Below are positions 1 to 64,000 of a stretch of DNA of 64,000 nucleotides, one piece after another (within the stretch, counting starts at the first letter, position 1; each line of letters starts with the position of its first letter). Under the pieces are notes generated by a model. The model was given only the letters and a program-made list of their open reading frames with translations. It did no database searches and was not told where the DNA came from. Source of the stretch: an uncultured Gammaproteobacteria bacterium (GTDB lineage: Bacteria; Patescibacteriota; Patescibacteriia; UBA9934); assembly GCA_964552565.1 (NCBI GenBank), contig CAZKGL010000001.1, positions 371,061 to 435,060 of the forward strand. Direction: 5' to 3'. The position numbers were made by a program, and so were the translations under genes.

Positions 1-340
1 CCCCGATCCCCCGACGAGTGATCCATGCAATGAAATCCTTCTTCAGCGCCTCCTGGTCGTACCCGAACACGACGGTATCCGGTTTCTGTTCGGCCGCGGC
101 GGTGTAGACGCCCTCCGCGTCGTCGCCGGCAACGACCTCGTCGACCAGCCCCGAGGCAAGGAGTGCTGCGCTGCGCTCCGCGAACGGATGTACCGGTGCC
201 CTGCCCTTCAGCCGTGCGATGGTCGCGTCGGTCGCAAGGACGACGGTGAGCGATTCGCCATACGACTTCGCCTGGGTAAGGAAGTGTTCGTGGCCGGGAT
301 GGAGGCCGTCAAACGCGCCGAAGACCATCACGCGGTTCAT
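1..340 (-). CDS. Cytidylyl/adenylyltransferase-family protein, partial (C-terminus lies beyond window start)
   Basis: Minus-strand translation [21 protein letters not shown]... carries the HxGH nucleotidyltransferase motif. Its ATG overlaps the lysS TGA (ATGA). Confidence 0.55.
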   Translation of the reverse strand, partial: MNRVMVFGAFDGLHPGHEHFLTQAKSYGESLTVVLATDATIARLKGRAPVHPFAERSAALLASGLVDEVVAGDDAEGVYTAAAEQKPDTVVFGYDQEALKKDFIAWITRRGIG

Positions 341-1824
341 ACGTCGTCGGCCTTCGCCTCCGGACGCAGCGTCGGGAACAGGATGACTTCCTTCAGGTTC
401 GGCGAGTTCGTCAGGAACGCGACCAGGCGGTCGATGCCGATGCCGACGCCGCTCGCTGGCGGCATACCGTGTTCGAGGGCGTTGACGAACGCCTCGTCCA
501 TCCATTGCGCCTCTTCACTTCCCTTTTCACGCAGGTCCTGCTGCGCCGCGAAGCGCGCACGTTGGTCGACCGGATCGTTCAGTTCGTGGTAGTAGGCGTT
601 GATGATCTCCGCGCCTTGTACCACCAATTGTACCGACGCGCTTTTTGTCGGGTCGTCCGGGTGCGCTTTCGTGAGCGGTTTCAGTTCGATCGGATAGTCG
701 AACACCCACGTCGGCTGGAGCATGGTCGGGCGTGCGGTTTTCTTCCAGAGTTCGTCGAGATGTTCGCCGAGGCCCGTGCAGGTGCTGAAATCCACCGCGA
801 GTTTCGCTTTTTTTGCTGCAGCAACAACGTCCTTCGGCGACGAGAGTGTGTTGATGTCGATGCCGCAGTTGTCATTGATGGCATCGCGGAAGGTCGTGCG
901 CGGCCACGGCGCGGTGAAGTCGATTTCGCCGTCACCGTACGGGACGCGGGTCTTCCCAAACGCCGCGGTGATGGCGTGGACGACAAGGCGTTCGAGGAAG
1001 TCGACGTATGCATCTTTCTTCGCGTACGCCCAGTACATCTCGAGCATCGTGAACTCGGGGTTGTGCGAATAGTCGATGCCCTCGTTTCGGAAGCAGCGCC
1101 CGATCTCGTAGACCTTTTCGAAGCCGCCGACGAGTAGCCGCTTCAGGTACAGCTCAGGCGCGATTCGCAAATAGAACTCGCTGTCGAGTGCATTGTGATG
1201 CGTCACGAACGGCCGCGCACTTGCACCGCCGGGGATCGGCTGGAGGATGGGCGTTTCGACTTCGAGGAAGCCGTGCTGGTCGAGGAAGCTGCGGATCGCG
1301 GACACGAGTTTCGAGCGCACGACGAATCGCTCCCGGACTTCTGGGTTCGCAATCAAATCGAGTTCGCGATGGCGGTAGCGGGTTTCGACATCTTGGAGGC
1401 CGTGCCACTTGTCCGGAAGCGGTGCAAGGGCTTTGGCGAGGATGGTCCACGCCGAGGCCATGACTGACCGCTCGCCTTTCTTTGTGACGAACATCGTGCC
1501 GGTGAAGCCGAAGAAATCGCCGACGTCGGCGTGGTCGAGGAATGTCGCGTACGTCTCCGCGCCGACCTCGTCCTCCTTGAGGATGGCCTGCATGCTGCCC
1601 GTGCCGTCTTCGAGCCGGATGAACGTCAGCCCGCCCATTTGGCGGATGGCGCGGACCCTGCCGACGACCGTCACCGAAGCGCCTGTGGTGTGCAGCTCCT
1701 CAAAGGCGGCGAGCACTGCGCCGATCTCGTGGGTACGCTCCACGGTCGCGGGATACGGGGCGATCCCCTTTGCCTCAAGGCTGGCCAACCGATCGCGGCG
1801 CATCTGTTTTTCGTCACCGGACAT
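337..1824 (-). CDS. lysS: Lysine--tRNA ligase (class II)
   Basis: 497-aa ORF with class II aaRS motifs (FRNEGID..., GGxGIGIDRL). The track ORF starts at TTG 1830; the first ATG gives MSGDEKQ at ~1824. Confidence 0.9.
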
Positions 1825-1887
1825 AGGCAAAACAAAAGAGACCTGTCCCCGAAATTCTATCGGTTCCAGGCCCCTCTGTAAAGTCGC

Positions 1888-2352
1888 TTAGGCAATGGCG
1901 ACGACCTCGTAGGTCATGGTCCCGGAAGGGACCGTCACCTCGACCTTGTCCCCTACCCCTTTGCCGACGAACGCGGCGCCAAGCGGTGAGACGTTGCTGA
2001 TCTTCCCCTCCATCGGATTGGCCTCGTTTTCGCCGACGAGCTCAAAGTTGCGTTCCGTCGCGCCGGTTTTCACCGTGAATTTCGACCCGAGGCCGATAGT
2101 GCCGCCGGCCTTGCTTTCCACGATCTGCGCGGTGGCGATCATGTGCTGCAAGGTGACGATGCGCATTTCGTTTTGCCCCTGCTGCTCCTTGGCATCATGG
2201 TATTCAAAGTTTTCGGAGATGTCGCCAAGTTCCTTGGCATCACCGATTTTTTGCGCGATGAGCGGGCGGAGAACCTTCATACGATGCGCAAGTTCGTCCT
2301 TGAGCATCTGCAGGCCTTCCGCGGAAATGTGGGTAACGCTTTTATGGTCCAT
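1888..2352 (-). CDS. greA: Transcription elongation factor GreA
   Basis: MDHKSVTHISAEGLQMLKDEL...DISENFEYHDAKEQQ (acidic finger) followed by a C-terminal FKBP-like domain. The internal ATG was chosen as the start. Confidence 0.85.
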   Translation of the reverse strand: MDHKSVTHISAEGLQMLKDELAHRMKVLRPLIAQKIGDAKELGDISENFEYHDAKEQQGQNEMRIVTLQHMIATAQIVESKAGGTIGLGSKFTVKTGATERNFELVGENEANPMEGKISNVSPLGAAFVGKGVGDKVEVTVPSGTMTYEVVAIA

Positions 2353-2430
2353 ACGAACGAAATCCGCCCCGCAACGCGGGACGGCTAATTTGTAAAGCAA
2401 CTATAAACAGCCTGAGCAGAAGCTGTCAAG

Positions 2431-4341
2431 CTAGCGCGAAAAGTACCACGTCAAAATGTCCTTTGCGACCGGGATGGCGAGAGAGGATTTGCCGCCGCCC
2501 TCTGCGATGACGGTCAACGTGATTGCCGACGCGTCGTCCGGCGCGAAGCCGGCAAACCACGCGGGCGGGGGCGCGGTGCGAGACCACTGCGCCGTCCCCG
2601 TCTTGCCGCACACCTCGGTCGGCACCGCCTGCAGCGAGGTCGCGGAGCCCTGCGTCACCGTGCGGCGCATCGCGTCCTTGATGACCTGTGCGACCTCGTC
2701 GGTGACGACCTGTTTCGTCGCTGCCTCCTGCCCGAGGACGAGGTGCGGCGTCGTCAGGACGCCGTTGTTCGCAAACACCGAGGTCGCACGCGCGATCTGC
2801 ACCGGCGTTACGAGGAAGTCACCCTGCCCGATGGAGACGTTGTACGTGTTGCCGATGTACCACGGCTCGCCCGTTTCCGATTCCTTCCACTCCGGCGTCG
2901 GCAAGAAGCCGTCCGCTTCGCCCGGAATGTCGAGACCGCTTTGCGACCCGAACCCGAATGTTGCCGCCCACCCCATGAGCCGGTCGATGCCCATGCCCTG
3001 GAAGGTGTCGAATCCGCCGCCGATGATGTAGAAAAACGTGTTCACGGAGTCGGCGATGGCGTGGTAGACGTTCGTGACGCCATGTCCGCCGGCGCGCCAG
3101 TCCGGGAAGAACCGGTCGCCGATCTGCAGGCCGCCGCTCGAAAGGAACGACGTCGACGCGGTAATGATGCCGTCCGTCAGCGCCGCCGCGGCAAAGACCG
3201 GTTTGATGGTGGATCCGGACGGGTACTCGCCGGCCGACGCGCGCGGGAACAACGGATCGTTCTCATCCTCGAGGAGCGCGCGGTACGCCGCTTCGTCGAT
3301 GCCGCGCGCAAACAAGTTTGCGTCGTACGCCGGCCAGGAGACGAGCGCGAGTACTTCGCCGTTGCGGGGATCCATGGCGACGACCGCCGCGCGCTCGGAC
3401 CCCGTCCCCTTCAGGCGTTGCGCGAGCACGTACTCGATCTGCGCCTGGAGCGTCGCGTCGATGGACAGCGTCAACCGTTCGCCGTTCACCGGGTCCACTT
3501 TGGCGATGGTGCGGAGATACTCGCCGACCGCATCGACCTCGATGGTTTCTTTCCCGTACGCGCCGCGCAACGTCGCTTCGTGCGAGGCCTCGACGCCTTG
3601 CTTGCCGATGCGGTCGTACGACACATACCCGTCGTCGCGCCGCGCCGCATACTCCTCGGCGCTGATGATGCCGGTATACCCGAGTACGTGCGAGAGCGAC
3701 GGGAGGTCGTCGGTAATATACGCGCGCTGTTCGCCAAGGACGATGTCGATCCCCTGTACCTCGTCGTCATGCACGGCGAACTCGAGCGCGGCCTCGTATG
3801 GCACGTCGAGCATGAGGACGGCTTCCGCCGCGTTACCCGCCGCGTTGTAGGCGTCGGTGAACTGCGTCGGGTCGGCGCCGATCTGCACTGCCACGTCGGA
3901 AAACAGCGTCTCGCGGGCGACCAGGTCGTCCGGCAGTTCGTCCATGCGGCCGACGAGCGTGAAGGATGGCGTGTTATTTGCGAGCACGACCCCGTTGCGG
4001 TCCGTAATAATTCCGCGTTCTGCCGGCAGGATGTGCGTCCGGACGCGGTTCGCCTCGGCAAGGGCGCGGTAGGTCGCTCCCTGCGCGACCTGGAGGTACC
4101 CGGCGCGCAGCACGAAGACGCCGAGCAGCGCGAGCGCGATGATCGTGCCGGCCCGGAACCTGCTGCCGGCGACGATGTTCCCCACGAACGCGCCGGCCGG
4201 CTGGAGCGCCACGGACGGACGCCGGCTGACCGCTTCGTTGAGCGCGGTGTCCTGTACGCCGGCTTCAACCGGGCCCAGCTCGTCGAGCGGGAGGAGGCCG
4301 AACGGCGACGGCGTGCGCGGGCGCTGACGAAACATTCCCAT
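2431..4341 (-). CDS. mrdA: Penicillin-binding protein 2 (elongasome transpeptidase)
   Basis: 636 aa with an N-terminal TM segment, SxxK (PSGSTIKP), KTGTA and a dimerisation domain. It sits immediately downstream of mreBCD. Confidence 0.85.
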   Translation of the reverse strand: MGMFRQRPRTPSPFGLLPLDELGPVEAGVQDTALNEAVSRRPSVALQPAGAFVGNIVAGSRFRAGTIIALALLGVFVLRAGYLQVAQGATYRALAEANRVRTHILPAERGIITDRNGVVLANNTPSFTLVGRMDELPDDLVARETLFSDVAVQIGADPTQFTDAYNAAGNAAEAVLMLDVPYEAALEFAVHDDEVQGIDIVLGEQRAYITDDLPSLSHVLGYTGIISAEEYAARRDDGYVSYDRIGKQGVEASHEATLRGAYGKETIEVDAVGEYLRTIAKVDPVNGERLTLSIDATLQAQIEYVLAQRLKGTGSERAAVVAMDPRNGEVLALVSWPAYDANLFARGIDEAAYRALLEDENDPLFPRASAGEYPSGSTIKPVFAAAALTDGIITASTSFLSSGGLQIGDRFFPDWRAGGHGVTNVYHAIADSVNTFFYIIGGGFDTFQGMGIDRLMGWAATFGFGSQSGLDIPGEADGFLPTPEWKESETGEPWYIGNTYNVSIGQGDFLVTPVQIARATSVFANNGVLTTPHLVLGQEAATKQVVTDEVAQVIKDAMRRTVTQGSATSLQAVPTEVCGKTGTAQWSRTAPPPAWFAGFAPDDASAITLTVIAEGGGKSSLAIPVAKDILTWYFSR

Positions 4342-4347
4342 ATCGGG

Positions 4348-4857
4348 TTATCGTACCACGAAGGTGCGCTGGACCCAGCTGCGGAAGGTCACGATGGTGA
4401 CGAACCCGACGTACAGCCCCGCGAGGAGCAGGATGAACGTCCACGCGCCCTCGTGCAATAGGCGCCCGAACGTCGGCCCGGCGCCTTGGATGGCGGTGCG
4501 GAGCAGGGAAAGCGCGAGAAACAGGCTCACGGCGGAAAGGCCGCTTACCAGTCCAAGGCCGAGAAGCGCGTACACGGAGCGCGTCGCGAACACACGCTCC
4601 ACGAGGAGCGCGGCGAGGAACGCCGTGGCGATGACGGGGATGCACCATCCCGGCGTGATGCCGCGCACCTCGAGGACCAGCGCGCCGATGACGAGCCACG
4701 CGACGCCGGGGCCCACGCCGACGCGGTGCATGACGAGAAGTCCGGTGACCAGCATGAGGGGAAAGACCGCGAGCGGGTACGGCAGGGACGGCACACCCGC
4801 GAACGCGACGACCGCAGTGACGAGGAACAGCGCGGTGAGGAGTGCGGCTTCGCGCAT
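4348..4857 (-). CDS. mreD: Rod shape-determining protein MreD
   Basis: Small polytopic membrane protein directly after mreC. The start was chosen at MREAALL; the track ORF extends to 4896. Confidence 0.65.
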   Translation of the reverse strand: MREAALLTALFLVTAVVAFAGVPSLPYPLAVFPLMLVTGLLVMHRVGVGPGVAWLVIGALVLEVRGITPGWCIPVIATAFLAALLVERVFATRSVYALLGLGLVSGLSAVSLFLALSLLRTAIQGAGPTFGRLLHEGAWTFILLLAGLYVGFVTIVTFRSWVQRTFVVR

Positions 4858-4859
4858 AC

Positions 4860-5666
4860 TTACTCGGCGATGTCGACGACGAGCACGTTCGTCCACGTCC
4901 GCGCGTCGTACAGCGGTTCAATGAGCGCCTCGAGGAACGGCGCGGTGTCTTCGCTGATGACGCTCGTCACGAGGCCGACGACGATGCCCTGCGGCAGTTC
5001 GGCCGCAAGGCCCGACGTCACGACAATATCGCCTTCCGCGATGGCGGCGTCTTCCGGGATGTAGCGCATCCGGAGCACGCTGCCCTCCTGCCCTTCCACG
5101 AGGCCGATGGTGCGCGTCTTGCCGAGAATCGTCGCGGGAATGCTGCTGTCGCGGCTGTGGACGAGGCGAACGCGCGCCGACCCGTAGAACACGTCGCTGA
5201 CGACGCCAAACAGGTGGCCGTCCGCGACCACCACGGCCATCCCGGTCGCAATGCCGTCCGCACTGCCTTTGTCGATCGTCACCATCGCCGCGTCAGGGAG
5301 CGACCGCGCGGTGATGCGCGCCGCCGTGCCCGTCGTTCCGGATTCGCGCATGTACCCGATGATCGCCTCGAGCTCAGCCACGCTCTTCGCGTCCTCAAAC
5401 AGCGCCGCCTCGCGCACCGTCGCGTCCCCGAGCCGTTCCTCGCATGCGGCGAGGGCGGTGCTGACGGATTCTTCCGAGCTGAACATGCGACCGATGACGT
5501 TGCCGACGCCGGTGCCCGCGACGACCATGCCGTGCTCCACGTAGCCGAGCAGGACGCCGACCGGCGGGATGGAGCGCAACAGCAAGTACGCCGCGACCAT
5601 GGCGGCGAAGATGATGGCGGTCCGGATGCCCCGCGGCGTTCGAGGAGTCCCCACGATGCGTCGCAT
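4860..5666 (-). CDS. mreC: Rod shape-determining protein MreC
   Basis: 268 aa with an N-terminal TM segment and MreC-like beta domains. Position between mreB and mreD. Confidence 0.85.
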   Translation of the reverse strand: MRRIVGTPRTPRGIRTAIIFAAMVAAYLLLRSIPPVGVLLGYVEHGMVVAGTGVGNVIGRMFSSEESVSTALAACEERLGDATVREAALFEDAKSVAELEAIIGYMRESGTTGTAARITARSLPDAAMVTIDKGSADGIATGMAVVVADGHLFGVVSDVFYGSARVRLVHSRDSSIPATILGKTRTIGLVEGQEGSVLRMRYIPEDAAIAEGDIVVTSGLAAELPQGIVVGLVTSVISEDTAPFLEALIEPLYDARTWTNVLVVDIAE

Positions 5667-5669
5667 AGG

Positions 5670-6722
<1,053 letters not shown>

Positions 6723-6793
6723 ACGGGGATCCGGAGCTTCATACTACCCGATTCCCCCTTGGTTTCGCCACCCAAGTTACCCACTTGTTGCCC

Positions 6794-7174
6794 TCACGCG
6801 TTTTTCTTGCCGGCAAGGAAGAAAAATTCCACTAACGTTACCAAAAGAACGAGCAGGACGACGGTCCAAATGGTGAGCATGTCGCGCGACGAGAGATAGA
6901 GCGACGCGAGGAACAGCACGGCGAAGAACACGCCCTGCCGCAGCGACCGGGCTACCGCGACGCCGACGTCGCCGGTCTTGTCCCTGCTGACGCGCGCCAA
7001 CGTCCCGACGATCGAGAAGAGCCCGACCGCCCCCGCCCCGAGCGTCACGTACAGCGCAAGGAACGCCAGGGCGCCGGCGGTTGCGGGGTCGATGGCAAAG
7101 AGCACGATGCCCGCAGCCGAGAGCGCAGCGACCGTGCCGACGCTGAGCGCGATGAGATAGTCGCGGAGGTTCAT
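6794..7174 (-). CDS. Hypothetical polytopic membrane protein
   Basis: 126-aa ORF with 3-4 hydrophobic helices, in an operon-like position upstream of mreB. Confidence 0.45.
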   Translation of the reverse strand: MNLRDYLIALSVGTVAALSAAGIVLFAIDPATAGALAFLALYVTLGAGAVGLFSIVGTLARVSRDKTGDVGVAVARSLRQGVFFAVLFLASLYLSSRDMLTIWTVVLLVLLVTLVEFFFLAGKKNA

Positions 7175-7503
7175 AGGTCGTTATGAGTATACCATTCTTC
7201 GCCGCTGACGCGCGTGATGATGCGGCTGAAGGTCTTGTCCGGGAAGGTGCGCTCCAGCTCGCCGCGCAAGGCGGGCAGAAGCGGTTGGACGTCGTACGAC
7301 GCCGCGGCGTGGCGGCAGCTGACAACAAGCTCGTCGTTTTTGTACACGACGACACGCGCATCGTCAGCGAGCGGCGTCCCCGCCACGAGCGAGGAGAGGA
7401 TGTGGTTTGCGCGCTGGACGACCATCGTCGCCGTCACCTGCTTCTGGATGCCATGGCGGTTCAGCGCGGAGTTCAGGAGGTTTCCAAGGCCGTGCATACT
7501 CAT
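7171..7503 (-). CDS. DUF721/DciA-like small protein
   Basis: 110 aa; the pattern is recalled from memory as matching the DUF721 family. Its start overlaps the stop of the downstream gene. Confidence 0.45.
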   Translation of the reverse strand: MSMHGLGNLLNSALNRHGIQKQVTATMVVQRANHILSSLVAGTPLADDARVVVYKNDELVVSCRHAAASYDVQPLLPALRGELERTFPDKTFSRIITRVSGEEWYTHNDL

Positions 7504-8318
7504 TCGTGCGTGATAAACGACGCCACTTCAGCCGGGTGCAGGCTCAACAGTTCGCGGATGCTCATCTGTTGCGCCAGCTGCGCGGCGAGTCGCATGCCGT
7601 AAAAGTACCCCGCACGGTTGTGGACGTGCGGTGCGTCGTCATTTGCCGTCAACAGTGTCGCGTCTGCCGTGGCGGCCCAGGTTCCGCGCAACCGCTGCCA
7701 CGCTTCGTGCTCCGACGCGGCAAGCGACGTCATCCAGTCATGCACCCACGCTGCCGGACGATAATCCGCCCATAACGCGTCGCCTTCGGAAATGCCGAGC
7801 GCGCGCATCGTCACGAACGACGCAAGGCCTTCCGTGAACACCGCACGGCCGGTGCGGAAGTACGCATCCCGTGTTGACGGATACCACTCCGGAGACGTCC
7901 GATAATGGATGGCGTGCGCGAGTTCGTGGGTCATGAACACCTCGACCTGTTTTCGGGTCGTATAGGCTTCAAGCGCGATCCACGCGTAGCCGGCGCCGTC
8001 GAGCATGACCGCGTGTCCGCTCGCCGTGCCGTTCCCAAGCAGGGCGACGCAATCCGGGACGCGGTCGACGGCGCACGTCGCCATGAGCCGTTGCTTGATG
8101 TCCGGAAACGCCGCGTCCGCGGCACGGAGCATCGCCTGCACTGCGGCCGCATCGTACGTCTCGCCGGTCACGAACGGGACGACGTCTTCCCCGTGGTTCC
8201 AGATGACCGCGAGTTGGTTCAAGGCATGTCCCGCGTCTTGGCGGTAGGCAACCGCATCCGTCAGCCGCAGCGCGCCGCGTGTCGTCGTAAAGTGGTTCGT
8301 GATGGCGTCGAGCAGCAT
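7500..8318 (-). CDS. Putative HExxH zinc-metallopeptidase-like protein
   Basis: 272 aa with an MTHELAHAIHY HExxH motif. Family assignment is uncertain. Confidence 0.5.
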   Translation of the reverse strand: MLLDAITNHFTTTRGALRLTDAVAYRQDAGHALNQLAVIWNHGEDVVPFVTGETYDAAAVQAMLRAADAAFPDIKQRLMATCAVDRVPDCVALLGNGTASGHAVMLDGAGYAWIALEAYTTRKQVEVFMTHELAHAIHYRTSPEWYPSTRDAYFRTGRAVFTEGLASFVTMRALGISEGDALWADYRPAAWVHDWMTSLAASEHEAWQRLRGTWAATADATLLTANDDAPHVHNRAGYFYGMRLAAQLAQQMSIRELLSLHPAEVASFITHE

Positions 8319-8319
8319 A

Positions 8320-11277
8320 TTAGACGGCTGAGTGTTCGCAAATCTCCTTGAAGTCGCAGTACTCGCAGGCGTGGTGCGACGGCGTCGGCGCGAAGTCGCT
8401 GTGCACGATGGCGTCCATAAACGTCCGAATGTCGTCCGTCAGCCGCTCCTTGTCGTCGTCGGCCACGTCAAAGCTCACCGTCGAGTTGTCGCCAAGGTAA
8501 TAATACGTCACTTTTTTCACCGGCGGGGCGTCCGGGAAACATTGTTCGACCGCCATTGCATAGAGTACGAGCTGCCGCTTTTCGTCCCACCCGATGTCCT
8601 TGCTCGTTTTCGGCTTGCCCGTCTTGTAGTCGACGATCTCCACGCCGTCGTCGCAGGCGTCGATGCGGTCGATGCGGCCCTTCACGCACACGCCCGCGAC
8701 TTTCAGCGTGAAGCCTTTTTCAAGATACAGCGGCTTTGGCTGCTCGGTGAGCGTCCTCGCGTGGAATGCGCGCAGCGATTCCCTTCCTTCCTTGCGGTAC
8801 TCCTCTTTTTGCTCCTCGCTCTCGTACCACTCGTCGATCCAGCACTCCTGGAACATCGTGAGGAGGTCGTTGACGCCCGGGACGGTTGGCGCGAGCGCGG
8901 GCGCGTCGAACAACGACGCTTGCGGCGCGGCCTCCTGCGGAAGCAGGTGCTCCATGAACCGCTGCAGCGCGTTGTGCATCGACTTTCCGAAGCTCATTTG
9001 GTACCGCCCGAACACCGGCACATGGAGCACATGCGCGAACTTGTACTGGAGCGGGCACTTCGCGAACGCGGTGATTTGCGTGAAGCTCAGTTTGTCCGGG
9101 ACGCCCACGTCGATGGGGCGCGTGTCCGGCGACGCGTCCTGCGTCTCGAACGCCGCTCGTTCCTTTTTCGTCACGATCTGCGACGGGTCGACGAAACCCA
9201 GCTCGACAAGGAACCGTGACGGCTTTTTGTATCGCGCCCCGCCGTAATCTTTGGCGGACATGAGGTACAGGCCGTCCTTGGCGCGGGTCATAGCGACGTA
9301 GAACAGGCGCCGTTCTTCGCGATGGTGCTCCTCGCTCGACCATTCCTCGTCGCGCATGAGGCCGGGCGGGAATGCCAACGCCGCGCCGCGGGACTGCGAC
9401 GGGAAGCGTTGTTCGACGAGGTTCACGACGAACACATACCGGAACTCCAAGCCCTTTGCCGCGTGGACGGTCATGATGCTGACGACGTCCGGCCCCTCCT
9501 CCGCGTCCTGTGGCAGCGAGCCCGCTTCGCCGGCCGCGCGTTCGTGCGCGAACTCTTCCAGGAATGCATGCAGCGACCGGTCCGGCGCGGTCTGCGCAAA
9601 GCGGCGCAGCCGCTCGAGGAACGACTGGAGATAGCCGTACTGCTCGCGCTGTTCGCGTTCCGGCCGCGTCGCGATCGCGCCGAGGATCCCGGTCTGCTTC
9701 ACGACCTCCACGAAAAGTTCGGTCACCGGAAGGCGTTTCGCCGTACGGCGGAGCGTCTCGAGCTCTTGGAGCAATTCCAGTGCGCGCCGCTTCCCTTCCA
9801 TACTGACGCGCGGCAACATGGTCGCGCTTTCGAGCGCCCGGTGGAGCGTCAGTCCGCGTTTTTTGCCGTGGAGCGTGAGCTCGACGACGTCGGCTTCGCT
9901 CATGCCGAGCGTCGGGTGGCTGAGCACGCGGTACATCGATGGGCCGTCATGCGGTTGGTCGATGACGCGGAGGTACGCCAGGGCGTCGAGGATGACCGGT
10001 TTCGTGTAGAGGCCCGAGAGCGCGACAAAGCGGTACGGGATCCCCGCGCGTTCGAGTTCGAGGATGAACGGTTCGGCCGCATCGTTGGCGCGCACAAGGA
10101 TGGCGACTTCGGCCCACGGGCACCCCTGTCCGTGGAGCGCAAGGATGGTTTCGGCGGTCTGGCGTACCTCGTCGGTAAGCGTCGCGGCGTGGACGTGATG
10201 GACGAATCCGTCGGTGCCGTTTGCCGCGACAAGGCGCTTGTCGAGCGCTTCGCTCGCCTCGAGCCGGTGCGGGTTGTTGTGCTGGATAAGGGCGTAGGAG
10301 CGGTCGAGGATCGCTTTGCCGCTGCGGTAGTTGTGCGTGAGGACGACGCGCGTCGCGTCCGGGAAATCCGTGCGGAAGTTGAGGATGTTTGCGAGCGCGG
10401 CGCCGCGGAAGCGGTAGATTGCCTGGTCGTCGTCGCCGACCACGGTGACGTTGCGGCGGGTGCCGGCAAGGAGTTTGACAAGCTCGTACTGTGCGCGGTT
10501 CGTGTCCTGGAACTCGTCGACGACGATGAACCGGAACTGCTCTTGGAATTTTTTGAGGACGTTCGGACGCGTGCGGAAGAGTTCGAGCGTGTACGCGATG
10601 AGGTCGCCGAAGTCGAGCGCGCCGTTTTCCGTGAGCAGCTGCTGGTACGTCCGGTACGCGTCGGCGAGTTCGCGCCACTTTTTGCGTTCGAGCGCTTTTT
10701 CGTCATCCGTGAGGGCTGCGAGTACGTTCGGGTCGCCGCCGCTCGCGTCCTCGTCAAGCTCCGCGGCGCGTGCAAGGTACATCTCCGGCGTGACGCATTC
10801 GTCTTTTGCGCGCGAGAAGTGCTGCAGCATCGCCTCGATGAACTTCGTCGGCGTACCGCGAGGTGTGTAGTAGTCGAGATTGAAGCGGTCGAGGTTGCGG
10901 CGCACGAGGAGCCACGCGTCGACGTCGGTCACGAGCGTGAAGGTATTCGGCAGCCCGATGTCGAGGCCGTGTGCGCGGAGTACGCGCTCGCAGAAGCCGT
11001 GGAACGTCGAGATCCACAACTCCAAATAGCCGATCGGCAACAACCGGTCGACGCGTTCCTCCATTTCGTTCGCCGCCTTGTCGGTAAACGTCAGCGCAAG
11101 GATCTCGTCCTGCTTCGCCTTCCCGGTTTCGATGAGCCAGGCGATGCGGTGCGTGATGGCCTTGGTCTTGCCGGTGCCTGCCCCTGCGACGATCATGAGC
11201 GGCCCCTCGCCGTGGGTGACGGCGGCGCGTTGCGCGTCATTGAGGCCCTCGAGGAGGCGGTCGGGCTGCTCCGGCAT
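8320..11277 (-). CDS. UvrD/PcrA-family SF1 helicase fused to a C-terminal PD-(D/E)XK nuclease domain with a Cys cluster
   Basis: Helicase motifs: Walker A (GAGTGKT), motif II (DEFQDT), motif III (GDDDQAIY), motif VI (VAMTRAK). The C-terminus has GRIDRID...IVDYK plus AKCP...CEYCDFKEIC, resembling AddB/Cas4 nuclease domains. Confidence 0.85.
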   Translation of the reverse strand: MPEQPDRLLEGLNDAQRAAVTHGEGPLMIVAGAGTGKTKAITHRIAWLIETGKAKQDEILALTFTDKAANEMEERVDRLLPIGYLELWISTFHGFCERVLRAHGLDIGLPNTFTLVTDVDAWLLVRRNLDRFNLDYYTPRGTPTKFIEAMLQHFSRAKDECVTPEMYLARAAELDEDASGGDPNVLAALTDDEKALERKKWRELADAYRTYQQLLTENGALDFGDLIAYTLELFRTRPNVLKKFQEQFRFIVVDEFQDTNRAQYELVKLLAGTRRNVTVVGDDDQAIYRFRGAALANILNFRTDFPDATRVVLTHNYRSGKAILDRSYALIQHNNPHRLEASEALDKRLVAANGTDGFVHHVHAATLTDEVRQTAETILALHGQGCPWAEVAILVRANDAAEPFILELERAGIPYRFVALSGLYTKPVILDALAYLRVIDQPHDGPSMYRVLSHPTLGMSEADVVELTLHGKKRGLTLHRALESATMLPRVSMEGKRRALELLQELETLRRTAKRLPVTELFVEVVKQTGILGAIATRPEREQREQYGYLQSFLERLRRFAQTAPDRSLHAFLEEFAHERAAGEAGSLPQDAEEGPDVVSIMTVHAAKGLEFRYVFVVNLVEQRFPSQSRGAALAFPPGLMRDEEWSSEEHHREERRLFYVAMTRAKDGLYLMSAKDYGGARYKKPSRFLVELGFVDPSQIVTKKERAAFETQDASPDTRPIDVGVPDKLSFTQITAFAKCPLQYKFAHVLHVPVFGRYQMSFGKSMHNALQRFMEHLLPQEAAPQASLFDAPALAPTVPGVNDLLTMFQECWIDEWYESEEQKEEYRKEGRESLRAFHARTLTEQPKPLYLEKGFTLKVAGVCVKGRIDRIDACDDGVEIVDYKTGKPKTSKDIGWDEKRQLVLYAMAVEQCFPDAPPVKKVTYYYLGDNSTVSFDVADDDKERLTDDIRTFMDAIVHSDFAPTPSHHACEYCDFKEICEHSAV

Positions 11278-11329
11278 ATCGGCCCTATTCTACCCCGCAA
11301 CGGCGTGTCAGCCAACCCGCAAAATTTCG

Positions 11330-11968
11330 CTAGCGAGAACGCCGCGGCTTGCTCTCCTTCTCTTGTCCCCACCGTACGATGAGCGCGTGGTACTCGTTGT
11401 AGACATCGTAGTCCTTGGGCAAACGCGCTTCGAAGTAGTCCTTGTAGCCTTGGTAGTTTGCAAAGCTGACGCCGTGGCGTTCGCAGAGGCGCTTGGTGTA
11501 CACGTCGACGACGAATTCCAGACGCTTGCCCGCGTAGCACAACATCGAGTCCGCGGTTTCCGGACCGACGCCCCACAGGGCGAGGAGCTCGTCGCGAGGA
11601 ATCGTCGTGATCATTGTTTTTGCGTCGCCGTGGTAATGATCGATGACGTGCTCCGCGAGGATCTTGAGCTTCTTCGCTTTCTGGTTGAAATAGCGCGCGG
11701 GGACGATGCGTGTTTTGAGTTTTTCGATGGTGACCTTCGCGATGGATTGCGGGTCGAGGCAATCGACGGCATGGAGGTTTTCAATCGCCATGGCGACGTT
11801 CTTCCATGACGTGTTCTGCGTGAGGATGCCGCCGAGCATGATTTCAAACACCGGGTCGAACCCCGGGCGCTTCTTTCCCTTATGGACCGGCCACCATTGC
11901 TGCGGGCCGTATCGTGTGCGGAGATCGCGGTAGACCTTCATGACCTGCATACGTCGGTATCCTAGCAC
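11330..11968 (-). CDS. HhH-GPD / endonuclease III-family DNA glycosylase
   Basis: 212 aa with a helix-hairpin-helix LWGVGPETAD and HhH-GPD fold features. Confidence 0.7.
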   Translation of the reverse strand: MLGYRRMQVMKVYRDLRTRYGPQQWWPVHKGKKRPGFDPVFEIMLGGILTQNTSWKNVAMAIENLHAVDCLDPQSIAKVTIEKLKTRIVPARYFNQKAKKLKILAEHVIDHYHGDAKTMITTIPRDELLALWGVGPETADSMLCYAGKRLEFVVDVYTKRLCERHGVSFANYQGYKDYFEARLPKDYDVYNEYHALIVRWGQEKESKPRRSR

Positions 11969-12015
11969 ATTGACGCGAAGCGTCCTCTGGCGCAGACTGG
12001 TGCCGGAGGTGCCCC

Positions 12016-12327
12016 ATGTTCCAGACCCACGCCGCCGTCGTGCTCATGGAGCTCGACTCGGAGCCAGCGCTCGACCTCGTGCTCATCGCCGGCAACGACG
12101 GCGAGGAGGAGGTCATCGCGTTCACGGCCGTCACCATGGACGGCGAGCGCGTGCTCGAGTCCGAGCCGCTCACGCGCCGCCTCGTCTCGGAGGAGGATCC
12201 GCGCATGCTGCGCGCCCTTGCCCGCTTCGCGGCGATGTGGGGGCTGCACGCGGGCGACCTCGTCCGCATGTTCGCCGCCTACGAGGCGTACGAGCACCTG
12301 ACGCTCGACCCGCGCCTCGCCGCCTGA
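12016..12327 (+). CDS. Hypothetical small acidic protein
   Basis: 103 aa, very GC-rich, with a GGAGG ribosome-binding site (RBS). Followed by a GC hairpin (ccccgcatcgagctccgcgatgcgggg). Confidence 0.5.
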   Translation: MFQTHAAVVLMELDSEPALDLVLIAGNDGEEEVIAFTAVTMDGERVLESEPLTRRLVSEEDPRMLRALARFAAMWGLHAGDLVRMFAAYEAYEHLTLDPRLAA

Positions 12328-12430
12328 ACCTCATCCGTCTCCGCCCCGCATCGAGCTCCGCGATGCGGGGCTCGCGCGTCTTGACGGCAGAGGTCGTTTT
12401 CGAGACGATGGGAATCACAGGAGGTGTCGG

Positions 12431-12787
12431 ATGTCCCGTTGCCTTGTCCATCTGCGCCATGTCGTCGCGCTGTTCGAGAGCAATCCCGGCGTGCACTACC
12501 TGCCGGAGCTCCTCGCCGCGATCGGCCATGCGCTCGAGCTCGACATGACGAACGCCGAGGTCGACGACGTCGCCCGACGGTTCGCGCCCCTCGTCCGCTC
12601 GATCGACCGCGACCGGCGCCAGCGCGCCGTCACCGAGTGCGTCACCACGCTCACGGACAGCCGGTGCAGCCGCGACTACTTCGAGGCCTTCGATCCCGAT
12701 GAGGCGACGCCGCGCGACGTGCTGCGGTGGATCCAACTCGGCGCCAGACGGCTCGCCTGCCCGGTCGTCGTCCCGCGCGCCGCCTGA
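12431..12787 (+). CDS. Hypothetical small protein
   Basis: 118 aa with an AGGAGG RBS. Followed by a related hairpin plus T-tract. Confidence 0.5.
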   Translation: MSRCLVHLRHVVALFESNPGVHYLPELLAAIGHALELDMTNAEVDDVARRFAPLVRSIDRDRRQRAVTECVTTLTDSRCSRDYFEAFDPDEATPRDVLRWIQLGARRLACPVVVPRAA

Positions 12788-12814
12788 TCGGCGGCAATAC
12801 CCGTGTCCCCGCAT

Positions 12815-12850
12815 CGAGCCTCCGGTGCGGGGCTCATGCTTTTTTCTGAC
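12815..12850 (+). terminator. Rho-independent terminator (hairpin ccccgca...tgcgggg + TTTTTT)
   Basis: Read directly from the sequence, downstream of the 12431-12787 ORF. Confidence 0.55.
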
Positions 12851-12904
12851 GAGAAACGGCCTACGCGCGAGGGCGAGGCCGCATTGAACCACTGCGGCGG
12901 TTGA

Positions 12905-13051
12905 CTAGCCGTCGAACTCCGAGCAGTTCATGACGATGCGGTACGTGCATTTTTCACTGCGGCAGATGACCTTGCACTTCTCGTTCTCGCAACGCTCGCC
13001 GCACACTGGGCAGAGCATGTTGGGTATCGGTTCCGGGATTTCGTCGGTCAT
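12905..13051 (-). CDS. Small zinc-ribbon protein (48 aa; four Cys in CPVC...CKVIC spacing)
   Basis: Hand-translated MTDEIPEPIPNMLCPVCGERCENEKCKVICRSEKCTYRIVMNCSEFDG. Not in the ORF track because it is shorter than 60 aa. Lies downstream of an AT-rich palindromic region. Confidence 0.4.
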   Translation of the reverse strand: MTDEIPEPIPNMLCPVCGERCENEKCKVICRSEKCTYRIVMNCSEFDG

Positions 13052-13298
13052 AGCGTTTCACTTTTTTCACGATCGTGAATGTTCTGTAACGCGATCATTC
13101 AGCCCTGTTATTTTATGGCGGCCGTCGATTTTTTGACACCTGAGGTACGTTTTTTGTCCGATCGGACATTTCCCGTTCCTTTAAACGAAAGGACTGCGCT
13201 CGCTGGCAGTGGTCCTTTGCAGGATGGGAACAAACTGAAGACCGCGCCCGGGCCACGATCTCCAGCCTCGATGAGGCGAGTGTGGCGCCGAAGCGCGG

Positions 13299-13667
13299 TC
13301 AGGGGCTGTACGTGTGGATGATGACCTGGGCGACGAGGATCTTGGTGATGACGACCTCGGTCGTCTTCCGGCGGTCCTTCTCATCGTTCTCGAGAACCCG
13401 CTGCAGCATGCACGAGACCTCGTTGAGCTCGCGATGAGGGTCTTCCTGAGCACCGTGAGGCTGGAACCGCAGCTTGAGATCCGTGACCTGATCGATCACA
13501 CGCTCGAACCGCCCCCGAACATCGTAGGGCCGGTCGTCGCGACCCACGACGCGCTCGCCGTGAACCTTCGCAGTCGACTTGGTGAGCACGATCTCGCGCG
13601 TCAGGTGCGAGCTCGGCAGTTCTTCGCCCTCGCACCAGACATGCAGGAGGAGGCGGAAACTGATCAT
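13299..13667 (-). CDS. Hypothetical protein
   Basis: ORF with GGAG upstream of an internal ATG (MISFRLLL...). No recognisable family. Confidence 0.45.
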   Translation of the reverse strand: MISFRLLLHVWCEGEELPSSHLTREIVLTKSTAKVHGERVVGRDDRPYDVRGRFERVIDQVTDLKLRFQPHGAQEDPHRELNEVSCMLQRVLENDEKDRRKTTEVVITKILVAQVIIHTYSP

Positions 13668-13720
13668 TGGCACTCCAGGTTGCGCGCGAATGCTAGCGCA
13701 AAATTCAACCTTTGTCAACC

Positions 13721-13748
13721 AAAAAAGCCCTGTTCGGGGCTTTTTTGA
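13721..13748. terminator. Bidirectional rho-independent terminator (aaaaaagccctgttcggggctttttt)
   Basis: Perfect hairpin flanked by A and T tracts, immediately downstream of atpC. Confidence 0.8.
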
Positions 13749-13754
13749 TTGGGC

Positions 13755-14204
13755 TTATTCGTTTACCGGGGCTTGGGTTTTTGAGCCGCGGTGCTTGTGT
13801 TTCATTGCGACGCGGTAGCGGGCCAGTTCGCGTTCGAGGTGTGCAGCGGCGTCGGCGAATGCGACAGCATCCTTGTTCTTCGCCTCGACGAGCGCCTGTT
13901 CGGCACGCTTCTTTGCTTCCTCAATCGCCGCGAGCTCCAGTTCGTCGGATCGTTCCGCGGTGTCTGCGAGGATGACGATCTCGTTTGCGCCGCGGACTTC
14001 CAGGAGCCCGGTCGATACGGCGAGCGCCGTTTCCTCCTTGCCCTGCATGACCCGCATTTCACCAGCGCGGAGCAGCGTTGCCAGCGGGATGTGGTTCGGC
14101 AGCACGGTAATCTCGCCGTTCTCGGTCATCGCGGTCACCGAATCAACCGTGCTCTCGAGCACGATGCGTTCCGGGGTCACGATCTTGAGTTTGAGTTGCG
14201 CCAT
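13755..14204 (-). CDS. atpC: ATP synthase F1 epsilon subunit
   Basis: 149 aa, last gene of the atp operon, with an epsilon N-terminal beta-sandwich motif. Confidence 0.85.
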   Translation of the reverse strand: MAQLKLKIVTPERIVLESTVDSVTAMTENGEITVLPNHIPLATLLRAGEMRVMQGKEETALAVSTGLLEVRGANEIVILADTAERSDELELAAIEEAKKRAEQALVEAKNKDAVAFADAAAHLERELARYRVAMKHKHRGSKTQAPVNE

Positions 14205-14333
14205 AGCTTTTTTCTCTCCTAGAGTGACGGCGTAGGCCGCGACGAAGCGAGTCCCGGCCCTGCTGAATCCCGCCGAGACACCGCGAGGCGCCGTTCCTGG
14301 ATTCAGCGGTTGACGGGACGAGCGAGGAGCGGC

Positions 14334-15701
<1,368 letters not shown>

Positions 15702-16565
15702 TTATTTCTCAAGTGCCGCTTTACCGCTGCTGATTTCGGCAATTTCTTGCGTAATCGCGGCCTGGCGTGCCTGGTTATAGGTGAAGGTCAGGTCTTCGAG
15801 CATTTCGGTCGCCGAGTCGGAGGCGTTCCGCATCGCCATCATGCGTGCCGCGTGTTCGCTCGCCGCTGCCTCGAGGAGCGCCTGGAACACCATGGTTTCA
15901 ATGAGGCCCGGTAGCGCGCGGTCGAGGACCTTTTGCGGACTCGGTTCGAAGGTAAATTCCCTTCCGACGTCATGTGCGCCGTCCACCGTCATCGGCAGAA
16001 GCGTCGTCATGTTCGGTCGCTGCGTGATACCGGAGACGTAGTCGGTGTAGCCGAGGAGCACGGTTTTGTACTCGCCCGCGGTGAACCGCTCGATGATCAT
16101 GCGCCCGATCGGGATAATGTCCTTGAACTGCGGGCTTTCGGCAAGGCCGGGGAACGAGGCGATGACCGGGTATCCGGCGCGCGCCAATGCGTCGCCGCCG
16201 CGTTTGCCGATCGCGACCACGTCGACGCTTCCCGCGGGCAGCTGCTTGAGGGCCGCAAGCGCGGTCTTCAGCATGTTGACGTTATAGCCGCCGGCAAGTC
16301 CGCGGTCGGAGCTGAAGAGCACGAGCAATGTGCGGGTCGCCCCTTCCTTGCGTTCGAGGAGCGGGTGGCGAATCGCCTCCCCCGTCGCCGCAGCAACCGC
16401 GCGGATCGTTTCCCACGACAGCTGCGCATACGGCCTCGTCTTCACGACGGCGGTTGCGGCGCGACGCATCTTTGCGGCAGCAACAAGCTCCATCGCTTTC
16501 GTAATCTTGCGAGTATTACGAACCGATTTGATACGGCGCTGAATTGCTTTTTTCGAGATGGCCAC
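15702..16565 (-). CDS. atpG: ATP synthase F1 gamma subunit
   Basis: 287 aa in the gamma position of the operon. Confidence 0.9.
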   Translation of the reverse strand: MAISKKAIQRRIKSVRNTRKITKAMELVAAAKMRRAATAVVKTRPYAQLSWETIRAVAAATGEAIRHPLLERKEGATRTLLVLFSSDRGLAGGYNVNMLKTALAALKQLPAGSVDVVAIGKRGGDALARAGYPVIASFPGLAESPQFKDIIPIGRMIIERFTAGEYKTVLLGYTDYVSGITQRPNMTTLLPMTVDGAHDVGREFTFEPSPQKVLDRALPGLIETMVFQALLEAAASEHAARMMAMRNASDSATEMLEDLTFTYNQARQAAITQEIAEISSGKAALEK

Positions 16566-16574
16566 AACGTACGG

Positions 16575-18077
16575 TTACTTGGTGAACATGCCGAGGAAAT
16601 TCTTGAGGTGCGTCTCGAGTTCGGCCTTTGCCTCCGGCGTGACGTCCTTTGCGGACTCGATCGCCTTCAGCGTCGACTCGCCGCTCGTGCGCATGTACGC
16701 GAGGAACTCCTGCTCGAAGCGCGACACGTCAGCGACGTCGATCGTGTCGAGGAACCCGTTGTTGAGCGCGAAGATCATGATGGACTGCTCAAAGAACGGG
16801 AGCGGTGCGTACTGCTTTTGCTTCATGAGTTCCATGGCGCGGCGGCCGCGCTCGATTTGCTTCTTGGTCGCCTCGTCCATGTCCGACGCAAACTGCGCGA
16901 ACGCTTCGAGTTCGCGGAACTGCGCCAGGTCGACTTTCAGCGTCTTCGCGACGTTCTTCATCGCCTTCGTCTGCGCGGCGCTGCCGACGCGCGACACCGA
17001 AAGGCCGACGTTCAGGGCCGGGCGCTGGCCGCGGTAGAACAGGTCGCTCTCGAGGTAGATCTGGCCGTCGGTGATGGAGATGACGTTCGTCGGGATGTAC
17101 GCCGACACGTCGCCGCCCTGCGTCTCGATGATCGGGAGCGCGGTAATCGACCCGCCGCCGTGCTCTTCGCTGACGCGTGCGGCGCGCTCGAGGAGGCGGG
17201 AGTGGAGGTAGAAGACGTCGCCCGGGTAGGCTTCGCGGCCCGGCGGACGGCGCAGGAGGAGCGAAATTTCGCGGTATGCCCACGCGTGCTTGGAAAGGTC
17301 ATCGTAGACGATGAGCACGTCCTCGCCCTTCTCCATGAAGTATTCGGCGATGGCGCAGCCTGCGTACGGGGCGATGTAGAGCATCGACGCCGGATCCGAC
17401 GCGCCGGCGAGCACGATGGTCGTGTACTCCATCGCGCCGGCCTTTTCGAGGCGCGCCTTGATGTTCGCCACCTTCGACTCCTTCTGGCCGACGGCGACGT
17501 AGACGCATTTCACGCCAAGCCCCTTCTGGTTCAAAATCGTGTCGATGGCGATTGCGGTCTTGCCGGTCTGGCGGTCGCCGATGATGAGCTCGCGCTGGCC
17601 GCGGCCGATCGGGATGAGCGCGTCAATCGCCTTGATGCCGGTTTGCAGCGGCACCGAGACGGATTTGCGCGTCATGACGCCCGGCGCGACCTTTTCGATC
17701 GGCATGTCCTTCGCCACGGTGATGGCGCCTTTGCCGTCGACCGGGTTGCCGAGCGCATCGACCACGCGGCCGATGATGTCGTCGCCGACCGGAATAGCAA
17801 GGATGCGGCCCGTTGCGCGGACCGTGTCGCCTTCGCTGATGCCTGAGGTCTCGCCAAGGATGATGGCGCCGATGACCTCGTCTTCGAGGTTGAGCGCGAT
17901 GCCGGTGACGCCGTTGAAGTCAAGCATTTCCTGCGCCTTGACGTTGGCGAGTCCGGACACGCGCGCGACGCCGTCCGCGACCGACAGGACGGTGCCGACG
18001 GTCTCGACGTGCGCGTCGGCCTTGAAGGCCTCGATCTGCTCGCGCAAGGCGGAAATGATATCTGCTTTCTTTGCCAT
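16575..18077 (-). CDS. atpA: ATP synthase F1 alpha subunit
   Basis: 500 aa with Walker A GDRQTGKT. Confidence 0.95.
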
Positions 18078-18081
18078 ATGC

Positions 18082-18471
18082 TTAGACTTCGCTATACATT
18101 GCCTGTTTCAACCGCATGAGCGCCCCCGTGACCGAACCGTCGATGCGTGTGTTGTCGATGCGGACGATGGCGCCACCGATCAGCCGGTCATCGATGACCT
18201 CGGCGACATCGGCGCCCGCCCCGCGCTTCTCGAGTTCCGCGCGCGCGGCCTCGGTGAGCGAGTGGGCGGAGACGACCGTGATCGACGACGCGCCGTAGAC
18301 CTTCGCCCAGGCGTTGTGGATCGCCGCTTCGAGCTCGCGCCACTTGCTGAGCGCGCCGTGTTCGGCGAGGAACGCGACGACCGACTGCATCATCGCCTTG
18401 ATCTCTGCCGCGCTCTTGCCCTCCGCGGCTTTTGCGACCGTTTCCGCGATCGCGTGCATGGGAAGCCGCAT
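18082..18471 (-). CDS. atpH: ATP synthase delta (OSCP) subunit, unusually short (129 aa)
   Basis: Sits in the atpH position. Only the C-terminal part resembles OSCP. Confidence 0.7.
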
Positions 18472-18473
18472 AG

Positions 18474-19106
18474 TTAGGTCATTTTGCGCACGACCTCTTC
18501 GGCCAGCGATTTGGATTTCCCTTCATCGACACCCGTGTGCAGGATGCGCGCGGCAGCCTTCACGGCGATATCGACCATGTCTTTGCGCACCTCGCGCAGC
18601 ATGGACTCCTTGTCGATGATGAGCTGTTGTTTGCCTTTGGCGATGACGCGCTCCACCTCGCGTTTTGCCGCGTCGATCATCTCCTCCTTGCGCGTCTCGC
18701 TTTGCGCGACCGCGGCGGTGACGATCTCCTGCGCCTCCTTGCGCGCAGCGGCAAGCAGCGCCTCGCGCTCCACTTCGAACTCGCGGACGCGGGCCTCGAC
18801 CGCTTCGGCGTCTGCGACGCTTTTTGCGATCTTCGCCTCGCGTTCCTCAAGCATGCGGAGCACCGGTTTGTAGGCGAACTTCCACAAGACGAAAAGCACG
18901 AGGAGGAAGTTGACGAGCTGCGCGACGAACATGCCGCCGTTCAGCCCGAACGTGCCGATGACGGCCGCAGGGCCGCCGGCTGCTTCTTCGGTTGCCGCAA
19001 TTTCGGTCGACGTCTCCGCGACGCCTTCTGCGGCGATGGTGGTTGCTTCGTTTGTGGGGGTGGACATAACCGGTGTGTCATTGCGAGGAGCGCAGCGACG
19101 AAGCAA
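18474..19106 (-). CDS. atpF: ATP synthase Fo subunit b
   Basis: 210 aa with an N-terminal TM segment followed by a long charged coiled coil. Confidence 0.8.
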   Translation of the reverse strand: MLRRCAPRNDTPVMSTPTNEATTIAAEGVAETSTEIAATEEAAGGPAAVIGTFGLNGGMFVAQLVNFLLVLFVLWKFAYKPVLRMLEEREAKIAKSVADAEAVEARVREFEVEREALLAAARKEAQEIVTAAVAQSETRKEEMIDAAKREVERVIAKGKQQLIIDKESMLREVRKDMVDIAVKAAARILHTGVDEGKSKSLAEEVVRKMT

Positions 19107-19164
19107 TCCGGGCTAGCCAAGATTGCTTCGGCCGTGGGACGGCCTCGCAATGACGGAGATAAAA

Positions 19165-20351
<1,187 letters not shown>

Positions 20352-20600
20352 ACGAACGAACTTTCCGGATCAGGATGAAGACGGTCAGGACAAAGGTGCA
20401 TGCGAGGAGCCCGATGAACCATGCCCTCCCCGTGCCGTACCGGCCGTCGAGGAATCGACCCAAGAGCGCGGCGACCACTGCCGGGACGAAAATCGTCGCG
20501 GTCAGGTCCGCCATGGCGCGAAGGGCGAATACGTAGTATTTCCCCAGCCCCTTTTCCTGCATAAATTGCGCCATAAGTATAGACGTGGCGAGAGGCTGCG

Positions 20601-21485
20601 TCAAGCGCGCTCGAGCCCAAAAAGCCGGACGGCGTTTTCCGTGGTCACTCGGGCGACCTCGTCGACGGATATGCCTTTAAGTTCAGCGATTTTTTCGGCC
20701 ACATATTCCACGTAACGCGGCTCATTTCGTTTGCCGCGCAGCGGGGCGGGTGTGAGGTACGGGGCATCGGTTTCGAGCATGATCTGCGCGAGCGGGATCT
20801 CCCGCACCGCGTCCTGGACGTTCTTCCCAAAGGTCACGATGCCGCCGATCGACACCAGGAACCCGACATCCCGATATGCCGCCGCTTCTTCTGCCGTGCC
20901 CGTAAAACAATGGATAACGCCGCCCTTCGTGAGCCCGCCACGGTTGTTCACCTCTTCGGCGAGGAGGCGCACCTGGTCGGCGTGCGCGTCGCGACAGTGG
21001 ATGACTACCGGTTTGTCTACTTCGGACGCGAACTGCAGTTGGGCCCGGCATGCGTCGCGCTGGTCTTGCTTCATGCGCTCGACGTCGACGCCTGGCGGGA
21101 CGCGGTAATAGTCCAACCCGAACTCGCCGATGGCGACGACTTTCGGATGCCGTACAAGCGTTCGATAGTATTCCGGGTCAAACGCCTCCGCGCGGGTTTT
21201 TATTTTCGAGAACGCGTTCCCATTTGGTAATGGATTATCATTTGGTAATTCATTCTCATCAAGAAACTCCTGTGCGTGGAGGTGGTTCGGATGCAGTCCG
21301 ATGGTGCACCAGACACCGTCGTACCGTTCTGCAACCTCGAGGCCGTTCTTGCTCGTTGTCGACTGCGTGCCGACCGTAATCATGCCGACGCCCGCATCGA
21401 GCGAGCGGCGGATCACGTCGTCCATGTCGTCCTTGTACGCCTGGAAGTGGACGTGGCAGTGCGTGTCGATGAAACGCATGCGCAT
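20601..21485 (-). CDS. tatD: TatD-family metal-dependent DNase/hydrolase
   Basis: FIDTHCHV and related His/Asp metal ligands typical of TatD. Confidence 0.85.
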   Translation of the reverse strand: MRMRFIDTHCHVHFQAYKDDMDDVIRRSLDAGVGMITVGTQSTTSKNGLEVAERYDGVWCTIGLHPNHLHAQEFLDENELPNDNPLPNGNAFSKIKTRAEAFDPEYYRTLVRHPKVVAIGEFGLDYYRVPPGVDVERMKQDQRDACRAQLQFASEVDKPVVIHCRDAHADQVRLLAEEVNNRGGLTKGGVIHCFTGTAEEAAAYRDVGFLVSIGGIVTFGKNVQDAVREIPLAQIMLETDAPYLTPAPLRGKRNEPRYVEYVAEKIAELKGISVDEVARVTTENAVRLFGLERA

Positions 21486-21488
21486 ATG

Positions 21489-21971
21489 TTAATCGAGTCG
21501 AAGGATATGAACGGCCTGCGAAATGATCGCGCTCTCCGACATGAACGCGCTGCTCACGAACCCCGACGGAACGAGGTAGTTGACCGCGACGTAGAGGAGG
21601 ATGGCCGCGAACACCCCGCCCTCGATGACGCCGACGACAGCTCCGAGGATGCGGTTGATGAGGCCAACGCCGGGAATAATGCTGATGATGCGGAACAGCC
21701 CGTTCAGCAATGAAACGACAAGCCGGAGCAGCCGGATGACGAGCAGGAAGACCGCGACGAACGCGAGGAGCATCAGGATCGGGTGTGCGGACTTGAACGC
21801 CGCAAGAAATGCGATGTCGTCAACAAACGAAAACAACAGTCCGGTGATGACCATCCCTGCAACAAGGCTCAAGACGTTGCCGAATGCCACGACGAAACCG
21901 GCGCGCCATCCGTGGATGACGCCGAGCGCGAGGATGGCGAGGATGGCGATGTCGGCCCATGTCATATGCAA
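21489..21971 (-). CDS. CvpA-family membrane protein
   Basis: 160 aa with 4 TM helices. CvpA-like; the assignment is recalled from memory. Confidence 0.5.
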   Translation of the reverse strand: MHMTWADIAILAILALGVIHGWRAGFVVAFGNVLSLVAGMVITGLLFSFVDDIAFLAAFKSAHPILMLLAFVAVFLLVIRLLRLVVSLLNGLFRIISIIPGVGLINRILGAVVGVIEGGVFAAILLYVAVNYLVPSGFVSSAFMSESAIISQAVHILRLD

Positions 21972-22001
21972 TCGGCGGGGTGCGGGGACCCCCGCCTATG
22001 A

Positions 22002-23444
22002 TTATGGAGAGGTTTGGTCGTGGCGCGGGAAGAGCGGGTCGCCATGGACGATCGTGGCATCGGCGTAGCGGCGCAGGATCTCCTCGGACGCATTCGGAGT
22101 GATCGGCGCCATCGCCTTCGCGATCCAGCGCACCATGCCCGCGGTCTCGGACAGCGTCTTTTTTGCTGCGGCCGGGTCGGTCTTCGCCGTCTTGAACGGC
22201 GCCTCCTGGTCGATCTTCAGGTTTGCCGCGTCAACGACGTCCCACACCGCTTCGATATACGACTTGAAGTCGTACTTCTCGATGAGCGATGCGAGCCGGG
22301 CATCGTCGCCCGCGTAGTCCGCCATGTCGAGCGCGCCCTCAAAGTATTTGTGCGCCATCGCGGAGACACGGCTTACGAGGTTGCCGAGGCCGTTCGCGAG
22401 GTCGGCGTAGCGTTCCTCGAGCTTTGCAATGCTGATGTCGCCGTCGTCGCCATACGGGAGCGACCGCAGGAAGCCGTAGCGGAGCGCATCGACGCCGAAG
22501 TCATCGACGAGCGCGATCGGGTCGAGCACGTTGCCGAGCGACTTCGACATCTTTTCCCCATCGACGGTAAAGAAGCCGTGCACGAAGACCTCGGTCGGCA
22601 ACGGAACGCCCGCCGAAAGGAGGAATGCCGGCCAGTACACGACATGGAAGCGCGCGATGTCCTTGCCGATGACGTGGAGGCGCTGGTCTGCGTCGAGCCA
22701 AAAATCATGGTACGCCGGCGCGTCGTCCGCAAACCCCAGCGCGGCGATATAGTTGCTGAGCGCGTCGACCCAGACGTACATCACTTGGCGTTCATCACCC
22801 GGGACCGGGACGCCCCAGTGCTCGGCGCGCTCGACGCTGCGCGAAATACTGAAGTCCTGCAGCCCGCCTCGGACGAAGGCGAGCATTTCATTCTTGCGCG
22901 AGGCCGGCGTGATCTTCAGCGTGTCGTTCGCGATGAGCTCTTCGAGTTTCTGCTGGTAATTCGAGAGTTTGAAGAAATAGTTTTCCTCTTCCACGTGCTC
23001 GAGGGGCTTCTTATGGATCGTGCAGATGCCGCCAGGGGCCTCGGCGTCGGTATAGAACATTTCGCAGCCGACGCAGTAGTTGCCGCGGTACTTCTTCTTA
23101 TAAATATCCTCCGGCTTGAACATGCTCCAGAGCTTTTGCGCTCCGCGCATGTGCCGCTCTTCACGCGTCCGGATGAAATCGTCGAACGTCAGCGCGAGCA
23201 CGTCCTTCAGGTTTTTGAAAACTTCGGCGTGGCGTGCAACGTACGTTTCGGTCTCCTCGCCCGCCGCTTCCGCCGCGCGGACGTTCTTGAGGCTGTTGTC
23301 ATCCGTGCCGTACTGCCCGCGGACCGCGTCGCCCGTTGCGCGGAAGTAGCGCAAGAGCGCGTCGGCTTGGATGTACTCCAATGCATGGCCGATGTGGGGC
23401 TTGGCGTTCACGTACGGGATGGCGGTCGTAATGTAGCGCTTCAT
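22002..23444 (-). CDS. metG: Methionine--tRNA ligase (short form)
   Basis: MKRYITTAIPYVNAKPHIGHA (HIGH motif) and KMSKS. The track ORF has a ~100-aa spurious N-terminal extension. Confidence 0.9.
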   Translation of the reverse strand: MKRYITTAIPYVNAKPHIGHALEYIQADALLRYFRATGDAVRGQYGTDDNSLKNVRAAEAAGEETETYVARHAEVFKNLKDVLALTFDDFIRTREERHMRGAQKLWSMFKPEDIYKKKYRGNYCVGCEMFYTDAEAPGGICTIHKKPLEHVEEENYFFKLSNYQQKLEELIANDTLKITPASRKNEMLAFVRGGLQDFSISRSVERAEHWGVPVPGDERQVMYVWVDALSNYIAALGFADDAPAYHDFWLDADQRLHVIGKDIARFHVVYWPAFLLSAGVPLPTEVFVHGFFTVDGEKMSKSLGNVLDPIALVDDFGVDALRYGFLRSLPYGDDGDISIAKLEERYADLANGLGNLVSRVSAMAHKYFEGALDMADYAGDDARLASLIEKYDFKSYIEAVWDVVDAANLKIDQEAPFKTAKTDPAAAKKTLSETAGMVRWIAKAMAPITPNASEEILRRYADATIVHGDPLFPRHDQTSP

Positions 23445-24121
23445 ACCTTCCAATGCTTCGGTGCTAAGACAATGACGAACTCGCCCTTGCTGCTTGTCGC
23501 CGCGATCGCATCGGCGATTGACGCTGCCGTGCCGCGGTAGATCGTTTCGTGCAGCTTCGTCAGCTCGCGGCCGACCATCATCGGGCGGTCCTGCGGCAGT
23601 TCTGCGAGGGTCTTCATGATGCGGTGGGTCGATTCGTACAGCACGACGGTTTCTTCGCGCTCCGCGACCTCGCGGAAGAACGTCGCTCGCCCTTTTTTGT
23701 GTGGCGGAAAAGCGAAGAAGCTGAACCGGTCGGCGGGGAACCCGCACACCGACAAGGCCGCAATAACCGCCGACGGGCCCGGGATCGGCGTGACGGTGAA
23801 GCCGGCTTCCGCAGCGCGCGCAACAAGCTCGCCACCCGGGTCGCTGATGCCCGGCGTCCCGGCGTCCGTGACGAGGCTCACCGACTTCCCTTCCGCCAGG
23901 AATTCGAGGACTCGGCCGATCGCCGCATCGCCCGAATGCTGGTGCAGCGCCATGACCTTGGGGTGCGCATCGATTGATGCGAGGAGTTTTGCCGTGACGC
24001 GGGTGTCCTCTGCACAGACGACATCGGAGGTCCGAAGCGTCTCTGCGGCCCGCGAAGCAAGGTCGGCGAGATTGCCGATCGGGGTTGCAACGACGAAAAG
24101 CTGGCCGTTAGTCGTCTTCAT
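23441..24121 (-). CDS. rsmI: 16S rRNA (cytidine1402-2'-O)-methyltransferase RsmI
   Basis: 226-aa tetrapyrrole-methylase-fold protein; stop overlaps the metG start. Confidence 0.85.
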   Translation of the reverse strand: MKTTNGQLFVVATPIGNLADLASRAAETLRTSDVVCAEDTRVTAKLLASIDAHPKVMALHQHSGDAAIGRVLEFLAEGKSVSLVTDAGTPGISDPGGELVARAAEAGFTVTPIPGPSAVIAALSVCGFPADRFSFFAFPPHKKGRATFFREVAEREETVVLYESTHRIMKTLAELPQDRPMMVGRELTKLHETIYRGTAASIADAIAATSSKGEFVIVLAPKHWKV

Positions 24122-25319
24122 CGGGGAGGGGGTTTTCGTCGAGGACAGCGACTCGGGTGTCCGGATGCGCCGCCGCCCACGCGAACCAATAATACTCCGG
24201 TGCGTTCATTCGGACGAGCGACGCGCCGCGCAGCTCGCCCGCGGTGGCGATGCCGGTCGCCGACCACGTCGAGCCGGTCGCGTCGTCGACGTACACCTCG
24301 CGCTCGGCATCCCAACTGAAGCTCAATGCGCCGCCGTTCATATCGGTGCTGAAGACGTGCACGACATCGAGGTCGTGGTCGTAGAGCGCGACAAGGTGCA
24401 TACCGCCGAGCGTGGCGTTATACAGCCGCGGGCCCGGATCTTCGTCGGAACCCTCCGCCGGCTCCTTGTACAGCGCAAGCTTCGGGATGGCGAGTTCTTC
24501 GCCGTTGATGCTGAGGCCGTACACCGCCCATTTCGAACCCGGAATGCGCTCGTCGGTCGACGAGACCGGGAAGTACACGTTCATCGTCGTCGTGTACTGG
24601 CCGTACGGATGGCGCGTGTAGTCGCGGTCGAATCCGGTCGCGTCCGACAGCACTTCCCCACTGGGATAGAGCTCCTTCCAATCCATCCAACGGATGCTTT
24701 GGGACGGATACTGCGTCAGTTCTTCGCCAACCGTTTGCGGCATGTCGCCGCCGTTTTTCGCTACCACGAGCACGCCCTCCATCTGCCACCACAAGTCGCC
24801 CCGGCCGTCGGCAAGCAGCATGCCGTTGTTATAGACCTTGCCCGACACGTCAAAGCGGAGCATTTCACCCGACTCCTTCTGAACCTGGTACACCACCGCC
24901 GCGCCCGTAAGCGGATCGAATGTGATCGCGAGCCCCGCTTCGGTGTCGTTCACGACACGGTGCCAGTTCAGGATCTGCTGCGAGTAGAAACGGTGCACGC
25001 CGTCCACCTCGACGTCGATGCCGTAGACCTCGTCCGCGAGGACGCCGTCCATTGCGGCGATGGTGGTGAACGAGGGGTCGGTCAATGCCGGGACGTCTTC
25101 CGACGTCAGCCCGCTTTCATACATCTCCTCGGGGGGGATGAGGTACGTTTTTCCGTCCTCGACGAGTGCTTCGGCGAGGAGCGCGTCGTTCATGGCGCGT
25201 TCTTCGGGTGCGGTGTCGACAAGACGCTTCGCGCGAATGGCGACGAGCAGCCCGACCACGACGACTGCCGTGCCGAGCGCGATGGCGATGAGGCGTTTTT
25301 TATCCATAGTCGAATACAT
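24108..25319 (-). CDS. Secreted DUF3179-like repeat protein
   Basis: 403 aa with an N-terminal signal anchor and two internal repeats. The family is recalled from memory. Confidence 0.5.
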   Translation of the reverse strand: MYSTMDKKRLIAIALGTAVVVVGLLVAIRAKRLVDTAPEERAMNDALLAEALVEDGKTYLIPPEEMYESGLTSEDVPALTDPSFTTIAAMDGVLADEVYGIDVEVDGVHRFYSQQILNWHRVVNDTEAGLAITFDPLTGAAVVYQVQKESGEMLRFDVSGKVYNNGMLLADGRGDLWWQMEGVLVVAKNGGDMPQTVGEELTQYPSQSIRWMDWKELYPSGEVLSDATGFDRDYTRHPYGQYTTTMNVYFPVSSTDERIPGSKWAVYGLSINGEELAIPKLALYKEPAEGSDEDPGPRLYNATLGGMHLVALYDHDLDVVHVFSTDMNGGALSFSWDAEREVYVDDATGSTWSATGIATAGELRGASLVRMNAPEYYWFAWAAAHPDTRVAVLDENPLPDEDD

Positions 25320-25402
25320 ACAACCGCGTTTTTAGGGGCATTGTCAATGCACCCGGTACGGATTATGGTACCATGCATCGGCACGATTCTTAAACGCTTC
25401 CT

Positions 25403-25924
25403 ATGATCCGAGTCGGCAAACCCGCGCCAGTCTTCACGGACACCGTCGCCTACCAGAAGGGTGAATTCACGACGGTGGGCCTTGAACAGTACCGTGGCAA
25501 GTGGGTCGTCCTTTTCTTCTATCCCCGTGACTTTACGTTCATCTGCCCGACGGAGATCCGCAGCTTCGGCAAGCTCGAGGGCGAATTCGCGAAGCTCGGC
25601 GCCGTCATCCTCGGCGCGTCCACCGACAGCGAGTGGAGCCACAAGGCGTGGTTTACGCGCGACCTTCCCGAGGTACAGTACCCGGTCATTGCCGACACGA
25701 CGCAGCAGATCAGCCGCGACTACGACGTCCTCGACGACGACGGTTCGTCACAGCGCGGCCTGTTCCTCATCGACCCGGACGGTATCGTGAAGTATGCGCT
25801 CGTTTCGGCGGGCAGCGTCGGCCGCTCCACAAGAGAGACGCTCCGCGTGCTCCAGGCGCTCCAGTCGGGCGACCTCTGCCCGGTGGAGTGGGAACCTGGC
25901 GAGCAGACACTTGGAAAAGCATAG
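25403..25924 (+). CDS. Peroxiredoxin (AhpC/TSA family)
   Basis: Active-site motif FTFICPTE. Confidence 0.85.
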   Translation: MIRVGKPAPVFTDTVAYQKGEFTTVGLEQYRGKWVVLFFYPRDFTFICPTEIRSFGKLEGEFAKLGAVILGASTDSEWSHKAWFTRDLPEVQYPVIADTTQQISRDYDVLDDDGSSQRGLFLIDPDGIVKYALVSAGSVGRSTRETLRVLQALQSGDLCPVEWEPGEQTLGKA

Positions 25925-26086
25925 ACGAAAAGCACAAACGAGCCCGCGGGCTCGTTTGTGTTTTGTCGCGTGTTGTCAGGATGCGCTTGCCGCGGCTTCA
26001 CAATTCCGACGATCGTGAAGTTGTGAAGCCGGATTCCCCCCCTCCACCAAAAGAGCAATGCGGAACTTTTCATCGCAATGCACTGT

Positions 26087-27493
26087 CTATCGGAACGTTG
26101 ACAGCCACTGCACCAGCGTCCGGACGCCGAAGCCCGTGCCGCCCTTGCCGATGTAGCTCGCCATCGGGCGCTCGGCGAACGCGGGACCCGCAATGTCGAG
26201 ATGCGCCCACGGCACGTCGTCAACGAATTCCTTGAGGAAGAGCCCTGCGGTCAGCGTGCCGCCGTAACGTGAGGTTGCGATGTTTCTGAGGTCGGCGACG
26301 TCGCTTTCGATAAGGCTGCGGTAGCGCGCCGGCAGCGGCAACTCCCAGATCTTTTCACCGGTCGCGTCCGCGGCATCCTCAAGTGCGTCCTCGAGGTCGT
26401 CATCATTGCTCATGAGCCCCGCGATCTCCTCACCGAGCGCCACCGCGCATGCACCGGTCAGCGTCGCGAGGTCGACGATGGCGTCCGGCTCGAGCTGCAC
26501 CGCATACGTCAGCGCATCAGCCAGCGTCAGACGACCTTCCGCGTCGGTGTTCAAAATCTCGATCGTCTTCCCGTTGCTCGCGCGGACAACGTCGCCGGGA
26601 CGCATCGCCTTGCCCGACGGCATGTTTTCGCACGCGGCGATGATGCCGTGCACGGTGACGTTCGGAGCGATTGCGGGCAGGACGCGGAACAGGCCGAGCA
26701 CGGCCGCCGCGCCCGCCATGTCGAGTTTCATCGTCATCATTGCGTCCGCGGGCTTGAGCGAAAGGCCGCCGGAGTCAAACGTGATGCCCTTGCCGACGAC
26801 TGCGACCGTCCGCTTGCTCTTCTTTGCCGGCGTGTACGTCAGGTGGATGAACTGCGGCGGAAACTCCGATCCTTTCGCAACGGCGAGGTAGGCGCCCATG
26901 CCCCGCTGCTCGCACTCCTTGCGGTCGAGCACCTTCGCCGTAATGCGGCCCTTCGACTTCCGGGCAATGGCGCGTGCGGTGCTTGCGAGCTCGGCCGGAT
27001 GGACGTGCTCGGCCGGGGCGTTGACGAGGTCGCGGGTCAGCGTGACGCCGTCGTTCACGGCGATGACGCGGTCGACAGCCTTCCGGACCGACGCGCGCGT
27101 CCGCTCGTCCGCGACGATGACCGTGACGCTGTCCGGCAGTTTCTTTGCGTCCGTCGCCGCCTTGAACGTCGTGTACGCATACCCAAACAGGAGCGCGGAC
27201 TCGGCGACCGCGGCGCCGACCTCGGCGACGGTATGCCCGGGCACGTCCGGAAGCGCCATCGCCACGCGTTGCGCCTTGAGCCGGCGCGCCTCTTGGAGCG
27301 CAGCGCCAACGGCCTCGCGGACGGTCTCCCGGGTCAGGTCCTTTTGCTCGCCAAGCCCCATTGTCAGCATGAACCGTGCCGCGCTGCCGACCGGCGCGGC
27401 TTCAAGCGCCGTTTCGGTATTTCCCGCCGCAAAGCGGACCAAGAGGTCCTCCGAACGCATGTCCCACTTCCCTTTTTCTATTGTGATTCGCAT
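26087..27493 (-). CDS. pepA: Leucyl aminopeptidase (M17)
   Basis: 468 aa with the NTDAEGRL metal-binding signature. Confidence 0.85.
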   Translation of the reverse strand: MRITIEKGKWDMRSEDLLVRFAAGNTETALEAAPVGSAARFMLTMGLGEQKDLTRETVREAVGAALQEARRLKAQRVAMALPDVPGHTVAEVGAAVAESALLFGYAYTTFKAATDAKKLPDSVTVIVADERTRASVRKAVDRVIAVNDGVTLTRDLVNAPAEHVHPAELASTARAIARKSKGRITAKVLDRKECEQRGMGAYLAVAKGSEFPPQFIHLTYTPAKKSKRTVAVVGKGITFDSGGLSLKPADAMMTMKLDMAGAAAVLGLFRVLPAIAPNVTVHGIIAACENMPSGKAMRPGDVVRASNGKTIEILNTDAEGRLTLADALTYAVQLEPDAIVDLATLTGACAVALGEEIAGLMSNDDDLEDALEDAADATGEKIWELPLPARYRSLIESDVADLRNIATSRYGGTLTAGLFLKEFVDDVPWAHLDIAGPAFAERPMASYIGKGGTGFGVRTLVQWLSTFR

Positions 27494-27553
27494 AGGATTG
27501 GTTGACGGAACAACGAAAGGAACGTATCATAGCCGTACGTTTTTACAACTGCT

Positions 27554-27676
27554 ATGCCATCACGTCAGCACCTCCCGCGCAAATCCCAGCGAAACCGCTG
27601 GAAGGAAGCGCGCAAAGAAGCCGAGGCGCGCCGCCGCAAGAACAAGGCGAAGCGCATGAAGAAACTCGGCAAGTAG
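27554..27676 (+). CDS. Small highly basic protein (40 aa)
   Basis: Hand-translated MPSRQHLPRKSQRNRWKEARKEAEARRRKNKAKRMKKLGK. Not in the track. Divergent from pepA. Confidence 0.3.
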   Translation: MPSRQHLPRKSQRNRWKEARKEAEARRRKNKAKRMKKLGK

Positions 27677-27706
27677 CGCACACGGCATCACGGGCTTCGG
27701 CCCGTT

Positions 27707-28813
27707 TTGTCTTTGGCGTATCATGTCTTCCATATGCAGCTCAATGAACATCGCTTGCTCATCATCGCCTCCTGTTTCGGCATCGCCGCGCTTGCGCTCG
27801 TGCTCGGGGCACTGTTTGTCGGCCGGCTCGCGCCTGACGACGCCGCCGATACGACGGACGTGGCGATCGTCGACACCGACGACGCGGCCGCGCCCGAGCC
27901 CGAGACACACGTCTACGTCACGACGATGACGCATATGGAAGGGAGCTTCCAGGACGACACGGACGAAGCGCTGTTCCTGCGCCACGTCGCGCAGATGCGC
28001 TGGGCCATGGATCTCTTTGACGAGTACGGCATGAAACTGACGTTCGAAAGCGAACAGTCGTTCGCGAAGGCGAACACGACCTGGGGACTGAACATGCTCA
28101 AAGAGGTCGTGGAGCGCGGGCACGGCGTCGGAACGCATGCGGACTTCGGTGCGGAGTCCGTGGCGAAGAGCACGGCGTTTTATGTCCGCGCGTTCGAGGA
28201 GAACAAAGCGCTCGTCGACGCGCTCGCTGGAGCGGAACACAACCGCGGTATCTCGGGCGGCATCGGCGCGTACGATTGGGCGACGGCGATGTCGCGCGCG
28301 GGCTTCTCCTACGTTGACGGCGTCGTCGGGTTTGCATACCTCGCCATGCCGGAGAGCGAACGACCTGACGGCTGGACGGACGAGTATATCCGCTCGACCG
28401 CGTTCCACACGCCGGTGCCGCTCGACTTCTCGTTGCGCGCCCGCTTTTACGAACTGACGAATGCGGACGACTTTACGCCGGACGGGGAGGGCATCACGAT
28501 CTCGGGCGGCGAGACAGCGGAATTCTCGAAGCTGGCCGAAGACGGCGACTGCCGTTCCTGCCCGGTGACGACCGAGGACGCCGACGCGTTCTTCGCATGG
28601 GTTCGTGAAGCCGAGGCGGTCCGGACCGAGTACGACGAGCCGACAAAGGTCAATGTCCATATTCCGCTCGTGCTCTTTACGGAGAGCAACGAAGCGGTCC
28701 TACGGTACTTCCTTGCTGGTCTGGAGGAGCTTGTGGCAGAGGTCCCGTCCATCCGCCTCGCAACACAAGGAGAGGCGTACGACGGCTACCTCGAGTGGCG
28801 CAGCGCGCGTTGA
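27707..28813 (+). CDS. Hypothetical secreted or membrane-anchored protein
   Basis: 368 aa with an N-terminal TM segment and an acidic linker. No confident family. Confidence 0.5.
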   Translation: MSLAYHVFHMQLNEHRLLIIASCFGIAALALVLGALFVGRLAPDDAADTTDVAIVDTDDAAAPEPETHVYVTTMTHMEGSFQDDTDEALFLRHVAQMRWAMDLFDEYGMKLTFESEQSFAKANTTWGLNMLKEVVERGHGVGTHADFGAESVAKSTAFYVRAFEENKALVDALAGAEHNRGISGGIGAYDWATAMSRAGFSYVDGVVGFAYLAMPESERPDGWTDEYIRSTAFHTPVPLDFSLRARFYELTNADDFTPDGEGITISGGETAEFSKLAEDGDCRSCPVTTEDADAFFAWVREAEAVRTEYDEPTKVNVHIPLVLFTESNEAVLRYFLAGLEELVAEVPSIRLATQGEAYDGYLEWRSAR

Positions 28814-28860
28814 GCTTGCAGGTTCACGGCGGATCGTTAGGATGGAAGAAGTAACTCTTA

Positions 28861-29142
28861 ATGATCGCCCGTATGTTGTCGCAAATCTTTGGCTACTTGC
28901 TGATCGGTCTTCTGGCCGGTTGGCTCGCGAGCCTCATCGTCCGCGGCCGTGGCCTTGGGCTCGGCGGCGACATCGTCGTCGGTATCGTCGGTGCGCTCAT
29001 CGGCGGTCTCGTCTTCGATGCACTGAACATTACGACGTTCGGCACGTTCGGCAGCCTGGTGACGGCGGTGGTGGGCGCCATCCTGCTCCTCCTCATCGTC
29101 AACGCACTCCAAGGCGAGACACGGCGCGGGGTCGACATCTAA
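28861..29142 (+). CDS. GlsB/YeaQ/YmgE-family small membrane protein
   Basis: 93 aa with a Gly-rich repeated TM pattern. Confidence 0.7.
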   Translation: MIARMLSQIFGYLLIGLLAGWLASLIVRGRGLGLGGDIVVGIVGALIGGLVFDALNITTFGTFGSLVTAVVGAILLLLIVNALQGETRRGVDI

Positions 29143-29147
29143 GCCAA

Positions 29148-29178
29148 GAACAAGACGCCCGTGAGGGGCGTCTTGTTC
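29148..29178. terminator. Bidirectional terminator hairpin (gaacaagacgcccgtgaggggcgtcttgttc)
   Basis: Perfect 12-bp stem between convergent genes. Confidence 0.7.
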
Positions 29179-29313
29179 GAACCGTTATTTGTTTTCCTGG
29201 GAACCGGTCTTCTTTTCGTCGTCCTTCTGCTCCTGGCCCTGGTTCTGGCCGGTCTGGCCGGCAGGCATGTTCTTGTTGTCCATAGAATGGATGATTAGAT
29301 ACACACGATGCGG

Positions 29314-29508
29314 TTAAGCGTTCTTGCTTGCGTTTTGGCTGCGCGCACGGCCGCCCTTGCGGCCTGCCTCACGCGCCTCCTCCGGACTGAACTCATGCGC
29401 ACGGCCGCTTGCGTGGGCCGCACGTCCCCCGCGGCTGGCGATCTCGCGCTGGCGTTCTGGGTCCATGCTCGCGAAACCGCGACCACCGCGCTCTTCAACG
29501 TACATCAT
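29314..29508 (-). CDS. KGG-repeat general stress protein
   Basis: RGGRAAHASG...RKGGRA repeats. The start was taken at MMYVEE inside a longer track ORF. Confidence 0.5.
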   Translation of the reverse strand: MMYVEERGGRGFASMDPERQREIASRGGRAAHASGRAHEFSPEEAREAGRKGGRARSQNASKNA

Positions 29509-29876
29509 ATCGCGCAATGCTACGGAATTAGCGCTGTGCGGAGCCGTATCCACGGTTGTGTCGTGGGGCTGCAACGCACAGGGCGGCCGTCGCCAACACC
29601 GGTTGAGCTCCGTCCAGAAAAACAAAACGACGGCCATCCCCTACGTTCAAGCCGCTCGCAACAAGCGACATTCCTGACTCATCACGCAAGCGTGTATCGT
29701 CACTCCTGTCGATTGAATTGTTGAGGTACGCCGGGCACATCCCGGTATGTCGACCATAAGCCCATCCCAGAGGCATGTCAAGGAAAAATGGGTATTTTTC
29801 CTAAGAAAAGCCCAGTTTTATTGTTGAGATATGAGGATCCCGGGGTAGGCCGAAGCCGTACCCCGGGACGCGCCTC

Positions 29877-31445
29877 CTAGTCGCAGGTCGTGGGTTCGCT
29901 GTACGCGATGGCGATGGTGTCGCCGTCCGTCGGCACGTACGGCTCCTGGAACACGACCGCGTTCGCGCTGCCGTCGTACGCCCAGGTGCCCGTCTCCTCG
30001 GCGCCATTGCGCGTCACCCGGATCGTGAACGGGTCGGCAGGGTCCGAGAGGTCGAACTGCTCCTTGCGGACGCTTGCCGAGGCGAGCGCCTCCACGTTCT
30101 CGCCCCAGTCGGAGCAAATTGAGAGGAAGAGCCCGCCGGTCGCGAGCGCCGCCTCACGGTAGCCCGTGCCCGGCGCCGCAACGTTGTCCGAAGTCGAGCA
30201 GCCGCCCGGCACGTCGCCGACGATCGCCGACATCTTGAGGAGCAGCTCGTCGCCCTTCACCGCGGAGAGCCCGTTGACGTAGTGGTCCCAGGCGTACTCG
30301 CTGTGCTCGGGCTCGTCGCTCACCATGATGACGTGGAGCTGCGCATCGGGCCGGACGAACCCCTCGTTGCACGCGCCCGGCGCCGACTGCGCCACCGCGT
30401 TCGTCGCGAGCGTCAGCCCGGCTTCGGTGTACGTCCCGCCCCCGCCTTCGGTCGCTGCCTCGCGGAAGCGCTCGACGTAATCGGGCACGTCCGGGGTCAG
30501 CACGCCGCTCGCGCTGCAGCCCCCGTCCTCCTTCACCACCATGATCTGCCAGTCCGGCATGTACGGCGAGAGGAGGTCGATGAACGTACTGATGTTGTCG
30601 GCGAGCGCCGCCTGATCGTCGTCCATGGAGACCGACTCGTCGATCGTGAACAGCATGTCGACCTTCGGGATCGCGGCGAGCACCCACGTCTGCTCATACC
30701 GCTGGGGCACGTGCCCGTCGCCCTTCTGGACCGCCTCGCGCGTGCCGACCGCTTCGTTGCTGTCGACCGCGAGGATGCCGATCTCGTCGTCCTCGTCGTC
30801 CGGCGCGAACCGGATGCCCACCGTCTCCGCCTCGCCCGGATCGAGCGTGAACGGCAGCCGCGGCAGGTCGGTGATCGTGAACGTCCCCTCGGACTCGCGG
30901 ATCGCGGTGACTTCGAGCTCGGCGTTGCCGACGTTCGTCAGCACCACCTCGTTGTCGCGTGCGCACGAAACGTTCACCGTGCCGTAGTCGAGTGGGTCGG
31001 GCGTGATCTGCAGTTCGGGCATGATGCCCTCGCCGACGAGATCCACGTACACGACCTCGTTGCCGTCGTCGTCCGAGTACACCGCCGCCGTCGTTGCGAA
31101 GCGGCCGGGGTGCTCCGGCGCGAACGTCGCCACGACTTCCCGCTCCTTGCCCTCGGGCAGCAGGAACGAAAGGTCGCCGTCGGCGGTCATGAGGGCGTAC
31201 GCGCCGTCCGCCTCGAGGCGGATGCCCGACACCCGAAGGATCGAGTTGTCCGTGCCCACGCTCTGCACGGTGAACGGCAGCGCGCGCGTCTCGTTCGGGC
31301 CAAGCGCGCCGAAGTCGAGCCGGCCCGGCGTGACCTTGATCGCCGGGTCGCCGTTCGCGCCGTTCAGGTCCGTGTGTTTCGCGAGCCCATTGTCCATGCA
31401 CCCCGCCAGCATGATGGCGAGCGCAGTCCCCCCGATGCGATTCAT
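29877..31445 (-). CDS. Lipoprotein with repeated beta-sandwich (ASH/choice-of-anchor-like) domains and a C-terminal vWA domain
   Basis: Lipobox LAGC and a DxSxS MIDAS motif (DESVSMD). Paralogous to the 33202-34761 gene. Confidence 0.65.
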   Translation of the reverse strand: MNRIGGTALAIMLAGCMDNGLAKHTDLNGANGDPAIKVTPGRLDFGALGPNETRALPFTVQSVGTDNSILRVSGIRLEADGAYALMTADGDLSFLLPEGKEREVVATFAPEHPGRFATTAAVYSDDDGNEVVYVDLVGEGIMPELQITPDPLDYGTVNVSCARDNEVVLTNVGNAELEVTAIRESEGTFTITDLPRLPFTLDPGEAETVGIRFAPDDEDDEIGILAVDSNEAVGTREAVQKGDGHVPQRYEQTWVLAAIPKVDMLFTIDESVSMDDDQAALADNISTFIDLLSPYMPDWQIMVVKEDGGCSASGVLTPDVPDYVERFREAATEGGGGTYTEAGLTLATNAVAQSAPGACNEGFVRPDAQLHVIMVSDEPEHSEYAWDHYVNGLSAVKGDELLLKMSAIVGDVPGGCSTSDNVAAPGTGYREAALATGGLFLSICSDWGENVEALASASVRKEQFDLSDPADPFTIRVTRNGAEETGTWAYDGSANAVVFQEPYVPTDGDTIAIAYSEPTTCD

Positions 31446-31702
31446 GTTCCCCCCTGTGTTCGTGAAAGGCTCCGCCCTTCACTGCCCCGGACGCCAAGCG
31501 ACGCCCAGGGTCGTAAAGGCCGGCCAACACGCCAGATGAGCATGGCCGGATGGGCTTGTCAAAACCCGCCGTTTTCACAGCTTGGAATAGCCATTACTCG
31601 ACATTTTTCCAGGAATAGCGTATGGTTGCGCCAGCAAATACGAGCTGAGTAGAAGGATCTTCTGCAACGCCACGCTTGCAGCTTATTCATCACTCATGCG
31701 CT

Positions 31703-31900
31703 ATGCAGGGTACTATCAAGCGCCTCACGGACCGTGGCTTCGGCTTCATCGCTCCGGAAGACGGCAGTGCGGACCTCTTCTTCCACTCGACGGAACTCGT
31801 CGGTGTGGCATTCGACGATCTGCGCGAAGGTGACAAGGTGACGTTCGAGGTCATGCAGTCGGACAAGGGTCCGAAGGCGACCGGCGTCTCCCGCGCCTAA
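31703..31900 (+). CDS. Cold-shock protein (CspA family)
   Basis: [16 protein letters not shown] (RNP1) and FFH (RNP2), preceded by a long 5' UTR. Confidence 0.9.
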
Positions 31901-31901
31901 C

Positions 31902-31935
31902 AAAAATCGGCTGCCTCTCGGCAGCCGATTTTTGT
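31902..31935. terminator. Bidirectional terminator (aaaaatcggctgcctctcggcagccgattttt)
   Basis: Perfect hairpin with flanking A/T tracts, after csp. Confidence 0.85.
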
Positions 31936-31936
31936 A

Positions 31937-32539
31937 TTAGCGCACGGTCACCCACCGGGCGCCGGACGCGCCCGTATTCCCGTCCCAGTCGGTGCACGAT
32001 GCGGCGACGCGGTACTTCCCCTTCTCCGTAAAACGATACGTGGTCACGAACTCTTTCCCGTCCTGCGTCATGGCGGCAGCCGCCTCGCCGTCGACGACCA
32101 GCGTGCAGGCGACCGCGTCCGACTCGCCGGACGTCACCACGCCGAACGTCGTTTTCTTCCCGACCCTCGCACTCGTCGTCGCGATGCGCGACACCTTCGG
32201 CCCTGTAGTATCGATCTCAAACGTCACCGAGGCCGGCGTACTGATGCCCTTGCGGAGCCCGCGCGCCCGGACTTCGAACGTGTACCAGCCGTCATCGAGC
32301 TTCCACAACGTCTTTGACGTGAAGTTCCCGATGCCGACGTAGTCGGAACCGTTCAAGCGGTATTCATACCATGTGGCGTCGTCGACCGGCGTCCAGGTGA
32401 TCGTCGGGGTCGTGTCGTTGGTGAACCGGCCGGACGCGATGGCGAGGTCATGCGGCGTCGCAAGCAGGTTGATAGCCGCGGACGCGGACGCTGGCCAAGC
32501 GGACGCGAGCGCAAGGGCAAGGGCAAAAAAGCGGAGCAT
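31937..32539 (-). CDS. Secreted Ig-like/FN3-like domain protein
   Basis: Signal peptide followed by a beta-rich 200-aa body. Confidence 0.5.
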   Translation of the reverse strand: MLRFFALALALASAWPASASAAINLLATPHDLAIASGRFTNDTTPTITWTPVDDATWYEYRLNGSDYVGIGNFTSKTLWKLDDGWYTFEVRARGLRKGISTPASVTFEIDTTGPKVSRIATTSARVGKKTTFGVVTSGESDAVACTLVVDGEAAAAMTQDGKEFVTTYRFTEKGKYRVAASCTDWDGNTGASGARWVTVR

Positions 32540-32656
32540 ATGCTTCCATGTATCCCGACCTTCGACCCGGCGTCAATGCCTCGGTATAATCAAGTCTAAG
32601 GTCGAAGGTCCAAAGTCAAAAGCTTTCGACTTTTCACTTTCGACTTTTTATCTTCT

Positions 32657-33160
32657 ATGCGCGTCCCCATCCGACGGTCGGAAATTCTCGCACAAACAAA
32701 AAAACAAGACGACCACTACGTCACGCGCAAGGCGATCGCGCGCATGAACGAGGAACGCTTGCGGCTTCTGAGCGAACGCCCCGCGCTCATTGAAGAAGTA
32801 CAACGGACCGCCGAGGAGGGCGACTTTTCCGAGAATGCCGGGTACCAGGCCGCAAAGGCGGCGTTGCGACGGTTGAACGGGCGCATCACGTGGCTGGAGG
32901 AACGGCTGAAGCACGCGATCCCCATTGAAGAAGACGCGGGCGACGGGACGGTGCGCATCGGGTCGACGGTACGGCTTGTGACCGCAGAAAGAACAATGAC
33001 CGTGCAGATCCTCGGCGCGCAAGAGGCGAACCCGTCGCGCGGCAGCATTTCCCACCTCTCGCCGCTCGGCGCCGCACTGCTCGGGCACGTCGCGGGCGAC
33101 ACGGTCACCGTGAAGACGCCAGAGCGGGAAATGACGTACGCGATTGCTGCTATCGAATAA
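32657..33160 (+). CDS. GreA/GreB-family elongation factor, second paralog
   Basis: GDFSENAGYQAAKAA acidic tip plus a C-terminal domain resembling GreA (1888-2352). Confidence 0.7.
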   Translation: MRVPIRRSEILAQTKKQDDHYVTRKAIARMNEERLRLLSERPALIEEVQRTAEEGDFSENAGYQAAKAALRRLNGRITWLEERLKHAIPIEEDAGDGTVRIGSTVRLVTAERTMTVQILGAQEANPSRGSISHLSPLGAALLGHVAGDTVTVKTPEREMTYAIAAIE

Positions 33161-33201
33161 GAAGCTGCCCGTGGCCTGCGTACAGGCCACGGGCACGTCG
33201 T

Positions 33202-34761
33202 TCACGGGCACTCGAGCGGGCTCTGGTAGACGAGCTCCACCAGGTCGCCGGTGTACGGGACGTCCTCCGAGAACACGACGGCGTGGAGCTCATCGCGCCA
33301 CTGCCAGCCGGTCGTCCGGAGCATGCCGTTCACATAGACGCGGAGCGTCGGGAGGTCGAGGTCGCCGAGCACCGGGAACGTGCTGCGATGGATCTCGCTC
33401 GCCGCGACGGTGTCGACCTCCTCGCTCCACGCGCTCATGAGGTCGAGCGGGGTCCCGTGGGTCGCCGCAGCCGCGTCGAGGTACGTCCCCGCGTAGTCGA
33501 GGTTGACGACCGGCGAGACCTTCACGAGATAGCTCGCGTCTTGGTGCCAGACCATCGTCTCGAGCGACGTGCGCCAATCTTCTGGCGCGACGCCGTCGCC
33601 GTCGTTCGTCTCGTCGCTGAGCGGGATGACGTGGAACAGCGCGTCCGTGCGCGGGAACCCCTCGTTGCACTGCCCGCCGCCGCTCTGCTCGACGACCTTG
33701 GCGGCGAGGTAGATGAGCGACTCGGTAAGCCTGTAGCCGCCGTCCTCTTCGCTGCCCGCTTGCACGGCGGTGGTGAAGGCCGTCGGGAAGTCCGGCGTCG
33801 ACGCATCCATGATGCCGCCGACGAGGCAGCCCGTGTCGCCGGTCACGACGCCGATGCGCCAGTCATCCGTCACGGCGCCGAGCGCGGTGGCGAACGCCGC
33901 AGCCTGTTGCCCGAGCAAATCCTGTACCGGATTCATGGAGTCCGACTGGTCGACGGCGAACAGGATGTCGATCTTGCCGGCCGACGGCACGGTGTAGGGG
34001 TCGGTGTTGCCGCCCGGATTCCCGGCGCTGCCGACCTGCGCGGCCGTCACGGTCCCGCGCGGGTCGTTGCTCGTGACGACGAGCGAGCCGCTCGCACTTC
34101 CGGCGACCGTGGGGCTGAACACCATCTGGACCAGCGCGTCTTCGCCGGGCCGGATGACGAGCGGGAACGGCGGCCGCGTGGCGAGGTCGAACTCGCCGTA
34201 CGTGCTGTCGCTCACGATCTCCGTGATCTCGAGGTCGTCGTTGCCGACGTTCGTGAGGATGAACTCGTCCTCGCGCGGCGGGCAGCCGACGGTCGTCGCG
34301 CCGAAGTCGAGCGGGTCGGGCGTAATGACGAGCTCGGGCATGAGGCCCTCGCCGATGAGCGTGACGAAGGACTCGCCCTCGTCTCTATCGTCGCTCGACA
34401 CCACGACCTGGCCGTGTTCGACCTCCGGATCCGCCGCCGTGAAGCTCACGATGAAGTCGAGCGACTCCATGTGCCGGAGCGCGGTCGCTCCCGGCGCCTC
34501 GACGATGGCGAACCCCGCGTCGCCGCCGAACGGCATGCTGATCGCGGTGACGTTGAGCTCCGAACCTTCGGTCCCGACGTTCGTCACCGTCACCGGGATG
34601 GCGACGGTTTCGCCGGCGGAGAGCGAACCGAAGTCGATCTCCTCGCGCGACACCTCGATTTCCGCCTCGTCGATGCGCCCGATGTGGTCGTCCTTCGTAT
34701 TCAGATTCTGGTCGCTTTTGCAGCCGGGCAGGAGCCAGGCCGCGAGGAAAAGAGCAGTCAT
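33202..34761 (-). CDS. Lipoprotein with beta-sandwich repeats and a vWA domain (paralog of the 29877-31445 gene)
   Basis: Lipobox LLPGC and a DQSDSMN MIDAS motif, with the same architecture as the paralog. The track ORF is extended upstream. Confidence 0.65.
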   Translation of the reverse strand: MTALFLAAWLLPGCKSDQNLNTKDDHIGRIDEAEIEVSREEIDFGSLSAGETVAIPVTVTNVGTEGSELNVTAISMPFGGDAGFAIVEAPGATALRHMESLDFIVSFTAADPEVEHGQVVVSSDDRDEGESFVTLIGEGLMPELVITPDPLDFGATTVGCPPREDEFILTNVGNDDLEITEIVSDSTYGEFDLATRPPFPLVIRPGEDALVQMVFSPTVAGSASGSLVVTSNDPRGTVTAAQVGSAGNPGGNTDPYTVPSAGKIDILFAVDQSDSMNPVQDLLGQQAAAFATALGAVTDDWRIGVVTGDTGCLVGGIMDASTPDFPTAFTTAVQAGSEEDGGYRLTESLIYLAAKVVEQSGGGQCNEGFPRTDALFHVIPLSDETNDGDGVAPEDWRTSLETMVWHQDASYLVKVSPVVNLDYAGTYLDAAAATHGTPLDLMSAWSEEVDTVAASEIHRSTFPVLGDLDLPTLRVYVNGMLRTTGWQWRDELHAVVFSEDVPYTGDLVELVYQSPLECP

Positions 34762-34935
34762 GTCCCCCCGCGATGCCGCCCGATGAGGTTCGGCGGGCAT
34801 CGTCAAGAGCGCATCACGACGAGCAAGCGGGGTCAACCACAACCGGGGCTGCGCCGCCAAGATTGCGGCAGTTTTCCTGTTGAGGTTGTGTGCCGCGCTT
34901 GCACGATGCCGGGCGTCGGCGCGCAATACCGTCAT

Positions 34936-35388
34936 ATGCAGATCCCCGCCGAATTCCGCATCCTTGCGCCGACGCTCGTCGTCGCCGCAAACCGGCTCCA
35001 CGCACGGTTTTTCCTTGTTGACGACAACCGACTCGACGAGCGTGCGCCCATGGACGCCGCGGGTTTCCCCCTCGACGACAAGGAGAAATATTCCATTGAG
35101 GTCTATGACGGCATCCATGCCGGCGGGGATGATGAGCGGATCCTCGACCGGGCCGGCGATGCGCTATTTCGCGACCTCGCCGCACGTCTTCACGCACTCC
35201 TTCAACAAGGTGCGTTCGCACGATGCATCATCATCATCGCAAACGAAAACCGGAGCATGCTGCTCCGGCATCTCACGCCCGATGTTGCGGAGCGCGTCGT
35301 CGACGTCATCGGCAAGGAAATGGTGCGCATGCACCCGATAGATATCGTCCGCGCCGCGTTCGCCCCCGTTGCAGCGACGACGGAATAA
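34936..35388 (+). CDS. Host-attachment-protein / baeRF-like hypothetical protein
   Basis: 150-aa ORF hidden in the tail of a long spurious track ORF. The LVVAANRLHARFF pattern is recalled as resembling host-attachment proteins. The start is uncertain (34906 or 34936). Confidence 0.4.
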   Translation: MQIPAEFRILAPTLVVAANRLHARFFLVDDNRLDERAPMDAAGFPLDDKEKYSIEVYDGIHAGGDDERILDRAGDALFRDLAARLHALLQQGAFARCIIIIANENRSMLLRHLTPDVAERVVDVIGKEMVRMHPIDIVRAAFAPVAATTE

Positions 35389-35859
35389 TTACGCAGGGTT
35401 GCCCGGCCGGTTGTAGCGTCCCATCAGTTCGGCGCGCGCAAGCACGTGCCCCTGCATCGCGTCTTCGACCTCGCGCTTCGTCGCGCCTTCGGCAAGGTCG
35501 AGCGTCGTATCGAGCGCGTAGAGTGTGAAAAAGTAGCGGTGCTCGCGGTCGGGCGGGCAAGGGCCGCCGTAGCCGAGGTTGCCGCGCGTGTTCTTCCCCG
35601 CCGTGCCTTCGGGGCTCTTCCCTTCCCCGACTTCGGCAGTCGTCGGCGGGATATTGAACACGACCCAGTGGTCCCAAACGCTGACCGGCGCGCTCGGCGG
35701 GACGTCCGGATCGTCCATGATGAGCGCGAGGCTCTTCGCGCCGGGCGGGACGTCGGCGATGGAAAGCGGCGGGCTGATGTTTTCGCCGTCGCACGTGTAC
35801 GTCCCAGGGATCGCTCCCCCGTGGGTGAACGCAGAACTCCTAAGTTGCAACATATGCAT
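35389..35859 (-). CDS. YbhB/YbcL-family PEBP (Raf-kinase-inhibitor-like) protein
   Basis: Contains DDPDVPP...WDHWVVFNIP and the GYGGPCPP motif. Confidence 0.8.
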   Translation of the reverse strand: MHMLQLRSSAFTHGGAIPGTYTCDGENISPPLSIADVPPGAKSLALIMDDPDVPPSAPVSVWDHWVVFNIPPTTAEVGEGKSPEGTAGKNTRGNLGYGGPCPPDREHRYFFTLYALDTTLDLAEGATKREVEDAMQGHVLARAELMGRYNRPGNPA

Positions 35860-35940
35860 TCTGTGTACGCCAAATGTCGGTGCGGATCAACCACAAGGAG
35901 CATGACGGGCTAGACGGGAGCGCGAAAAACTGCTATCCTG

Positions 35941-36414
35941 TTGCGTTCTATGGCACGACACGTCCCACGACCCGCACCGTACGCATGCCGCGTGAAACGA
36001 GGCGCCTCAGGCCTCGGTCTTTTTGCCGACGAATCGATTCCGCGCGGCAAGTTTGTCATCGAGTACTGGGGCAAGGTCGTCAGTGAGGACGAGGGCAACC
36101 GCATCGGCGGCAAGTATCTCTTCGACCTCGAGAACGGCAAGATGATCGTCGGCACGACGCGCAAAAACGTCGCGCGGTACATCAACCACTCGTGCAAACC
36201 GAACTGTGAAATCGAATACCGTGGCAACCGCGTCTATATCTATTCGCGCAAGGCAATCAAGCCCGGCGACGAGCTGACGTACGACTACGGCAAGGAGTAC
36301 TTCGACTGGTTCATCAAGCCGCACGGCTGCCGCTGCGGTGCGTGTCGCGCTACGACGCGGACGCGAGCAGCATCAGGAGCGCCGCGGCGAGCGCGAGGTT
36401 CTTCTCGAAATTGA
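35941..36414 (+). CDS. SET-domain protein (putative protein-lysine methyltransferase)
   Basis: SET signatures GLGLFA, NHSCKPNC and ELTYDY, plus a post-SET CxCxxxxC. Confidence 0.8.
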   Translation: MRSMARHVPRPAPYACRVKRGASGLGLFADESIPRGKFVIEYWGKVVSEDEGNRIGGKYLFDLENGKMIVGTTRKNVARYINHSCKPNCEIEYRGNRVYIYSRKAIKPGDELTYDYGKEYFDWFIKPHGCRCGACRATTRTRAASGAPRRARGSSRN

Positions 36415-36730
36415 TCCGGTCGCCCATGCGCGCCGCCGGGTCTTTTTCTTTCCAGAACGTGTGCACGAACACTGCGGCGCCGACCAAGAACATGACCAGG
36501 AGCGCGTAGGTGATCGCGATCTGCCACTGGAACAGGACGCCGATGCCGCCGATGACGAGCATTGCGCCCGTCACCGCGACCGAAAGCTTCGGTGCGGGAA
36601 GTTTCTTAAATGTCGCGTAGCCGACCGTCCCCGGGAACTGCGTGAAGTGCTTGACGCCGGAAACGATGAAGTAGATGCCCAGCACGATCTGCCCGATGAG
36701 GAAAAGCGTTTCCATATGCATGGTGTTCAT
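36350..36730 (-). CDS. DoxX-family membrane protein
   Basis: 126 aa with 4 TM helices; C-terminus NFEKNLALAAALLML. Convergent with the SET gene, overlapping it by ~65 nt. Confidence 0.75.
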   Translation of the reverse strand: MNTMHMETLFLIGQIVLGIYFIVSGVKHFTQFPGTVGYATFKKLPAPKLSVAVTGAMLVIGGIGVLFQWQIAITYALLVMFLVGAAVFVHTFWKEKDPAARMGDRINFEKNLALAAALLMLLASAS

Positions 36731-36743
36731 GATGAATGATTGA

Positions 36744-37826
36744 TCACTCGATGGGTTCAGTGACCAGCGTGAATGGTACCACGCCGAGCACCTGGCCGCG
36801 TTCGGTTTCGACGCTCACCCGCCACTTGCCCGCCGTCAGCGACGTCTTGAACGAGTAGCCGCGGAAGCCTTCGTCGCGTCCGCCGCTGATGCCGAAGGAA
36901 AGCCGGTCACGCACGTCCCACGCGCCGTCCGCCTCGTCGTAGTACTGCCACTCGTGGTAGATGCGGGTCGTGAGGTCGGCAGGCGCGAAGATCGCCGTAT
37001 AGACATAGATGCGGTTGCTTTCCGCGAGTGACAAGGTCTGCCCGGGCAGAAGCCGGTCCAGCCAAGACTCGTCTTCGCCTTCCCGCACGTATTCGCCGCC
37101 GTCCGTGCCGACACGATAGTACGCGCCGGCGTCGCGTAGCGACAGCGGGATGGGCGGGATGACGTTCGCGAAGTACAAGGCGGTCATCGCGACGAACACC
37201 GTCACGCTCGCCGCGGACATCTTCGTGCGGTCGTTGCGCACGATGGGCGTCATCTTTGCGACAAGGGCAATAAAGCAGAACATCGCGACGAGGCTTGCGG
37301 CGCCTGCGCTGAGGAACGTCCATACGCTGAGCGAGTTGAAGAGGAACGGGAACAAGAGCGTCGTAAACGAAAAGACGATGTACGCGTAGACGCCGACCTG
37401 CACGACCGGCCGCAGGAAGAACTTGCGGAACAGCTCGTTGGACGCCATGAGCGCGGCGAGCATGCCGAGCACCGGCCAGCTGACCGACGCCGCGCCGCTG
37501 AACCAATAGAACACCAGCGCGTTGCTGAGGAGCGCGCCGAACGTGAACTGGATGACCGGTTGCACCGCGACGCGCAGATAGCCGAGCACCTTGCCCTTCA
37601 CCGCCCATTCGCGACCGTCGTAGACGTGGCTGTACACCAGGCACGCGCCGGCGATGACGAGGTACGCGGCCTGGAGCGTGAACGTGGTCTCGATCGAGAG
37701 CGTGCGGAACGTGATCGCGTCAAATACCGTGCCAAGCAAAAGCATGGTCGGCATGAACGCCGCCTCATATTTTTCGTAAAACGCCTTCGCCCGGTCGTAC
37801 CCTTTGACGATGTGCCGCCGGATCAT
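36744..37826 (-). CDS. Polytopic membrane protein with a C-terminal DUF2914-like domain
   Basis: 360 aa with ~8 TM helices and a soluble C-terminal domain. The family is recalled from memory. Confidence 0.5.
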   Translation of the reverse strand: MIRRHIVKGYDRAKAFYEKYEAAFMPTMLLLGTVFDAITFRTLSIETTFTLQAAYLVIAGACLVYSHVYDGREWAVKGKVLGYLRVAVQPVIQFTFGALLSNALVFYWFSGAASVSWPVLGMLAALMASNELFRKFFLRPVVQVGVYAYIVFSFTTLLFPFLFNSLSVWTFLSAGAASLVAMFCFIALVAKMTPIVRNDRTKMSAASVTVFVAMTALYFANVIPPIPLSLRDAGAYYRVGTDGGEYVREGEDESWLDRLLPGQTLSLAESNRIYVYTAIFAPADLTTRIYHEWQYYDEADGAWDVRDRLSFGISGGRDEGFRGYSFKTSLTAGKWRVSVETERGQVLGVVPFTLVTEPIE

Positions 37827-37842
37827 GCGGGAAGTATACCAC

Positions 37843-38274
37843 CTAGTCGGTAAGGATCGTCGTGGAAGTCAGTTGTTCGGCGATCGCGGCGAGGTCGGCC
37901 TCGGCGACAGCGTTGCCGCGGAGGTCGAGGGTCTGCAGCCTCGTCAGGTTGCCGAGCTCGAGCGGCAGGCCCGTAAGGTCGTTATCGGAAAGATCGAGCA
38001 TGCGAAGGTCGGCAAGCCGGCCGATTTCCGCCGGGAGGCCGGTCAACCCGTTGCCGCTCGCATCGAACACGCGGAGGCTCGTGAGTCGTCCGATCTCCGC
38101 GGGGATCGCGGTGATGTCGTTATTCGAAACATCCAGCATTTCAAGTTCACGCCGCGTAAACGTGGATGCGGGGATCTCGTCTAACCCGCGTCCGCTCACA
38201 TCCAGCGCCGTCGTTTGCGTACAGCCTGCGCCGAGGATGCATACGACGGACAAAAGTATGGCTCGCCACGTCAT
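37843..38274 (-). CDS. Leucine-rich-repeat lipoprotein
   Basis: LxxLxLxxNxL repeats with a lipobox LGAGC. The internal ATG was chosen as the start. Confidence 0.6.
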   Translation of the reverse strand: MTWRAILLSVVCILGAGCTQTTALDVSGRGLDEIPASTFTRRELEMLDVSNNDITAIPAEIGRLTSLRVFDASGNGLTGLPAEIGRLADLRMLDLSDNDLTGLPLELGNLTRLQTLDLRGNAVAEADLAAIAEQLTSTTILTD

Positions 38275-38569
38275 ACGAGCGCTCCGCCACCCGCCCTGCG
38301 TCGTGCATGTCAGCATAGAGGGAAGACGTTCGTTACTGTCTGCGGGCCATGATACCATGCAGCCATATGGAACGATCACTCGAACACGACCCGTCAATGG
38401 CAATGTCCGAACTCCATAGCGTCCTCGGCCGGTTACAGGCGGAAGGCGCCATGGACGAGGAAGGTCCGTTCATCCAGCATCTCATGGAACAGGTCCAGCG
38501 TGGGAAGTTGGCGCCGCAGGAAGCGTTGCAGAAGCTCCAGCAGAAGATGCAGTCGCGCGGCGACTACCA

Positions 38570-40612
38570 CTAGGGCGCCTCGCCTATCGTGACACGCCAG
38601 ACTTCGGCCGCGGTCATGTACAGCGCGTAGAGCGTCCCGTCGGCGTAGACAAACCGCGCGGAAACGTACGCGCCGCGAGCGAGCGGAATACTCCCGAGCC
38701 GCGCGCCTTCCCGGTCGAGGATATACAGCGTTTCTTGACCTTGCCGGTCAATGCCCGCTGTGAGCAGGAGCCCGCGGTCGTTGTCGACCGCCGCGACGAC
38801 GTCGCCGGCAGGAAGCGCGCCTTCCCGGTCGAGCGTCACCGCATCGTAGACGGCGTCCCCGATGAACACGACGTCGTGCGCGTTATCGACGACCAGCGCG
38901 TACGGAAACTCTTTCGCGACCGAGGAAACGGCAATGGTGTCGAGCAGCGCGAAGCCGTTCATCCCGTCGTACACCGACAGCGTCTTTGCCGATGCCGAGT
39001 ACACAAACAGGCGCGCAAGGGGTTCGTACACGCCGACGAGCAATTTTCCTGCGCCGGAAAGGTCGCCGTAGTCGACGCCGGCCGCGTCCGCCAGGTCGAG
39101 CCGGACGACGGTCGTTTCGTCGCGGACATCAAACCCGACGACGCGGTTCTGTTCAGGGATCGCCGCGTACAGGATGCCCCGCGTCGCGTCGTATGCGGCG
39201 TCGCCAATCGCGTCGGACTCCCCTTCGGGAATACCGAGGTGATACGTTTCCACAACCCTGTTTGTATCCGGATCGATCGCGCTCACGGTCGCGCTCAGGA
39301 AGTCGAACGTGAACGCGCGGTCGATGGCGGCGTCGTACGCCATGCCGACCGGCCATGCGGCGTCACCAAGGTCGATGTCCGCAGCCGTACCGCGCGTGGG
39401 GTCGAGATGGACAACGGTATTGCCGCCGAGCCGTCGCGCAAGGAGCAGCGTGCCGTCCGCCGTCGCGACGCCATGCTCGACCGATGCGCCAACGACCACG
39501 GTCTCGTGTTCGCCGTCCGCAAGCGCGATGCGCGTAAACGAGTTCCCATCGTTGTTCACGACATACAGCGCGTCGTCAGTCATCTGCATCGCCGCATGCT
39601 TGAACGGCAGTTGCACCTCGTCGCGCACCTCGTATGTCTCCCGGTCAATAATCGTCACGCCGCCCAAAAACCCGCCGACCGTCCCGTCGTCGAACCCGTT
39701 CGACGTCAACACGGCGGCATGTTCCCCGCGCACCTCGACGCTGCGGGCGTCGGGGACGACCGCAATCCGCGCGAGTTCGCGTCCGGTGGTAACGTCGTAT
39801 ACCACGACGTCGTCCGAGGTTGCGCTGAGGACCCAGAGTTCTTGCGTCGCCGCATCGTACGCCGCGCCAAGAAGGTCGCCTGCGACGTTTGGCACGGTAC
39901 CGACCGTCGATGCGCGCCATGCGGCGTCGTATTGCTCGACGGCGAGGGACTTCGGCCCGTCCTGCACGATGGCAAAGAACTCGCCCTCCTCCGTGATAAC
40001 CGGGAGGTAGCGGTCGAGCGCAAGGCTGGCGACGAGCGGAAACGTGACAAGATGCGCGCTCCGCACCTCGACGCCTTCCTTCGTCGGCACAAAGACCCTG
40101 CTATGCACCGGGTCGAACGCCACGTTGTCGCGAAGGATGCCGGGGAAACGGTGCGTGGCCATCGCGCCCCCCGATTTCGGGTCGATCTGTACAATGCCGT
40201 CATCGGTCGCAAGAAGCAGCCGCCCGCCCCCGCAAAGGAGATTCGGGATCTCATAGCTGCCGGCGGGCAAACCCGAGTCGATGTAGCGGACAATGCCCGC
40301 ATCGTCGAACACGGCGATGTCCGTCGTCATGATGCCCGCCGCGTACCCCTGCTCGAGTGATTCGTCGTAACAGACATCATGGACCTTCAGCACGTTGCCT
40401 TCCGGGAACCCAAGAAGCTCGCCGACCGCGAACATCCCGGAAAGCGCCGGCGCGATCGGTGTCGTTGGAGCGTCGGGACCCGCCTCGTACCGGTCGTCGG
40501 CCTCGAACGAGGGGAGGAGCGCGGTGGTGTCGATGGGCGCGCTGTCTTCAAAAAGGCTGCAACCGGGAAGGACGAGCAGCGCGACGAGTGCCGCGGTGAT
40601 ACGCATAGTCAT
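38570..40612 (-). CDS. Secreted beta-propeller repeat lipoprotein
   Basis: 680 aa with lipobox LPGC and many ~40-aa repeats with Y/D patterns. Confidence 0.55.
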   Translation of the reverse strand: MTMRITAALVALLVLPGCSLFEDSAPIDTTALLPSFEADDRYEAGPDAPTTPIAPALSGMFAVGELLGFPEGNVLKVHDVCYDESLEQGYAAGIMTTDIAVFDDAGIVRYIDSGLPAGSYEIPNLLCGGGRLLLATDDGIVQIDPKSGGAMATHRFPGILRDNVAFDPVHSRVFVPTKEGVEVRSAHLVTFPLVASLALDRYLPVITEEGEFFAIVQDGPKSLAVEQYDAAWRASTVGTVPNVAGDLLGAAYDAATQELWVLSATSDDVVVYDVTTGRELARIAVVPDARSVEVRGEHAAVLTSNGFDDGTVGGFLGGVTIIDRETYEVRDEVQLPFKHAAMQMTDDALYVVNNDGNSFTRIALADGEHETVVVGASVEHGVATADGTLLLARRLGGNTVVHLDPTRGTAADIDLGDAAWPVGMAYDAAIDRAFTFDFLSATVSAIDPDTNRVVETYHLGIPEGESDAIGDAAYDATRGILYAAIPEQNRVVGFDVRDETTVVRLDLADAAGVDYGDLSGAGKLLVGVYEPLARLFVYSASAKTLSVYDGMNGFALLDTIAVSSVAKEFPYALVVDNAHDVVFIGDAVYDAVTLDREGALPAGDVVAAVDNDRGLLLTAGIDRQGQETLYILDREGARLGSIPLARGAYVSARFVYADGTLYALYMTAAEVWRVTIGEAP

Positions 40613-40638
40613 AACGTCTGGCTATTTCGGATTCATCA

Positions 40639-41391
40639 TTACTCAGAATGCTGCTCTTGCAGCACTGCCCAGTTGTCCTGATCCTCCTGGGCTTCGAAGT
40701 AGGGCCCCTCTCCCTGATAAGTGCACGGATCCCGATCGCGCTCTTCCTTGCTGATGTATAACATCTCTCGTGAGGAAATCCCATACTGCTGGTACTCTGC
40801 GAACACCTCGTCCGTCATGTGGTCGAAGAGGAAATCGAGGTCGGCAAAGGGCCCCGTCCAGTTGTCGATCCGTTTCGGCGGCAGTCCGAGCTTCCCGTAC
40901 ACGAGGTCGAACGTGCGGCCGTACGGCGTGTCGTCAACCGCCGCGTAACCGAGCACCTCCCCGGCGAGGACCCGGCTCCCCACCGTGAGGTCCTCGCGGG
41001 GGTGAATGTGCTGGACGCTGAAGTTCCAGAGGCCGAGCGGCAGGAACGTCCGCACCGGCGAAAGCCATATCTCCCCCTCAAGCCCCTGTTCGGGCTCGTC
41101 GCGGAGAATCGACACATACCCGTCGTACGGCGCGTAGATCGCGACCGTATTCGCCTTCCCGTATTCCGCCTTGACGTCGACATACGCCTTCATGCTGCGC
41201 GCGCCTTCCCGTTCATCCTGCGGGACGGTGACGTGGCCGACGCAGCTGCGGTACTTCGAAATACGCTCGATTTGCTCGAGGTCCATGACGTTGGCGACAA
41301 GGAGCGGCGGCGGCGCAGTCAGGACACGGATGACGTAGGCGACGAAGAGCAGCACAACCGCCCCAACGCATAACAGCATTTTCTTGAGCAT
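40639..41391 (-). CDS. Hypothetical membrane-anchored protein
   Basis: 250 aa with an N-terminal TM segment. No family match. Confidence 0.45.
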   Translation of the reverse strand: MLKKMLLCVGAVVLLFVAYVIRVLTAPPPLLVANVMDLEQIERISKYRSCVGHVTVPQDEREGARSMKAYVDVKAEYGKANTVAIYAPYDGYVSILRDEPEQGLEGEIWLSPVRTFLPLGLWNFSVQHIHPREDLTVGSRVLAGEVLGYAAVDDTPYGRTFDLVYGKLGLPPKRIDNWTGPFADLDFLFDHMTDEVFAEYQQYGISSREMLYISKEERDRDPCTYQGEGPYFEAQEDQDNWAVLQEQHSE

Positions 41392-41403
41392 AGGATCGCG
41401 TCG

Positions 41404-41760
41404 CTATTTTTCCTTTCGCAAAATGCTGTCCATCGGCTTCCCCTTTGCCAGCTCGTCGATAAGTTTATCGAGATATCGAAGTTCGCGCATGGTCTTTTCC
41501 TTGATGTCTTCCACACGAACGCCGCAGACGATACCGGTAATCCGCTTTCGCTTGGGATTCGGTCGTGGTGCCTCCGCATAAAACGTTTCAAAGTCCGTTT
41601 CTTTCCTGAGCTGCGTCTCCAGTCCCTTCTGCGTATAGCCCGTGAGCCAGCGGATAATTTCATCGACCTCCGTTTTCGTACGTCCCTTTGCCACCGCTTT
41701 CTTCACATAAAGCGGGTAGACGCTGGCGAAGCTCACCCTGTAGATCCGATGCATGGTCAT
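41404..41760 (-). CDS. DUF2200-family protein
   Basis: [40 protein letters not shown]...[16 protein letters not shown] matches the remembered DUF2200 consensus. Confidence 0.55.
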
Positions 41761-41831
41761 ATCTTCTTGCACTATAAAGGAAAGCACGAACCTTTTACAG
41801 CTCGTGTTTCCTGCCGCGATTGAGTTGCGTG

Positions 41832-42287
41832 TTACCGACTGAGCTCCTCGGCCAGTCCGATGATGATGCCTTCGGGGCCGCGCAGGAAGCAGAGCCGATA
41901 GATGTCCTCGTATTGCGCAATCTCGCCGACGAGTTCTGCGCCGTGGCCGCGCAGGCGTGCGACGACGTCGTCGATGTCGCCGACGGTGAACATGATGCGG
42001 CGGATGCCCAGCGTGTTCGCGGGTGCGTTTTCTGGCTCGGCTTTCACCGCCGGCGGCCGGTGGAACTTCGTCAGCTCAACCCTGCCGTGGCCATCCGGGG
42101 TCCGCATCAAGGCGATGTCGGCGCGGACGCCGCGCAGCCCGACGACGCTGTCCACCCAAGGCCCCTCGACCGTCGTCTCGCCCTCCAGCTCCATACCGAG
42201 TTCGGCGAAGAACGCTTTCGCCTTCTCGATGTCTTCGACAACGATCAGCACATTGTCCATCCGTAGCGATGTATTTTTTGTAGTCAT
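41832..42287 (-). CDS. VOC/glyoxalase-family protein
   Basis: 151 aa with paired beta-alpha-beta-beta-beta modules ([12 protein letters not shown]..., [10 protein letters not shown]). Confidence 0.75.
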
Positions 42288-42332
42288 ATGCTTAGGGGAC
42301 GACGTGAGAGCTGCCGTGCAAAAATACGACGG

Positions 42333-42557
42333 CTACATCAGCCGTTTCAGTGAGAACTCGACGCGGAAAACCTCAGTATAAATATCAAGATCATATACCG
42401 CACCGCACCGTGCACATGTCACACGCTCTTTCGTTTGCATTGTTGTACGGATGTGGTGTTCGTCCATGAGGTTACGAATGGCCTGTGGCAGGTCCTCCCT
42501 GTACAGATCGCCGTCGTATTGTTCGGGAATGTGTTGGCAGTTTTCGCACAACTTCAT
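42333..42557 (-). CDS. Small zinc-ribbon protein
   Basis: 74 aa with CENC...CARC. Low GC. Confidence 0.4.
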   Translation of the reverse strand: MKLCENCQHIPEQYDGDLYREDLPQAIRNLMDEHHIRTTMQTKERVTCARCGAVYDLDIYTEVFRVEFSLKRLM

Positions 42558-42707
42558 ACTTATTCTGATGCCCTATTGAGCGTGCCCATACGAGATCTAG
42601 TTTACCAGCCGAGGCCCCTTACGGGTAGTCGTCAAACAACAAAACCCCAGCGTTTCCGCTGAGGAATTGTTGGCTCGGCGGCACGGTCTCGAACTCACTT
42701 TACGACA

Positions 42708-43295
42708 ATGATTGAGGGGTCTTTCAAGGGGGTCAAACAGGCACCCGGGTCTCATCAAAGTGAGACAAATGGGACGATACGTCAGGGGGTCACCACAAAC
42801 GAAAATAGCGGAAATAAAGGGGTTTTAATAAATTCCAATATGCGAACAGAAGACGAACAAAGTAGGACGCTCACAGACGAAGAGATCGGGGACTTTGTGA
42901 GGTTCTTCGAGTTGCTTGCTCAAGTCGATAGACGACTTAAGGGATGGAAAGAGCGTCTCAAGATTGAACCGGAAGGATTCCCGATTAACAATGGGATTTA
43001 CGATTGCAACCTGTGTTGCCGATCTATGAAGGATTACGAGGGTTGGTACGACCAGTACGGATTGAAATGTCCGTTATGCCGAAAGGCGGTCAATGACGGC
43101 ATCGTGCCGGGATCGGCAGTCCTCGATGATACGACGTGGTTTTCGGTGAGTCAGTTGTTGACGAAATACGGATGGCATCATACGACCGTACACAAAAAAG
43201 CGCGGAGCGGAGAGCTGAAGGCGAGAATCGTCAAAAACGTCGATGGCAGGCCATACTTCTACGTGTTCTTGAAGGAGGAGAATCCCGGCATTTAA
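42708..43295 (+). CDS. Hypothetical protein with a CxxC...CPxC ribbon and a C-terminal excisionase/MerR-like HTH
   Basis: The C-terminus WFSVSQLLTKYGWHHTTVHKKARSGELKARIVK resembles Xis-family HTH_17. The start is uncertain. Confidence 0.4.
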   Translation: MIEGSFKGVKQAPGSHQSETNGTIRQGVTTNENSGNKGVLINSNMRTEDEQSRTLTDEEIGDFVRFFELLAQVDRRLKGWKERLKIEPEGFPINNGIYDCNLCCRSMKDYEGWYDQYGLKCPLCRKAVNDGIVPGSAVLDDTTWFSVSQLLTKYGWHHTTVHKKARSGELKARIVKNVDGRPYFYVFLKEENPGI

Positions 43296-43510
43296 GACTT
43301 CATGGTTACGCTACTCAGGCTATTTGGAAGATTTGTTTTTAGGGGTATTTACAGCTTGCTTTGCAATATCAGTTCGACAAATCCCACGTTTAGCGCACGC
43401 ATCCTCACATTCCTGCGCATACTGCGCCTCAAGATACTGAAAGCCGCATTGCTCGCAGGTAAAAAGTGTCTTGTCGTCTTTCTCGACCGTTTTGACCATA
43501 GAGATGGCGA

Positions 43511-43960
43511 TTAGTTTCGAAGCGCTTCTCGTTCTCTGAGAAAGGCCATTTGCGCGTCTTGTAAATGCATAACCGGACGACGTTCTTTGAGATACGCGAC
43601 CGCTTCGTCGGCTGTCTTACCTTGCTCAGCGACAAGATAGGCGGCGACAAGCACAGGCGCTCTTCCATGTCCGTTTTTGCAATGGATGAAGCACGGGATA
43701 TTCTTCCCTGCAAAGAAGCGCAACGCTGCAACGCCGAGATCGGCTTTCTCGTGTGACATAGCAGCATGGTCTTCGGTTGGAAGCCAAAGGAAAAAGTCGA
43801 CGCCGTACGGTTGGTCGATCCGCTCCTTCTCAAGGCTGATGGCAGCGCGCACTCCTCGAGCGATTAATGTATCGTCGAAGTGCGTGACGCAACAGGCATT
43901 CTGACCAATGAAAATCAGTGGGGTTATTTCCGAGTAATCAAAAGATTCGTGAACATGCAT
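43511..43960 (-). CDS. Dual-specificity (Cys-based) protein phosphatase
   Basis: CX5R P-loop HCKNGHGRAP. 149 aa. Last gene of a 4-gene operon. Confidence 0.8.
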   Translation of the reverse strand: MHVHESFDYSEITPLIFIGQNACCVTHFDDTLIARGVRAAISLEKERIDQPYGVDFFLWLPTEDHAAMSHEKADLGVAALRFFAGKNIPCFIHCKNGHGRAPVLVAAYLVAEQGKTADEAVAYLKERRPVMHLQDAQMAFLREREALRN

Positions 43961-43968
43961 AACGTAGT

Positions 43969-44223
43969 TTATGAAGCAATCTTCGCTACTAGCTCTCCTC
44001 GTTGATGCAGGGCTACCACATCATCGTAACCTCCCACGAATTCGTCGCCAATAAAAATCATCGGCACCGTTCTCCAGTTGTATTTTTCGCTCAAAGCCTC
44101 CGCCTCTGCGGCATCTGCAGCAAGGTTCTTTTCCTCAAATGGCACCTTGAGCGAAGTAAAAAGTTGTTTTGCAAGCATGCAATATGCACATCCTGGCGAA
44201 GTGTAAATTGTTACTTGTTTCAT
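43969..44223 (-). CDS. Glutaredoxin
   Basis: 84 aa with a CAYC active site and a TVP...GGYDD glutathione-binding pattern. Its ATG overlaps the upstream TGA. Confidence 0.85.
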   Translation of the reverse strand: MKQVTIYTSPGCAYCMLAKQLFTSLKVPFEEKNLAADAAEAEALSEKYNWRTVPMIFIGDEFVGGYDDVVALHQRGELVAKIAS

Positions 44224-45611
44224 ACAATGGCTTTCACGCTATAAGCGGCGGCACCGACCCCTTCTGCAAATGTCGGATACGCATGAATCATTTTTGCGAT
44301 GGTCGTGTACGGAATATTCGCGAACATCGCGAGCGCAATCTCGTGGACAATCTCAGCCGCAGCCTGACCTACGACGTGGCCGCCGAGCACGTGACCACTT
44401 TCCATGTCGACGATAATTTTTACAAGCCCGTCAGATTCGCCCGTGACGAGCGCCTTGCCGAGCATGGCGTACGGAGCGGTACCGATACCGACTTTCTTGC
44501 CCAGCTTCATCGCTTCTGCTTCCGTCACGCCAACCGACCCAACCTCCGGGGTGCAAAATGTCCCTCGTGGAACAACGCGAAGGTCTGATTGCACAGTATT
44601 GCCTTTTGCTATGTTTGTCGCGGCAATGGTTCCTTGCTCGTGCGCGACGTGGGTGAACAGCATTTGGCCAGCCGCATCGCCCGCAAAGTAGACCGAAGCA
44701 TTGGATATCGACTGCATGAACTCATTCAGTTTTGGCCGACCGCGTTCGTCGAGTGCAATGCTGGCTTTTTCGGGCTCAAGGTCGGCAATGACTGGACGCT
44801 TTCCAACGGCCACGAGAACCGCATTCGCCACGAGCGTTTCGCGTCTCTTTTCAGATCCGAGCTCTATAGTGACACGACGCCCATCTTCGTCCGTTCCCAC
44901 ATCGACAGCCTGAGCTGTGGTAAAAATTTTTACGCCGCGCTTTGTGAAAGCCGCTGCGACAATGCCGGCAATTTCGTCATCTTCACGCGGCAAAATGTGC
45001 GGGGCGAATTCAACTATTGTTACAAGCACGCCAAGTTCCGAGAGGATCTGTGCGGATTCCACGCCGATCGGACCACCACCAATAATGATGATGGATTTCG
45101 GCAACTTTTTCAGCGTTACGATGTCGTCGCTTGTGAGAAAGCCAGACTCTTTCAATCCGGGAATGGGCGGAATTACCGTCTCGGATCCAGTAGCAATAAT
45201 AAAATGTTTTGCAGTAACCCGTTCCTTCCCGACAGCAAGCGTATCGGGTGAAATAAACTTCGCCTTTCCGCGCAAGAGATCGATGCTGAGTCTTTCGAGT
45301 ACGCCCTCGATACGTCCTTCGCCGGTCAACGCATCAACGATGCGAATTTTGCGTTCCATGATTTCGCGAAGACGAAACGAAACGCGCGGGATACGGAGGC
45401 CAAACTCCCCCGCACGGTGGGCGAGGGAGATGACTTCCGACGATCTCAATAATGCCTTTGTCGGCACACAGCCCCAGTTTGGGCATTCGCCGCCAAGACG
45501 CTTCGCGGCCTCAACGAGCGCGATACTCTTTACCCCTGCTTCGCGCGCGGTTTCTGCCGCGGAGAGACCAGCGGAACCGGAGCCGATGATGATGAGATCG
45601 TATGAGCGCAT
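44220..45611 (-). CDS. Class I pyridine nucleotide-disulfide oxidoreductase (Lpd/glutathione-reductase-like)
   Basis: FAD motif GSGSAG, redox-active CPNWGC, an NAD(P) GxGxxG motif and a C-terminal HAYPTFAE His-Glu dyad. There is no MerA CC tail. Confidence 0.85.
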   Translation of the reverse strand: MRSYDLIIIGSGSAGLSAAETAREAGVKSIALVEAAKRLGGECPNWGCVPTKALLRSSEVISLAHRAGEFGLRIPRVSFRLREIMERKIRIVDALTGEGRIEGVLERLSIDLLRGKAKFISPDTLAVGKERVTAKHFIIATGSETVIPPIPGLKESGFLTSDDIVTLKKLPKSIIIIGGGPIGVESAQILSELGVLVTIVEFAPHILPREDDEIAGIVAAAFTKRGVKIFTTAQAVDVGTDEDGRRVTIELGSEKRRETLVANAVLVAVGKRPVIADLEPEKASIALDERGRPKLNEFMQSISNASVYFAGDAAGQMLFTHVAHEQGTIAATNIAKGNTVQSDLRVVPRGTFCTPEVGSVGVTEAEAMKLGKKVGIGTAPYAMLGKALVTGESDGLVKIIVDMESGHVLGGHVVGQAAAEIVHEIALAMFANIPYTTIAKMIHAYPTFAEGVGAAAYSVKAIV

Positions 45612-45615
45612 ACCA

Positions 45616-45780
45616 CTACATTGCCGCGTGATCGTGCTGTACGCCTTCTGCGCACTTCTGGCAGGCCGCAGGAGCGGGGGCACTTTCCGCACCAGCACAC
45701 ATTGGACACATTTCAGCTTCGTTCTCTGGCTTTTGCGGTGCCGGAACCGCTCCGCCGCAGGCTGTACAAACTTTTCCCAT
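45616..45780 (-). CDS. Small Cys-rich protein (three CxxC pairs)
   Basis: MGKVCTACGG...CPMCAG...CQKCAEG. First gene of the operon; ends 4 nt before the reductase start. Confidence 0.4.
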   Translation of the reverse strand: MGKVCTACGGAVPAPQKPENEAEMCPMCAGAESAPAPAACQKCAEGVQHDHAAM

Positions 45781-45893
45781 AGAAAAGAAATAAAGAATCA
45801 ACAACGACAGTATATCGCTTTGCAAGAAATACGCTTGTAGCACAGGCTACAAAACATTGGCTCCGCTGTGGATGAGTGGTACTCTCTCAGCAT

Positions 45894-46556
45894 ATGGATC
45901 GTGTCTGGTACATCAAGAATTTCAATCTCTTCGCTGGTATTCCCAAGGAGGAAATCATGCGCATTGCTGCCTCCGCCAACGATGAGCGACATAACAGTCG
46001 TGCGCTGTTGTATACGCCGCACGACCAGGAAACACGGCTCTTTCTGGTAAAGGAGGGTGAGGTATCGCTGTACCACGTCAAGGATGGGAAGCGCTTTGTT
46101 TTTGACGTCATGGGTCCGGGGACATTGTTTGGCAATGTTGGTATGCAGGAAGGTTCACTTTCTCATTTTGCAGAAGCCGCCGAAGGCACCCGCATCTGCA
46201 CGTTTTCTTCGGCTGACTTTCAGCAGATTATTTCGGCATATCCCGTGGTCATGATGCGGGCGTTTTCGTCACTTGCACATCGACTGGAAGATTACGAAAC
46301 GAAACTCGGAGAGACGCTGTCGGACGCGAAAGAAAAGATTTTGCACGAAATTGAGCGATATGAACAAAAGCGCACACCAAAATTTCTTGAGTGGCTTTCG
46401 GGTGAGGCGACGAAGCGTCAACTTACGCACGAGCATCTCGCAAAATTAACCGGACTTAATCGAGTGACGGTTACGCGGGCAATTCATGATCTTCAGGCCG
46501 AGGGAGAGATTGACGTCGACGAGCACGGAAAAATTGTTATCCACAATAGTTTGTAG
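45894..46556 (+). CDS. Crp/Fnr-family transcriptional regulator
   Basis: cNMP-binding beta-roll followed by a C-terminal HTH (LTHEHLAKLTGLNRVTVTRAIHDLQ). No Fnr-type Cys cluster. Divergent from the Grx operon. Confidence 0.8.
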   Translation: MDRVWYIKNFNLFAGIPKEEIMRIAASANDERHNSRALLYTPHDQETRLFLVKEGEVSLYHVKDGKRFVFDVMGPGTLFGNVGMQEGSLSHFAEAAEGTRICTFSSADFQQIISAYPVVMMRAFSSLAHRLEDYETKLGETLSDAKEKILHEIERYEQKRTPKFLEWLSGEATKRQLTHEHLAKLTGLNRVTVTRAIHDLQAEGEIDVDEHGKIVIHNSL

Positions 46557-46603
46557 TATTTGTTACCGACATATATATGAGCATATCGCTATGATGTGCC
46601 CAT

Positions 46604-47086
46604 ATGAAAAATACTCTTTTTGCGATCGGAGGAATCATTGTCCTTATTGGGCTAGGATACGCAGTCTTTTCACGTCCGTCTGCTACAGACGTACCGCAAC
46701 CGGCTACGACGTCTGGCGTTGAAGCGTCGCCCACTGCGCCAACGGGCGAACAGGTCGTCTATGTAGCCGGGGCGTATCAGGATTTTTCGCAGACCGCGTA
46801 TGACTCCGCGCTTGCTGACGGCAAAACCGTTATTCTTGATTTTCACGCAGACTGGTGCCCAACGTGCCAAGTGAATGAGCCGATTATCAAGTCGGTATTT
46901 TCGACGAATACCGATACCAACATCGTCGGATTCAAAGTGAACTACGATACAGAGATCGGACTGAAGAAGGCGTTTAACATTCAGAGTCAGTCCACAATCA
47001 TTAAGACAGTAAAGGACGAGGCCGCAGAACAACTTGGCCCAGGTCCAGTAACAGCCGAAAGTTTCAGCGCATTTATCCAGTCCTAG
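46604..47086 (+). CDS. Membrane-anchored thioredoxin (TlpA/ResA-like)
   Basis: Signal anchor plus WCPTC. Confidence 0.8.
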   Translation: MKNTLFAIGGIIVLIGLGYAVFSRPSATDVPQPATTSGVEASPTAPTGEQVVYVAGAYQDFSQTAYDSALADGKTVILDFHADWCPTCQVNEPIIKSVFSTNTDTNIVGFKVNYDTEIGLKKAFNIQSQSTIIKTVKDEAAEQLGPGPVTAESFSAFIQS

Positions 47087-47090
47087 TAGT

Positions 47091-47795
47091 ATGGGGATGT
47101 TTTTATTGGCGCTTGTCGCCGGTGCTATCACCGTTACGTCACCGTGTATCATCCCCATTCTTCCGATTATTCTTGGGTCGGTACTGAAGGATCATAAGTG
47201 GTATCCCGTGTACCTCGTGCTCGGGATGTCGACGACGTTCACGGTGCTCGGCATCCTGTTTGGTGCCTTTGGTAGTGCACTTCCGATTGATCGCGTTTTC
47301 CTGAATCAACTCGCCATCTGGCTTATCGGCCTCATGGGAATTGTTCTCCTCGTAAAACCACTTGGCGATCTGTTCTCGCGTGGCACATCTATGCTCACGT
47401 CGTGGCTTGGCTCGTATGGTCCGAAAGCAAACCAGCTCGGACAGCCGGGTGAGGCCTTTGCGCTCGGATCGCTCCTTGGCATCGTCTGGGCACCGTGCGC
47501 CGGACCGATCCTCGGGTCAATCATTTTGCTCGCGTCGGGAACCGGAAGTGTCGTAAAGGCCGGACTACTGCTCTTCACGTACTCAATTGGCGCAGGGATC
47601 CCCATGCTCCTCATTGCCTACGGCGGGAAACGAGCAGTAGCGGGTAAACAGTTCATCCAAGAACAATCCGGCAGATTGAAAATGGCATTCGGTGTCGTCT
47701 TGCTTATCTCGGCACTCCTCATGGCAACGGGGGTGTTTCGCGAGCTGGAATCGCTCATCGTGCCGTATGTTCCCACGTGGAGCACGCAACTCTAA
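47091..47795 (+). CDS. ccdA: Cytochrome c biogenesis protein CcdA / DsbD-beta-domain electron transporter
   Basis: Six TM helices with the two conserved Cys (TSPCIIPILP; WAPCAGPILG). Confidence 0.85.
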   Translation: MGMFLLALVAGAITVTSPCIIPILPIILGSVLKDHKWYPVYLVLGMSTTFTVLGILFGAFGSALPIDRVFLNQLAIWLIGLMGIVLLVKPLGDLFSRGTSMLTSWLGSYGPKANQLGQPGEAFALGSLLGIVWAPCAGPILGSIILLASGTGSVVKAGLLLFTYSIGAGIPMLLIAYGGKRAVAGKQFIQEQSGRLKMAFGVVLLISALLMATGVFRELESLIVPYVPTWSTQL

Positions 47796-47816
47796 CATTT
47801 GAATGTCTATCACCCT

Positions 47817-48074
47817 ATGTCGCTACTCGAATTCTATGGCGCTGAATGCCCACATTGCATGGCGATGATGCCGCTCATTGAACGGTTGAAAAAAGAAGGC
47901 TTTGCCATTGAACAGTTTGAAACCTGGCATAACGAGGAAAACGCCAACAAGTTGAAGGAATACGACAAAGGTTTCTGCGGCGGCGTGCCGTTCTTCATAA
48001 ACACCGAAAGCGGAAAATGGATCTGCGGATCTGAATCCTATGAAGCGCTCCGAGCTTGGGCAGAAGGAAAATAG
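47817..48074 (+). CDS. Thioredoxin-fold protein with a CPHC motif
   Basis: The GAECPHC motif. Short, ~85 aa. Confidence 0.6.
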   Translation: MSLLEFYGAECPHCMAMMPLIERLKKEGFAIEQFETWHNEENANKLKEYDKGFCGGVPFFINTESGKWICGSESYEALRAWAEGK

Positions 48075-48441
48075 CAGCGCTAGGGAAATTCTTCGCATAA
48101 CGGGCATTCCCATTTTGCTTGCATCCCTGTGCTGCCTGAGTCCGGTTATCCTTGTGCTTTTAGGACTCACGACAACGACGTTTGCCGCTTCATTGTCCGA
48201 CACCCTTTACGGACAATATCGCTGGGTGTTCCGACTCGTGGGCTTCGTCGCACTTGCCGTATCGATTATCTGGCATCTGCGAAAGCGAAGGAAGATTTGC
48301 ACATTGGATCAGGCGAAGCGCCAGCGACACAAAATTGTTAACCTCATACTGCTCTCCGTTATCACCGCTATTCTTGGATATGTTTTCTGGCTCTACGTGG
48401 TCGTGGAATATATCGGCAAACTTCTCAATATTTGGAACTAA
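48040..48441 (+). CDS. Small membrane protein with vicinal Cys in TM1 (MerT/MerF-like)
   Basis: ILLASLCCLSPVILVLLG resembles the MerT CC helix. The start overlaps the previous gene by 35 nt. Confidence 0.4.
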   Translation: MKRSELGQKENSSAREILRITGIPILLASLCCLSPVILVLLGLTTTTFAASLSDTLYGQYRWVFRLVGFVALAVSIIWHLRKRRKICTLDQAKRQRHKIVNLILLSVITAILGYVFWLYVVVEYIGKLLNIWN

Positions 48442-48458
48442 TATAACCCCTTCAATCT

Positions 48459-49175
48459 ATGACAGAAAATACAACGCCGCCCGCTAGCTTCTTCAGTGGA
48501 AATCCTAAGATGATATTCGTTTTTGGTCTCGTGGCAGGCATCGCACTCACGTCCTTGGCCGGAGATCTGTTCGCGAATACTGGATCTGCAACCGGTACAG
48601 ACACCGCCGTCGTGAATGCGAACAATACCGGGCCATCTGCTGCGGCCTCCGCAAAAACGCTTGCCGCAGTAACGGAGGACGACCACGTACGAGGCGATCT
48701 TGAAAAAGCAAAGGTCGTGCTTATCGAGTACTCGGATTACGAGTGCCCTTTTTGCGGTAGGCACCATCCCACTATGCTCGATGTAGCAGAGCAATACGGC
48801 GACGATGTCGCTTGGGTGTATCGCCATTTTCCGCTCACGTCCATTCATCCGCAAGCAATGCCAGCAGCGCTCGCCGCCGAGTGTGCGAACGAACAAGGAA
48901 AGTTTTGGGAATATACGGATGCGCTCTTTGAAAACCAGAGCGATCTCAGCTCTTCATTTTATACCGAACTTGCTGGTGACCTTGGCATGAATACGTCAAA
49001 ATTCAGCGACTGCGTGGAAAGCGAGAAATATGCGGCGAGAGTAAAGGCCGATATCGCGTCAGGACAAGCCGCTGGTGCCACGGGCACGCCAGCAACATTC
49101 GTGAATGGCACGTTGGTGTCTGGCGCTGTACCGCTTTCGACATTCACAGGCCTTATAGACGCGGCACTCAAATAA
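48459..49175 (+). CDS. DsbA/BdbD-like thiol-disulfide oxidoreductase
   Basis: TM anchor, CPFC active site and the DSBA-fold cis-Pro region. Confidence 0.8.
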   Translation: MTENTTPPASFFSGNPKMIFVFGLVAGIALTSLAGDLFANTGSATGTDTAVVNANNTGPSAAASAKTLAAVTEDDHVRGDLEKAKVVLIEYSDYECPFCGRHHPTMLDVAEQYGDDVAWVYRHFPLTSIHPQAMPAALAAECANEQGKFWEYTDALFENQSDLSSSFYTELAGDLGMNTSKFSDCVESEKYAARVKADIASGQAAGATGTPATFVNGTLVSGAVPLSTFTGLIDAALK

Positions 49176-49257
49176 ACGAAAAATCGTTGCCGTGGTAGAA
49201 TTCACTCAAAGGTTCCTGACTTTTCAAAAATAATTAACTCATCACCTCACGAAAAAT

Positions 49258-49623
49258 ATGCAAATACTTTTCACCGTCGGTCACATCGTTCTCGGTCTGT
49301 TCTTCCTCATGATGGGCATGATGCACTTCATGAAGATGCGTGACATGACCGCGTATGCCAACATGAAGGGATTGCCAATGCCGTCGCTGTCCGTCGCGGT
49401 AACTGGAATGGTTCTTGCTCTTGGCGGCGCAGGAGTAATTTTTCAAGTCGCGCTCCCTTGGGCATACGGAGCACTGGTCGTATTCCTCGTATCAGCGGCA
49501 TTCCTCATGCATAACTTCTGGGCTGCCAAGGATGCACAGTCAAAGATGAACGACATGGTGAACTTCCAGAAAAATCTCGCCCTTGCCGCCGCCCTCTTGA
49601 TGCTCATCACGCTTCAAGCGTAA
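49258..49623 (+). CDS. DoxX-family membrane protein (island copy)
   Basis: 121 aa. Its C-terminus NFQKNLALAAALLMLITLQA is nearly identical to that of the core DoxX at 36350-36730. Confidence 0.8.
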   Translation: MQILFTVGHIVLGLFFLMMGMMHFMKMRDMTAYANMKGLPMPSLSVAVTGMVLALGGAGVIFQVALPWAYGALVVFLVSAAFLMHNFWAAKDAQSKMNDMVNFQKNLALAAALLMLITLQA

Positions 49624-49632
49624 TTCAATAGT

Positions 49633-50040
49633 GTGAGCAACCTCGTTTTTATTTATCAGGCAAACTCTGGCATTCTTGCGAATATACCGGGAGCCATCGC
49701 GAAAGCGTTTGGCGGAAAGAGCGTGTGTTCGCTGTGCAACATCACGAACGGCCCCTTTCGTGAAAAACCTGAATGGGAAACGTTCGTCGCGTCACTGCAA
49801 GAAAAGCCCGAGATCTATCACGCTAACGAAATACCGATTGACATTGCGTCATTCCTAAAAAAGAACGAGCACCCCATTCCCGTTGTCCTTGAGCGAAATG
49901 GATTTGAATTTACGGTCGCCATGTCTTCCGACGACCTCGATGCATGTCAGGCGGATCCCACCTGCCTCGCCAAGAAACTTACATCCTATACACGCACCTC
50001 GTGTAGCAATGGGGTGTGTTCGCTGAAACAGCCGAGTTGA
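49633..50040 (+). CDS. Hypothetical CxxC protein (possible thioredoxin-fold)
   Basis: GTG start and a CSLC motif. 135 aa. Confidence 0.4.
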   Translation: MSNLVFIYQANSGILANIPGAIAKAFGGKSVCSLCNITNGPFREKPEWETFVASLQEKPEIYHANEIPIDIASFLKKNEHPIPVVLERNGFEFTVAMSSDDLDACQADPTCLAKKLTSYTRTSCSNGVCSLKQPS

Positions 50041-50242
50041 GCTCAGAAAATATGATAGGAAGAATATTAGAAGTTTCCGGTGAGCTTTGCATCGGTTATC
50101 TCGCCACACGAGTGCACAGCCGCGTCGTGAAGGAACATCGCATTGATGCTGCTGTTCTTCGTGAAATGAAAATGGAAAAACATGTAGGAACGGTCGGGAT
50201 GGCACTTATCCTTGTTGGATTTATTTTAGAATCACAAGGAAT

Positions 50243-51592
50243 ATGATTTTACAAAATTGGTGGTACACAACCTTATTGGACGCATCGGTGCGCCACCAGC
50301 CGCCTTTGCGTGGTGCGCTCAAGTGCGACGTTGCGGTTATCGGCGGCGGCATGGCAGGACTCCACGCGGCGCTCCAGCTGAGCCGGATGGGTAAAAAAGT
50401 AATCCTTCTCGAACGAAACATTTGTGGCGGAAGTTCCACAGGAAAAAGCGCAGGGTTTCTTACGCCAGATAGCGAGCTCGAACTCAGCCAACTTGTCAGA
50501 AGATACGGCGTAGACGGTGCAAAAACTGTCTGGAATATGCCCGTGCAAGGCGTCAAACTTATCAAGCAGACGATCAACGATTTTAATATTGCGTGCGATT
50601 TTCGCAAACAAGATAGTCTATTCGTCGGTATTGGTAAGAGTGGCGCCGAGGACGTCGCGAGTGAGGCAAAATCAAGAAAGAGATTGGGATTTGCCTCCAC
50701 AAAGTACAACAAAGACGAGCTCAAAAAGGTGAACGCAGGGCTTGGCTACGAGGCGGGTATCAGATACGACGATACCTATTCCATAAACCCGCTGCTCTAC
50801 GCGCAGGGTTTGAAGCAAGCGTTAATGGACAGCGGCGTACAGATTTTTGAAAGCACCGAGGTGGTGCGCATTGAAGACGGGGCTGCGATTACCCATCTTG
50901 GATCCGTCATGGCGGATAATTTTATCGTTTGCATCGACAAAATGAAGTCGGAATTCAGTTCCGTCGCGAAGCAGACCTATCATGCTCAAACATTTCTTTC
51001 CATTAGCGAACCGCTAGACGACAACGATATTGCAGCAATATTCCCGGATGGCGAAGTGCAGTGTTGGGATTCACGACTTGTCTACAGCTATTATCGACTG
51101 ACACCCGATAAGCGGCTGTTGCTCGGCGGCGGGAGCGCGCTAACGACTTTTTCTCCTAACGATATAAATTCCCCGGCCATCATCAATCAGGTGATCGCGG
51201 ACTTCAAAAAAAGGTTTCCAAAGCTGGAACACGTCGCATTTGTTCAGTACTGGCCTGGGCGCATCGATACCACGAAGGACATCATGCCAATCATCGATTG
51301 GTTTGACGCGCCGAACGTTCAGTATGTTTTGGGCTGTGTCGGTTTGCCGTGGGCAAGTTTTTGCGGAAAGTATGCCGCAGAGCGTCTGTATGAACCACGC
51401 ATCTGTCAAAAGTACTGCATGTATCTCGGTGCTCATCGCTCATTTTTCATCCCGCCATGGCTTCAGAGTATCGTTGGTAAAATGATCAGTTTTTCTCTCA
51501 ACAATGCGTACGCCAAATACTTCGAGAAGGATAGGCCTCAAATGAGCCAGATCATGCATGCCCACAAAGGCGAGCTTCCTTCCCATCGATAA
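50243..51592 (+). CDS. FAD-dependent oxidoreductase (DAO family)
   Basis: N-terminal VAVIGGGMAGLHAALQL Rossmann motif. 449 aa. Confidence 0.8.
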   Translation: MILQNWWYTTLLDASVRHQPPLRGALKCDVAVIGGGMAGLHAALQLSRMGKKVILLERNICGGSSTGKSAGFLTPDSELELSQLVRRYGVDGAKTVWNMPVQGVKLIKQTINDFNIACDFRKQDSLFVGIGKSGAEDVASEAKSRKRLGFASTKYNKDELKKVNAGLGYEAGIRYDDTYSINPLLYAQGLKQALMDSGVQIFESTEVVRIEDGAAITHLGSVMADNFIVCIDKMKSEFSSVAKQTYHAQTFLSISEPLDDNDIAAIFPDGEVQCWDSRLVYSYYRLTPDKRLLLGGGSALTTFSPNDINSPAIINQVIADFKKRFPKLEHVAFVQYWPGRIDTTKDIMPIIDWFDAPNVQYVLGCVGLPWASFCGKYAAERLYEPRICQKYCMYLGAHRSFFIPPWLQSIVGKMISFSLNNAYAKYFEKDRPQMSQIMHAHKGELPSHR

Positions 51593-51595
51593 TAG

Positions 51596-51967
51596 CTAGA
51601 CGATAATTTTCAATTCGAGTTCTATCGTATCCTCTGCGAGAACATGCTCTTTCTTACGTATGCCAGATTTGAGTGGGAGCACATAGCTTCCTAACTTCGA
51701 GTCTGGAAAAATTGACGTCTTCCAGAGTGTTTTCCCGAGCGTCATTTCAACACGAATCGATCCCCATCCTTTTTTCAGTGGCGAAAACCGCGTTTTGATC
51801 TCGCGCGATATCTTTTTTGGCAGAGTAACAAAATGCCATCCGGCCATGCCGGGATACAACCATACTTTCGCTCGAAACGAATAATTTGTTTTCATAGACC
51901 CGGTTGTTTGAGAAAAATCCGACGGTTTTGCGTCCTGGGTGGTTCCGCTTTCTGGATCGAATGCCAA
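51596..51967 (-). CDS. DUF1905-like small protein
   Basis: AKVWLYPGMAGWHFVTLP...GWGSIRV pattern; family recalled from memory. Confidence 0.45.
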   Translation of the reverse strand: MAFDPESGTTQDAKPSDFSQTTGSMKTNYSFRAKVWLYPGMAGWHFVTLPKKISREIKTRFSPLKKGWGSIRVEMTLGKTLWKTSIFPDSKLGSYVLPLKSGIRKKEHVLAEDTIELELKIIV

Positions 51968-52150
51968 GAGTCGCTATTTGCTCAAGCTTTAAACAAAAAA
52001 TCGCCATTTTTCAATGACGACTTTTTGACAAGGCATGTGGGTCACCTCACACGCCTTCTCATGGCTCCGGGGGTGGTCGGGTATTCGAACCTCTATCGAA
52101 CAAGCAAAAAACAGGGACGAATTCGCAATCGTGCGAACTTGGTAGTGTCG

Positions 52151-55100
52151 CTACTGCAACTCGCCACCCGCCTTGAAGGATCTAATGTCTGCAGCCACGC
52201 GGCGCAGGTGTACGGGCAGTAACCGCATCCGAATCGCGAGAAGTGATACAGCGATCTCGATCGCCTTATTCGCTTGCGGATGCCTACCAATGTACCGAAG
52301 AAGGCTATGCAGTATTCCTCGCTCCCTAATGCCAAGACGCTTGTCCGTATAGATATACATTATCAAATCGCCAAGTATCGTCCCGATCGGCTGGACGGAG
52401 GTCTCCTTCTTCACCAACTCATTCATCAATAGCTCAACATTTTGGTCAAGCAGATTGAAGTTCGCAACTTCGAGATAGCGAACAATCATTGCGGTGTCAA
52501 TCGTTACATACGAATATCCGCACTTCAACAATTCCATTCTCCCGGCGTCATACTCCTCCTCAGACACCAGATTATGTTTACGCGCATTTCGAAGAAGTTC
52601 CTGACTTGTTGCAATGTCGAGACCCCCCAATGTTTTTATTGCATCACGGCCGAGGTACGAATCGTCACACACTACAGGTAGCCCTCTCTGTGAAGCAATT
52701 ACCATAGTCGTGCCCGATGATCCGTACTGCTCCTCAAACTGCTTCCTATCAGGAGAAACTGGACGTGCGTAGCCGACTCGTGTACAGGTCTCAAAGAAAG
52801 CTTGCACCTTTGTCAGAAGCTGCAGACTTTTCTCGTACGCCTCGGCGCTGACATCATTCATCATGACTGAGCCGTCGGCGCTGCCCTGTAGAAAAGATTG
52901 CCCTTTCTTAGAAAGCTTCGTGTACTCCTCGATTAGAGAGGAGAGCTGATCGCAAGTAAACTGATCAACATACACTTGCGTAAATGCCTTCTTTATCAAA
53001 TCCAAACGATCGAGGCGCGCCAATGTCAGAGCGGCACTCATGTCTACGATCACCTCTTTTTCCTTAAAAAGGATATTCTCACTTTCCGCAGCCTCTTGCG
53101 TATTTCCGAGGAAGGCATAAACCGGGAAGTCTTTCGCGGTTATCACATCGGACCACACCTCGAAATACTTCTTGGAGATGAGAGTTGAGATCTGATTCAA
53201 GGATAGGCGCTTGGCCTTATACTCCGCGATGACTTTATCGATCGCCTTGGCCCTTGCTGAGACCACCTCACCGATTTTCTTCATTCCATCTTGATCGGCT
53301 GAAAACTTCATGATCGCCTCTTGTCCCGGGGCGCGATTCTCGAAATTTTCCATTATGTCCTGATAGTACCTGACGTGCTTATCCTGAACAGCACCTTCCT
53401 GATCACTTACATGGTGAAAGACAGAGATGTACGCCAACTGAATCTCAGGGTTAGTGAAGTTTCTATCCAAAGCACTGAAGGCTGTTTCAAGTGCTTCGGC
53501 ATATTCGCCATTCAAGACAAGAAGGTTCGCAACTTGCATGAGTTGCTCCGCTTCGCTCGCCGAGTGCAACGCCTTCTTGATGTAAGGTGAATAATCTGCG
53601 ATAGACCCCGAAAGTCTAAATCTGCACTCAAGGAAGCCTATAACATCACCGAAAACGAAGTGATCCTCATCTATTAACTTTTTGTATTTCTCTGCTGCGG
53701 TCTCAAGGTCTCCAAGTACATGGGTGAAGTTCGCCGAAACCCGGAGAAGAGTGTCGGATTGAAGCGCCTTTTCGCTAGCCAAAACCATCAGAGCTTGCAA
53801 CTGTTCATACTTCTTTGCGTTGAATAGAGCAATTGCATATCTTTCAAAATTTTCTGCCGACGGATCTCCCTCGATAGCCAAGGCTAAAATTTCTGCGGCC
53901 TTCTCAAAATCTCCTATCTTCAAGAGAAAGGTTGAGTAATCATCGAGAATTATTTGATGAATTGGATTTGCCTCTACGGCCGCGTCCATCGCACGCTCGA
54001 AGTATTCTCCTGAAAGTTCGAGCTGATTTTGGTGCGCATGAAATATGGCAACCGATCTAAACGCCAAAGGATTGTCCGGGCATTCGGCGAGCAACTCATC
54101 TCTAACCTTTAGAGCCTTATCGGTCTCTTGGAGATCCAAATGGCCTAACATCAACAATCGCATCGTTTCAATATAAACCTCATCTCGATCGTCGCTCCTA
54201 TTCCCAGACAACAGTTCGACTGTCTTGCCCGGCTTCTTGCTGAAGAGGTACGCGGCCGCCAAATCCCTCCTCAAGTGATCTGGTAACGTGGTAATTTTTG
54301 AATACGCCTCTAACGCTTCGATCACGTATTCGTAACGATGGGAGATAAGACCCGCTCTCGACTTATTCACCAACGCCTCTATATTTTCGGCATCAAGTGA
54401 AAAGGCCCGATTAGCATATTCGATGCAGTCGTCATATTGTTTAAGAACCAAGTTGGCGGCCGATAGGTTGGTATAGAGGGGTGCCTCAAACTGTTTTGGC
54501 GCTTGCCCCTCAAACAACTTTACAGCCTCGGTCAAAGCCTTTTTCGCTTCTTCAAAATCCTTACAGATTGCATCCGGGATAATCGCGCCTTGTAATCTTC
54601 CTTCAAGATCCCTCGAGTGAAGCAGTAAAATTTCTTGAGCGAAAAACAATTTATACCAAACCTCCTTATCATCGCTTTCCTTGAGTTTTTTATATGCATC
54701 AGCTGCGCCCTTGTGGTCACGCAACTTACTCGCCTTCAGCGCGAAAATAAAGTCTTTGGTTGCTTGATTTTCAATGTCAGCAATGTCCCGATCAACTGCA
54801 TCGATGTCATTCAAGTCAAGATGGCAACGCGCGCGAATAGACAAGGCATGATCTCTATCCTGTAGATCTCTCGCTAGTACCATGTTAATCATTCCGAGAG
54901 CAGTTCCCGGATCCTTGGCGGCCAAGAATGCCTGTGCGTGGTTTGCGCCCGCCTTCTCATTTTCCGAATCAAGTGCGATTGCTTTTTCAAATAACAATTT
55001 AGCTTTATCCGTTTCGCCAAGCCGCAATTCGCATAGTCCAAGATTGTTATGAATCTTGGACATAGTCTTCTTGCCGACTCCACCGGCAGTCGGAAGATCC

Positions 55101-55771
55101 GCAAGAATATCGTACCCATCGCGGCGGGCGCCCGTGTAATCTCCCTCATCTATTTTCTTGACCATCCGCTTGTTTCTTGCATCGAATAGACCCGAAAGTT
55201 CCCCACTCTCTATTACAGAAGATTGCAAAGAGGCGACAGCTGCCTGAAGCGCCGCAAGCTGTTGCTGTGTTGTTTCAAAGATATCCGGATGACGTTCCTT
55301 TACTGTCGGATGCTGATCTGCCAGTTGCCTCAAATGCTCAGCGGAGTACACGAGGTATTTGCAGTTGTTCTCTCGTGTCAGCTCTGCAAGAACATCGTGC
55401 TGCTCCTTACGCAGTGCGGCAGGGGTAACAAACACCCAAGTATCAAACGGGTACATCCCACGTTGTTCGATCGCCTTACTGAAATCAGAACGAATTTTCT
55501 TGTTGTAAGCATCGTTCGACGACCGGGTACTCAAAAGCGGAGTATAAATTGCGAAAAAAATCTTGGCTGATGTTGTGTACCCATCCATCCCATCATCGCC
55601 ACCCCTGTCGTCAATAACAAGAAAATCTTGATGCTCCGCGAGCAAGAGATCTTTGACTAACGCTTCAAATACTTTGTTGTTGTCAATGTGCTCGATTTTC
55701 TTCGTGTACTTATATGCGTCACTATCCGGCATATTCTTATCGTAAGGAAGAACCCTGCCGACATGAAACAC
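52151..55771 (-). CDS. 1206-aa TPR-repeat array protein with an N-terminal Mrr/restriction-endonuclease-like domain
   Basis: More than 900 aa of TPR-like helical repeats. The N-terminus FEALVKDLLLAEHQDFLVIDDRGGDDGMDGY resembles the Mrr_cat signature. Low GC. Confidence 0.75.
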   Translation of the reverse strand: MFHVGRVLPYDKNMPDSDAYKYTKKIEHIDNNKVFEALVKDLLLAEHQDFLVIDDRGGDDGMDGYTTSAKIFFAIYTPLLSTRSSNDAYNKKIRSDFSKAIEQRGMYPFDTWVFVTPAALRKEQHDVLAELTRENNCKYLVYSAEHLRQLADQHPTVKERHPDIFETTQQQLAALQAAVASLQSSVIESGELSGLFDARNKRMVKKIDEGDYTGARRDGYDILADLPTAGGVGKKTMSKIHNNLGLCELRLGETDKAKLLFEKAIALDSENEKAGANHAQAFLAAKDPGTALGMINMVLARDLQDRDHALSIRARCHLDLNDIDAVDRDIADIENQATKDFIFALKASKLRDHKGAADAYKKLKESDDKEVWYKLFFAQEILLLHSRDLEGRLQGAIIPDAICKDFEEAKKALTEAVKLFEGQAPKQFEAPLYTNLSAANLVLKQYDDCIEYANRAFSLDAENIEALVNKSRAGLISHRYEYVIEALEAYSKITTLPDHLRRDLAAAYLFSKKPGKTVELLSGNRSDDRDEVYIETMRLLMLGHLDLQETDKALKVRDELLAECPDNPLAFRSVAIFHAHQNQLELSGEYFERAMDAAVEANPIHQIILDDYSTFLLKIGDFEKAAEILALAIEGDPSAENFERYAIALFNAKKYEQLQALMVLASEKALQSDTLLRVSANFTHVLGDLETAAEKYKKLIDEDHFVFGDVIGFLECRFRLSGSIADYSPYIKKALHSASEAEQLMQVANLLVLNGEYAEALETAFSALDRNFTNPEIQLAYISVFHHVSDQEGAVQDKHVRYYQDIMENFENRAPGQEAIMKFSADQDGMKKIGEVVSARAKAIDKVIAEYKAKRLSLNQISTLISKKYFEVWSDVITAKDFPVYAFLGNTQEAAESENILFKEKEVIVDMSAALTLARLDRLDLIKKAFTQVYVDQFTCDQLSSLIEEYTKLSKKGQSFLQGSADGSVMMNDVSAEAYEKSLQLLTKVQAFFETCTRVGYARPVSPDRKQFEEQYGSSGTTMVIASQRGLPVVCDDSYLGRDAIKTLGGLDIATSQELLRNARKHNLVSEEEYDAGRMELLKCGYSYVTIDTAMIVRYLEVANFNLLDQNVELLMNELVKKETSVQPIGTILGDLIMYIYTDKRLGIRERGILHSLLRYIGRHPQANKAIEIAVSLLAIRMRLLPVHLRRVAADIRSFKAGGELQ

Positions 55772-55802
55772 CTTTTATGCCTAACTCCGCAACCAAGAGC
55801 TG

Positions 55803-56177
55803 TTACTGCTTGACGATTGCAATCCCCGTCGCCCTATCCCAATAGAATCCAAAGACAAGCATTGCTAAGAACCCGATACCTGTAACAGCAGACAATGCGA
55901 TGATTTCGCGTAGGACGAGACGAAGTAGTGTCGGTCTCGCAAGCGTCTTGCGATCTACTGTGCGCAATTTAAAGAGCCTCTGACCGGGCGTTGCGCCTGA
56001 GTAAGCTGCGAGAGCTAAGCCTGCTAACAAAGCGACCAGAAAAGGCCACATCGCTCGGGACAACGCTTCGTGAAGCAGCGCATCAAAAAGGGCGACCGCC
56101 GTGCCGATGACAAAAAAGTCAATCATGAGAGCCGTGCCGCGCTTAAAATGACCATATTCAAAAATTACTTCGGACAT
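55803..56177 (-). CDS. RDD-family membrane protein
   Basis: 124 aa with 3 TM helices and an RDD-like pattern. Confidence 0.55.
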   Translation of the reverse strand: MSEVIFEYGHFKRGTALMIDFFVIGTAVALFDALLHEALSRAMWPFLVALLAGLALAAYSGATPGQRLFKLRTVDRKTLARPTLLRLVLREIIALSAVTGIGFLAMLVFGFYWDRATGIAIVKQ

Positions 56178-56178
56178 A

Positions 56179-56391
56179 CTATTTTGCCCAGCTTCCGTAA
56201 TGCTCGCAGGCTTCGGCGGCCGTTAGCTTGTTCTCAAGAGCATAGCGGTACTGCGTTTCGCCCATGCAGGCTAGAAAATCACCGCGTGCTTGATTGGGCA
56301 TCACTATAAGACGCCAAACGGCCGTCCCGGTGAGTAATACAATGCACGCGATAGCAACCTTGGTTGCTGTTTGCCTTGATATTTCCTGCAC
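56179..56391 (-). CDS. Small membrane-anchored hypothetical protein
   Basis: 70 aa with an N-terminal TM segment and a Cys pair. Confidence 0.35.
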   Translation of the reverse strand: MQEISRQTATKVAIACIVLLTGTAVWRLIVMPNQARGDFLACMGETQYRYALENKLTAAEACEHYGSWAK

Positions 56392-56955
56392 AAAGCTCGT
56401 TATTTAGAAATAAACAAAAGGACACCCCTGAGGTGTCTAGACCCAAACAGCAGGGCTACTGCCGCTTGTTTTATCAGGGATGCCCGTTACGGCGCACCAA
56501 TAGCCCTAATAAAACTGCCGACAGTTTCCTGTTGGTCAGCGCTGTTGTTTGGATCTAGACAAGATAAGTGTGCCTTAGCAGAGAAAAAGCTGCAAGAAAC
56601 ATACAGATGTGGAAAAGATGCCTTGCCTGATAGGCGTAAGGCGAGCAGAATAGAACCACAACGACTCGGGCCTTGCCCGGGTCAACAGACTGCAAAAGTC
56701 AGCCTTACCCTGAAATCACTTTAGGACGGCCGGACATAGCAGATTGGGAATTTTTCCCGTCTTCTATTTGTCCGGTCGTCCTTTTTGTATGAGTCAGCGC
56801 CTGCTCAAAAAGTTCATCGAGATCTACCACCGCCAATACGGGGTCGAACTCACAGAAGCAGATGCTCGCTCAAAGGCTGCTGATTTTCTCAGTCTCTACC
56901 GCGCAATTGGCGCACCTCAAAACTGAGGGTTTATCCAAGAAACCTGAGAATAAGT

Positions 56956-57204
56956 ATGAAAATTGCACCGAGCTTTTATACATCAAACTTTTACCTCGCA
57001 GCATTCATGCTTGCGAGTGGTTTTACGCTTCAGGGCTACGAACGATCGGATGACGGGAAGGTCACCTTCGTTATCGAAGACGGCGAGAACCGAGAGGAGG
57101 CCGTCGACAGTTTCCACTGCGGAAACCCGCAAGTCGATGCAAGACGTTTTATTGCGGCGATTAGGCAGCTCAAGAGCGGCATTTACGACGGTGCTGCTAC
57201 GTAG
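56956..57204 (+). CDS. DUF5659-like small protein of mobile elements
   Basis: The YTSNFYLAAFMLASGF motif is recalled from memory as typical of this family, which often sits near integrases. Confidence 0.4.
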   Translation: MKIAPSFYTSNFYLAAFMLASGFTLQGYERSDDGKVTFVIEDGENREEAVDSFHCGNPQVDARRFIAAIRQLKSGIYDGAAT

Positions 57205-57224
57205 CTGCGAATTGAAGAGAGCAT

Positions 57225-57815
57225 ATGGATTCGGGTCAATTCATCAAAGTGCCTGTTTACATCGAAGCCGACAAGCGCCTGTCTCCCACGGACAAGGCTG
57301 TCTATATGGCACTTCGAAAACATAGGAACGAACGTTCCGGCGAAGAAGTGTTTCCTTCCCGGGAGCTAATCGGTAAAAGCGTTGGACGCGGTGTGACAAC
57401 GGTGTGGCGTTCACTCAAAAACCTAGCGAACTGTGGGCATATCGTTTGGAAAAGCGGAGCGCAAGGCAGGTCCAATCGCTACCAGTTCACCCATGAAACG
57501 GTAAGCAGTTCACCGGTGCAATCTAGTCATGTCGCCAATGAACCACTCAGCAGTTCATCCGCGAACCACGAATCAGAATCAGGAACCCAAAAACAAGAAT
57601 CAGATAACTCATCACTTTTCTTTCGAGGGGAACTCTGCCTGATCAATGAAGACGGAACCTCCGTTCAGGTTATCGGCAACGACGGCTTCCTCACGCCCTA
57701 CGACGGGAGAAGCGACTCAGACTTTCGATATCGAAACCTTACAGGACCCAAAGCCCTTCGTGTCGCCCTCCACGACTACCAGATGCAAGCATTTGGTTTC
57801 GCAAGAAATAGCTAA
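57225..57815 (+). CDS. Winged-helix/HTH protein (phage replication- or regulator-like)
   Basis: LSPTDKAVYMALRKH...FPSRELIGKSVGRGVTTVWRSLKNL fits the HTH_36 pattern. Confidence 0.5.
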   Translation: MDSGQFIKVPVYIEADKRLSPTDKAVYMALRKHRNERSGEEVFPSRELIGKSVGRGVTTVWRSLKNLANCGHIVWKSGAQGRSNRYQFTHETVSSSPVQSSHVANEPLSSSSANHESESGTQKQESDNSSLFFRGELCLINEDGTSVQVIGNDGFLTPYDGRSDSDFRYRNLTGPKALRVALHDYQMQAFGFARNS

Positions 57816-57895
57816 GACTAGCACCTTATTCAGTTATTCAAGTGATGGCGCGAGACCCGCTGTTGGGATAAAATCGAAGAAACTAGAATAAGCAT

Positions 57896-59515
57896 ATGCA
57901 ATCAGCCGTTGTCATTTACGCCCGCAAGTCGAGCGAACAAGAGGATCGTCAGATCTTGAGTATCGATTCTCAGATCGCCGAGCTTAAGCAACTTGCCCTG
58001 AAGTTTGAGGTAACCCCGAAGTACGTTATTAGCGAATCCTTCAGCGCAAAGGCTCCCGGTCGAGAAAAGTTCAACGAGATGGTTGCTCTTATTGAGGCTG
58101 GAAAAGTAGACACGATTTTTGCTTGGCATCCCGATCGTCTGTCTCGCAATGCAGTAGACGCTGCGTGGCTTATTCACCTTCTTGATACTGGTAAGCTCAA
58201 AGCAATCATCACGCCGAGCCAATCTTTCAAAAATACTCCGAACGATAAGTTTCTTTTCAACCTCCTCACCAGTCAGGCGAAGCTTGAAAACGACAACAAG
58301 AGTATCAACGTAAAACGAGGGTTGAAGACTAAAGTCGAGATGGGCTGCTACCCCGGTGTTGCTCCGCTTGGCTATCTGAACAACAAGTACAAGGAGAAGG
58401 GTAAGAAGGACGTTTATCTCGATGCTGAACGTGGCCCGATCCTCCGCAAGATCTTCGACCTAATTCTTGAAGGCATGCCTCCCATGCGAGCCTTGGAAAT
58501 CGCAAATGAAAAGCTTGACTTCCGCACCCCTCACGGAAATAAGCTCGCACGTACGACACTCTACCGTGTTCTCACGATGCCCTTTTATTACGGTGAGTTC
58601 GAATACCCGAAAGGTAGTGGCAAATGGTACAAGGGCAACCACGAACCCCTGATCACAGTTGAGGAATACGACCGAGTTCAAACTTTTCTTGGACGAGACG
58701 GTAGACCACGGGCGCGCCAGAGCCTCTATAACTTCCCCTACAAGGCGATGATGCGCTGCGGGGAGTGTGGCGCCGCTATTACCATTGAGCGCAAGGTAAA
58801 GCGTCAGAAGAATGGTAATGTCCACGAGTACGTCTATTATCACTGTACGAAGCGCATTAAAAGGGACTGCACGCAGAAATGCGTCGAGGCAAAAGAGATT
58901 GATGACCAGATCGCCGAGACCTTGGCTTCCGTGAAGATCCCTCAGGAGTTCCATGAATGGGCCATTGAGGCGTTACGCGAGGAAAATGAAGCCGAGACCT
59001 CGTCACGCGCGCAGACTATGAAACGCCAACGCTCCTCATATGACGAGACGGTTCGGATGATGGATGAGCTGCTCGATATGCGCCTCAAGAAACAGATCTC
59101 CGATGAGCAGTTCGCTGACAAGAAGGCATCCTTGGAACACGATAAAACGCGCTATAAGGAGCTTCTCAACGATACCGACCGTAGGATCGACTGGTGGATG
59201 AATGTCGCGGGGGAGGCCATGCAATTCCTTTGTGAAGCCCAACAGAAATTTATCGAAGGCGACGCAGACCGAAAGACCCGCATTCTGAACGCCCTTGGTT
59301 CGAACTTCACCCTTCTCGACGGAAAACTAGTCGTTTCTGTGAAGGAAACGCTTCTTTCGGTTACCGAGCAATATCACCAGATGAAACAGGCTGGAAAAAT
59401 GTTCGAACCTCTGAAATTTGGCTCTACAAAACAAAGAACCGACACCATTTCTGATGTCAGTTCCATGTGGCTCCGGGGGTGGGGTTCGAACCCACGACCA
59501 TCTCGTTACACTTGA
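57896..59515 (+). CDS. Large serine recombinase (integrase)
   Basis: Resolvase catalytic region YARKSSEQEDRQ...SIDSQ, a recombinase domain, a zinc ribbon CGECG...HCTKRIKRDC and a coiled coil. 539 aa. Confidence 0.9.
   Translation: MQSAVVIYARKSSEQEDRQILSIDSQIAELKQLALKFEVTPKYVISESFSAKAPGREKFNEMVALIEAGKVDTIFAWHPDRLSRNAVDAAWLIHLLDTGKLKAIITPSQSFKNTPNDKFLFNLLTSQAKLENDNKSINVKRGLKTKVEMGCYPGVAPLGYLNNKYKEKGKKDVYLDAERGPILRKIFDLILEGMPPMRALEIANEKLDFRTPHGNKLARTTLYRVLTMPFYYGEFEYPKGSGKWYKGNHEPLITVEEYDRVQTFLGRDGRPRARQSLYNFPYKAMMRCGECGAAITIERKVKRQKNGNVHEYVYYHCTKRIKRDCTQKCVEAKEIDDQIAETLASVKIPQEFHEWAIEALREENEAETSSRAQTMKRQRSSYDETVRMMDELLDMRLKKQISDEQFADKKASLEHDKTRYKELLNDTDRRIDWWMNVAGEAMQFLCEAQQKFIEGDADRKTRILNALGSNFTLLDGKLVVSVKETLLSVTEQYHQMKQAGKMFEPLKFGSTKQRTDTISDVSSMWLRGWGSNPRPSRYT
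59468..59510 (-). tRNA. tRNA 3' exon-like half (anticodon-stem 3' strand, variable loop, T-arm GTGGGTTCGAACCCCAC, acceptor CCCCGGA-G-CCA)
   Basis: The reverse complement reads tgtaacgagatggtcgtgggttcgaaccccacccccggagcca. It pairs with the 5' half at 60056-60087. Confidence 0.5.
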
Positions 59516-59703
59516 TCCATCGGTTTCCCGACAGCGTGGACTATATCTTCATCCGTCTCTTGTGAGCGAGGATGCAGGGCGCTTCCGGCTCTGAAGCCGT
59601 ACTCCCGTGAGGGATAGTCTCTGAACCTTCATCGCTTTTTCAAGCGACGCTTGGCTGCTGATTACCCTGCGTAAGCGAGGGCTTCCAGCAATTCACCCTG
59701 TGG

Positions 59704-59943
59704 TCATTCCGACGTCTCCGTCGGAAGCTGCGTTATGCCCGCATGCAATTCACGATGACAATTTGCGCAGATGAGAATGCATTCCGCAATCTCCTTCTCG
59801 ATCGCTGCCCACGATCTCGTATATCCACGCGCCGAGATGCCGAAAGATTTCTTCTTCGGATCTCGATGGTGGATATCGAGGGCTTACGGGCACCGATCAT
59901 ATCCGCAAATCTGACATCGTCCACCAAGCTTCGCGACTGCCAT
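59704..59943 (-). pseudogene. HNH endonuclease ORF with an in-frame TAA (between CQICGYDRCP and ALDIHHRDP...CANCHRELH)
   Basis: The hand-translated single frame contains complete HNH motifs. It is interrupted by TAA at 59884-59886. Confidence 0.6.
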
Positions 59944-60055
59944 TTCGCGGACCTTTCGTCGGCGATTGGCAACTGCTCGCTTGATGGCTTCTGCACGCTG
60001 GGCGTAGGTTCGCCGTTCTTTCATACCGCTAGTGTATCGAAGAAGGCGTGTCCAC

Positions 60056-60087
60056 AGCGAGCCGCTCTGCCACTGAGCTACCCCGGA
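60056..60087 (-). tRNA. tRNA 5' exon-like half (acceptor TCCGGGG, D-arm GCTCAGTGGCAGAGC, anticodon-stem 5' strand)
   Basis: Reverse complement tccggggtagctcagtggcagagcggctcgct. The acceptor is complementary to the 3' half lying 545 nt away. Confidence 0.5.
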
Positions 60088-60117
60088 AGGGTTGGCTTTG
60101 CCTCTTAAGGCTGCGAA

Positions 60118-60146
60118 AGATTACCACGGCATTCGAGGGATTTCAA
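60118..60146 (-). promoter_or_regulatory. Sigma70-like promoter TTGAAA-17-TAATCT, ~30 nt upstream of the tRNA 5' end
   Basis: Read on the minus strand as ttgaaatccctcgaatgccgtggtaatct. Confidence 0.45.
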
Positions 60147-60228
60147 GCCCAGGACGTTATCCACATCAGGCATCCCCCCGTCCGCTGGGGATGCTACAAT
60201 TTCGCCAACTAATCCATGTCAGAAAAAT

Positions 60229-60889
60229 TATGGACACTCCGAAATTCCGGATCGGGCAGGCGCTCAGCGTCGGCTGGGAAACGTTCAAGGGGCACGCGGG
60301 CTACTTTGTCGGCGTCTTTATCCTTGGCTCGATCGCCTACATGATCCCGAGCTTTATTTCGAGCGCGACCGCTGAGGACTACCCGACCCTCTCGTTCCTC
60401 TTCAACCTCATCGGCATCATCGTCAGCTACGTCGTCAGCGCCGGCTGGATCTTCATCTCGCTTTCCGCGCTCGACAAGAAGCCGCTCACCGTCGACATGC
60501 TCTGGAGCAAGTGGCAGTACGTGGCGAAGTTCGTTGGCGCCGGCATCCTGTCGACCCTCGCCATCATGATCGGCCTCGTGCTGCTCATCATCCCGGGCAT
60601 CATCGTCGCCTGCCGCCTTGCGCTTGTCGGCTTCTACCTGATCGACAAGAACCAGGGCATTATCGAGGCCATGAAGAGCAGCTGGGAGGCGACTCGCGGC
60701 AGCGCCTGGAACCTCTTCCTGTACTTTGTCGTGCTCGGGCTTATCGGTATCGCCGCGACGATCCCGCTTGGCCTCGGCTGGCTTATCGCCGCACCGTTCA
60801 TGGCGATCTCAGTCGCCTACGTGTACCGCCAGGTCGCCGGCATCCATCACGCCGCCCCGGCCGCAGCAGCGCAGCCGGCACAGATGTAA
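60229..60889 (+). CDS. Polytopic membrane protein (DUF975-like)
   Basis: 220 aa with 5-6 TM helices and an Ala/Pro-rich tail. High GC. Confidence 0.55.
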
Positions 60890-60932
60890 CCAACAAAACC
60901 CTAGGGGCACGGCGCGCCGTGCCCCTACATTG

Positions 60933-61262
60933 TTACCCCTGCGTACGCAGCGCATGTCGCCGACGGAACGAGCTGTAGGCGATTGCGCGGACAAGCGTCG
61001 TAATGATGTGCGCAACGACCGCGTAGAGCACCAATGCGAAGACCGTCGCGAATTCGAGGACATAGCCTTGCTCGAGGGCGAGCGAGGGAAACACGTCTGC
61101 GAACGGCGCGACGAGCGGCCAGGAGACTGCGTAGATGGCCTGCACGACGGCGTTTGCCTCGTTTGCTCCGAACAACTTGAGGACGATGCGGAGCCCCAAA
61201 AGCGCCGCGACAAGCGTGATGATGAAGTCGATAACCGCCGTGGTGGCGCGATAAACCGTCAT
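60933..61262 (-). CDS. YggT-family membrane protein
   Basis: ~110 aa with two TM helices. The start was taken at the internal ATG. Confidence 0.5.
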   Translation of the reverse strand: MTVYRATTAVIDFIITLVAALLGLRIVLKLFGANEANAVVQAIYAVSWPLVAPFADVFPSLALEQGYVLEFATVFALVLYAVVAHIITTLVRAIAYSSFRRRHALRTQG

Positions 61263-61574
61263 AGGGGTGGATAAAGAGATAACAGCGCACTGTACCCGTG
61301 TTATCATTTCTTGCAAGGGGCGCACTGGTGAGTTGTCGCGATTCTGTTTACAAAACTTCAGACCGGATTTCTGAGCGTATTTAAAAGCCGTAGATAGTAT
61401 ATTTATCTACACTCAGCTAAATAATTTTATACCGTCCATTCATAGTTTACAGACTATTGACGAGCTTAACAGTATTTTGTAAGTTTCGCCTGGACCTCGT
61501 TCCCCATCGCCCTGTTTCTAGAGCTCGACGATGCTACCGAGGCCGGTTTTAGTCTTAAGCTCTTCAGTGAACTA

Positions 61575-61718
61575 TGATGTTCAACGATGAGATGATGCTC
61601 ATGGATGAGCATGAGATGATTCCGGCGATGCCGTCGATGCGATCGACGATGTCCGGAATGGAAGCAACGATGGAGGGATGCGGAATGGGCACAGGCAGCG
61701 CGGATCGCATGATCTAAG
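61575..61718 (+). CDS. Methionine-rich 48-aa small ORF
   Basis: Hand-translated MMFNDEMMLMDEHEMIPAMPSMRSTMSGMEATMEGCGMGTGSADRMI. Preceded by an AT-rich promoter-like region and followed by a terminator hairpin. Confidence 0.35.
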
Positions 61719-61747
61719 CTCCCCCTGCGGCCTCTTCCGGGGCCAAT

Positions 61748-61779
61748 GAAAAGGACCGCACTTGAAGCGGTCCTTTTCA
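61748..61779. terminator. Bidirectional terminator (gaaaaggaccgcacttgaagcggtccttttc)
   Basis: Perfect 10-bp stem flanked by A/T tracts. Confidence 0.75.
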
Positions 61780-61828
61780 TTTGTGGCGAATTCCTTGCTA
61801 TACTGAAGCATCGTTTTTTTTCGCCCGT

Positions 61829-62725
61829 ATGCTCTGGTTCCCGGTCCCGAAAACCCGTCTCGTGGTGCAGAACACCCCGCTGCCTGATGGCTACAAGTCC
61901 TACCTTTCCCACCCGGCGTACATCGCCCGCGAGGCGGGGACGCAAAAAGGCTTCCAGCTCGTTGGAACGGATGCGTGTCCAGGCGTCGCGTGGAAGTACG
62001 GCCCCATGCGCTTTGAGCGCTATGTCGGCGACATCGAACCCGCGTACGACGCCGACGGGCCGCTGCGGCTGGTCACGTGGCAGTGCGTCAACCGGAACGA
62101 TGTCCCGCCCGGCTGGAAGCACACGCGCATGGTCATGACGACGAGCAGGACGGGTTTTGCGGTCGTCGACGGCGCCCAGGATTACCACAAACGCTGGTCA
62201 TCCCATGCCCAGCGGCACCGCAAGGCCTGGCTGAAGGAATCCCTAGGCTGGGAAATTGTCCCCATCACGGTTGACGAGTACATCGCCGCCTACAAGCGAT
62301 CCAAACAAGACGCGTTCCTCAAGTTCCTCTTCTCCAACCTGCTCCGCGAAAAGGTCCGCGGCCATGGCGCGCTCGTTACCATCGTCGGCGCACGCCGCAC
62401 CGCGCCGCACGCCCCGACCGAAGCGGGGTTCGCGTTCGTGAACGTCCCCGAAACGCATCAGTCCATCCACCTCATGTCGTTCCACGGCGAGGCGGCGAAA
62501 GCGCACCACGTCGGCGTCGGGCTTATGGATTACTGGTTTCAGTACGCCGCCGGACACGACATCCGCTTCCTTGAGTTCGGAAACTTTTGGACGCCGGGCG
62601 AACCGACCTCCTGGAAAGGGTTCACGCGCTTCAAAGCCCAGTTTGGCCTCCAGTTTACCGACTACCCGGGTCCGCTCGCCCGCTGGATGGGGCGTATCAA
62701 AAACCCGTTCGTCAGGCAACGATGA
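61829..62725 (+). CDS. FemAB/GNAT-fold-like protein (tentative)
   Basis: ~300 aa with no TM segments. The family was guessed from its length and composition only. Confidence 0.35.
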   Translation: MLWFPVPKTRLVVQNTPLPDGYKSYLSHPAYIAREAGTQKGFQLVGTDACPGVAWKYGPMRFERYVGDIEPAYDADGPLRLVTWQCVNRNDVPPGWKHTRMVMTTSRTGFAVVDGAQDYHKRWSSHAQRHRKAWLKESLGWEIVPITVDEYIAAYKRSKQDAFLKFLFSNLLREKVRGHGALVTIVGARRTAPHAPTEAGFAFVNVPETHQSIHLMSFHGEAAKAHHVGVGLMDYWFQYAAGHDIRFLEFGNFWTPGEPTSWKGFTRFKAQFGLQFTDYPGPLARWMGRIKNPFVRQR

Positions 62726-62927
62726 CAAGGACCAGCACGAGGACGAGCGCCCAAAAGAAGGCGAAAAGCGCCAGGAAGAACTCGTCTTTTGCGAAATCTT
62801 TGAAGTCGTGCAGGTTCATAGCTCCGCATCGTACCGCCTTCCCGCGCCGCCGTCATGCTGGACGGGGCGTCTTCCTTGACGGAACCGCGAAAATCGGCCA
62901 TACTTCGCGGGAATTTATTTATTGTTT

Positions 62928-64000
<1,073 letters not shown>

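Follow-up and report, generated by a model that had tools for sequence, protein, structure and literature searches.

Within the window (the whole 64,000-nucleotide stretch of DNA analysed here), genes for thiol/disulfide chemistry lie in a low-GC tract together with a gene for a large serine recombinase. The original prediction described this tract as one mobile island of ~17 kb, with the redox genes as its cargo and recombination genes at its two ends. The locus thus raises the question of which part of the tract the recombinase mobilises, and how the redox genes came to lie next to it. The features on which our answer is based are compiled in Table 1.

Table 1. Features of the tract and of its right boundary (positions in the window)
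Feature	Position	Strand	Evidence or remarks
DUF2200 gene	41404–41787	-	GC 0.51; Pfam PF09966, E 4e-48; left-most compositionally atypical gene
Glyoxalase/VOC gene	41832–42287	-	Pfam Glyoxalase; GC 0.63–0.70
74-aa CxxC...CxxC zinc-ribbon-like ORF	42333–42557	-	weak Zn_ribbon_4 match, E 0.0026
Candidate tRNA-Asn 3′-end look-alike	42671–42702	-	20/32 matches; candidate older junction only
o195 (earlier "Xis-like HTH")	42708–43295	+	no family assigned
Conserved 4.7-kb redox core (phosphatase through 91-aa Trx-like)	43348–48077	.	nucleotide identity to L085, L086
Cytoplasmic operon (disulfide reductase, Grx, phosphatase)	43511–45698	-	Pfam; motifs
Dual-specificity/PTP-type phosphatase (DSP)	43511–43960	-	HCX5R motif
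Glutaredoxin (Grx)	43969–44223	-	CAYC motif
Class-I pyridine-nucleotide disulfide reductase	44220–45698	-	CPNWGC motif, C-terminal His/Glu dyad
Crp/Fnr-family regulator	45876–46556	+	cNMP_binding + HTH_Crp_2
Envelope thiol-disulfide run	46604–51592	+	Pfam, NCBIfam, motifs, hydropathy
Member: TM-anchored Trx	within run	+	CPTC
Member: CcdA/DsbD_TM	within run	+	two TM cysteines
Member: Trx-like, 91 aa	within run	+	CPHC
Member: MerT-like	within run	+	vicinal CC
Member: TM-anchored DsbA-like	within run	+	CPFC
Member: DoxX	within run	+	
Members: Cys-rich 135-aa ORF, then 76-aa ORF	within run	+	
Member: DAO-type FAD oxidoreductase (flavoenzyme)	within run	+	
DUF1905 gene, last of the redox-side segment	51596–51967	-	Pfam PF08922
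Displaced tRNA-Asn 3′-end copy (GGTTCGAAtacccgaCCACCCCCGGAGCCA), putative attL-type junction	52062–52091	-	repeat match
Integrative element, 7,406 bp	52077–59482	.	delimited by two core copies
1206-aa TPR protein + PIN domain, element cargo	52151–55771	-	Pfam TPR families + PF20698
RDD-family membrane protein	55803–56177	-	Pfam RDD
70-aa ORF	56179–56391	-	
Nested imperfect inverted repeat, ~128 nt, divergent intergenic region	56434–56561	.	RNA folding
DUF5659	56956–57204	+	Pfam
HTH_36 replication-initiator-like protein	57225–57815	+	Pfam; PHROG replication-initiator families, E 6e-10
Large serine recombinase, 539 aa	57896–59515	+	Pfam Resolvase + Recombinase + Zn_ribbon_recom
tRNA-Asn(GUU) exon 2, 41 nt, CCA encoded	59468–59508	-	last 15 nt = core
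Group I intron, 545 nt, at position 35/36	59509–60053	-	Rfam RF00028, 78 bits, E 4e-18
tRNA-Asn(GUU) exon 1, 34 nt	60054–60087	-	

Composition of the low-GC tract

The GC content, calculated in 1-kb intervals, is 0.58–0.69 up to 41 kb, 0.46–0.53 at 42–59.5 kb and ~0.6 from 60 kb, and the GC3 of individual ORFs drops from ~0.8 to ~0.55 on entering the tract. Host DNA has a GC content of ~0.63 and a GC3 of ~0.8, as compared with ~0.50 and ~0.55 at 42.3–59.5 kb. These values bear out the abrupt switch in composition that had been proposed, and they support horizontal acquisition; the low-GC stretch is foreign DNA. It is broken by the glyoxalase/VOC gene near its left end. Tetranucleotide usage separates the redox segment from the recombinase element: the two correlate with r = 0.73 (0.88–0.94 within the host), and the element at 52077–59482 has the most deviant signature of the window. 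Their GC contents are almost equal (0.50 for the redox segment, 0.49 for the element), with which a single origin would also be consistent.

The recombinase overlaps an intron-split tRNA-Asn gene

Pfam and NCBIfam matches showed the predicted gene list to be largely right, including the large serine recombinase at the right end, which is intact, has a PHROG integrase match (E 1e-72), retains S12 and belongs to a bona fide integrative module. The last 48 nt of its gene are antisense to exon 2 and the intron end of a tRNA-Asn(GUU) gene split by a group I intron (59468–60087, minus strand), the only tRNA-Asn(GUU) gene in the window. Thus, the right boundary is the split tRNA gene, with a 48-nt overlap between the ORF and the tRNA/intron, and not simply the stop codon of the recombinase. 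This tRNA anchor was absent from the earlier reading of the stretch. Splicing in silico yields a canonical 75-nt tRNA-Asn(GTT), with the 5′ exon terminating in U and the intron in G. The intron contains a degenerate HNH ORF (~59704–60024; PF01844, E 3e-4) with an in-frame TAA. This intron with its HNH ORF, the taxonomy of the recombinase clade (see below) and the 839-kb length of the source contig point to a probable host among the Patescibacteria with reduced genomes.

A copy of the tRNA 3′ end was found at 52.07 kb, where a 15-nt core (52062–52076) is identical to the last 15 nt of the tRNA (59468–59482) and, together with a GGTTCGAA block, makes up the match at 52062–52091. The match has the correct strand and side and stops exactly at the tRNA CCA; its chance probability, window-wide and on both strands, is ~0.007 for the exact 15-mer and ~0.04 for the gapped score. 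The empty site predicted from the two copies restores an identical tRNA. Taken by itself, this short copy at 52.07 kb is moderately significant. Neither dyad symmetry nor a crossover dinucleotide is clear at the repeat. The ~95 nt beside it on the redox side are low in GC, and so are not obviously the original host flank. The att search proposed for the two ends of the island had a mixed outcome, giving the repeat at 52.07 kb that pairs with the tRNA and, at 42.7 kb, a look-alike at chance level. The score of that second candidate (42.67–42.70 kb) equals the median of the maxima of shuffled windows, and we rejected it as not significant. As the tRNA and the 52.07-kb copy form the only pair of att-like sequences, the element measures 7.4 kb and the redox genes lie outside it. 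An empty site, an attP junction or a circular form was not observed, and the single related host contig (L137) is rearranged.

The TPR protein of the element matches PF20698 with 43.7 bits (cut-off, 27.8), and is of the TPR-GreAB-C-PIN conflict-system type; PADLOC reported no defence system at this gene. The RNAs of the inverted repeat fold with −57.8 kcal/mol (z −4.9) and −64.8 kcal/mol (z −6.5). The repeat has no Rfam family and no similar sequence among 217 loci, and is a candidate origin, regulatory site or ncRNA.

Relatives of the recombinase

Nearly all of the related recombinases stem from Patescibacteria MAGs. In 55 of the 76 evaluable relatives, the recombinase gene stops within a tRNA gene on the opposite strand; these tRNAs represent at least nine identities (Asn, Gln, His, Lys, Ser and others). 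From these sequences, we take the recombinase to belong to a tRNA-targeting clade of large serine recombinases. Its closest relatives (L001 and L002) have the same antisense layout with an uninterrupted tRNA-Asn. Upstream of the related recombinases, DUF5659 recurs, as does a Rep or primase gene; a primase-polymerase occupies the Rep position in L001. Relics of 13–16 nt lie 8.9–11.3 kb from the tRNA in L006, L060, L067 and L072, among which L006 carries ribonucleotide reductase and multicopper oxidase as cargo and L072 has partial T-arm copies of the tRNA in tandem beside the recombinase. Most relatives have no relic within 10 kb, and the ratio of same-strand relics of at least 13 nt to those on the opposite strand, used as a control, is only 4 to 1.

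The redox segment and the left edge

The disulfide reductase lacks the CC pair of MerA, and all NCBIfam matches for the cytoplasmic operon are below the equivalog cut-offs. The redox core is 77–82% identical in nucleotide sequence to the groundwater contig L085 and ~72% to L086. Both of these contigs have a uniform GC content of 0.48–0.51; the available flanks of their cores contain genes for a sigma factor, an NTPase, MurB, MurC and a hibernation factor, but none for a recombinase. None of the 84 related recombinases has a gene of the redox cluster within 10 kb. The redox segment contains no DUF5659 or Rep-like gene detectable with Pfam, and no recombinase pseudogene or fragment was found to the left of 52.06 kb. 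The proposal that the redox toolkit is mobile cargo of the serine-recombinase element is not supported, given the chromosomal context of the core relatives and the neighbourhoods of the related recombinases, as well as the position of the cluster (42.7–52.0 kb) outside 52077–59482 and its different tetranucleotide usage.

At the left edge, the DUF2200 gene adjoins the host gene h250 (40639–41391). The VOC protein has thousands of matches at 83–89% amino acid identity, among them named Actinomycetota and Thermoleophilaceae MAGs; for comparison, the best non-self match of the host gene h265 is 56%. Judged by these identities, the VOC gene is foreign as well, and was probably acquired from Actinomycetota. 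The o195 protein gave no Pfam match at E ≤ 5, no PHROG match and only a weak PADLOC match; among PDB entries, it comes closest to phage Mu Mor (E 0.27), and its AF2 model has a pLDDT of 36. As no Xis or HTH family matches any left-end ORF, the Xis-like call lacks support, and the recombinase at the right end is thus the only recombination gene verified.

Four contigs assembled independently (L219, L218, L220 and L136) cover the host-to-VOC edge, both element junctions and the tRNA with its right flank; positions 42214–45939, including the left edge of the redox segment, lie outside their coverage. L219 confirms the linkage of host genes to the DUF2200 and VOC genes, L218 extends across the junction at 52.07 kb, and L220 runs from the recombinase via the core into the host-specific exon 2, whose anticodon-stem strand pairs with exon 1.

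Discussion

We conclude, with a probability of about 0.6, that the 41.4–59.5-kb region is a composite hot spot of acquired DNA, in which a 7.4-kb element adjoins an older patchwork. The hot spot lies downstream of tRNA-Asn(GUU) in a probable Patescibacterium. Its part at 52077–59482 is an integrative element, apparently still intact, and belongs to a large family found mostly in Patescibacteria, the hallmark of which is that the 3′ end of the large serine recombinase gene runs antisense to the tRNA that it targets. Foreign DNA and an integrative module with an intact recombinase are therefore retained from the original prediction, and the single 17-kb unit with redox cargo is not.

We propose that an attP site across the recombinase 3′ end would pair with an attB site in the 3′ part of the tRNA (T-stem and acceptor), with strand exchange at some point in the 15 nt that they share (CCACCCCCGGAGCCA). 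The element would then provide the new 3′ end of the tRNA, the old one staying at 52.07 kb, and integration would swap the C-terminal tail of the recombinase, a protein of 539 aa in the integrated element and of a predicted 551 aa in the excised one. The HTH_36 Rep-like protein may replicate the excised circle, and the TPR-PIN giant may be selfish or defensive cargo. The distal 10.7 kb (41.4–52.06 kb) would be older, mosaic foreign DNA comprising DUF2200, the actinobacterial-type VOC gene and a presumably Crp-regulated thiol/disulfide system, in which an NAD(P)H disulfide reductase, Grx and the phosphatase would act in the cytoplasm and CcdA-Trx, DsbA, DoxX and the MerT-like protein in the envelope. 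The donor of this system was probably a lineage of ~0.5 GC with a chromosomal copy. Sites of the present recombinase do not border the distal segment, which most likely represents at least one earlier insertion at tRNA-Asn that has since lost its integration machinery.

The almost uniform GC over 42.3–59.5 kb could instead reflect a single ~17–18-kb element mobilised by the serine recombinase with the redox genes on board. The 52.07-kb copy would then be a chance match, for which its modest window-wide probability leaves room, or an internal scar, and the distal att site near 42.3–42.7 kb would be too short or diverged to be recognised. Att sites of serine recombinases need only 2 bp in common, so that a missing repeat is not fatal to such an element; the weak tRNA-3′-like stretch beside o195 is roughly where the distal site would be expected. 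The delimited relatives have metabolic cargo, as in L006, so that the redox genes may likewise have been carried by the element. We nevertheless regard a single element as unlikely, since this stretch scores at chance level, whereas the copy at 52.07 kb matches the tRNA exactly up to its terminus, has the expected strand and side, and lies about as far from the tRNA as the relics of the delimited relatives typically do. The tetranucleotide difference between the halves, the redox-free surroundings of the related recombinases, the non-mobile contexts of the nearest redox-core relatives and the unsupported Xis call also speak against it. The metabolic cargo of L006 suggests, in addition, that the redox segment may be a remnant of an earlier element at tRNA-Asn. 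An element of the same family could have brought the redox cluster, been pushed away by the 7.4-kb element, and later lost its recombinase and Rep module while its distal junction decayed. Repeated integration at tRNA sites is known to give tandem arrays, tRNA-borne islands in the Islander work reportedly being an example, and the tandem T-arm copies of L072, the direct contact of the redox segment with the displaced tRNA end and the degraded tRNA-like stretch at 42.7 kb would fit such a history. It predicts antisense recombinase coding sequence just beyond the relic, however, and the sequence there is not of this kind; with no recombinase remnant, DUF5659 or Rep-like gene in the segment and a distal relic that is not significant, we consider this tandem accretion doubtful.

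Chimeric assembly or binning, in which the low-GC block of another organism was joined through the conserved tRNA sequence, is very improbable. The source contig probably stems from a MAG, tRNA genes are well-known sites of chimeric joins, and the independent short-read contigs, all derived from one read set (SRR12113420), break within ~30 nt of the tRNA/core or inside the VOC gene. An artefact would, however, require two independent chimeric joins, one of them at a left edge without a repeat, and it is opposed by the paths of L218, L220 and L219 described above, and by the recurrence of the recombinase/tRNA layout in dozens of unrelated assemblies.

We return to the composite hot spot to compare its parts with known systems. 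No description of such a tRNA-targeting clade of serine recombinases was found in the literature searched. The group I intron at position 35/36 of tRNA-Asn, with its HNH ORF, matches a class described for Patescibacteria in 2026 (PMC13011429). The 7.4-kb element shares with the delimited relatives L006, L060, L067 and L072 an arrangement in which a leftward cargo operon is combined with a rightward Rep-recombinase module.

Base composition and limits of the foreign DNA

The GC content, computed in 1-kb windows, was 0.58-0.69 up to 41 kb, 0.46-0.53 at 42-59.5 kb and about 0.6 past 60 kb, and the GC3 values of long ORFs were ~0.8 in the flanks versus ~0.55 inside the low-GC block. At 200-nt resolution, the fall started at ~41.3 kb, a block of 0.63-0.70 at 41.8-42.2 kb broke the low tract, and the GC content climbed back gradually beyond 59.5 kb. 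The 1-kb and 200-nt profiles and GC3 thus bear out the abrupt switch in composition on which the original prediction of a redox island was based. The right host flank also holds a short intergenic stretch of low GC, with a perfect hairpin nearby (see table).

At the left edge lies a glyoxalase/VOC gene, whose product shares 83-89% identity with thousands of Actinomycetota-type proteins from soil; for h265, a true host gene to the right of the foreign block, the best identity was ≤56%. The glyoxalase/VOC gene is therefore foreign as well, and the similarity suggests recent transfer from Actinomycetota, possible hosts of a patescibacterial epibiont. Contig L219, one of four independently assembled contigs, stops inside this gene.

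We compared segments by the correlation (r) of their tetranucleotide usage, normalised for base composition. Host segments correlated with each other at 0.88-0.94 and with the segment carrying the redox genes (42.7-52.0 kb) at 0.81-0.84. The element carrying the recombinase (52077-59482) correlated with the host at 0.66-0.74 and with the redox segment at 0.73.

Features, attachment junctions and independent contigs, in window coordinates
Feature	Position	Strand	Description
Glyoxalase/VOC gene	41832-42287	(-)	GC 0.63-0.70, left edge
Redox core module	43348-48077		phosphatase, Grx, reductase, Crp, Trx, CcdA, Trx-like
Cys-rich ORF	49633-50040	(+)	135 aa, 6 Cys, CSLC and CSNGVC, no family match
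tRNA-end relic	52062-52091		exact 15-nt core and 8-nt block, direct orientation
Recombinase element	52077-59482		7,406 bp, between two core copies
Nested inverted repeat	56434-56561		~128 nt, divergent intergenic region
Large serine recombinase			539 aa; stop codon inside antisense tRNA-Asn/intron end; PF00239, PF07508, PF13408
tRNA-Asn(GUU)	59468-60087	(-)	split at 35/36 by 545-nt group I intron; Rfam and in-silico splicing
Group I intron match	59517-59798	(-)	RF00028, 78 bits
Low-GC intergenic stretch	61300-61600		GC 0.39-0.41, right host flank
Perfect hairpin	61745-61781		15 nt
attR junction			...GGTTCGAACC-CCACCCCCGGAGCCA-CATGGAACTG; core = CCACCCCCGGAGCCA
attL junction			...GAATACCCGA-CCACCCCCGGAGCCA-TGAGAAGGCG; core = CCACCCCCGGAGCCA
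Predicted attB			...GGTTCGAACC-core-TGAGAAGGCG; reconstructed from the two junctions
Predicted attP			...GAATACCCGA-core-CATGGAACTG; reconstructed from the two junctions
Contig L219	42213-30639		short-read contig, SRR12113420; 100% identical to window
Contig L218	52098-45940		short-read contig, SRR12113420; 100% identical to window
Contig L220	52866-59509		short-read contig, SRR12113420; 100% identical to window
Contig L136	59482-61492		short-read contig, SRR12113420; 100% identical to window

A serine recombinase gene ending in an intron-split tRNA-Asn gene

The right boundary had been placed at the end of a large serine recombinase gene. The recombinase holds up, but an intron-split tRNA gene at that end had been overlooked. 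The N-terminal region of the protein matches PF00239 (E 4e-23, residues 5-150), with S12, near-invariant in 20 clade members, in the conserved motif YARKSSEQED; PF07508 (E 2e-10), PF13408 (E 5e-9) and the PHROG integrase family phrog_95 (E 1e-72) match as well. With the Ser nucleophile, the Recombinase domain and the zinc ribbon, the predicted protein has the hallmark domain set of a large serine recombinase. The last 48 nt of its ORF lie antisense to tRNA exon 2 and the intron end.

A group I intron match lies directly past the recombinase stop codon and is flanked by the tRNA halves; joining 60087-60054 to 59508-59468 gave a canonical 75-nt tRNA-Asn(GTT) fold. The last base of the 5′ exon is U, the last base of the intron is G, and the HNH ORF within the intron is interrupted by an in-frame TAA. 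ARAGORN missed the gene at its default setting and miscalled it tRNA-His when introns were allowed (-i). Thus, the only tRNA-Asn gene of the window escapes standard tRNA finders because of the group I intron at 35/36.

According to Nakagawa et al. (mSystems 2026, PMC13011429), group I introns inserted at 35/36 of tRNA-Asn/Asp show a strong enrichment in Patescibacteria and are capable of self-splicing in vitro, and all four tRNA-Asn introns above 500 nt in their survey hold HNH genes. The intron described here shares with them the tRNA-Asn(GUU) host gene, the insertion site, the U before it and the G at its end, a length above 500 nt, an HNH ORF and the failure or miscall by ARAGORN; judged by its sequence, it is of this already known kind. 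Unlike the published description, its HNH ORF contains an in-frame stop, and its tRNA doubles as the target of an integrative element; recombinases are nowhere mentioned in PMC13011429. The intron type supports a patescibacterial host.

Ends of the 7.4-kb element

Read on the tRNA strand, 52091-52062 is GGTTCGAAtacccgaCCACCCCCGGAGCCA, the final 15 nt of which match the final 15 nt of the tRNA and end exactly at CCA. Against null models that preserved composition and covered both strands of the whole window, p was ~0.007 for the exact 15-mer and ~0.04 for the gapped score. Taken alone, this relic is of moderate significance; its location on the required strand and side and at the required distance strengthens the case. 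Same-strand copies of 13-16 nt of the tRNA end were found 8.9-11.3 kb from the tRNA at four loci with related recombinases (L006, L060, L067 and L072); counting relics of at least 13 nt, there were 4 on the same strand versus 1 in the opposite-strand control, a small enrichment. The relic is also present in the independent contig L218. Deletion in silico of the unit between the two core copies left an identical tRNA. With an intact-looking tRNA and a displaced 3′ end, the 7.4-kb unit looks like a tRNA island. At L072, three copies of the tRNA-Asn T-arm/acceptor sequence occur (11583-11723 and 2505), namely a complete tRNA, a partial copy beside it that overlaps the recombinase end, and a distal one. 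This pattern suggests that integration at a single tRNA was tandem or repeated.

The attP and attB sequences reconstructed from the junctions (see table) had no convincing symmetry centre, and no crossover dinucleotide was identified in them. The 5-bp GGTTCGAA offset between the junctions was considered as an attP/attB zinc-ribbon spacing signature and dropped, as the similarity in L006 is in register and a symmetry centre is lacking. With a crossover in the core, the final ~11 codons of the recombinase gene would be host-encoded after integration, the predicted lengths being 539 aa in the integrated and 551 aa in the excised state. No recombination directionality factor was recognised; the small ORFs had no family match, and such factors are too diverse for recognition from sequence.

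The original prediction had also expected an att site near 41.4-42.7 kb and an Xis-like HTH gene at the left end, neither of which found support. Direct repeats of the tRNA T-arm or 3′ half were absent from 41-43 kb. The best candidate for the distal relic of a 17-18-kb island, 42671-42702, had 20/32 matches, the median of shuffled maxima, and there was no further copy. The putative Xis-like gene (o195, 42708-43295, plus strand) had no Pfam match at E≤5 and no PHROG match; its BLASTP comparison with an HTH_17 protein of L003, a locus with a related recombinase, gave an E of 4.6, and the AF2 model was unusable (pLDDT 36).

Cargo and layout of the element

The element consists of a leftward cargo operon (a TPR-PIN giant, an RDD protein and a small ORF), a divergent intergenic region and a rightward module of DUF5659, a Rep-like HTH_36 protein and the recombinase, a layout common to the relic-delimited relatives. 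Among PHROG families, the HTH_36 protein matches replication initiators (E 6e-10), and the related locus L001 has a primase-polymerase at that position. Phage structural and conjugation genes are absent from the element. The 1206-aa TPR protein matches multiple TPR families and, at residues 908-1040, the PIN family PF20698 (43.7 bits; cut-off 27.8). A PF20698-type PIN domain fused to TPRs, as predicted here, is a feature of TPR-GreAB-C-PIN conflict systems; neither this protein nor its neighbours had a Pfam match to the GreA/B C-terminal-like domain, and PADLOC recognised no defence system.

The nested inverted repeat in the divergent intergenic region folds better than shuffled sequences (z -4.9, -6.5), matches no Rfam family and has no similar sequence among 217 loci. 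Possible roles are an origin, an operator or a non-coding RNA. LOOT RNA was considered for the hairpin at 56.4-56.6 kb and rejected by the lack of an Rfam match; at L031, a LOOT RNA (RF03000, 72 bits; 7559-7673, minus strand) lies ~2.4 kb upstream of a related recombinase. Among other relatives, the relic-delimited element at L006 (1295-11608) carries a class I ribonucleotide reductase (a large subunit, and a small one with an ATP-cone) and a multicopper oxidase, and the L072 cargo includes a YibE/F membrane protein.

The redox genes and their inferred functions

Pfam and NCBIfam matches agreed with most of the genes previously listed for the low-GC block and added others. A minus-strand operon encodes a DSP/PTP phosphatase, a glutaredoxin and a class-I disulfide reductase; a plus-strand run encodes an anchored thioredoxin, CcdA, a small Trx-like protein, a MerT-like protein, a DsbA-like protein, DoxX, two unknown ORFs and a DAO-type flavoenzyme. 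A Crp/Fnr regulator gene stands between the two operons, and a DUF1905 gene is also present. The reductase has a CPNWGC redox disulfide and a C-terminal His/Glu dyad of the GR/LipDH type, and lacks the terminal Cys pair of MerA. Other motifs are CAYC in the glutaredoxin, HCX5R in the phosphatase, CPTC in the anchored thioredoxin, two transmembrane cysteines in CcdA and CPFC in the anchored DsbA-like protein. These domains and motifs, from which alone functions were inferred, agree with the description of the genes as a redox toolkit.

The reductase, glutaredoxin and phosphatase would form a cytoplasmic, NAD(P)H-driven thiol-reducing unit, and CcdA beside a membrane-anchored CPTC thioredoxin would provide the classical route of reducing power to the envelope. 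Oxidation would be supplied by the anchored DsbA-like protein. Because neither DsbB nor VKOR is present, DoxX is a possible membrane redox partner. The MerT-like protein, which has a vicinal CC, may move a thiophilic substrate. The Cys-rich 135-aa ORF, conserved at 61% beside a DsbA-like gene in contig L086, may be an unrecognised envelope redox partner. Mercury resistance by a mer operon was rejected: the reductase reaches no NCBIfam equivalog cut-off (359 for MerA TIGR02053, cut-off 454), the MerT-like protein scores 35 bits against a MerT cut-off of 150, and the Cys pair is missing. The segment thus resembles CcdA/DsbD-Trx, DsbA and mer systems in its CcdA with an anchored CxxC thioredoxin, its CPFC DsbA-like protein, its vicinal-CC MerT-like protein and its MerA/LipDH-like flavoprotein, and differs from textbook Dsb and mer systems in the lack of DsbB or VKOR and in the extra glutaredoxin, PTP-type phosphatase, DoxX and DAO oxidase.

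A scan of metagenomes with CcdA found the core module with 77-82% nucleotide identity in the groundwater contig L085 and ~72% in L086. Both contigs have a uniform GC content of 0.48-0.51 and flanking genes for a sigma factor, an NTPase, MurB, MurC and a hibernation factor, with no recombinase. Given their uniform ~0.5 GC and ordinary flanks, the module looks native to a lineage of ~0.5 GC and foreign in the present genome. The genes downstream of the core differ in the three genomes, and the region is therefore mosaic. In L085 the redox core starts 165 nt past a tRNA-Gln gene (341-414, plus strand); a cassette bounded by a tRNA-Gln repeat was considered there and rejected, as there was neither a convincing repeat nor a displaced tRNA-Gln fragment.

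A clade of recombinases associated with tRNA genes

The nearest relatives of the recombinase are ≤55% identical to it. In the two closest ones with retrievable context (L001 and L002), the ORF ends inside an uninterrupted antisense tRNA-Asn gene, with the stop codon TAA as the complement of U35-U36-A37; the intron in the window lengthens the ORF by two codons. Scanning species-representative genomes with the clade alignment yielded 80 further loci, nearly all from Patescibacteria MAGs. After ORFs had been extended to their true stops, the recombinase stop lay inside an antisense tRNA gene at 55 of the 76 evaluable loci, with a typical overlap of 42 nt in tRNA-Asn and 61 nt in tRNA-Gln genes; tRNAs for His, Lys, Ser, Trp, Ile, Glu and Arg were also overlapped. 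Three more tRNA-Asn genes of the clade contain introns, two of which were verified as group I. Since such genomes have about one tRNA per 20 kb, the association is far beyond chance, and the diversity of the tRNAs and of the neighbouring genes favours mobility over an ancestral gene pair.

The best NCBIfam matches of the recombinase were XisF and CcrB, every score being far under the cut-off, and its identity to serine integrases of cultured phages was ~25%. Among relatives on viral contigs, the closest full-length matches had no tRNA at the recombinase end and none was on a circular contig, and they were therefore no help in defining attP. The survey of large serine recombinases by Durrant et al. 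nowhere mentions tRNA, and a limited literature search found no published description of tRNA-targeting serine recombinases in Patescibacteria. The clade is widespread, tRNA-associated and apparently undescribed.

Assembly support and the search for an empty site

L218 crosses the 52.07-kb junction, and L220 extends from the recombinase across the core and covers the whole of exon 2. A chimera is therefore unlikely, although all four contigs are from the same reads. They leave 42214-45939 and 52099-52865 uncovered, and the left edge of the low-GC redox block, which falls within the former gap, is therefore without independent support. The independent Logan contigs end at 59482-59509, 52098, 42213 and 45940. 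Within exon 2, L220 and L136 share 28 nt, which indicates a branch in the assembly graph, possibly due to a second strain or to a variant intron or element.

Neither an empty site (attB) nor a circular junction was found: Logan contigs showed the occupied form only, and a scan of species-representative genomes with a 680-aa flank protein found no relative. L137, a contig from a relative of the host (~65-70% nucleotide identity), was compared with 35.9-37.2 kb and 60.4-61.6 kb of the window. It has the nearest relative of h265 and is rearranged: homologues of 35.9-37.2 kb are inverted beside the h265 homologue, with zf_Tbcl_2 and no tRNA between them. An inversion of ~25 kb, one end of which lay at the tRNA-Asn locus, could explain this arrangement.

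Origin of the low-GC block

We favour, with a probability of roughly 0.6, a composite hot spot at the intron-bearing tRNA-Asn, in which an intact 7.4-kb serine-recombinase element lies next to an older imported mosaic that includes the redox toolkit. The rival reading, that the toolkit is cargo of one 17-kb mobile element, would account for the low GC content of the whole block. Against it stand the differing tetranucleotide usage of the two parts, the position of the redox segment outside the 7.4-kb unit and the neighbourhoods of related recombinases: within 10 kb of 84 of them there were no redox genes, and only DUF5659 recurred. No recombinase remnants were found left of 52.06 kb; weak matches at 52.06-52.14 kb were rejected as antisense tRNA-like sequence in another frame. 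Because the redox segment lies outside the element and the VOC gene is foreign, the limits at 41.4 and 59.5 kb enclose a patchwork of acquisitions. Thus, the composition and much of the gene content stand, as do the foreign origin and the recombinase, and the single mobile redox island is not supported. The redox toolkit is acquired DNA, and there is no evidence for its current mobility. Given the metabolic cargo at L006, the redox segment is possibly what remains of an earlier element at the tRNA-Asn.

A broader proposal, which we regard as a long shot, is that a large, undescribed clade of serine integrases using tRNA genes as attB is a main vehicle of gene flow in Patescibacteria. The T-stem/acceptor end would serve as attB and the recombinase 3′ end would span attP; the swap of the protein tail (539/551 aa) could serve the enzyme as an internal switch from integration to excision and back; and repeated integration at one tRNA would create hot spots that collect cargo such as the thiol/disulfide toolkit and genes of actinobacterial hosts.

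The recombinase clade is a more interesting result than the redox island. Patescibacteria have tiny genomes with few recognised mobile elements, and their gene exchange is poorly understood; the clade offers candidate vehicles in dozens of MAGs, with cargo from a PIN-domain giant to ribonucleotide reductase. Serine integrases that recognise a short, highly conserved tRNA sequence would be unusual, if true; the predicted sites are the 15-nt core and its flanks. A uniform low-GC block beside a recombinase need not be a single mobile element.

Comparison with known integrases and tRNA islands

The recombinase has the Resolvase/Recombinase/zinc-ribbon layout and conserved Ser of phiC31, Bxb1, A118/LI, SPbeta SprA, SCCmec CcrAB and Anabaena XisF. 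Characterised serine integrases and excisases mostly target protein-coding genes, whereas the ORFs of this clade overlap tRNA genes. The element resembles the tRNA islands described by Islander/TIGER in having an integrase beside the tRNA, a regenerated 3′ end, a displaced fragment at the far end and a possible hot spot of multiple acquisitions. Unlike classical tRNA islands, which use tyrosine integrases, it has a large serine recombinase, the ORF of which reaches into the tRNA gene in antisense orientation (over 10-64 nt in the clade), and a repeat of only ~13-16 nt. In the archaeal virus SSV1, attP lies inside the tyrosine recombinase gene, and integration splits this gene into two and changes the encoded protein. 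The predicted att site of the present element likewise lies inside the integrase ORF, but only the last ~11 codons are predicted to be exchanged.

Follow-up and report, generated by a model that had tools for sequence, protein, structure and literature searches.

The operon described here, in which a gene for a cysteine phosphatase is combined with genes for a glutaredoxin and a flavin-dependent disulfide reductase, raises the question what such a phosphatase may do when redox proteins are produced along with it. The original prediction, concerning a 64,000-nucleotide stretch of Patescibacteria DNA (called the window), was that the genes encode a glutaredoxin-coupled arsenate reductase system or, alternatively, a redox-regulated phosphatase.

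The operon and its divergent partner

The operon consists of five tightly packed genes on the minus strand, given here in their order from the leading gene onwards:

45616..45780, minus strand: Cys-rich peptide of 54 aa (ORF call), with the CxxC pairs CTAC, CPMC and CQKC and a C-terminal HDHAAM
44220..45611, minus strand: class-I FAD pyridine-nucleotide disulfide reductase of 463 aa counted from MRSYD (Pfam Pyr_redox_2, 215 bits; Pyr_redox_dim, 104 bits)
43969..44223, minus strand: dithiol glutaredoxin of 84 aa (PF00462, 68.8 bits; CAYC, RTVP, GGYDD)
43511..43960, minus strand: DSP-fold Cys phosphatase of 149 aa, 'CC-DSP' family (PF00782, 48.6 bits, cut-off 33.5)
43320..43499, minus strand: DUF7128 small Cys protein of 59 aa, C-x2-C-x13-C-x3-C-x5-C (PF23447, 30.2 bits)

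The first four had been described as a tightly coupled operon, and all four ORFs were found on one strand where they had been placed, including the leading 54-aa peptide with its three CxxC pairs. The ATGA overlap of reductase stop and glutaredoxin start can be read directly from the sequence, and the phosphatase ATG follows the glutaredoxin stop after a gap of 8 nt instead of the 9 nt claimed. The peptide stop lies 4 nt ahead of the reductase ATG, and the DUF7128 gene, which starts 11 nt downstream of the phosphatase, is the fifth gene of the array. The operon sits on a horizontally acquired island of the Patescibacteria genome; convincing direct repeats that might have served as attachment sites were not found flanking this low-GC island. 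A second set of genes runs in the opposite direction, beyond a short intergenic region:

45836..45851, no strand assigned: palindrome TGTAGCACAGGCTACA (TGTAG-N6-CTACA) between the two diverging operons, a candidate operator site for a Crp/Fnr-family regulator
45876..46556, plus strand: divergent Crp/Fnr-family transcription regulator (cNMP_binding, 46.4 bits; HTH_Crp_2, 37.4 bits)
46604..47086, plus strand: thioredoxin-like protein with WCPTC (PF00085, 44.1 bits)
47091..47795, plus strand: CcdA/DsbD-type transmembrane thiol-disulfide electron transporter (PF02683, 66.1 bits)
47799..48074, plus strand: small thioredoxin-like protein with ECPHC (weak Thioredoxin match, 19 bits, below the cut-off)
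48040..48441, plus strand: MerT-like membrane protein whose first predicted helix, LLASLCCLSP, contains a vicinal CC (PF02411, 34.8 bits, cut-off 32.9)
48459..49175, plus strand: DsbA-like thiol:disulfide oxidoreductase (Thioredoxin_4, 96.3 bits; DSBA, 71.7 bits)
49258..49623, plus strand: DoxX-like protein (DoxX, 29.9 bits)
49633..50040, plus strand: 135-aa protein with CSLC, homologues of which occur near the phosphatase in loci L039 and L085
50016..50246, plus strand: small ORF that resembles a recurrent 69-aa membrane-protein family by eye only

The anticipated search for similar cassettes in other genomes was successful, as the cassette recurs with the same gene order in other Patescibacteria (L001/L008, L168/L169 and L170), the phosphatase of L001/L008 being 83% identical, and the arrangement thus goes beyond coincidence. 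The ATGA overlap of reductase and glutaredoxin is also kept in L168/L169, and both L001/L008 and L168/L169 have retained the peptide, reductase and glutaredoxin genes together with the divergent set for Crp, thioredoxin, CcdA, MerT-like protein and DsbA; L001 and L168 likewise have the small ECPHC protein in the corresponding place. The glutaredoxin, however, is not an obligatory member of the cassette, since its gene is decayed in L001 and absent from L170.

The palindrome is unique in the window, with 0 occurrences expected by chance. It is present at the matching position in L001 (TGTAACAATTGCTACA) and in L168 and L169 (TGTAGCAAAGGCTACA), where the divergent arrangement of the Crp/Fnr-family regulator is found as well, so that TGTAR-N6-YTACA occupies one intergenic position in every lineage sharing this architecture. 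A 'terminator' at 45834..45853 was dismissed because it is this same palindrome, and a scan for sigma-70 promoters and terminators gave no excess of matches over shuffled sequence.

The thioredoxin-like WCPTC protein is probably membrane-anchored, as suggested by a hydrophobic N-terminal segment noted by inspection, and a DsbD_TM protein adjoins a predicted extracytoplasmic thioredoxin-fold protein, as would befit a CcdA/DsbD pathway. The combination of CcdA, an N-terminally hydrophobic thioredoxin and a DsbA-like protein beside a cytoplasmic pair of reductase and redoxin resembles TrxB-TrxA-DsbD/CcdA-TlpA/DsbC and Scs-type copper-stress systems. In the window, however, the reductant line consists of an Lpd/MerA-like class-I flavoprotein and a Grx3-like glutaredoxin instead of TrxB and TrxA, and these systems contain nothing comparable to the phosphatase or DUF7128.

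The leading peptide, originally suggested to be a metal- or metalloid-binding partner, is real and zinc-ribbon-like. All six Cys residues are kept in the L001 and L169 orthologues, and among the three lineages 14-22 of 34-38 identical residues are encoded by different codons; the retained cysteines and the many synonymous differences indicate that it is conserved as a protein. Matches to double zinc ribbons were weak only (E about 0.03), and a search of the protein database yielded no homologues, because such a peptide is rarely called as a gene. A fusion of the peptide to the reductase in homologues was considered and rejected, the longer homologues having over-called starts.

A phosphatase family with a vicinal cysteine pair

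That the phosphatase is a CX5R cysteine enzyme was borne out by its P-loop, HCKNGHGRAP (residues 93-102), and by a PF00782 match above the gathering score. Further landmarks are C23-C24, W59-x-P61, D64, R128 and Q137. The choice between a DSP, a rhodanese/Cdc25 and an LMW-PTP fold, which had been left to structure prediction, came out as DSP. The AF2 model (pLDDT 90, pTM 0.88) gave DUSP8, VHZ and PTPMT1 as best Foldseek matches (TM 0.79-0.86), and the top 50 PDB matches all have the DSP/PTP fold (TM 0.71-0.86), rhodanese/Cdc25, LMW-PTP and ArsC/Spx folds being absent from these 50. The lowest-confidence segment of the model, residues 21-30 with a mean pLDDT of 68, contains Cys23/24.

The CC-DSP family was found in 233 species of Patescibacteria and DPANN archaea, counting one genome per species. 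The CC motif is present in 186 of 190 unique sequences and the P-loop HC[KQ]NGHGR in at least 171; the variants listed always read HCxxGHGR, the H, C, first G, H-G and R being constant in them and positions 95-96 alone varying. In a 35-sequence family alignment (A1), R128 and Q137 are invariant. The residue after the P-loop Arg is Ala in 174 of the 190 sequences and Ser or Thr in 7. In protein tyrosine phosphatases, Ser or Thr at this position speeds hydrolysis of the phospho-enzyme, whereas Ala disfavours fast hydrolysis. The general-acid Asp, expected some 30 residues ahead of the Cys, is present in the window phosphatase (WLPTEDH), and among 80 species this position is occupied by Asp in 55, by Asn in 23 (29%) and by other residues in 2. 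Basic residues are abundant in the active site (K95, H93, H98, R100, R128 and H132). The enzyme probably acts on a small phosphate compound that is strongly anionic and has a good leaving group, or else on an oxyanion, and not on a phosphoprotein.

A full-text literature search, with topics covering phosphatases with arsenate reductase and glutaredoxin, mer operons, the Candidate Phyla Radiation and vicinal cysteines, returned no description of this phosphatase family or of its gene module. Apparent fusions to thiol domains among the multi-domain matches were rejected, as they are tandem DSP repeats of other families, and for P0264 and P0292 no Pfam match was obtained in the N-terminal domain.

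An instructive comparison is with the PRL phosphatases (PTP4A), PDB sequences of which match the phosphatase at E = 3e-5. They share the DSP fold, the W-x-P...D loop and a P-loop of the form HCxxGxGRAP, with its Ala after the Arg (HCVAGLGRAP versus HCKNGHGRAP). PRL forms a regulatory disulfide to its catalytic Cys that is reduced by thioredoxin-related proteins, and a redoxin-reduced disulfide on the catalytic Cys is the logic proposed here for CC-DSP. The extra cysteines of CC-DSP, however, are a vicinal pair just past strand 16-20, whereas PRL uses a single Cys49. In addition, the CC-DSP proteins lack a prenylation motif, are prokaryotic, are operon-linked to redox genes and have lost the Asp in 29% of species.

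In an arsenate or other oxyanion reductase built on the DSP fold, the P-loop would bind the oxyanion for attack by Cys94, the adduct would be resolved by Cys23/24 or a thiol, and glutaredoxin and reductase would recycle the enzyme. Such three-component wiring is known from R773 ArsC with Grx, the LMW-PTP-type ArsC of pI258 with Trx and the Cdc25-type Acr2p/LmACR2, which likewise have a Cys in an oxyanion-binding loop, further Cys residues, and recycling by a redoxin and a flavoprotein reductase. The combination of a CX5R loop with near-invariant extra cysteines, and its co-transcription with redoxin and flavoprotein reductase genes, would fit, as would the ArsR-family regulators in 21 of 80 related loci; the chemistry can moreover dispense with the general-acid Asp, which is Asn in 23 of the 80 species, and the prevalent Ala after the Arg would disfavour a fast hydrolytic reaction. 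Nevertheless, we consider this reading quite improbable. The fold is that of DSPs and not of LMW-PTP, rhodanese or ArsC/Spx proteins, and an NCBIfam scan returned no ArsC model but PRK12361 alone (25.8 bits), so that assignment to a known ArsC or LMW-PTP group was rejected. No arsenite pump (ArsB/Acr3) occurs as a recurrent family near the phosphatase in the 80 loci or among the annotated genes of the window, which counts against arsenate since a cell that reduces it but cannot export the product would come to harm. The invariant Q137 suggests, by analogy to the Q-loop, a hydrolytic water. Where an arsenate system was expected, the linked genes are of mercury, thiol and pentose-phosphate type (CcdA, TlpA, DsbA, MerT, MerA), and the arsenate claim of the original prediction is not supported.

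The reductase and the glutaredoxin

The flavin disulfide reductase had been labelled glutathione-reductase-like, a label that does not hold. Models for Lpd and MerA score best, albeit all below their cut-offs: 382 bits against the NCBIfam Lpd model (cut-off 408.8) and 359.5 bits against the MerA model TIGR02053 (cut-off 454.45), as compared to 270 bits for PRK06116 (cut-off 480) and 256 bits for TIGR01424 (cut-off 606) among the glutathione reductase models. The best PDB match is Thermus E3 (E = 5e-77). The redox motif is GGECPNWGC, with the pair C43/C48 invariant in the reductase family alignment (A2). HAYPT stands where a His-Pro-Thr motif would be expected. In PDB alignments, the Tyr of HAYPTFAE occupies the position of the catalytic His of Lpd and glutathione reductase, the Glu of the C-terminal His-Glu dyad being retained, and throughout the family (A2) this His is replaced by Tyr or Phe. 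The protein ends in ...AAAYSVKAIV and lacks a C-terminal Cys pair, as does every family member. With curated models below cut-off and both the catalytic His and the C-terminal CC missing, membership of the glutathione reductase, Lpd or MerA families was rejected. By its sequence, the enzyme is thus Lpd/MerA-like and not a glutathione reductase.

With Lpd and glutathione reductase it shares overall sequence, the FAD and NAD domains and a redox-active disulfide, but it differs in the family signature (GGECPNxxC versus GGTC[LV]NVGC) and in the Tyr or Phe replacing the catalytic His. With MerA it has in common the class-I flavoprotein architecture, the CxxxxC redox pair and the Tyr: 'YPTFAEG' aligns to 'YLTMAEG' of MerA, the Tyr matching that of 5x1y ('APYLTMAEG'). 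Unlike MerA, it has neither the C-terminal Cys pair nor an NmerA domain, scores below the MerA cut-off, and carries a VEF motif, noted by inspection, that is likely of the NADH type.

A disulfide reductase should have an acid-base His, and its absence counts against the proposed reductase role. Furthermore, Patescibacteria widely possess reductases of this family that have no neighbours of the operon type, and a metagenome scan anchored on the reductase returned mostly distant paralogues, the true family members having no module genes nearby. The enzyme may therefore be a housekeeping protein that is loosely tied to the phosphatase. These organisms are not known to have lipoate-dependent complexes, and the family, with its Tyr for His and its GGECPN motif, may be their missing disulfide reductase.

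The glutaredoxin has the attributes of class-I dithiol glutaredoxins, namely the PF00462 match, a CxxC (CAYC), and the TVP and GGxDD motifs that are those of GSH-type glutaredoxins. Its score with the Grx3 equivalog model is 73 bits, below the cut-off of 90.

Gene neighbourhoods and possible function

A survey of related loci showed that the association of the phosphatase with redoxins and flavoprotein disulfide reductases, as seen in the window, recurs in many genomes. The recurrent neighbours are CcdA, TlpA-type redoxins, DsbA, DUF3179, DUF7128, ArsR, Grx and flavoprotein reductases, accompanied by pentose-phosphate genes and by proteins that resemble MerT or, weakly, MerC. At least one module gene lies on the same strand within 3 kb of the phosphatase in 43 of 80 species-level loci, and the density of module genes within 3 kb is 3.2 times that at 3-8 kb (binomial p = 3e-13, a value that ignores shared ancestry). 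About half of the family loci have no module gene at all, many of these contigs being short. The most frequent immediate neighbours are CcdA (14 loci) and DUF7128 (12 of 80).

Three subtypes of class-I reductase directly adjoin the phosphatase: the CPN type in the window, L001 and L170, the CTW type in L069, and true MerA in L050, L065 and L087, with another MerA near it in L076. Five other loci have a TrxB-type reductase within the module; in L051 it immediately follows Grx. The logic of a Cys enzyme recycled by redoxins is supported, and the line of reductase and glutaredoxin probably recycles a redox-gated Cys-P-loop enzyme.

Of the two readings offered originally, the redox-regulated phosphatase fits best, with redoxins and flavoprotein reductases as neighbours. 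Our preferred explanation, tentative and with a probability somewhat short of even, is that the locus forms the cytoplasmic half of a Crp/Fnr-controlled island for thiol-redox and soft-metal stress, in which the phosphatase is redox- or metal-gated. NAD(P)H, with NADH suggested by the VEF motif, would donate electrons to the reductase at its FAD/Cys43-Cys48 centre. The reductase in turn would maintain glutaredoxin in the reduced state, whether by direct contact, by way of a small thiol or via the Cys-rich peptide. One client of glutaredoxin could be the CcdA export branch, carrying reducing power to the redoxins of the envelope, and the other the phosphatase, presumably an active enzyme using Cys94 in its P-loop. 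The Cys23-Cys24 pair would reversibly capture the Cys94 thiolate, as a disulfide or as a complex with a thiophilic metal, and glutaredoxin and reductase would release it, so that the phosphatase would be redox- or metal-gated and require a reductant for turnover. In favour of this explanation, NADPH supply is represented in the module by pentose-phosphate genes (10 loci) and by the epimerase fusions described below.

The resemblance to mer operons, i.e. the MerT-like membrane protein with its vicinal CC and the true MerA beside the phosphatase in relatives, could point to a non-canonical system for mercury or other soft metals. Cys23-Cys24 (with Cys94), the peptide and DUF7128 would bind Hg(II) or Cu(I) and pass it to the MerA-like reductase, the MerT-like protein would serve for uptake, and CcdA, thioredoxin and DsbA would protect envelope thiols. 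The four loci with a true MerA argue for it, especially since L050, L076 and L087, where MerA ends in SCC, are the only ones in which the phosphatase itself bears a MerA-like C-terminal CC tail. A MerT-like protein is encoded in the window and relatives of it adjoin the phosphatase in four other loci (L039, L052, L078 and L080), neighbour clustering found the weakly MerC-like family in seven, the Tyr of the window reductase is at the MerA-specific position, and DUF7128 has by inspection a Cys pattern that we take to be TRASH-like. However, the C-terminal Cys pair is missing from the window reductase, the enzyme stays below the MerA cut-off, its family is common without mer-type neighbours, the CC tail is missing from most phosphatases of the family, and a pure metal carrier would need neither a P-loop that is constant except for its first two variable positions nor an invariant R128 and Q137. 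We thus regard a dedicated metal system as unlikely.

Somewhat less doubtful, but still rather unlikely, is that in CC-DSP the DSP fold has been put to a new use that is not hydrolytic. The protein would be a thiol-dependent Cys-P-loop enzyme of Patescibacteria and DPANN archaea for the reduction or relay of a toxic oxyanion or a thiophilic metal, by a disulfide or metal cascade between Cys94 and Cys23-Cys24, and would be recycled by a dedicated line of flavoprotein and redoxin. In mer-type loci, Hg(II) would be passed to MerA via the added C-terminal CC tail.

The enzyme could also belong to metabolism, as a thiol-gated phosphatase of sugar (bis)phosphates or NADP-type nucleotides that tunes pentose-phosphate flux, with reductase and glutaredoxin adjacent by a shared regulon only. 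In 10 of 80 loci the phosphatase gene is interspersed with genes for a G6PD-6PGD fusion, PGI and transaldolase, and two representatives of the family carry a fused ribulose-phosphate 3-epimerase domain. Further arguments are the many basic residues of the active site and a weak likeness to the DSP domain fused to NAD kinase (PF22741). Yet this match is below the cut-off (19 bits versus 27), the fused forms have a different P-loop (HCELG[RH]TRSP), the island in the window has no pentose-phosphate gene, and the evidence for such a metabolic role is of the neighbourhood type; we find it improbable.

Very little is known of stress physiology in Patescibacteria and DPANN archaea, both of them ultra-small symbionts. 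The phosphatase family defined here is widespread in both. Its cysteines form a characteristic triad, and its genes lie in a recurrent module that brings together NADPH supply, flavoprotein reductases, redoxins, mercury-type proteins and an export route through CcdA. Should the preferred gated phosphatase be correct, it would open the sensing and repair of thiol damage in these organisms to experiment; if the protein is a reductase or metal relay instead, it would be a fourth structural solution to redoxin-coupled detoxification of metalloids and metals.

Among the recurrent neighbours, selenocysteine forms of DUF3179 and MerT exist according to the literature, as they do of DUF1573. Neighbour clustering further yielded a DoxX-like family in 8 loci and the 69-aa membrane family in 11.

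The five-gene operon and its phosphatase

The four open reading frames of the original prediction are all present on the minus strand as described, and the reductase stop codon indeed overlaps the start of the glutaredoxin (Grx) gene, but the spacer between glutaredoxin and phosphatase, given as 9 nt, measures 8 nt. The reductase ATG lies 4 nt after the peptide stop, and a fifth gene closes the operon.

Genes of the operon
45780..45616, minus: Cys-rich peptide, 54 aa (CTAC, CPMC, CQKC)
45611..44220, minus: class-I flavoprotein disulfide reductase, 463 aa (start MRSYD, as in homologues)
44223..43969, minus: glutaredoxin, 84 aa (ATG overlaps the reductase TGA as ATGA)
43960..43511, minus: phosphatase, 149 aa (HCKNGHGRAP)
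43499..43320, minus: DUF7128 protein, 59 aa, fifth gene, 11 nt past the phosphatase

Orthologues of the peptide encoded in two related loci of other genomes, L001 and L169, keep six of the six cysteines as well as MGKVCTACG at the N terminus and GV.H[DE]H[GA]AM at the C terminus, with different codons at 14–22 of the 34–38 identical residues. Judged by its sequence, the peptide is a real gene.

The LMW-PTP and rhodanese folds considered for the phosphatase are not borne out: the AF2 model and its structural matches show a DSP fold. The protein falls in Pfam DSPc (48.6 bits), the model is confident (pLDDT 90), and the best structural matches are DUSP8, VHZ/DUSP23, DUSP5 and PTPMT1 (TM 0.79–0.86). 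The family, here called CC-DSP, is marked by a vicinal Cys pair ([IVL]G-x3-CC; C23-C24 in the window protein) in 186 of 190 unique sequences, and by the P-loop HC[KQ]NGHGR, which contains Cys94, in at least 171 of the 190, with HCxxGHGR in all variants listed. The residue after the P-loop Arg is Ala in 174 of these sequences and Ser or Thr in only seven. The family alignment shows no variation at R128 and Q137 and hardly any at K95 and H132. The general-acid position is occupied by Asp in the window protein and by Asn in 23 of 80 species, often without an acidic neighbour.

The Ala after Arg, in the motif RAP, is shared with the PRL phosphatases, whose phospho-enzyme is long-lived owing to this Ala and in which another Cys engages in a regulatory disulfide. 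Both the Ala and the often missing general acid argue against a classical phosphoprotein phosphatase, and they would favour non-hydrolytic chemistry or else a substrate that has a good leaving group. Q137, being invariant, and the basic pocket would speak for a hydrolase that acts on a small and strongly anionic molecule. The CC pair opens the helix after strand 16–20, in the least confident region of the model (mean pLDDT 68). Since in the DSP topology this strand flanks the catalytic strand, the pair could come within reach of Cys94. A redox- or metal-gated phosphatase, the catalytic thiolate of which would be gated by the Cys23-Cys24 pair, is a tentative reading but the most plausible of those considered.

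Neighbours of the phosphatase family

Relatives of the phosphatase were found in 233 species (one genome per species), nearly all Patescibacteria, with several Woesearchaeota or Nanoarchaeia. The family is surrounded by a recurrent set of thiol-redox genes, the module, at least one of which lies in the same orientation and no more than 3 kb away in 43 of the best 80 loci; with kinship ignored, the density of module genes up to 3 kb is 3.2 times that at 3–8 kb (p = 3e-13). Among the best 80 loci, and with windows and methods that differ between families, we counted TlpA-type redoxins in 33 loci and ArsR-family regulators in 21 (unbiased ORF clustering out to 6 kb), CcdA in 22 (same strand, up to 3 kb away), DUF3179, a CxxC family that also has selenocysteine forms, in 16, Grx in 15, DUF7128 in 12, a 69-aa membrane protein in 11 and DoxX in 8. 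MerT-like and weakly MerC-like proteins also belong to the module. Directly next to the phosphatase, CcdA is seen most often (14 loci), followed by DUF7128 (12 loci).

No arsenite-pump-like family occurs among the recurrent neighbours (clustered ORFs, best 80 loci). That the phosphatase is paired again and again with reductases and redoxins supports the redoxin-recycled logic that had been proposed for the operon, but the arsenate-reductase function proposed with it fares poorly: the fold is the wrong one, there is no family match, a pump is lacking, and the neighbours are of Hg, thiol and pentose-phosphate type. An arsenate-type reductase is thus an unlikely identity for the phosphatase, and the lowest-ranked of the readings.

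Class-I flavoprotein reductases of three subtypes directly adjoin the phosphatase, namely the CPN type (window, L001 and L170), true MerA ending in SCC (L050, L065 and L087; nearby in L076) and the CTW type (L069). A C-terminal CC tail is found only in three phosphatases, those of L050 (2593–3111), L087 (729–1229) and L076 (8001–8465), all beside or near MerA; they end in ECC or EPCC, mimicking the SCC tail of MerA itself, and those of L076 and L087 have Asn at the general-acid position. Such loci bring to mind a metal relay, a role that we regard as improbable for the phosphatase. In five other loci the module includes a TrxB-type reductase, which in L051 comes directly after Grx. These reductases (CVTCDG; L051 567–1529, L083 2086–3051, L047, L048 and L062) share a conserved C-terminal extension, HKVHGELCPFHA, the His and Cys residues of which could bind metal or form a mobile redox tail.

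In 10 loci the module is interspersed with genes for a G6PD-6PGD fusion, PGI and transaldolase, and the fusion protein (about 785 aa) is encoded inside the module in L023 (4650–7004) and five other patescibacterial loci. Two representatives of the phosphatase family, P0260 and P0279, join a ribulose-phosphate 3-epimerase domain to a CC-DSP domain that retains the CC pair and has its P-loop altered to HCELG[RH]TRSP. A metabolic phosphatase tied to NADPH supply would be at home in this setting, and is given the same low probability as the metal relay.

Reductase, glutaredoxin and separable modules

The description of the reductase as glutathione-reductase-like needs correction. Its top scores are with Lpd (382 bits; cut-off 408.8) and MerA (359.5; cut-off 454), while the score with the GR model is far lower (270; cut-off 480). 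The family signature is GGECPNxxC (28 members), and in the motif HA[YF]PT a Tyr or Phe stands where Lpd and GR have their catalytic His. MerA has a Tyr at the aligned position, but its C-terminal Cys pair is absent from the window reductase family. By Rossmann-fold rules, the strand end VTIVEF suggests a preference for NADH over NADPH. The reductase family is also common in Patescibacteria without module neighbours. In the glutaredoxin, CAYC is accompanied by RTVP and GGYDD, which mark class-I glutaredoxins of the thiol-binding kind.

In L168 and L169 the peptide, reductase and Grx genes and a divergent CcdA operon are kept and the phosphatase is absent, and in L170 reductase, phosphatase and DUF7128 are present and Grx is absent. 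In the closest relative, L001, the Grx gene (5822–6076) has suffered truncation and a frameshift and reads into the start of the phosphatase gene; this lineage can therefore do without Grx. Thus, these partial combinations indicate that two separable modules, one for reductant supply and export and the other the phosphatase-DUF7128 pair, are joined in the window. In L168 (6751–8612) and L169 (6087–7948) the peptide, reductase and Grx genes are followed by those for two polytopic membrane proteins (428 and about 192–205 aa), the larger of which has no Pfam match.

All parts of the operon are members of known superfamilies. No published account of the CC-DSP family, the His-to-Tyr reductase family or their shared module was found in the searchable literature, and all three appear to be undescribed so far.

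A low-GC island with a divergent operon

The G+C content is 0.60–0.68 across 1–41 kb of the window and 0.45–0.56 between about 41.4 and 60 kb. A large serine recombinase is encoded near the end of the low-GC region (57896..59515), with HTH and DUF5659 genes upstream of it, and the operon therefore forms part of an island of about 18 kb that was acquired horizontally; flanking direct repeats (window 41400–60000) were looked for and no convincing ones found. In L170 a serine recombinase adjoins the reductase, phosphatase and DUF7128 genes as well, so the cassette looks mobile. Source records label the relatives of both phosphatase and reductase as Patescibacteria.

The divergent operon starts with genes for a Crp/Fnr-family regulator, a thioredoxin (WCPTC, hydrophobic N-terminal segment) and CcdA/DsbD_TM, followed by those for a small protein resembling Trx, a MerT-like protein that has a vicinal CC, and a DsbA-like protein. 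Beyond it are genes for DoxX and a 135-aa CxxC protein. A small ORF (50016..50246) resembles, by eye only, the 69-aa membrane proteins recurrent near the phosphatase. Between the two operons lies a palindrome, TGTAGCACAGGCTACA, which occurs once in the window and is matched at the equal intergenic position in L001 (TGTAACAATTGCTACA) and L168/L169 (TGTAGCAAAGGCTACA). Its 5-6-5 layout is typical of Crp-family operators. Taken as a whole, the genes are best read as a stress island for thiols and soft metals under Crp control, in which the reductase-Grx line would pass reducing power on to the CcdA export branch and may also supply the Cys-P-loop enzyme.

Just downstream of the five-gene operon are a 195-aa ORF (42708–43295, plus) with a Cys-rich stretch, CNLCCRSMKDYEGWYDQYGLKCPLCRK, and a 74-aa ORF (42333–42557, minus) with two CxxC-like pairs, both without Pfam matches. 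The thiol genes are followed by one for a DAO-type FAD oxidoreductase of 449 aa (50243–51592, plus), on which a DUF1905 gene converges. The island also encodes a 1206-aa TPR and PIN protein (52151–55771, minus) of the TPR-GreAB-C-PIN type (PF20698, 43.7 bits), possibly a conflict or defence gene.

Follow-up and report, generated by a model that had tools for sequence, protein, structure and literature searches.

Two described systems are precedents for the locus analysed here: CcdA-Etrx-MsrAB2 of S. pneumoniae (PMC3914529) and the proteins ScsB, ScsC and ScsD (PMC10907172). DoxX, which is also encoded at the locus, is found in envelope oxidative-stress regulons, and a DoxX-SseA-SodA complex of M. 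tuberculosis is cited in a passage of PMC7907618. The locus lies in a 64-kb stretch of DNA (the window) from a Candidatus Uhrbacteria (CPR) chromosome, on an island of low GC content. The explanation that fits it best, given about an even chance of being right, is an island-borne, modular thiol-redox cluster that has a net reducing function, protects or repairs cell-surface proteins and is probably not an oxidative-folding machine.

The gene row and its island

The island extends over about 42.2-59.8 kb of the window, where the GC profile falls to 0.45-0.53 compared with 0.62-0.65 in the flanks, and a large serine recombinase marks its right edge (Table 1). The first-pass annotation had described a tight, co-directional row of ten extracytoplasmic thiol-disulfide genes at 46604-51592. 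Row and spacing hold, but the interval contains nine ORFs, and a tenth is reached only by counting the upstream Crp/Fnr regulator. The same genes are called by an independent gene caller on an identical Logan contig (L001; loci and contigs are numbered with this prefix). The gaps from the Crp/Fnr gene through the DAO gene are 47, 4, 21, -35, 17, 82, 9, 11 and -4 nt, with the MerT-like start reaching into Trx85 and the small64 stop overlapping the DAO start, and no terminator-like site was found in the intergenic gaps of the row.

Table 1. Features of the island, in window coordinates
Feature	Position	Strand	Basis
Cys-based dual-specificity-type phosphatase, HCX5R, CC pair at residues 23-24	43511..43960	-	Pfam DSPc 48.6 bits
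Glutaredoxin (CAYC)	43969..44223	-	Pfam Glutaredoxin 68.8 bits; NCBIfam GRX_bact 73 bits
Class-I flavoprotein disulfide-reductase homologue, CPNWGC	44220..45611	-	Pyr_redox_2 215 bits, Pyr_redox_dim 104 bits
54-aa Cys-rich ORF, three CxxC motifs, His-rich tail	45616..45780	-	Translation
Perfect palindrome TGTAGC-N4-GCTACA, divergent promoter region	45836..45851	.	Sole match in window
Crp/Fnr-family transcription regulator	45876..46556	+	cNMP_binding 46 bits, HTH_Crp_2 37 bits
Trx160, membrane-anchored thioredoxin (WCPTC)	46604..47086	+	Pfam Thioredoxin 44 bits
CcdA-type six-TM thiol-disulfide transporter	47091..47795	+	DsbD_TM 66 bits
Trx85, small thioredoxin-like protein	47817..48074 (47799 if TTG start)	+	Predicted cytoplasmic, no TM
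MerT-like three-TM protein	48040..48441	+	Pfam MerT 34.8 bits, gathering cut-off 32.9
Membrane-anchored DsbA-like protein (CPFC, plus Cys142, Cys185)	48459..49175	+	Thioredoxin_4 96 bits, DSBA 72 bits
DoxX-family four-TM protein, no cysteine	49258..49623	+	DoxX 29.9 bits
CSLC protein, thioredoxin-fold family	49633..50040	+	No Pfam/NCBIfam match; predicted cytoplasmic
small64, two-helix small membrane protein	50052..50246	+	Homologues directly upstream of DAO or G6PD-6PGD genes
DAO-family FAD oxidoreductase	50243..51592	+	DAO 160 bits; predicted cytoplasmic, no TM
Large serine recombinase, right island edge	57896..59515	+	Resolvase, Recombinase, Zn_ribbon_recom domains

Domain matches and tight spacing bear out a dedicated thiol-disulfide gene cluster. 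CcdA, the MerT-like protein, the DsbA-like protein, DoxX and the DAO enzyme are matched in domain searches, whereas the CSLC protein and small64 find nothing in Pfam or NCBIfam, and some protein families of the cluster are undescribed. From hydropathy and K/R distribution, an outward-facing CxxC domain is predicted for two proteins only, Trx160 and the DsbA-like protein. Neither a membrane segment nor a signal is seen in the CPHC protein (Trx85), the CSLC protein or the DAO enzyme, so that the term extracytoplasmic suits only part of the row. The CPHC and CSLC motifs are predicted to be cytoplasmic, an outcome that the first-pass annotation had itself named as counting against its claim.

Proposed electron input and the reducing relay

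The cytoplasmic electron-input genes of the cluster would be those of the divergent operon at 43511-45780, outside the row. Its first gene is the Cys-rich ORF, which shows coding-like conservation in the alignment and has a called 55-aa gene at the equivalent position in L003. The flavoprotein ORF is readable up to 45698, with Met30 at 45611 as the likely start, and its stop overlaps by 4 nt the start of the glutaredoxin, which is predicted to be cytoplasmic and lacks a TM segment. The last gene, the phosphatase, is 83% identical in L088 and lies within DNA common to that contig. The Crp/Fnr-family regulator, whose position is kept in L002, L003 and L088 and which has homologues in Peregrinibacteria loci, probably governs both divergent operons via the palindrome; this candidate operator keeps its position in L088 and L002.

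Judged from sequence, the most likely direction of electron flow in the cluster is reducing. NAD(P)H would reduce the flavoprotein, which would pass electrons to a cytoplasmic carrier, namely the glutaredoxin, the four-Cys Trx85 or both. The carrier would then reduce CcdA in the membrane, CcdA would reduce the outward-facing anchored thioredoxin, and this would reduce surface clients. The DsbA-like protein is probably one such client, acting as an ScsC-like reductase or isomerase; neither MsrAB nor another evident client enzyme is encoded within the window.

The CcdA-to-thioredoxin relay, already proposed in the first-pass annotation, is supported. CcdA has Cys19 in TM1 and Cys136 in TM4, and the 90% cluster that contains it carries the name 'CcdA family protein [Patescibacteria group bacterium]'. 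Trx160 has an N-terminal TM segment (residues 4-22) followed by Cys85/88 in the domain predicted outside. The label TlpA-like was loose for this protein, which fits the plain Thioredoxin model best and scores 15.6 bits on the TlpA equivalog against a cut-off of 230. Four cysteines are invariant in the alignment of the Trx85 family: the CPHC pair, one before GGVP and one in WICG. This family comprises 140 clusters from CPR and Aenigmarchaeota.

The transfer from the flavoprotein to its carrier is doubtful. The closest solved structure to the flavoprotein is LipDH E3 (2eq6), and the protein stays under every NCBIfam cut-off (LipDH 382 versus 409, MerA 359 versus 454). Where lipoamide dehydrogenase and glutathione reductase have their catalytic His, the flavoprotein has a Tyr, HAHPT aligning with HAYPT. 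Because it has neither this His nor a C-terminal redox centre able to reach a protein substrate, reduction of the glutaredoxin or Trx85 is questionable.

The MerT-like family and metals

The same flavoprotein enters into a different explanation, a defence island against soft metals (Hg, Cu or similar) or thiol-reactive toxicants, which is considered unlikely. The MerT-like protein would transport the metal, the Cys-rich peptide, glutaredoxin and Trx85 would hold it, and the flavoprotein would reduce it in the manner of MerA; the outside thioredoxin and the DsbA-like protein would repair metal-damaged cysteines, as in Scs. The flavoprotein shares with MerA the Tyr at the disulfide-reductase His site, and the gene ahead of it encodes the peptide with three CxxC motifs, but it lacks the C-terminal Cys pair and is not a MerA by score. 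MerP and MerR are likewise absent from the island genes scanned, and the regulator is of the Crp/Fnr type. In favour of the metal explanation, ArsR-family regulators and Cys/His-rich small proteins occur in related clusters, and one solved relative of the DsbA-like protein is ScsC, which binds Cu (PMC10907172).

The MerT-like protein itself passes the Pfam MerT gathering cut-off and has a CC pair in TM1, in a motif (ASLCCLSP) similar to that of MerT. It differs from MerT in having one Cys, not a pair, in its K/R-rich cytoplasmic loop, and it fails the NCBIfam MerT equivalog (35 versus 150). True MerA is encoded beside the MerT-like gene in three Peregrinibacteria loci (L062, L008 and L059). 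In all three the MerA-type gene is convergent and has a CVNVGC site, and in L062 and L008 it is 38 nt away; the MerA-type proteins of L062 and L059, both read to the C-terminus, end in SCCV, and that of L062 scores 509 bits on TIGR02053 (cut-off 454). The metal detoxification suggested in the first-pass annotation is a minority reading.

Most loci of this CPR-wide family, found in at least 182 species-level genomes, look different. MsrA/B lies within 2.5 kb of the MerT-like gene in 38 of 80 loci, a surface MsrAB adjoins it (at most 150 nt) in 34 of the 80, and the two are fused in frame in four (L011, L012, L018 and L033). DUF3179 is the immediate neighbour in 6 loci, and both of its members that were read carry a CPLC motif; in L078 the immediate neighbour is a DsbA-like gene. 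None of the cluster's partners is nearby in 35 of the 80. A family found mostly alone or with MsrAB would be odd for an Hg importer. In the preferred reducing cluster, the MerT-like protein, encoded between Trx85 and the DsbA-like protein, would serve cysteine enzymes that face outward, acting as a second transmembrane thiol relay or in soft-metal hand-off.

The DsbA-like protein, DoxX and the modules of the cluster

The first-pass annotation had combined the CcdA-to-thioredoxin relay with a true oxidising branch, a model that is now regarded as improbable. The DsbA-like protein would make disulfides in secreted proteins, and DoxX, the FAD oxidase or both would re-oxidise it, with O2 as the final acceptor; this route would stand in for DsbB or VKOR, the organism having no quinones. 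Consistent with this, the window has no multi-TM CxxC ORF that resembles DsbB or VKOR, as had been claimed, and the CxxC domain of the DsbA-like protein is predicted outside, behind an N-terminal anchor. The solved structures closest to it are 3gyk, C. diphtheriae DsbA (4pwo), ScsC (6nen, 4xvw, 4gxz) and BdbD (3eu3), which places it equally near the oxidases MdbA of C. diphtheriae and BdbD of B. subtilis and the reductase/isomerase ScsC. The DsbA-like and DoxX genes adjoin here and in L005, and such a pair also occurs in class I lasso-peptide clusters, for which a disulfide role has been proposed (PMC9266682, PMC6409603); however, SviF is dispensable there and the function of DoxX is termed ambiguous.

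The proposed electron sinks fit poorly. DoxX has no cysteine, and the DAO enzyme and the CSLC protein, lacking both membrane segment and signal, would have no direct contact with the outside DsbA-like protein. The DsbA-like gene is not adjacent to DoxX in L002, L078 and L111. The related clusters L002, L003, L088 and L112 have no DAO, nor do L078 and L142, and four of these (L002, L003, L078 and L142) keep the DsbA-like gene. All recurrent partners (Grx, TrxB, CcdA, MsrAB) belong to reduction or repair, and CSLC and small64 sit elsewhere with TrxB and G6PD-6PGD, which are suppliers of reductant.

DoxX, CSLC and small64 form another recurrent module; DoxX lies beside or near CSLC or another Trx-like gene in L005-L007, L112 and L142. 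The CSLC family (450 representatives at 50% identity) has an invariant CxLC, and Tyr8, Trp48, His63 and Pro83 are present in at least 90% of aligned members. Both structure models used are of low confidence; in the AF2 model of the CSLC protein, thioredoxins are the top Foldseek matches with weak E-values, and the protein is, as modelled, a thioredoxin-fold family missing from Pfam. Homologues of small64 always precede a large soluble dehydrogenase: the gene immediately downstream is DAO in L001 and L004-L007, and in L112, L166 and L105 it encodes a G6PD-6PGD fusion. DAO is therefore less likely to be the electron sink of DsbA than to provide input or a side activity. The DAO enzyme is far under all NCBIfam cut-offs, and its single full-length match among solved structures, a weak one, is glycine oxidase (1ryi). 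The CSLC-small64-DAO trio is confined to a narrow clade (at least 61% identity), so that its link to the rest of the cluster may be mere inheritance.

The cluster is a mosaic of modules that recur across Patescibacteria, and not one fixed ten-gene operon. Block A (43348-48077) comprises the phosphatase, glutaredoxin, flavoprotein, divergent Crp, Trx160, CcdA and Trx85, and occurs in L088 as one DNA block of 77-82% identity that ends exactly after Trx85. In L002 and L003 CSLC comes next after it, with the DsbA-like gene behind CSLC, whereas L004 has CSLC-small64-DAO alone. The MerT-like gene, the DsbA-like gene, DoxX and the trio are found separately in related contigs. Parts of the cluster are therefore syntenic elsewhere while blocks occur apart, and the system, described as self-contained and portable, is on a mobile-looking island but assembled from such blocks, with input genes beyond the row.

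Independent redox genes juxtaposed by accident through recombination on the island would also give blocks whose ends coincide with gene boundaries and that are met apart from each other (L088 and L004), with a different gene order in L002. Trx85 is mostly found in a housekeeping context, its typical neighbours being rpsT, ruvA and PDH E1/E2 genes, with none of the cluster's redox partners near most of its loci, and the 82-nt gap precedes DoxX. Such an accident is nevertheless very unlikely given the start/stop overlaps, the terminator-free gaps and the re-clustering of the same families, at 19-65% identity and in other orders, in distant Patescibacteria (L112, L142, L166, L131 and L078). L112 combines ArsR, Grx, CcdA, a TlpA-like Trx, MerT-like, DUF3179, CSLC, DoxX, TrxB, Trx85, small64 and G6PD-6PGD; L142 has ArsR, Grx, DsbA-like, DUF3179, DoxX, a Trx-like DUF2703 protein, TrxB and Trx85; L078 has ArsR, Grx, an FMN reductase, MerT-like and DsbA-like; and L166 has Trx, CSLC, small64 and G6PD-6PGD.

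Gene content and topology of the row

The row at 46604-51592 is genuine, and as a thiol-redox locus it is unusually dense; a reducing surface-protection system is the best-supported reading of it that can be inferred. The locus is rated a variant of known extracytoplasmic reducing systems, with three ingredients rated novel: a CPR MerT-like family tied to MsrAB, an undescribed thioredoxin-fold family carrying a CSLC motif, and the small membrane protein small64. The window derives from the chromosome of a Candidatus Uhrbacteria bacterium (CPR/Patescibacteria), and the flanking genes are housekeeping genes (PBP2, an AddA-like helicase, F-ATPase alpha and beta, MetRS and leucyl aminopeptidase). 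In the GC profile the flanks lie at 0.62-0.65, with a drop to 0.45-0.53 from ~42.2 to 59.8 kb, and this low-GC stretch also encodes a large serine recombinase, so the first-pass annotation was fair in placing the genes on an island. A repeat search found no att-like long direct repeats bounding the island, a result that is not surprising given a serine recombinase. Mid-island lie the genes of an RDD-family membrane protein and of a TPR protein with a PIN domain; in L088, a groundwater contig, a 1254-aa ORF occupies the same relative position as the 1206-aa TPR protein. Beyond the island, the host chromosome encodes a DoxX paralogue and a DUF3179 protein.

The row had been described as ten co-directional genes. 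It is co-directional, but the interval holds nine ORFs, and the tenth gene is the Crp/Fnr regulator immediately upstream. Intergenic gaps range from -35 to 82 nt, with no terminator-like hairpins between row genes. Domain searches bore out most of the content labels and the gene content was correctly described: matches were obtained for the thioredoxin (WCPTC), CcdA, the small thioredoxin-like protein (CPHC), DoxX and the DAO-family flavoenzyme, and the DsbA-like protein (CPFC) matches Thioredoxin_4 and DSBA. The CSLC protein and small64 had no match in these searches. CcdA is a bare 234-aa protein with six hydrophobic segments that scores 66 bits on PF02683 (DsbD_TM; cut-off 27), and its cysteines are of CcdA/DsbD type, with Cys19 (SPC) in TM1 and Cys136 (APC) in TM4.

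Topology was predicted by hydropathy and positive-inside analysis. The WCPTC thioredoxin and the DsbA-like protein are each predicted to have an N-terminal anchor with the domain outside, and DoxX has four TM helices and no cysteines. No membrane segment or signal is predicted for the CPHC and CSLC proteins, DAO, the glutaredoxin or the flavoprotein, so 'extracytoplasmic' does not hold as a label for the whole row. The five thioredoxin-fold proteins of the locus (Trx160, Trx85, DsbA-like, CSLC and glutaredoxin) thus divide into two outside and three inside.

The unit is larger than the row, with a second operon diverging from the Crp gene. Its first ORF, a Cys-rich peptide, ends 4 nt upstream of the likely flavoprotein start; a different Cys/His-rich peptide of 81 aa occurs in the related clusters L112, L166, L113 and L105. 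The flavoprotein comes nearest to lipoamide dehydrogenase and MerA, yet falls under every curated cut-off (382 against 409 on TIGR01350; 359 bits against 454 on TIGR02053, the MerA model). In place of the His-Glu dyad of dihydrolipoyl dehydrogenase and glutathione reductase (HAHPT..E), it has Tyr at the catalytic His, its HAYPTFAE aligning to the HAHPT of several lipoamide dehydrogenase structures. MerA has the same His-to-Tyr change, and the C-terminus of the flavoprotein (...AAAYSVKAIV) is without MerA's C-terminal Cys pair. Lipoamide dehydrogenase identity was rejected because the catalytic His is missing. The promoter region shared by the two operons contains a perfect palindrome, TGTAGC-N4-GCTACA, which is kept in both related contigs covering the region and is likely the operator of the Crp-family regulator. 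The operator proposal draws on three closely related loci, the Crp-type palindrome being absent from the Peregrinibacteria locus L062.

Features of the window and of related contigs and loci (L numbers), with gene orders where compared
Sequence	Position	Strand	Feature or gene order
Window	24108-25319	-	DUF3179 protein
Window	36350-36730	-	DoxX paralogue
Window	42708-43295	+	195-aa ORF
Window	43511-43960	-	Cys-based DSP-type phosphatase
Window	43969-44223	-	Glutaredoxin; start overlaps flavoprotein stop
Window	44220-45611	-	Class-I flavoprotein disulfide-reductase homologue
Window	45616-45780	-	54-aa peptide, three CxxC, His-rich tail; first gene, unannotated-looking ORF
Window	45876-46556		Crp/Fnr regulator
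Window	46604-47086		Trx160 (WCPTC)
Window	47091-47795		CcdA
Window	47817-48074		Trx85 (CPHC)
Window	48040-48441		MerT-like
Window	48459-49175		DsbA-like (CPFC)
Window	49258-49623		DoxX
Window	49633-50040		CSLC
Window	50052-50246		small64
Window	50243-51592		DAO
Window	51596-51967	-	DUF1905, convergent to DAO
Window	52151-55771 and 55803-56177	-	TPR protein with PIN domain (1206 aa, 'PIN-TPR-GreABC' type) and RDD-family membrane protein
Window	57896-59515		Large serine recombinase
L011	1134-2411		MerT-like-MsrA-MsrB fusion (421-440 aa across the four)
L012	7992-9257		MerT-like-MsrA-MsrB fusion
L018	7992-9269		MerT-like-MsrA-MsrB fusion
L033	7992-9314		MerT-like-MsrA-MsrB fusion
L062	8395-9798	-	MerA core, CVNVGC site
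L008	8395-9798	-	MerA core, CVNVGC site
L059	384-1787	-	MerA core, CVNVGC site
L088			Shares window 43348-48077 at 77-82% identity; ends exactly after CPHC gene
L002, L003			Same block as L088, then CSLC, then DsbA-like; no MerT-like, DoxX, DAO
L004 (another Uhrbacteria genome)			Only CSLC, small ORF, DAO shared
L005-L007			DsbA-like 3' end (in L005), DoxX, one extra gene, CSLC, small ORF, DAO
L112	420-10621		ArsR, Grx, CcdA, TlpA-like Trx, MerT-like, DUF3179, membrane protein, CSLC, DoxX, TrxB, DsrE-like, Trx85, Cys/His-rich peptide, FMN reductase, small64, G6PD-6PGD
L142			ArsR, Grx, DsbA-like, DUF3179, DoxX, DUF2703 (Trx-like), TrxB, Trx85
L078			ArsR, Grx, FMN reductase, MerT-like, DsbA-like
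L166			Trx, CSLC, small64, G6PD-6PGD
L131			MerT-like, CSLC
Peregrinibacteria loci			Crp, unknown gene, Trx160, CcdA, DUF3179, MerT-like

Mosaic assembly and recurrence

DNA comparison and gene maps of related contigs separate the row into blocks, from which it follows that the row was assembled from five modules: the divergent operon with Crp, Trx160, CcdA and Trx85 (A), MerT-like (B), DsbA-like (C), DoxX (D), and CSLC with small64 and DAO (E). The same families re-associate in distant Patescibacteria, with other gene orders and at 19-65% identity. One such cluster, L112, is a supercluster of ~17 genes on one strand that ends with a G6PD-6PGD fusion, so that NADPH generation is encoded with the thiol machinery. 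Accidental juxtaposition of independently functioning genes is very unlikely when set beside this recurrence; judged from gene neighbourhoods, the families appear to belong together despite their mosaic assembly.

The distant loci also bear on the direction of electron flow. The first-pass annotation had paired the DsbA-like protein with DoxX as an oxidising branch lacking a VKOR or DsbB partner. Within the 64-kb window no quinone-linked membrane re-oxidase of DsbB or VKOR type was found, the only multi-TM CxxC ORFs there being CcdA and MerT-like, and none was seen among the genes annotated in the distant loci. The nearest solved relatives of the DsbA-like protein include oxidases (C. diphtheriae DsbA and BdbD) as well as reductases/isomerases (ScsC). 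The recurrent companions in distant loci are reductases and NADPH suppliers; the oxidising branch as annotated is not supported and is improbable as an explanation of the row.

Trx85 has four invariant Cys in the alignment and is widespread in CPR bacteria and in Aenigmarchaeota, several entries of which make it a family shared with DPANN archaea. Its usual neighbours (loci L088-L167) are housekeeping genes such as rpsT, ruvA and pyruvate-dehydrogenase E1/E2, and it looks like a general cytoplasmic redox carrier. Its use as a cluster-specific marker was dropped because most of its own 80 metagenome loci are flanked by housekeeping genes. The two-helix membrane protein small64 always precedes, and often overlaps, the gene of a large soluble dehydrogenase, which is DAO in the window clade and the G6PD-6PGD fusion in L112, L166 and L105. 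DAO is a distant member of its family, with glycine oxidase as the sole full-length solved relative, a weak match.

An exhaustive profile search returned 450 representatives of the CSLC family. CxLC is invariant, and at least 90% of members keep Tyr8, Trp48, His63 and Pro83. None of 56 members reached any Pfam family, and the family was not filed as a relative of DCC/DUF393 or DUF2703. The AF2 model is of low confidence (pLDDT 63, pTM 0.61) with the beta-alpha-beta-alpha-beta-beta-alpha order of elements of a thioredoxin, and all its top Foldseek matches are thioredoxins with weak E-values of 0.016-0.1. On this predicted structure, CSLC is rated a putative, undescribed cytoplasmic thioredoxin-fold family.

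The MerT-like family and its partners

The MerT-like protein is predicted to have its N-terminus inside and three TM helices, with CC31-32 in TM1 and Cys87 in a K/R-rich inside loop. It scores 34.8 on Pfam MerT (threshold 32.9) and shares the vicinal Cys pair of MerT in TM1, where ASLCCLSP is invariant in 30 family members. Tn501 MerT has a further pair of cysteines in its TM2-TM3 cytoplasmic loop; here that loop holds the single, family-invariant Cys87, and the score on the MerT equivalog NF010314 is 35 bits against a cut-off of 150. The family is highly conserved, with 367 clusters and at least 182 loci in species-representative genomes. Its profile matched no solved structure, and the AF2 model (pTM 0.41) is too uncertain for judging Cys-Cys proximity.

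MsrA/B genes lie within 2.5 kb of MerT-like in 38 of 80 loci and are immediate neighbours in 34, there as a separate gene for an anchored MsrAB. Four species-level genomes encode an in-frame fusion with MerT-like N-terminal to MsrA-MsrB, and the three TM helices of these fusions place the Msr domains outside. Apart from the loci with MsrA/B, six have DUF3179 beside MerT-like (both members read have a CPLC motif) and one has a DsbA-like gene there; the DUF3179 neighbour is seen in the Peregrinibacteria loci and L112. Literature searches found no paper naming MerT together with MsrAB, and nothing relevant on Patescibacteria with thioredoxin and Msr.

Taken jointly, these observations allow the tentative and rather doubtful reading that MerT-like is a new minimal transmembrane thiol relay and not a mercury transporter, the island combining two conduits with a CSLC-DoxX pair. 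The relay would be fed by small thioredoxins or glutaredoxins of the cytoplasm, here by Trx85, the gene of which overlaps that of MerT-like. Outputs would be outward cysteine enzymes: MsrA-MsrB in most lineages, elsewhere (the window included) DUF3179 or DsbA-like proteins. CcdA and MerT-like would be parallel membrane conduits, and CSLC would work with DoxX. If true, a MerT-like relay for MsrAB would join DsbD/CcdA and MsrQ as a third kind of transporter carrying reductant across the membrane, with a metal-transport scaffold re-used as an electron/thiol conduit. If MerT-like is not a conduit, the cluster is a composite, otherwise ordinary envelope redox locus.

Defence against soft metals or toxicants would draw on three Peregrinibacteria loci in which a MerA-type gene is convergent to MerT-like (38 nt apart in L062 and L008) and follows the Crp, Trx, CcdA, DUF3179 and MerT-like row. 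In L062 the product scores 509 bits on TIGR02053 (cut-off 454), and the proteins of L062 and L059 end in SCCV. With part of the neighbours scored, such a gene adjoining MerT-like is confirmed in at least 3 of 80 related loci. The window shares with the mer operon the TM1 Cys pair, the CxxxxC site of the flavoprotein and its Tyr for the catalytic His; it differs in having one loop Cys where MerT has a pair, and no MerA C-terminal pair. The scan of island genes turned up no MerA, MerP or MerR. The row is not a mer operon, since the MerA and MerT equivalog and Cys-pair tests fail and that scan gave neither MerP nor MerR, and the metal or toxicant explanation is unlikely.

Known reducing systems and the proposed route

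By analogy, the locus appears to resemble in function two known systems. The first is CcdA-Etrx-MsrAB2, the surface repair system of Streptococcus pneumoniae (PMC3914529). As in that system, a minimal six-TM CcdA adjoins a surface-exposed thioredoxin-fold protein, and in related Patescibacteria loci the row's families adjoin anchored MsrA-MsrB; the CcdA/DsbD to ResA/TlpA reducing pathways share the same general likeness. Unlike that system, the window has no MsrA/B (tblastn, best E = 0.2), its input is apparently the LipDH/MerA-like flavoprotein with glutaredoxin/Trx85 instead of TrxB/TrxA, and MerT-like, DoxX, CSLC, small64 and DAO are added. The second is Scs (suppressor of copper sensitivity, ScsABCD) of Salmonella and relatives, described as an acquired, accessory locus (PMC10907172). 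Both unite in one locus a membrane electron transporter with a DsbA-like protein and a thioredoxin bound to the membrane, and the nearest solved relatives of the window's DsbA-like protein include ScsC structures. The window differs in its bare CcdA, without the periplasmic domains of ScsB, and in its monoderm-like CPR host, and no ScsA homologue was identified in it. ScsA was considered as a DoxX protein, an idea dropped because none of the Scs papers found mentions DoxX. With no MsrAB client and no ScsB architecture, the window is placed in neither system.

The pairing of DoxX with a DsbA-like CxxC gene also has a counterpart in class I lasso-peptide clusters (SviE/SviF and AboE/AboF), where SviF is dispensable and the function of the pair is ambiguous (PMC9266682, PMC6409603); the window differs in having no RiPP context. 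Links of DoxX proteins in other bacteria to thiol homeostasis and to regulons of envelope oxidative stress are described in a source that also cites an Mtb DoxX-SseA-SodA complex (PMC7907618).

In the reducing surface-protection system, NAD(P)H would reduce the flavoprotein, which would reduce the glutaredoxin and/or Trx85; these would reduce CcdA, and CcdA the anchored thioredoxin, which would reduce outside clients, the DsbA-like protein among them. MerT-like may serve as a second conduit or as a metal hand-off for outside cysteine enzymes, and DoxX, CSLC and small64 with its dehydrogenase may make up an additional redox module associated with the membrane. The first step of the route is its weakest: the flavoprotein has neither the acid-base His nor a C-terminal redox centre.

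CPR/Patescibacteria are ultra-small, mostly uncultured and thought to be largely episymbiotic and dependent on surface proteins. To our knowledge, the upkeep of surface cysteines and methionines in these organisms of reduced metabolism has been little explored. From the cluster and its relatives emerges a thiol toolkit typical of the lineage, with CcdA, anchored thioredoxins, a MerT-derived membrane protein, DoxX and two families that no database describes. This toolkit can move on an island.

Further island genes were noted beside these. At the island's left edge, the 195-aa ORF carries the motifs CNLCC and CPLC and matches no family. A homologue of the DSP-type phosphatase (47-49% identity) directly follows Trx85, ~365 nt downstream, in three unrelated metagenome contigs (L101, L110 and L137), which hints at a thioredoxin-coupled activity, e.g. 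arsenate-reductase-like. Homologues of the DUF1905 gene adjoin or lie near MerT-like or Trx85 genes in L013, L068, L016, L023, L072 and L128.

Follow-up and report, generated by a model that had tools for sequence, protein, structure and literature searches.

Within the window (the whole 64,000-nucleotide stretch analyzed here, from a member of the Patescibacteriota), a large open reading frame was located on the minus strand at 52151..55771. In keeping with the span and length stated in the initial annotation, the ORF translation gave 1206 codons, here from a GTG at 55771, open throughout exactly this span to a stop codon at 52151-52153, and the motifs it had listed were found at ORF residues 35-43 (FEALVKDLL) and 54-65 (DDRGGDDGMDGY). 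The probable true start was an ATG at 55732, which gives a protein of 1193 aa and matches the NCBI call P0001; a start later than the GTG is supported by homologue N-termini, which align at ORF residue ~24-29. About 800 clusters (50% identity) matched the C-terminal module at E<=1e-3, and the frame is therefore not a chance ORF.

Immediately upstream on the same strand was a gene for an RDD-family membrane protein (55803..56177, minus; Pfam RDD, E=4e-9) ending 32 bp before the GTG, and a 70-aa ORF with one hydrophobic segment and no family match (56179..56391, minus), the stop of which overlaps the RDD start. Both had been noted as same-strand genes downstream of the large gene; the strand was correct but, since the large ORF is on the minus strand, they are positioned on its 5' side. 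A low-GC island of ~18 kb (approximately 42000..60000) had 47-53% GC relative to ~62-64% in most other parts of the window and abuts an intron-split tRNA gene (59468..60087, minus) detected with Rfam (RF00028, 78 bits) and with ARAGORN when introns were allowed. The anticodon loop of this tRNA holds a ~531-nt group I intron (Rfam core 59517..59798), and on the right the island is bounded by the split gene. No repeat of the tRNA 3' segment that could mark an island end was found with up to 3 mismatches allowed. A large serine recombinase with Resolvase, Recombinase and Zn_ribbon_recom Pfam domains (57896..59515, plus) is likely the integrase of the island, and an HTH_36 DNA-binding protein gene (57225..57815, plus) is divergent from the large gene and has a homologue in the same position in one related locus (L007). 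Other island genes encoded MerT, a pyridine-nucleotide-disulfide reductase, thioredoxin, DsbD, DsbA, DoxX, a Crp-type regulator, a dual-specificity phosphatase, an FAD oxidoreductase and DUF1905. This remaining cargo was redox and mercury-type and not that of a classical defense island.

The N-terminal domain of the large protein (ORF residues ~24-163, 55283..55702, minus) was assigned from an AF2 model, Foldseek and conservation as a restriction-endonuclease (REase) fold. In the model (mb25da9b2ba8f, pLDDT 85.6) the elements follow the order α-β-β-β-α-β-α-β, and Foldseek against the PDB returned EcoT38I as the best match (E=6.7e-4) at a modest TM-score of 0.44. Other matches included RPB5 subunit E, Can2, an Avs4 chain (8dgf_B), N.BspD6I, Cap4 and MUS81-EME1. 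The nuclease-type fold first suspected at the N-terminus was recovered in this way, with restriction-type nucleases as the best PDB matches, and the predicted structure supports a PD-(D/E)xK (restriction-endonuclease) type fold with an α-β-β-β-α-β core. Searches of PDB sequences with the N-terminal sequence and with two profiles (A1 and A2) returned no meaningful match.

The more specific assignment of this domain to the Mrr type held for the fold and failed at the family level, as Pfam Mrr_cat (PF04471) was unmatched by the window protein even at E<=10 and the canonical (E/Q)xK is missing; among 13 homologues, Mrr_cat was weakly matched in two (best E=0.0015). In common with Mrr_cat, the domain has the α-β-β-β-α-β core, a helix 1 that ends in an acidic residue, a loop of GDxGxDG type leading to β2, and a T after the hydrophobic β4, whereas A/Q-x-Y/F stands in place of the β3 (E/Q)xK and a candidate lysine, K92, lies on the next helix. 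Conservation was scored over 29 subfamily sequences. Residues D55, G58, D59, G61, D63, G64, Y65, P78, K92, W112, F114 and T116 were invariant, all of them present in the window protein, and D96 and K99 on the helix after β3 were each conserved in 28 of the 29. At the position of the Mrr QxK the window protein reads A74-I75-Y76, and across the 29 sequences the β3 lysine of (D/E)xK or (E/Q)xK was absent and the pattern was Q/A-x-Y/F. The earlier caution that a QxK was not obvious was well placed and extends to the whole subfamily. From the alignment it is possible that the lysine has been relocated to K92 as a candidate catalytic residue, and nuclease activity of the domain is regarded as putative because β3 carries no canonical (D/E)xK. 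A conserved "PEK" after β3 was also considered as the missing catalytic motif and was rejected because its E position is occupied in relatives by K, R, Q or D; the window protein reads PLL.

REase folds without catalytic activity are known, and this domain could instead serve for sensing or docking by binding nucleic acid or a ligand, with a nuclease elsewhere in the chain (the PIN domain described below) as the sole catalytic effector. We consider this unlikely, though it is the strongest of the alternatives. The subfamily-wide lack of the β3 lysine, the unmatched Mrr_cat model and the presence of RPB5 subunit E of RNA polymerases among the top structural matches are all consistent with it. 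However, the invariant D55, D59, D63 and K92 together with the near-invariant D96 and K99 fit a metal-dependent site with a relocated lysine, and the same position in the wider family is held by clear enzymes, SIR2 and PNP in Pfam, and by an HNH-like head. The REase domain is also the best-conserved part of the protein, with a mean pairwise identity within the subfamily of 51% versus 28-39% for other regions. Of all the subfamily members, the window protein diverges most.

A long linker helix (residues 168-191) precedes a TPR or α-helical repeat array (residues ~200-785, 53417..55174, minus), the outer limits of which were inferred. Pfam matches within the array were TPR_2 (239-271), TPR_14 (538-571) and TPR_12 (573-635), and homologues had TPR matches over ~190-770 in the same layout. 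TPR repeats had been proposed over more than 900 aa; the repeats are present, but measured ~580 aa, and the final ~420 aa are of another kind and include a PIN nuclease domain that this reading had overlooked. The statement that the protein has no NTPase domain stood: Pfam yielded no P-loop family, a Walker A pattern was absent, and no NTPase family was matched in Pfam, NCBIfam or PADLOC. In Avs4, an N-terminal REase-type nuclease head is likewise followed by a long helical-repeat sensor. An Avs4 chain (PDB 8DGF) was, as listed above, among the structural matches of the window protein's N-terminal domain. Avs proteins differ in their central STAND ATPase that drives oligomerization, whereas the window protein is without an NTPase and carries the extra C-terminal PIN module.

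Residues ~798-1206 formed a separate conserved module, in which a helical linker is followed by PIN and then by an all-α tail. The linker (residues ~798-903, 53063..53380, minus) was delimited with an AF2 model (m38a96e3fb5c3) and sequence comparison and opens at a family motif, (K/R)Y(V/I)xxFQ, which in the window protein reads H-V-R-Y-Y-Q. The PIN nuclease domain (residues ~906-1048, 52628..53056, minus) was assigned from Pfam, Foldseek and conservation: PF20698 (PIN-TPR-GreABC) matched residues 908-1040 at E=4.2e-11 and 43.7 bits against a cutoff of 27.8, and the family-conserved acidic residues D910, D941, D1036 and D1037 were all kept. In the AF2 model the module contains a PIN-type fold, with Foldseek matches to the PIN proteins PAE2754 (prob 1.0), SSO1118, 3i8o and 3ix7. 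The C-terminal all-α domain (residues ~1049-1206, 52154..52627, minus) was conserved together with PIN across the family, and Foldseek found no solved structure resembling it.

Because the PF20698 PIN scored above cutoff and the whole C-terminal module is present, the window protein is a member of the TPR-GreA/B-C-PIN (TGP) conflict family, in its REase-headed class. This family was described by Kaur, Iyer, Burroughs & Aravind, eLife 2021 (PMC8195603), corresponds to Pfam model PF20698 and includes REase-headed forms in its census, so the initial annotation was wrong to describe the architecture as not a named system. The paper also describes variable N-terminal heads across the family, as seen here, and the head types of TGP proteins include REase, HNH, SIR2, PNPase, TIR and EAD. 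A source table of the paper holds 6 string hits for REase+TPR+PIN and 358 for TPR+PIN, and its TGP table gives 0 for Patescibacteria and 0 for Saccharibacteria, with Parcubacteria only in SPRY rows (PMC8195603). Approximately 800 clusters matched the 419-aa C-terminal module end to end, most of them 1150-1300 aa long, and the other heads included PNP_UDP and SIR2 (Pfam) as well as HNH-like, Cap4-like and helical heads recognized by sequence inspection only. With TGP proteins the window protein shares the family-specific PIN, the ~400-aa C-terminal module, the long TPR array, a variable head, a stand-alone gene and the lack of an NTPase, and it differs in the missing GreA/B-C domain, the proposed RNA-polymerase docking element.

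No Pfam GreA_GreB match was found in the window protein and an HMM built from the GreA/B-C domains of 107 family members scored 0.2 bits on it with filters off. The TPR array runs straight into the motif that in most family members has GreA/B-C just before it. GreA/B-C was likewise absent from 13 of 13 REase-headed relatives in the representative set and from the REase-headed ORFs in 25 of 25 loci, and among long family members it was present in 88 of 117 and absent in 29 of 117. The retrieved main-text passages of PMC8195603 contained no discussion of forms lacking GreA/B-C. These results suggest that the window protein sits in a branch that has lost GreA/B-C, and in such a branch docking into the secondary channel of RNA polymerase is unlikely.

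[quoted passage not shown] At its N-terminus Agp carries a BASS11 amyloid motif; it signals to Bab, a separate Bell-type membrane protein, and it needs its GreA/B-C domain (bioRxiv 10.1101/2024.11.07.622273). An anti-phage role of the window protein's branch may be proposed by analogy with Agp. The two belong to the same family and have the constant TPR and PIN architecture in common, but the window protein has an REase-fold head and is without the amyloid motif, a Bab-like neighbor and GreA/B-C. The BASS11 pairing, in which the N-terminus of the large protein and the C-terminus of an adjacent Bell-domain protein have the amyloid motif in common, was not found, the N-terminus here being a folded REase-type domain and the upstream proteins RDD or unclassified. 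It is conceivable that the locus is a two- or three-gene system of the Bab/Agp kind, in which the 70-aa ORF and the RDD protein would be killing effectors triggered by the large protein. The tight packing of the three ORFs on one strand, with the overlap and 32-bp gap given above, would suit such a system, and Bab is also small, membrane-targeting and adjoining its TGP gene (bioRxiv 10.1101/2024.11.07.622273). This arrangement is nevertheless improbable, as no homologue of the RDD or 70-aa ORF was found near any of 25 related loci, residues 1-60 of the large protein had no significant similarity or shared motif with the two small proteins, the head is of an enzyme type and not amyloid, and TGP genes are mostly stand-alone according to Kaur et al. 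(PMC8195603).

Most genome-derived relatives were from Patescibacteria. Serine recombinase homologues were located <=6 kb from the REase-TPR-PIN gene in L006, L007, L012, L014, L016, L017 and L019 and, weakly, in L003, while other relatives adjoined a type I R-M operon (L022, L026-28), DndB and a D12 methyltransferase (L002) or a NACHT protein and ResIII helicase (L004). In 15 loci with 149 neighboring ORFs, families recurred only where they were of mobile-element or R-M type, and no conserved partner gene was found. The Rfam LOOT RNA was absent from the window at E<=1 and occurs near the REase-TPR-PIN gene in L007, L012 and L014.

The suggestion of a defense role fits both the family and these contexts. 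Genes next to some relatives are of a housekeeping kind (SHMT, Pta, YceG), and proteins of RNA processing also contain TPR and PIN domains; both facts would suit a housekeeping role, with TPR as the scaffold and PIN as an RNA-processing domain. This role is very improbable given the patchy phyletic distribution, the low-GC island, the swappable heads and the mobile-element and R-M contexts. The recurrence of the gene beside large serine recombinases on small islands, with two potentially toxic nuclease domains, could also point to a selfish module of the island for stabilization or exclusion, one that eliminates cells from which the island is lost or keeps out competing elements. This is improbable and overlaps with a defense role without conflict; no antitoxin-like partner is conserved, and many relatives have no recombinase and lie beside R-M genes.

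Word-indexed searches recovered little. The full protein returned only itself and one TPR protein because TPR words swamped the search, the C-terminal 369 aa returned nothing, the query itself included, and the N-terminal alignment returned only six short proteins or fragments.

Taken as a whole, the observation in the initial annotation was partly confirmed and its interpretation partly supported. The reading we prefer, with a probability of roughly 0.6 for the whole including the loss of GreA/B-C, the mechanism and the island cargo, is that of a single-chain, NTPase-less conflict protein of the TGP family, probably anti-phage. For its proposed mechanism we draw on the family model and on Agp, the validated relative, the domain anatomy being that established here. 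The TPR array and C-terminal module would together sense an infection cue and act as a scaffold, the sensing being otherwise than via RNA polymerase and most likely by direct TPR binding and oligomerization. PIN would be the constant RNase effector and the REase-fold domain a variable, swappable DNase-type effector, killing or arresting the cell if infection proceeds. The gene would have been acquired horizontally as the cargo of an integrative island of the serine-recombinase type that had inserted at a tRNA gene. Several observations count against this explanation. Agp works via an amyloid motif and a partner, both missing here; the REase domain is without the canonical (D/E)xK on β3 and its Foldseek TM-scores are modest; tblastn against phage and plasmid collections found no homologues, a viral-contig scan with profile A1 found no relative, and PADLOC gave no convincing model (sub-threshold PDC-M58A, E=0.0016, and an Argonaute-associated REase-TIR model, 0.0066); and the redox and mercury-type cargo and the divergence of the window protein within its subfamily also weigh against it.

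More tentatively, the REase-TPR-PIN proteins lacking GreA/B-C might form a distinct branch centered on Patescibacteria (CPR), without RNA-polymerase docking, sensing directly through TPR and the C-terminal module and spread among these small-genome bacteria as cargo of serine-recombinase islands on which the recombinase genes extend into the 3' end of the targeted tRNA or tmRNA gene. While the TGP family and its REase-headed forms were known already, the window protein is a member without GreA/B-C, and an apparent oddity of an unnamed nuclease with giant TPR array is now placed in a published family with one validated anti-phage member. Since 29 of 117 long members in the sample lack GreA/B-C, including all REase-headed ones found, the model of docking to a hijacked RNA polymerase cannot be general. 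Patescibacteria are thought to be poor in defense systems, and it is of note given this supposed poverty that the REase-TPR-PIN gene travels in these organisms on small serine-recombinase islands.

The minus strand of the window carries an unbroken ORF at exactly 52151..55771 (1206 codons from GTG), the extent proposed in the initial annotation, and the motifs quoted there were found within it. The NCBI call of this gene (P0001) is 1193 aa with an ATG start at 55732, which is the likelier start since homologue N-termini line up with residues ~24-29 in the ORF numbering used here. The encoded protein joins an N-terminal restriction-endonuclease (REase)-type domain to TPR repeats and a C-terminal PIN domain. 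A search for NTPase families and a Walker A pattern in the protein found neither, in line with the initial statement that it has no NTPase domain.

Pfam TPR families were located between residues 239 and 635. Repeats after the head were therefore correctly recognised at first, but not their extent of more than 900 aa, as the last ~420 residues form a conserved non-TPR module. When residues 788-1206 were searched exhaustively with HMMER against a set of 1.84 billion representatives, 801 clusters matched at E<=1e-3, 260 of them also at E<=1e-10, and because nearly all matches span the entire 419 residues, most in proteins of 1150-1300 aa, this region is a module rather than further TPR. Pfam PF20698 "PIN-TPR-GreABC" matched residues 908-1040 (E=4.2e-11, 43.7 bits, cutoff 27.8), a domain previously overlooked. 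An AlphaFold model of the module from a 24-sequence alignment (pLDDT 88.9) ran from a helical linker through an α/β domain to an all-α tail, and Foldseek related the α/β domain to the PIN proteins PAE2754 (probability 1.0), SSO1118, 3i8o and 3ix7. The family-conserved acidic residues D910, D941, D1036 and D1037 were all kept.

The PIN module places the protein in the TGP (TPR-GreA/B-C-PIN) family of conflict systems, whose constant region was described as TPR repeats, a GreA/B C-terminal domain (GreA/B-C) and a new PIN version, preceded by a variable head of 13 kinds, among them "DNase (REase, HNH)", PNPase, TIR, SIR2 and peptidases, and encoded mostly by stand-alone genes (Kaur et al., eLife 2021, PMC8195603). 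The variable-head pattern was reproduced in our sample, with PNP_UDP and SIR2 heads from Pfam and HNH-like, Cap4-like and helical/hydrophobic heads from sequence inspection. In the published model, GreA/B-C docks on virus-hijacked RNA polymerase while PIN cuts the extruded transcript, and when this fails the N-terminal effector sets off cell death (PMC8195603). The family member Agp and its neighbour Bab protect E. coli against T5-like phages by abortive infection, and protection is lost upon mutations in GreA/B-C and upon mutations in PIN (10.1101/2024.11.07.622273).

While the constant PIN module is common to the family and the window protein, the name-giving GreA/B-C is absent here. An iteratively derived HMM of 107 family domains detected GreA/B-C in 88 of 117 long family members and in no REase-headed protein (0 of 13), scored 0.2 bits against the window protein with all filters off, and found no such domain in any REase-headed ORF across the 25 loci. 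Where detectable, the GreA_GreB domain ends directly before a conserved (K/R)Y(V/I)xxFQ motif, and only ~12-16 residues separate this motif from the last TPR helix in the window protein and its relative P0017. The protein therefore fails one name-giving TGP feature, and the model's step of docking on RNA polymerase cannot hold for it. It was filed as a divergent GreA/B-C-less member of the known TGP kind; GreA/B-C-less rows already appear in the published TGP census (PMC8195603). On a Pyrinomonadaceae contig (L020) two family members are adjacent, at 1..2673 (-) and 2755..3453 (+), one with GreA/B-C (partial, 891 aa) and the other REase-headed without it.

The N-terminal ~165 residues were common to 13 of 151 proteins from the module search, and a pattern scan of GTDB genomes added 19 loci; in all complete cases the domain heads a ~1185-1235-aa protein bearing the same C-terminal module. 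The head had been called Mrr-type, a reading that stands at the level of the fold. Pfam Mrr_cat gave no match to the window protein even at E<=10 and was touched by two of the 13 relatives (E~0.0015), and PADLOC returned a weak match to an Argonaute-associated REase model. The AlphaFold model (pLDDT 85.6, order α-β-β-β-α-β-α-β) best matched the EcoT38I restriction endonuclease in the PDB (Foldseek, E=6.7e-4), followed by RNA polymerase subunit E (RPB5), Can2, an Avs4 chain (8dgf_B), N.BspD6I, Cap4 and MUS81-EME1, which we take to be mostly nucleases of the PD-(D/E)xK type. With modest TM-scores (0.44), the predicted REase-type fold is a good but not airtight assignment.

Twelve head residues are invariant in 29 of 29 sequences (D55, G58, D59, G61, D63, G64, Y65, P78, K92, W112, F114 and T116) and all are retained in the window protein, as are the near-invariant E46, D49, D96 and K99 (26-28 of 29). 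The early caveat that a QxK was not obvious is correct and applies to the whole clade rather than this copy alone, as β3 has Q/A-x-Y/F and a classical (E/Q)xK in none of the 29 sequences. A "PEK" following β3 in most relatives reads PLL in the window protein. A catalytic role of this motif is unlikely, since relatives also carry K, R, Q or D at the E position. A non-catalytic head, in favour of which the missing (E/Q)xK speaks, is considered unlikely. Conservation within the subfamily peaks in this domain (mean pairwise identity 51% vs 28-39% elsewhere), which argues that it is functional, and DNA cutting is a candidate activity.

Genome-derived relatives were mostly from Patescibacteria (Nomurabacteria, Paceibacterota, Saccharibacteria, Moraniibacteriota and Gracilibacteria), with some from Acidobacteriota, Gammaproteobacteria and Fimbriimonadales, and no relative was found in phage, plasmid and viral-contig collections. 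Among 149 neighbouring ORFs at 15 loci, serine recombinases (6), DNA methyltransferases, LexA/S24, ResIII and HTH_36 recurred. One relative adjoins DndB, a D12 methyltransferase and DUF4238 (L002), another a 1659-aa NACHT protein and a ResIII-DUF559 helicase (L004), and a type I R-M operon precedes the relative in L022 and a shortened copy in L026-28. Housekeeping genes were interspersed among these neighbours; a housekeeping role is nevertheless very improbable. The shortened copy (P0153, 271 aa) ends after the first TPR, keeping the REase-type domain and the linker before it, and lies directly 3' of HsdM-HsdS-HsdR-YgjP, where L022 has the full-length gene; as it occurs on 12 contigs, it is a stable remnant or short form.

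The RDD gene (55803..56177) and 70-aa ORF (56179..56391), initially placed downstream, lie upstream because the large gene is on the minus strand. A Bab/Agp-like partnership of the large protein with these two products is improbable, as neither has a homologue near any relative. A long, very stable intergenic hairpin-rich fold 5' of the 70-aa ORF (~56415..56575, minus strand; -76.9 kcal/mol, z = -6.3, equalled by 0 of 200 shuffles) is followed by a G+C-rich stem and T-run; a hairpin resembling a terminator lies at 56437..56421. Rfam gave no match to the region at E<=1, nor did its DNA resemble that of related loci.

The large gene lies in a mobile island, an ~18 kb stretch at 47-53% GC in a window otherwise mostly at ~62-64%, with a divergent large serine recombinase (57896..59515) and a divergent HTH_36 gene. 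A homologous recombinase lies within 6 kb of relatives in L006 (40% identity), L007, L012, L014, L016 (E=2.5e-128), L017 and L019, with a weak match in L003. A selfish role in stabilising the island is also given a low probability. The remainder of the island (42000..52000) holds a mercury and thiol-redox gene set: a pyridine-nucleotide-disulfide reductase (44220..45698), thioredoxin (46604..47086), DsbD (47091..47795), MerT-like protein (48040..48441), DsbA (48459..49175) and DoxX (49258..49623). It also has a dual-specificity phosphatase (43511..43960) and a Crp-type regulator (45876..46556), and the island further contains an FAD oxidoreductase and DUF1905.

A tRNA gene at 59468..60087 (-) is split in the anticodon loop by a ~531-nt group I intron (Rfam RF00028 at 59517..59798, 78 bits). 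It was overlooked by default ARAGORN and called tRNA-His(gtg) with introns allowed, its identity and exact splice points being uncertain. Hand translation of the intron at ~59700..60030 (-) suggested an HNH homing-endonuclease-like frame, ...CQICGYDRCP*ALDIHHRDP...ECILICANCHRELHAG. An in-frame TAA interrupts it, which points to an endonuclease gene that is decaying or has been recoded. L007 has a comparable split tRNA beside its recombinase (65% DNA identity to that of the window over 293 nt), where the recombinase gene (4279-5769) stops just past the intron (3944-4242). The last recombinase codons overlap, antisense, the 3' end of the split tRNA in the window (59468..59515), of tRNA-Glu in L012 (2219-2291 / 2233-3951), of tRNA-Asn in L014 (4621-4693 / 4657-6159) and of tmRNA in L019 (6907-7297 / 7280-8833). 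This suggests a tRNA/tmRNA-targeting serine-recombinase island family in Patescibacteria with its attachment site within the recombinase 3' end. LOOT RNA (RF03000) lies between recombinase and REase-TPR-PIN gene at three Patescibacteria loci (L007 8957-9079, +, 81 bits; L012 6997-7127, +, 50 bits; L014 9585-9717, -, 59 bits) and was not found in the window.

The protein would be a one-gene defence or abortive-infection device in which the sensing of an infection cue falls to the TPR array and C-terminal module, the PIN domain may cut RNA and the REase-fold head may serve as a DNA-directed kill switch. This overall picture is given a probability of about 0.6, most of the uncertainty concerning the defence role of the GreA/B-C-less branch and whether the head is catalytic. 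The gene is real and was partly well interpreted at first; it had been described as not a named system, and published work on the TGP family (PMC8195603) already explains it in outline.
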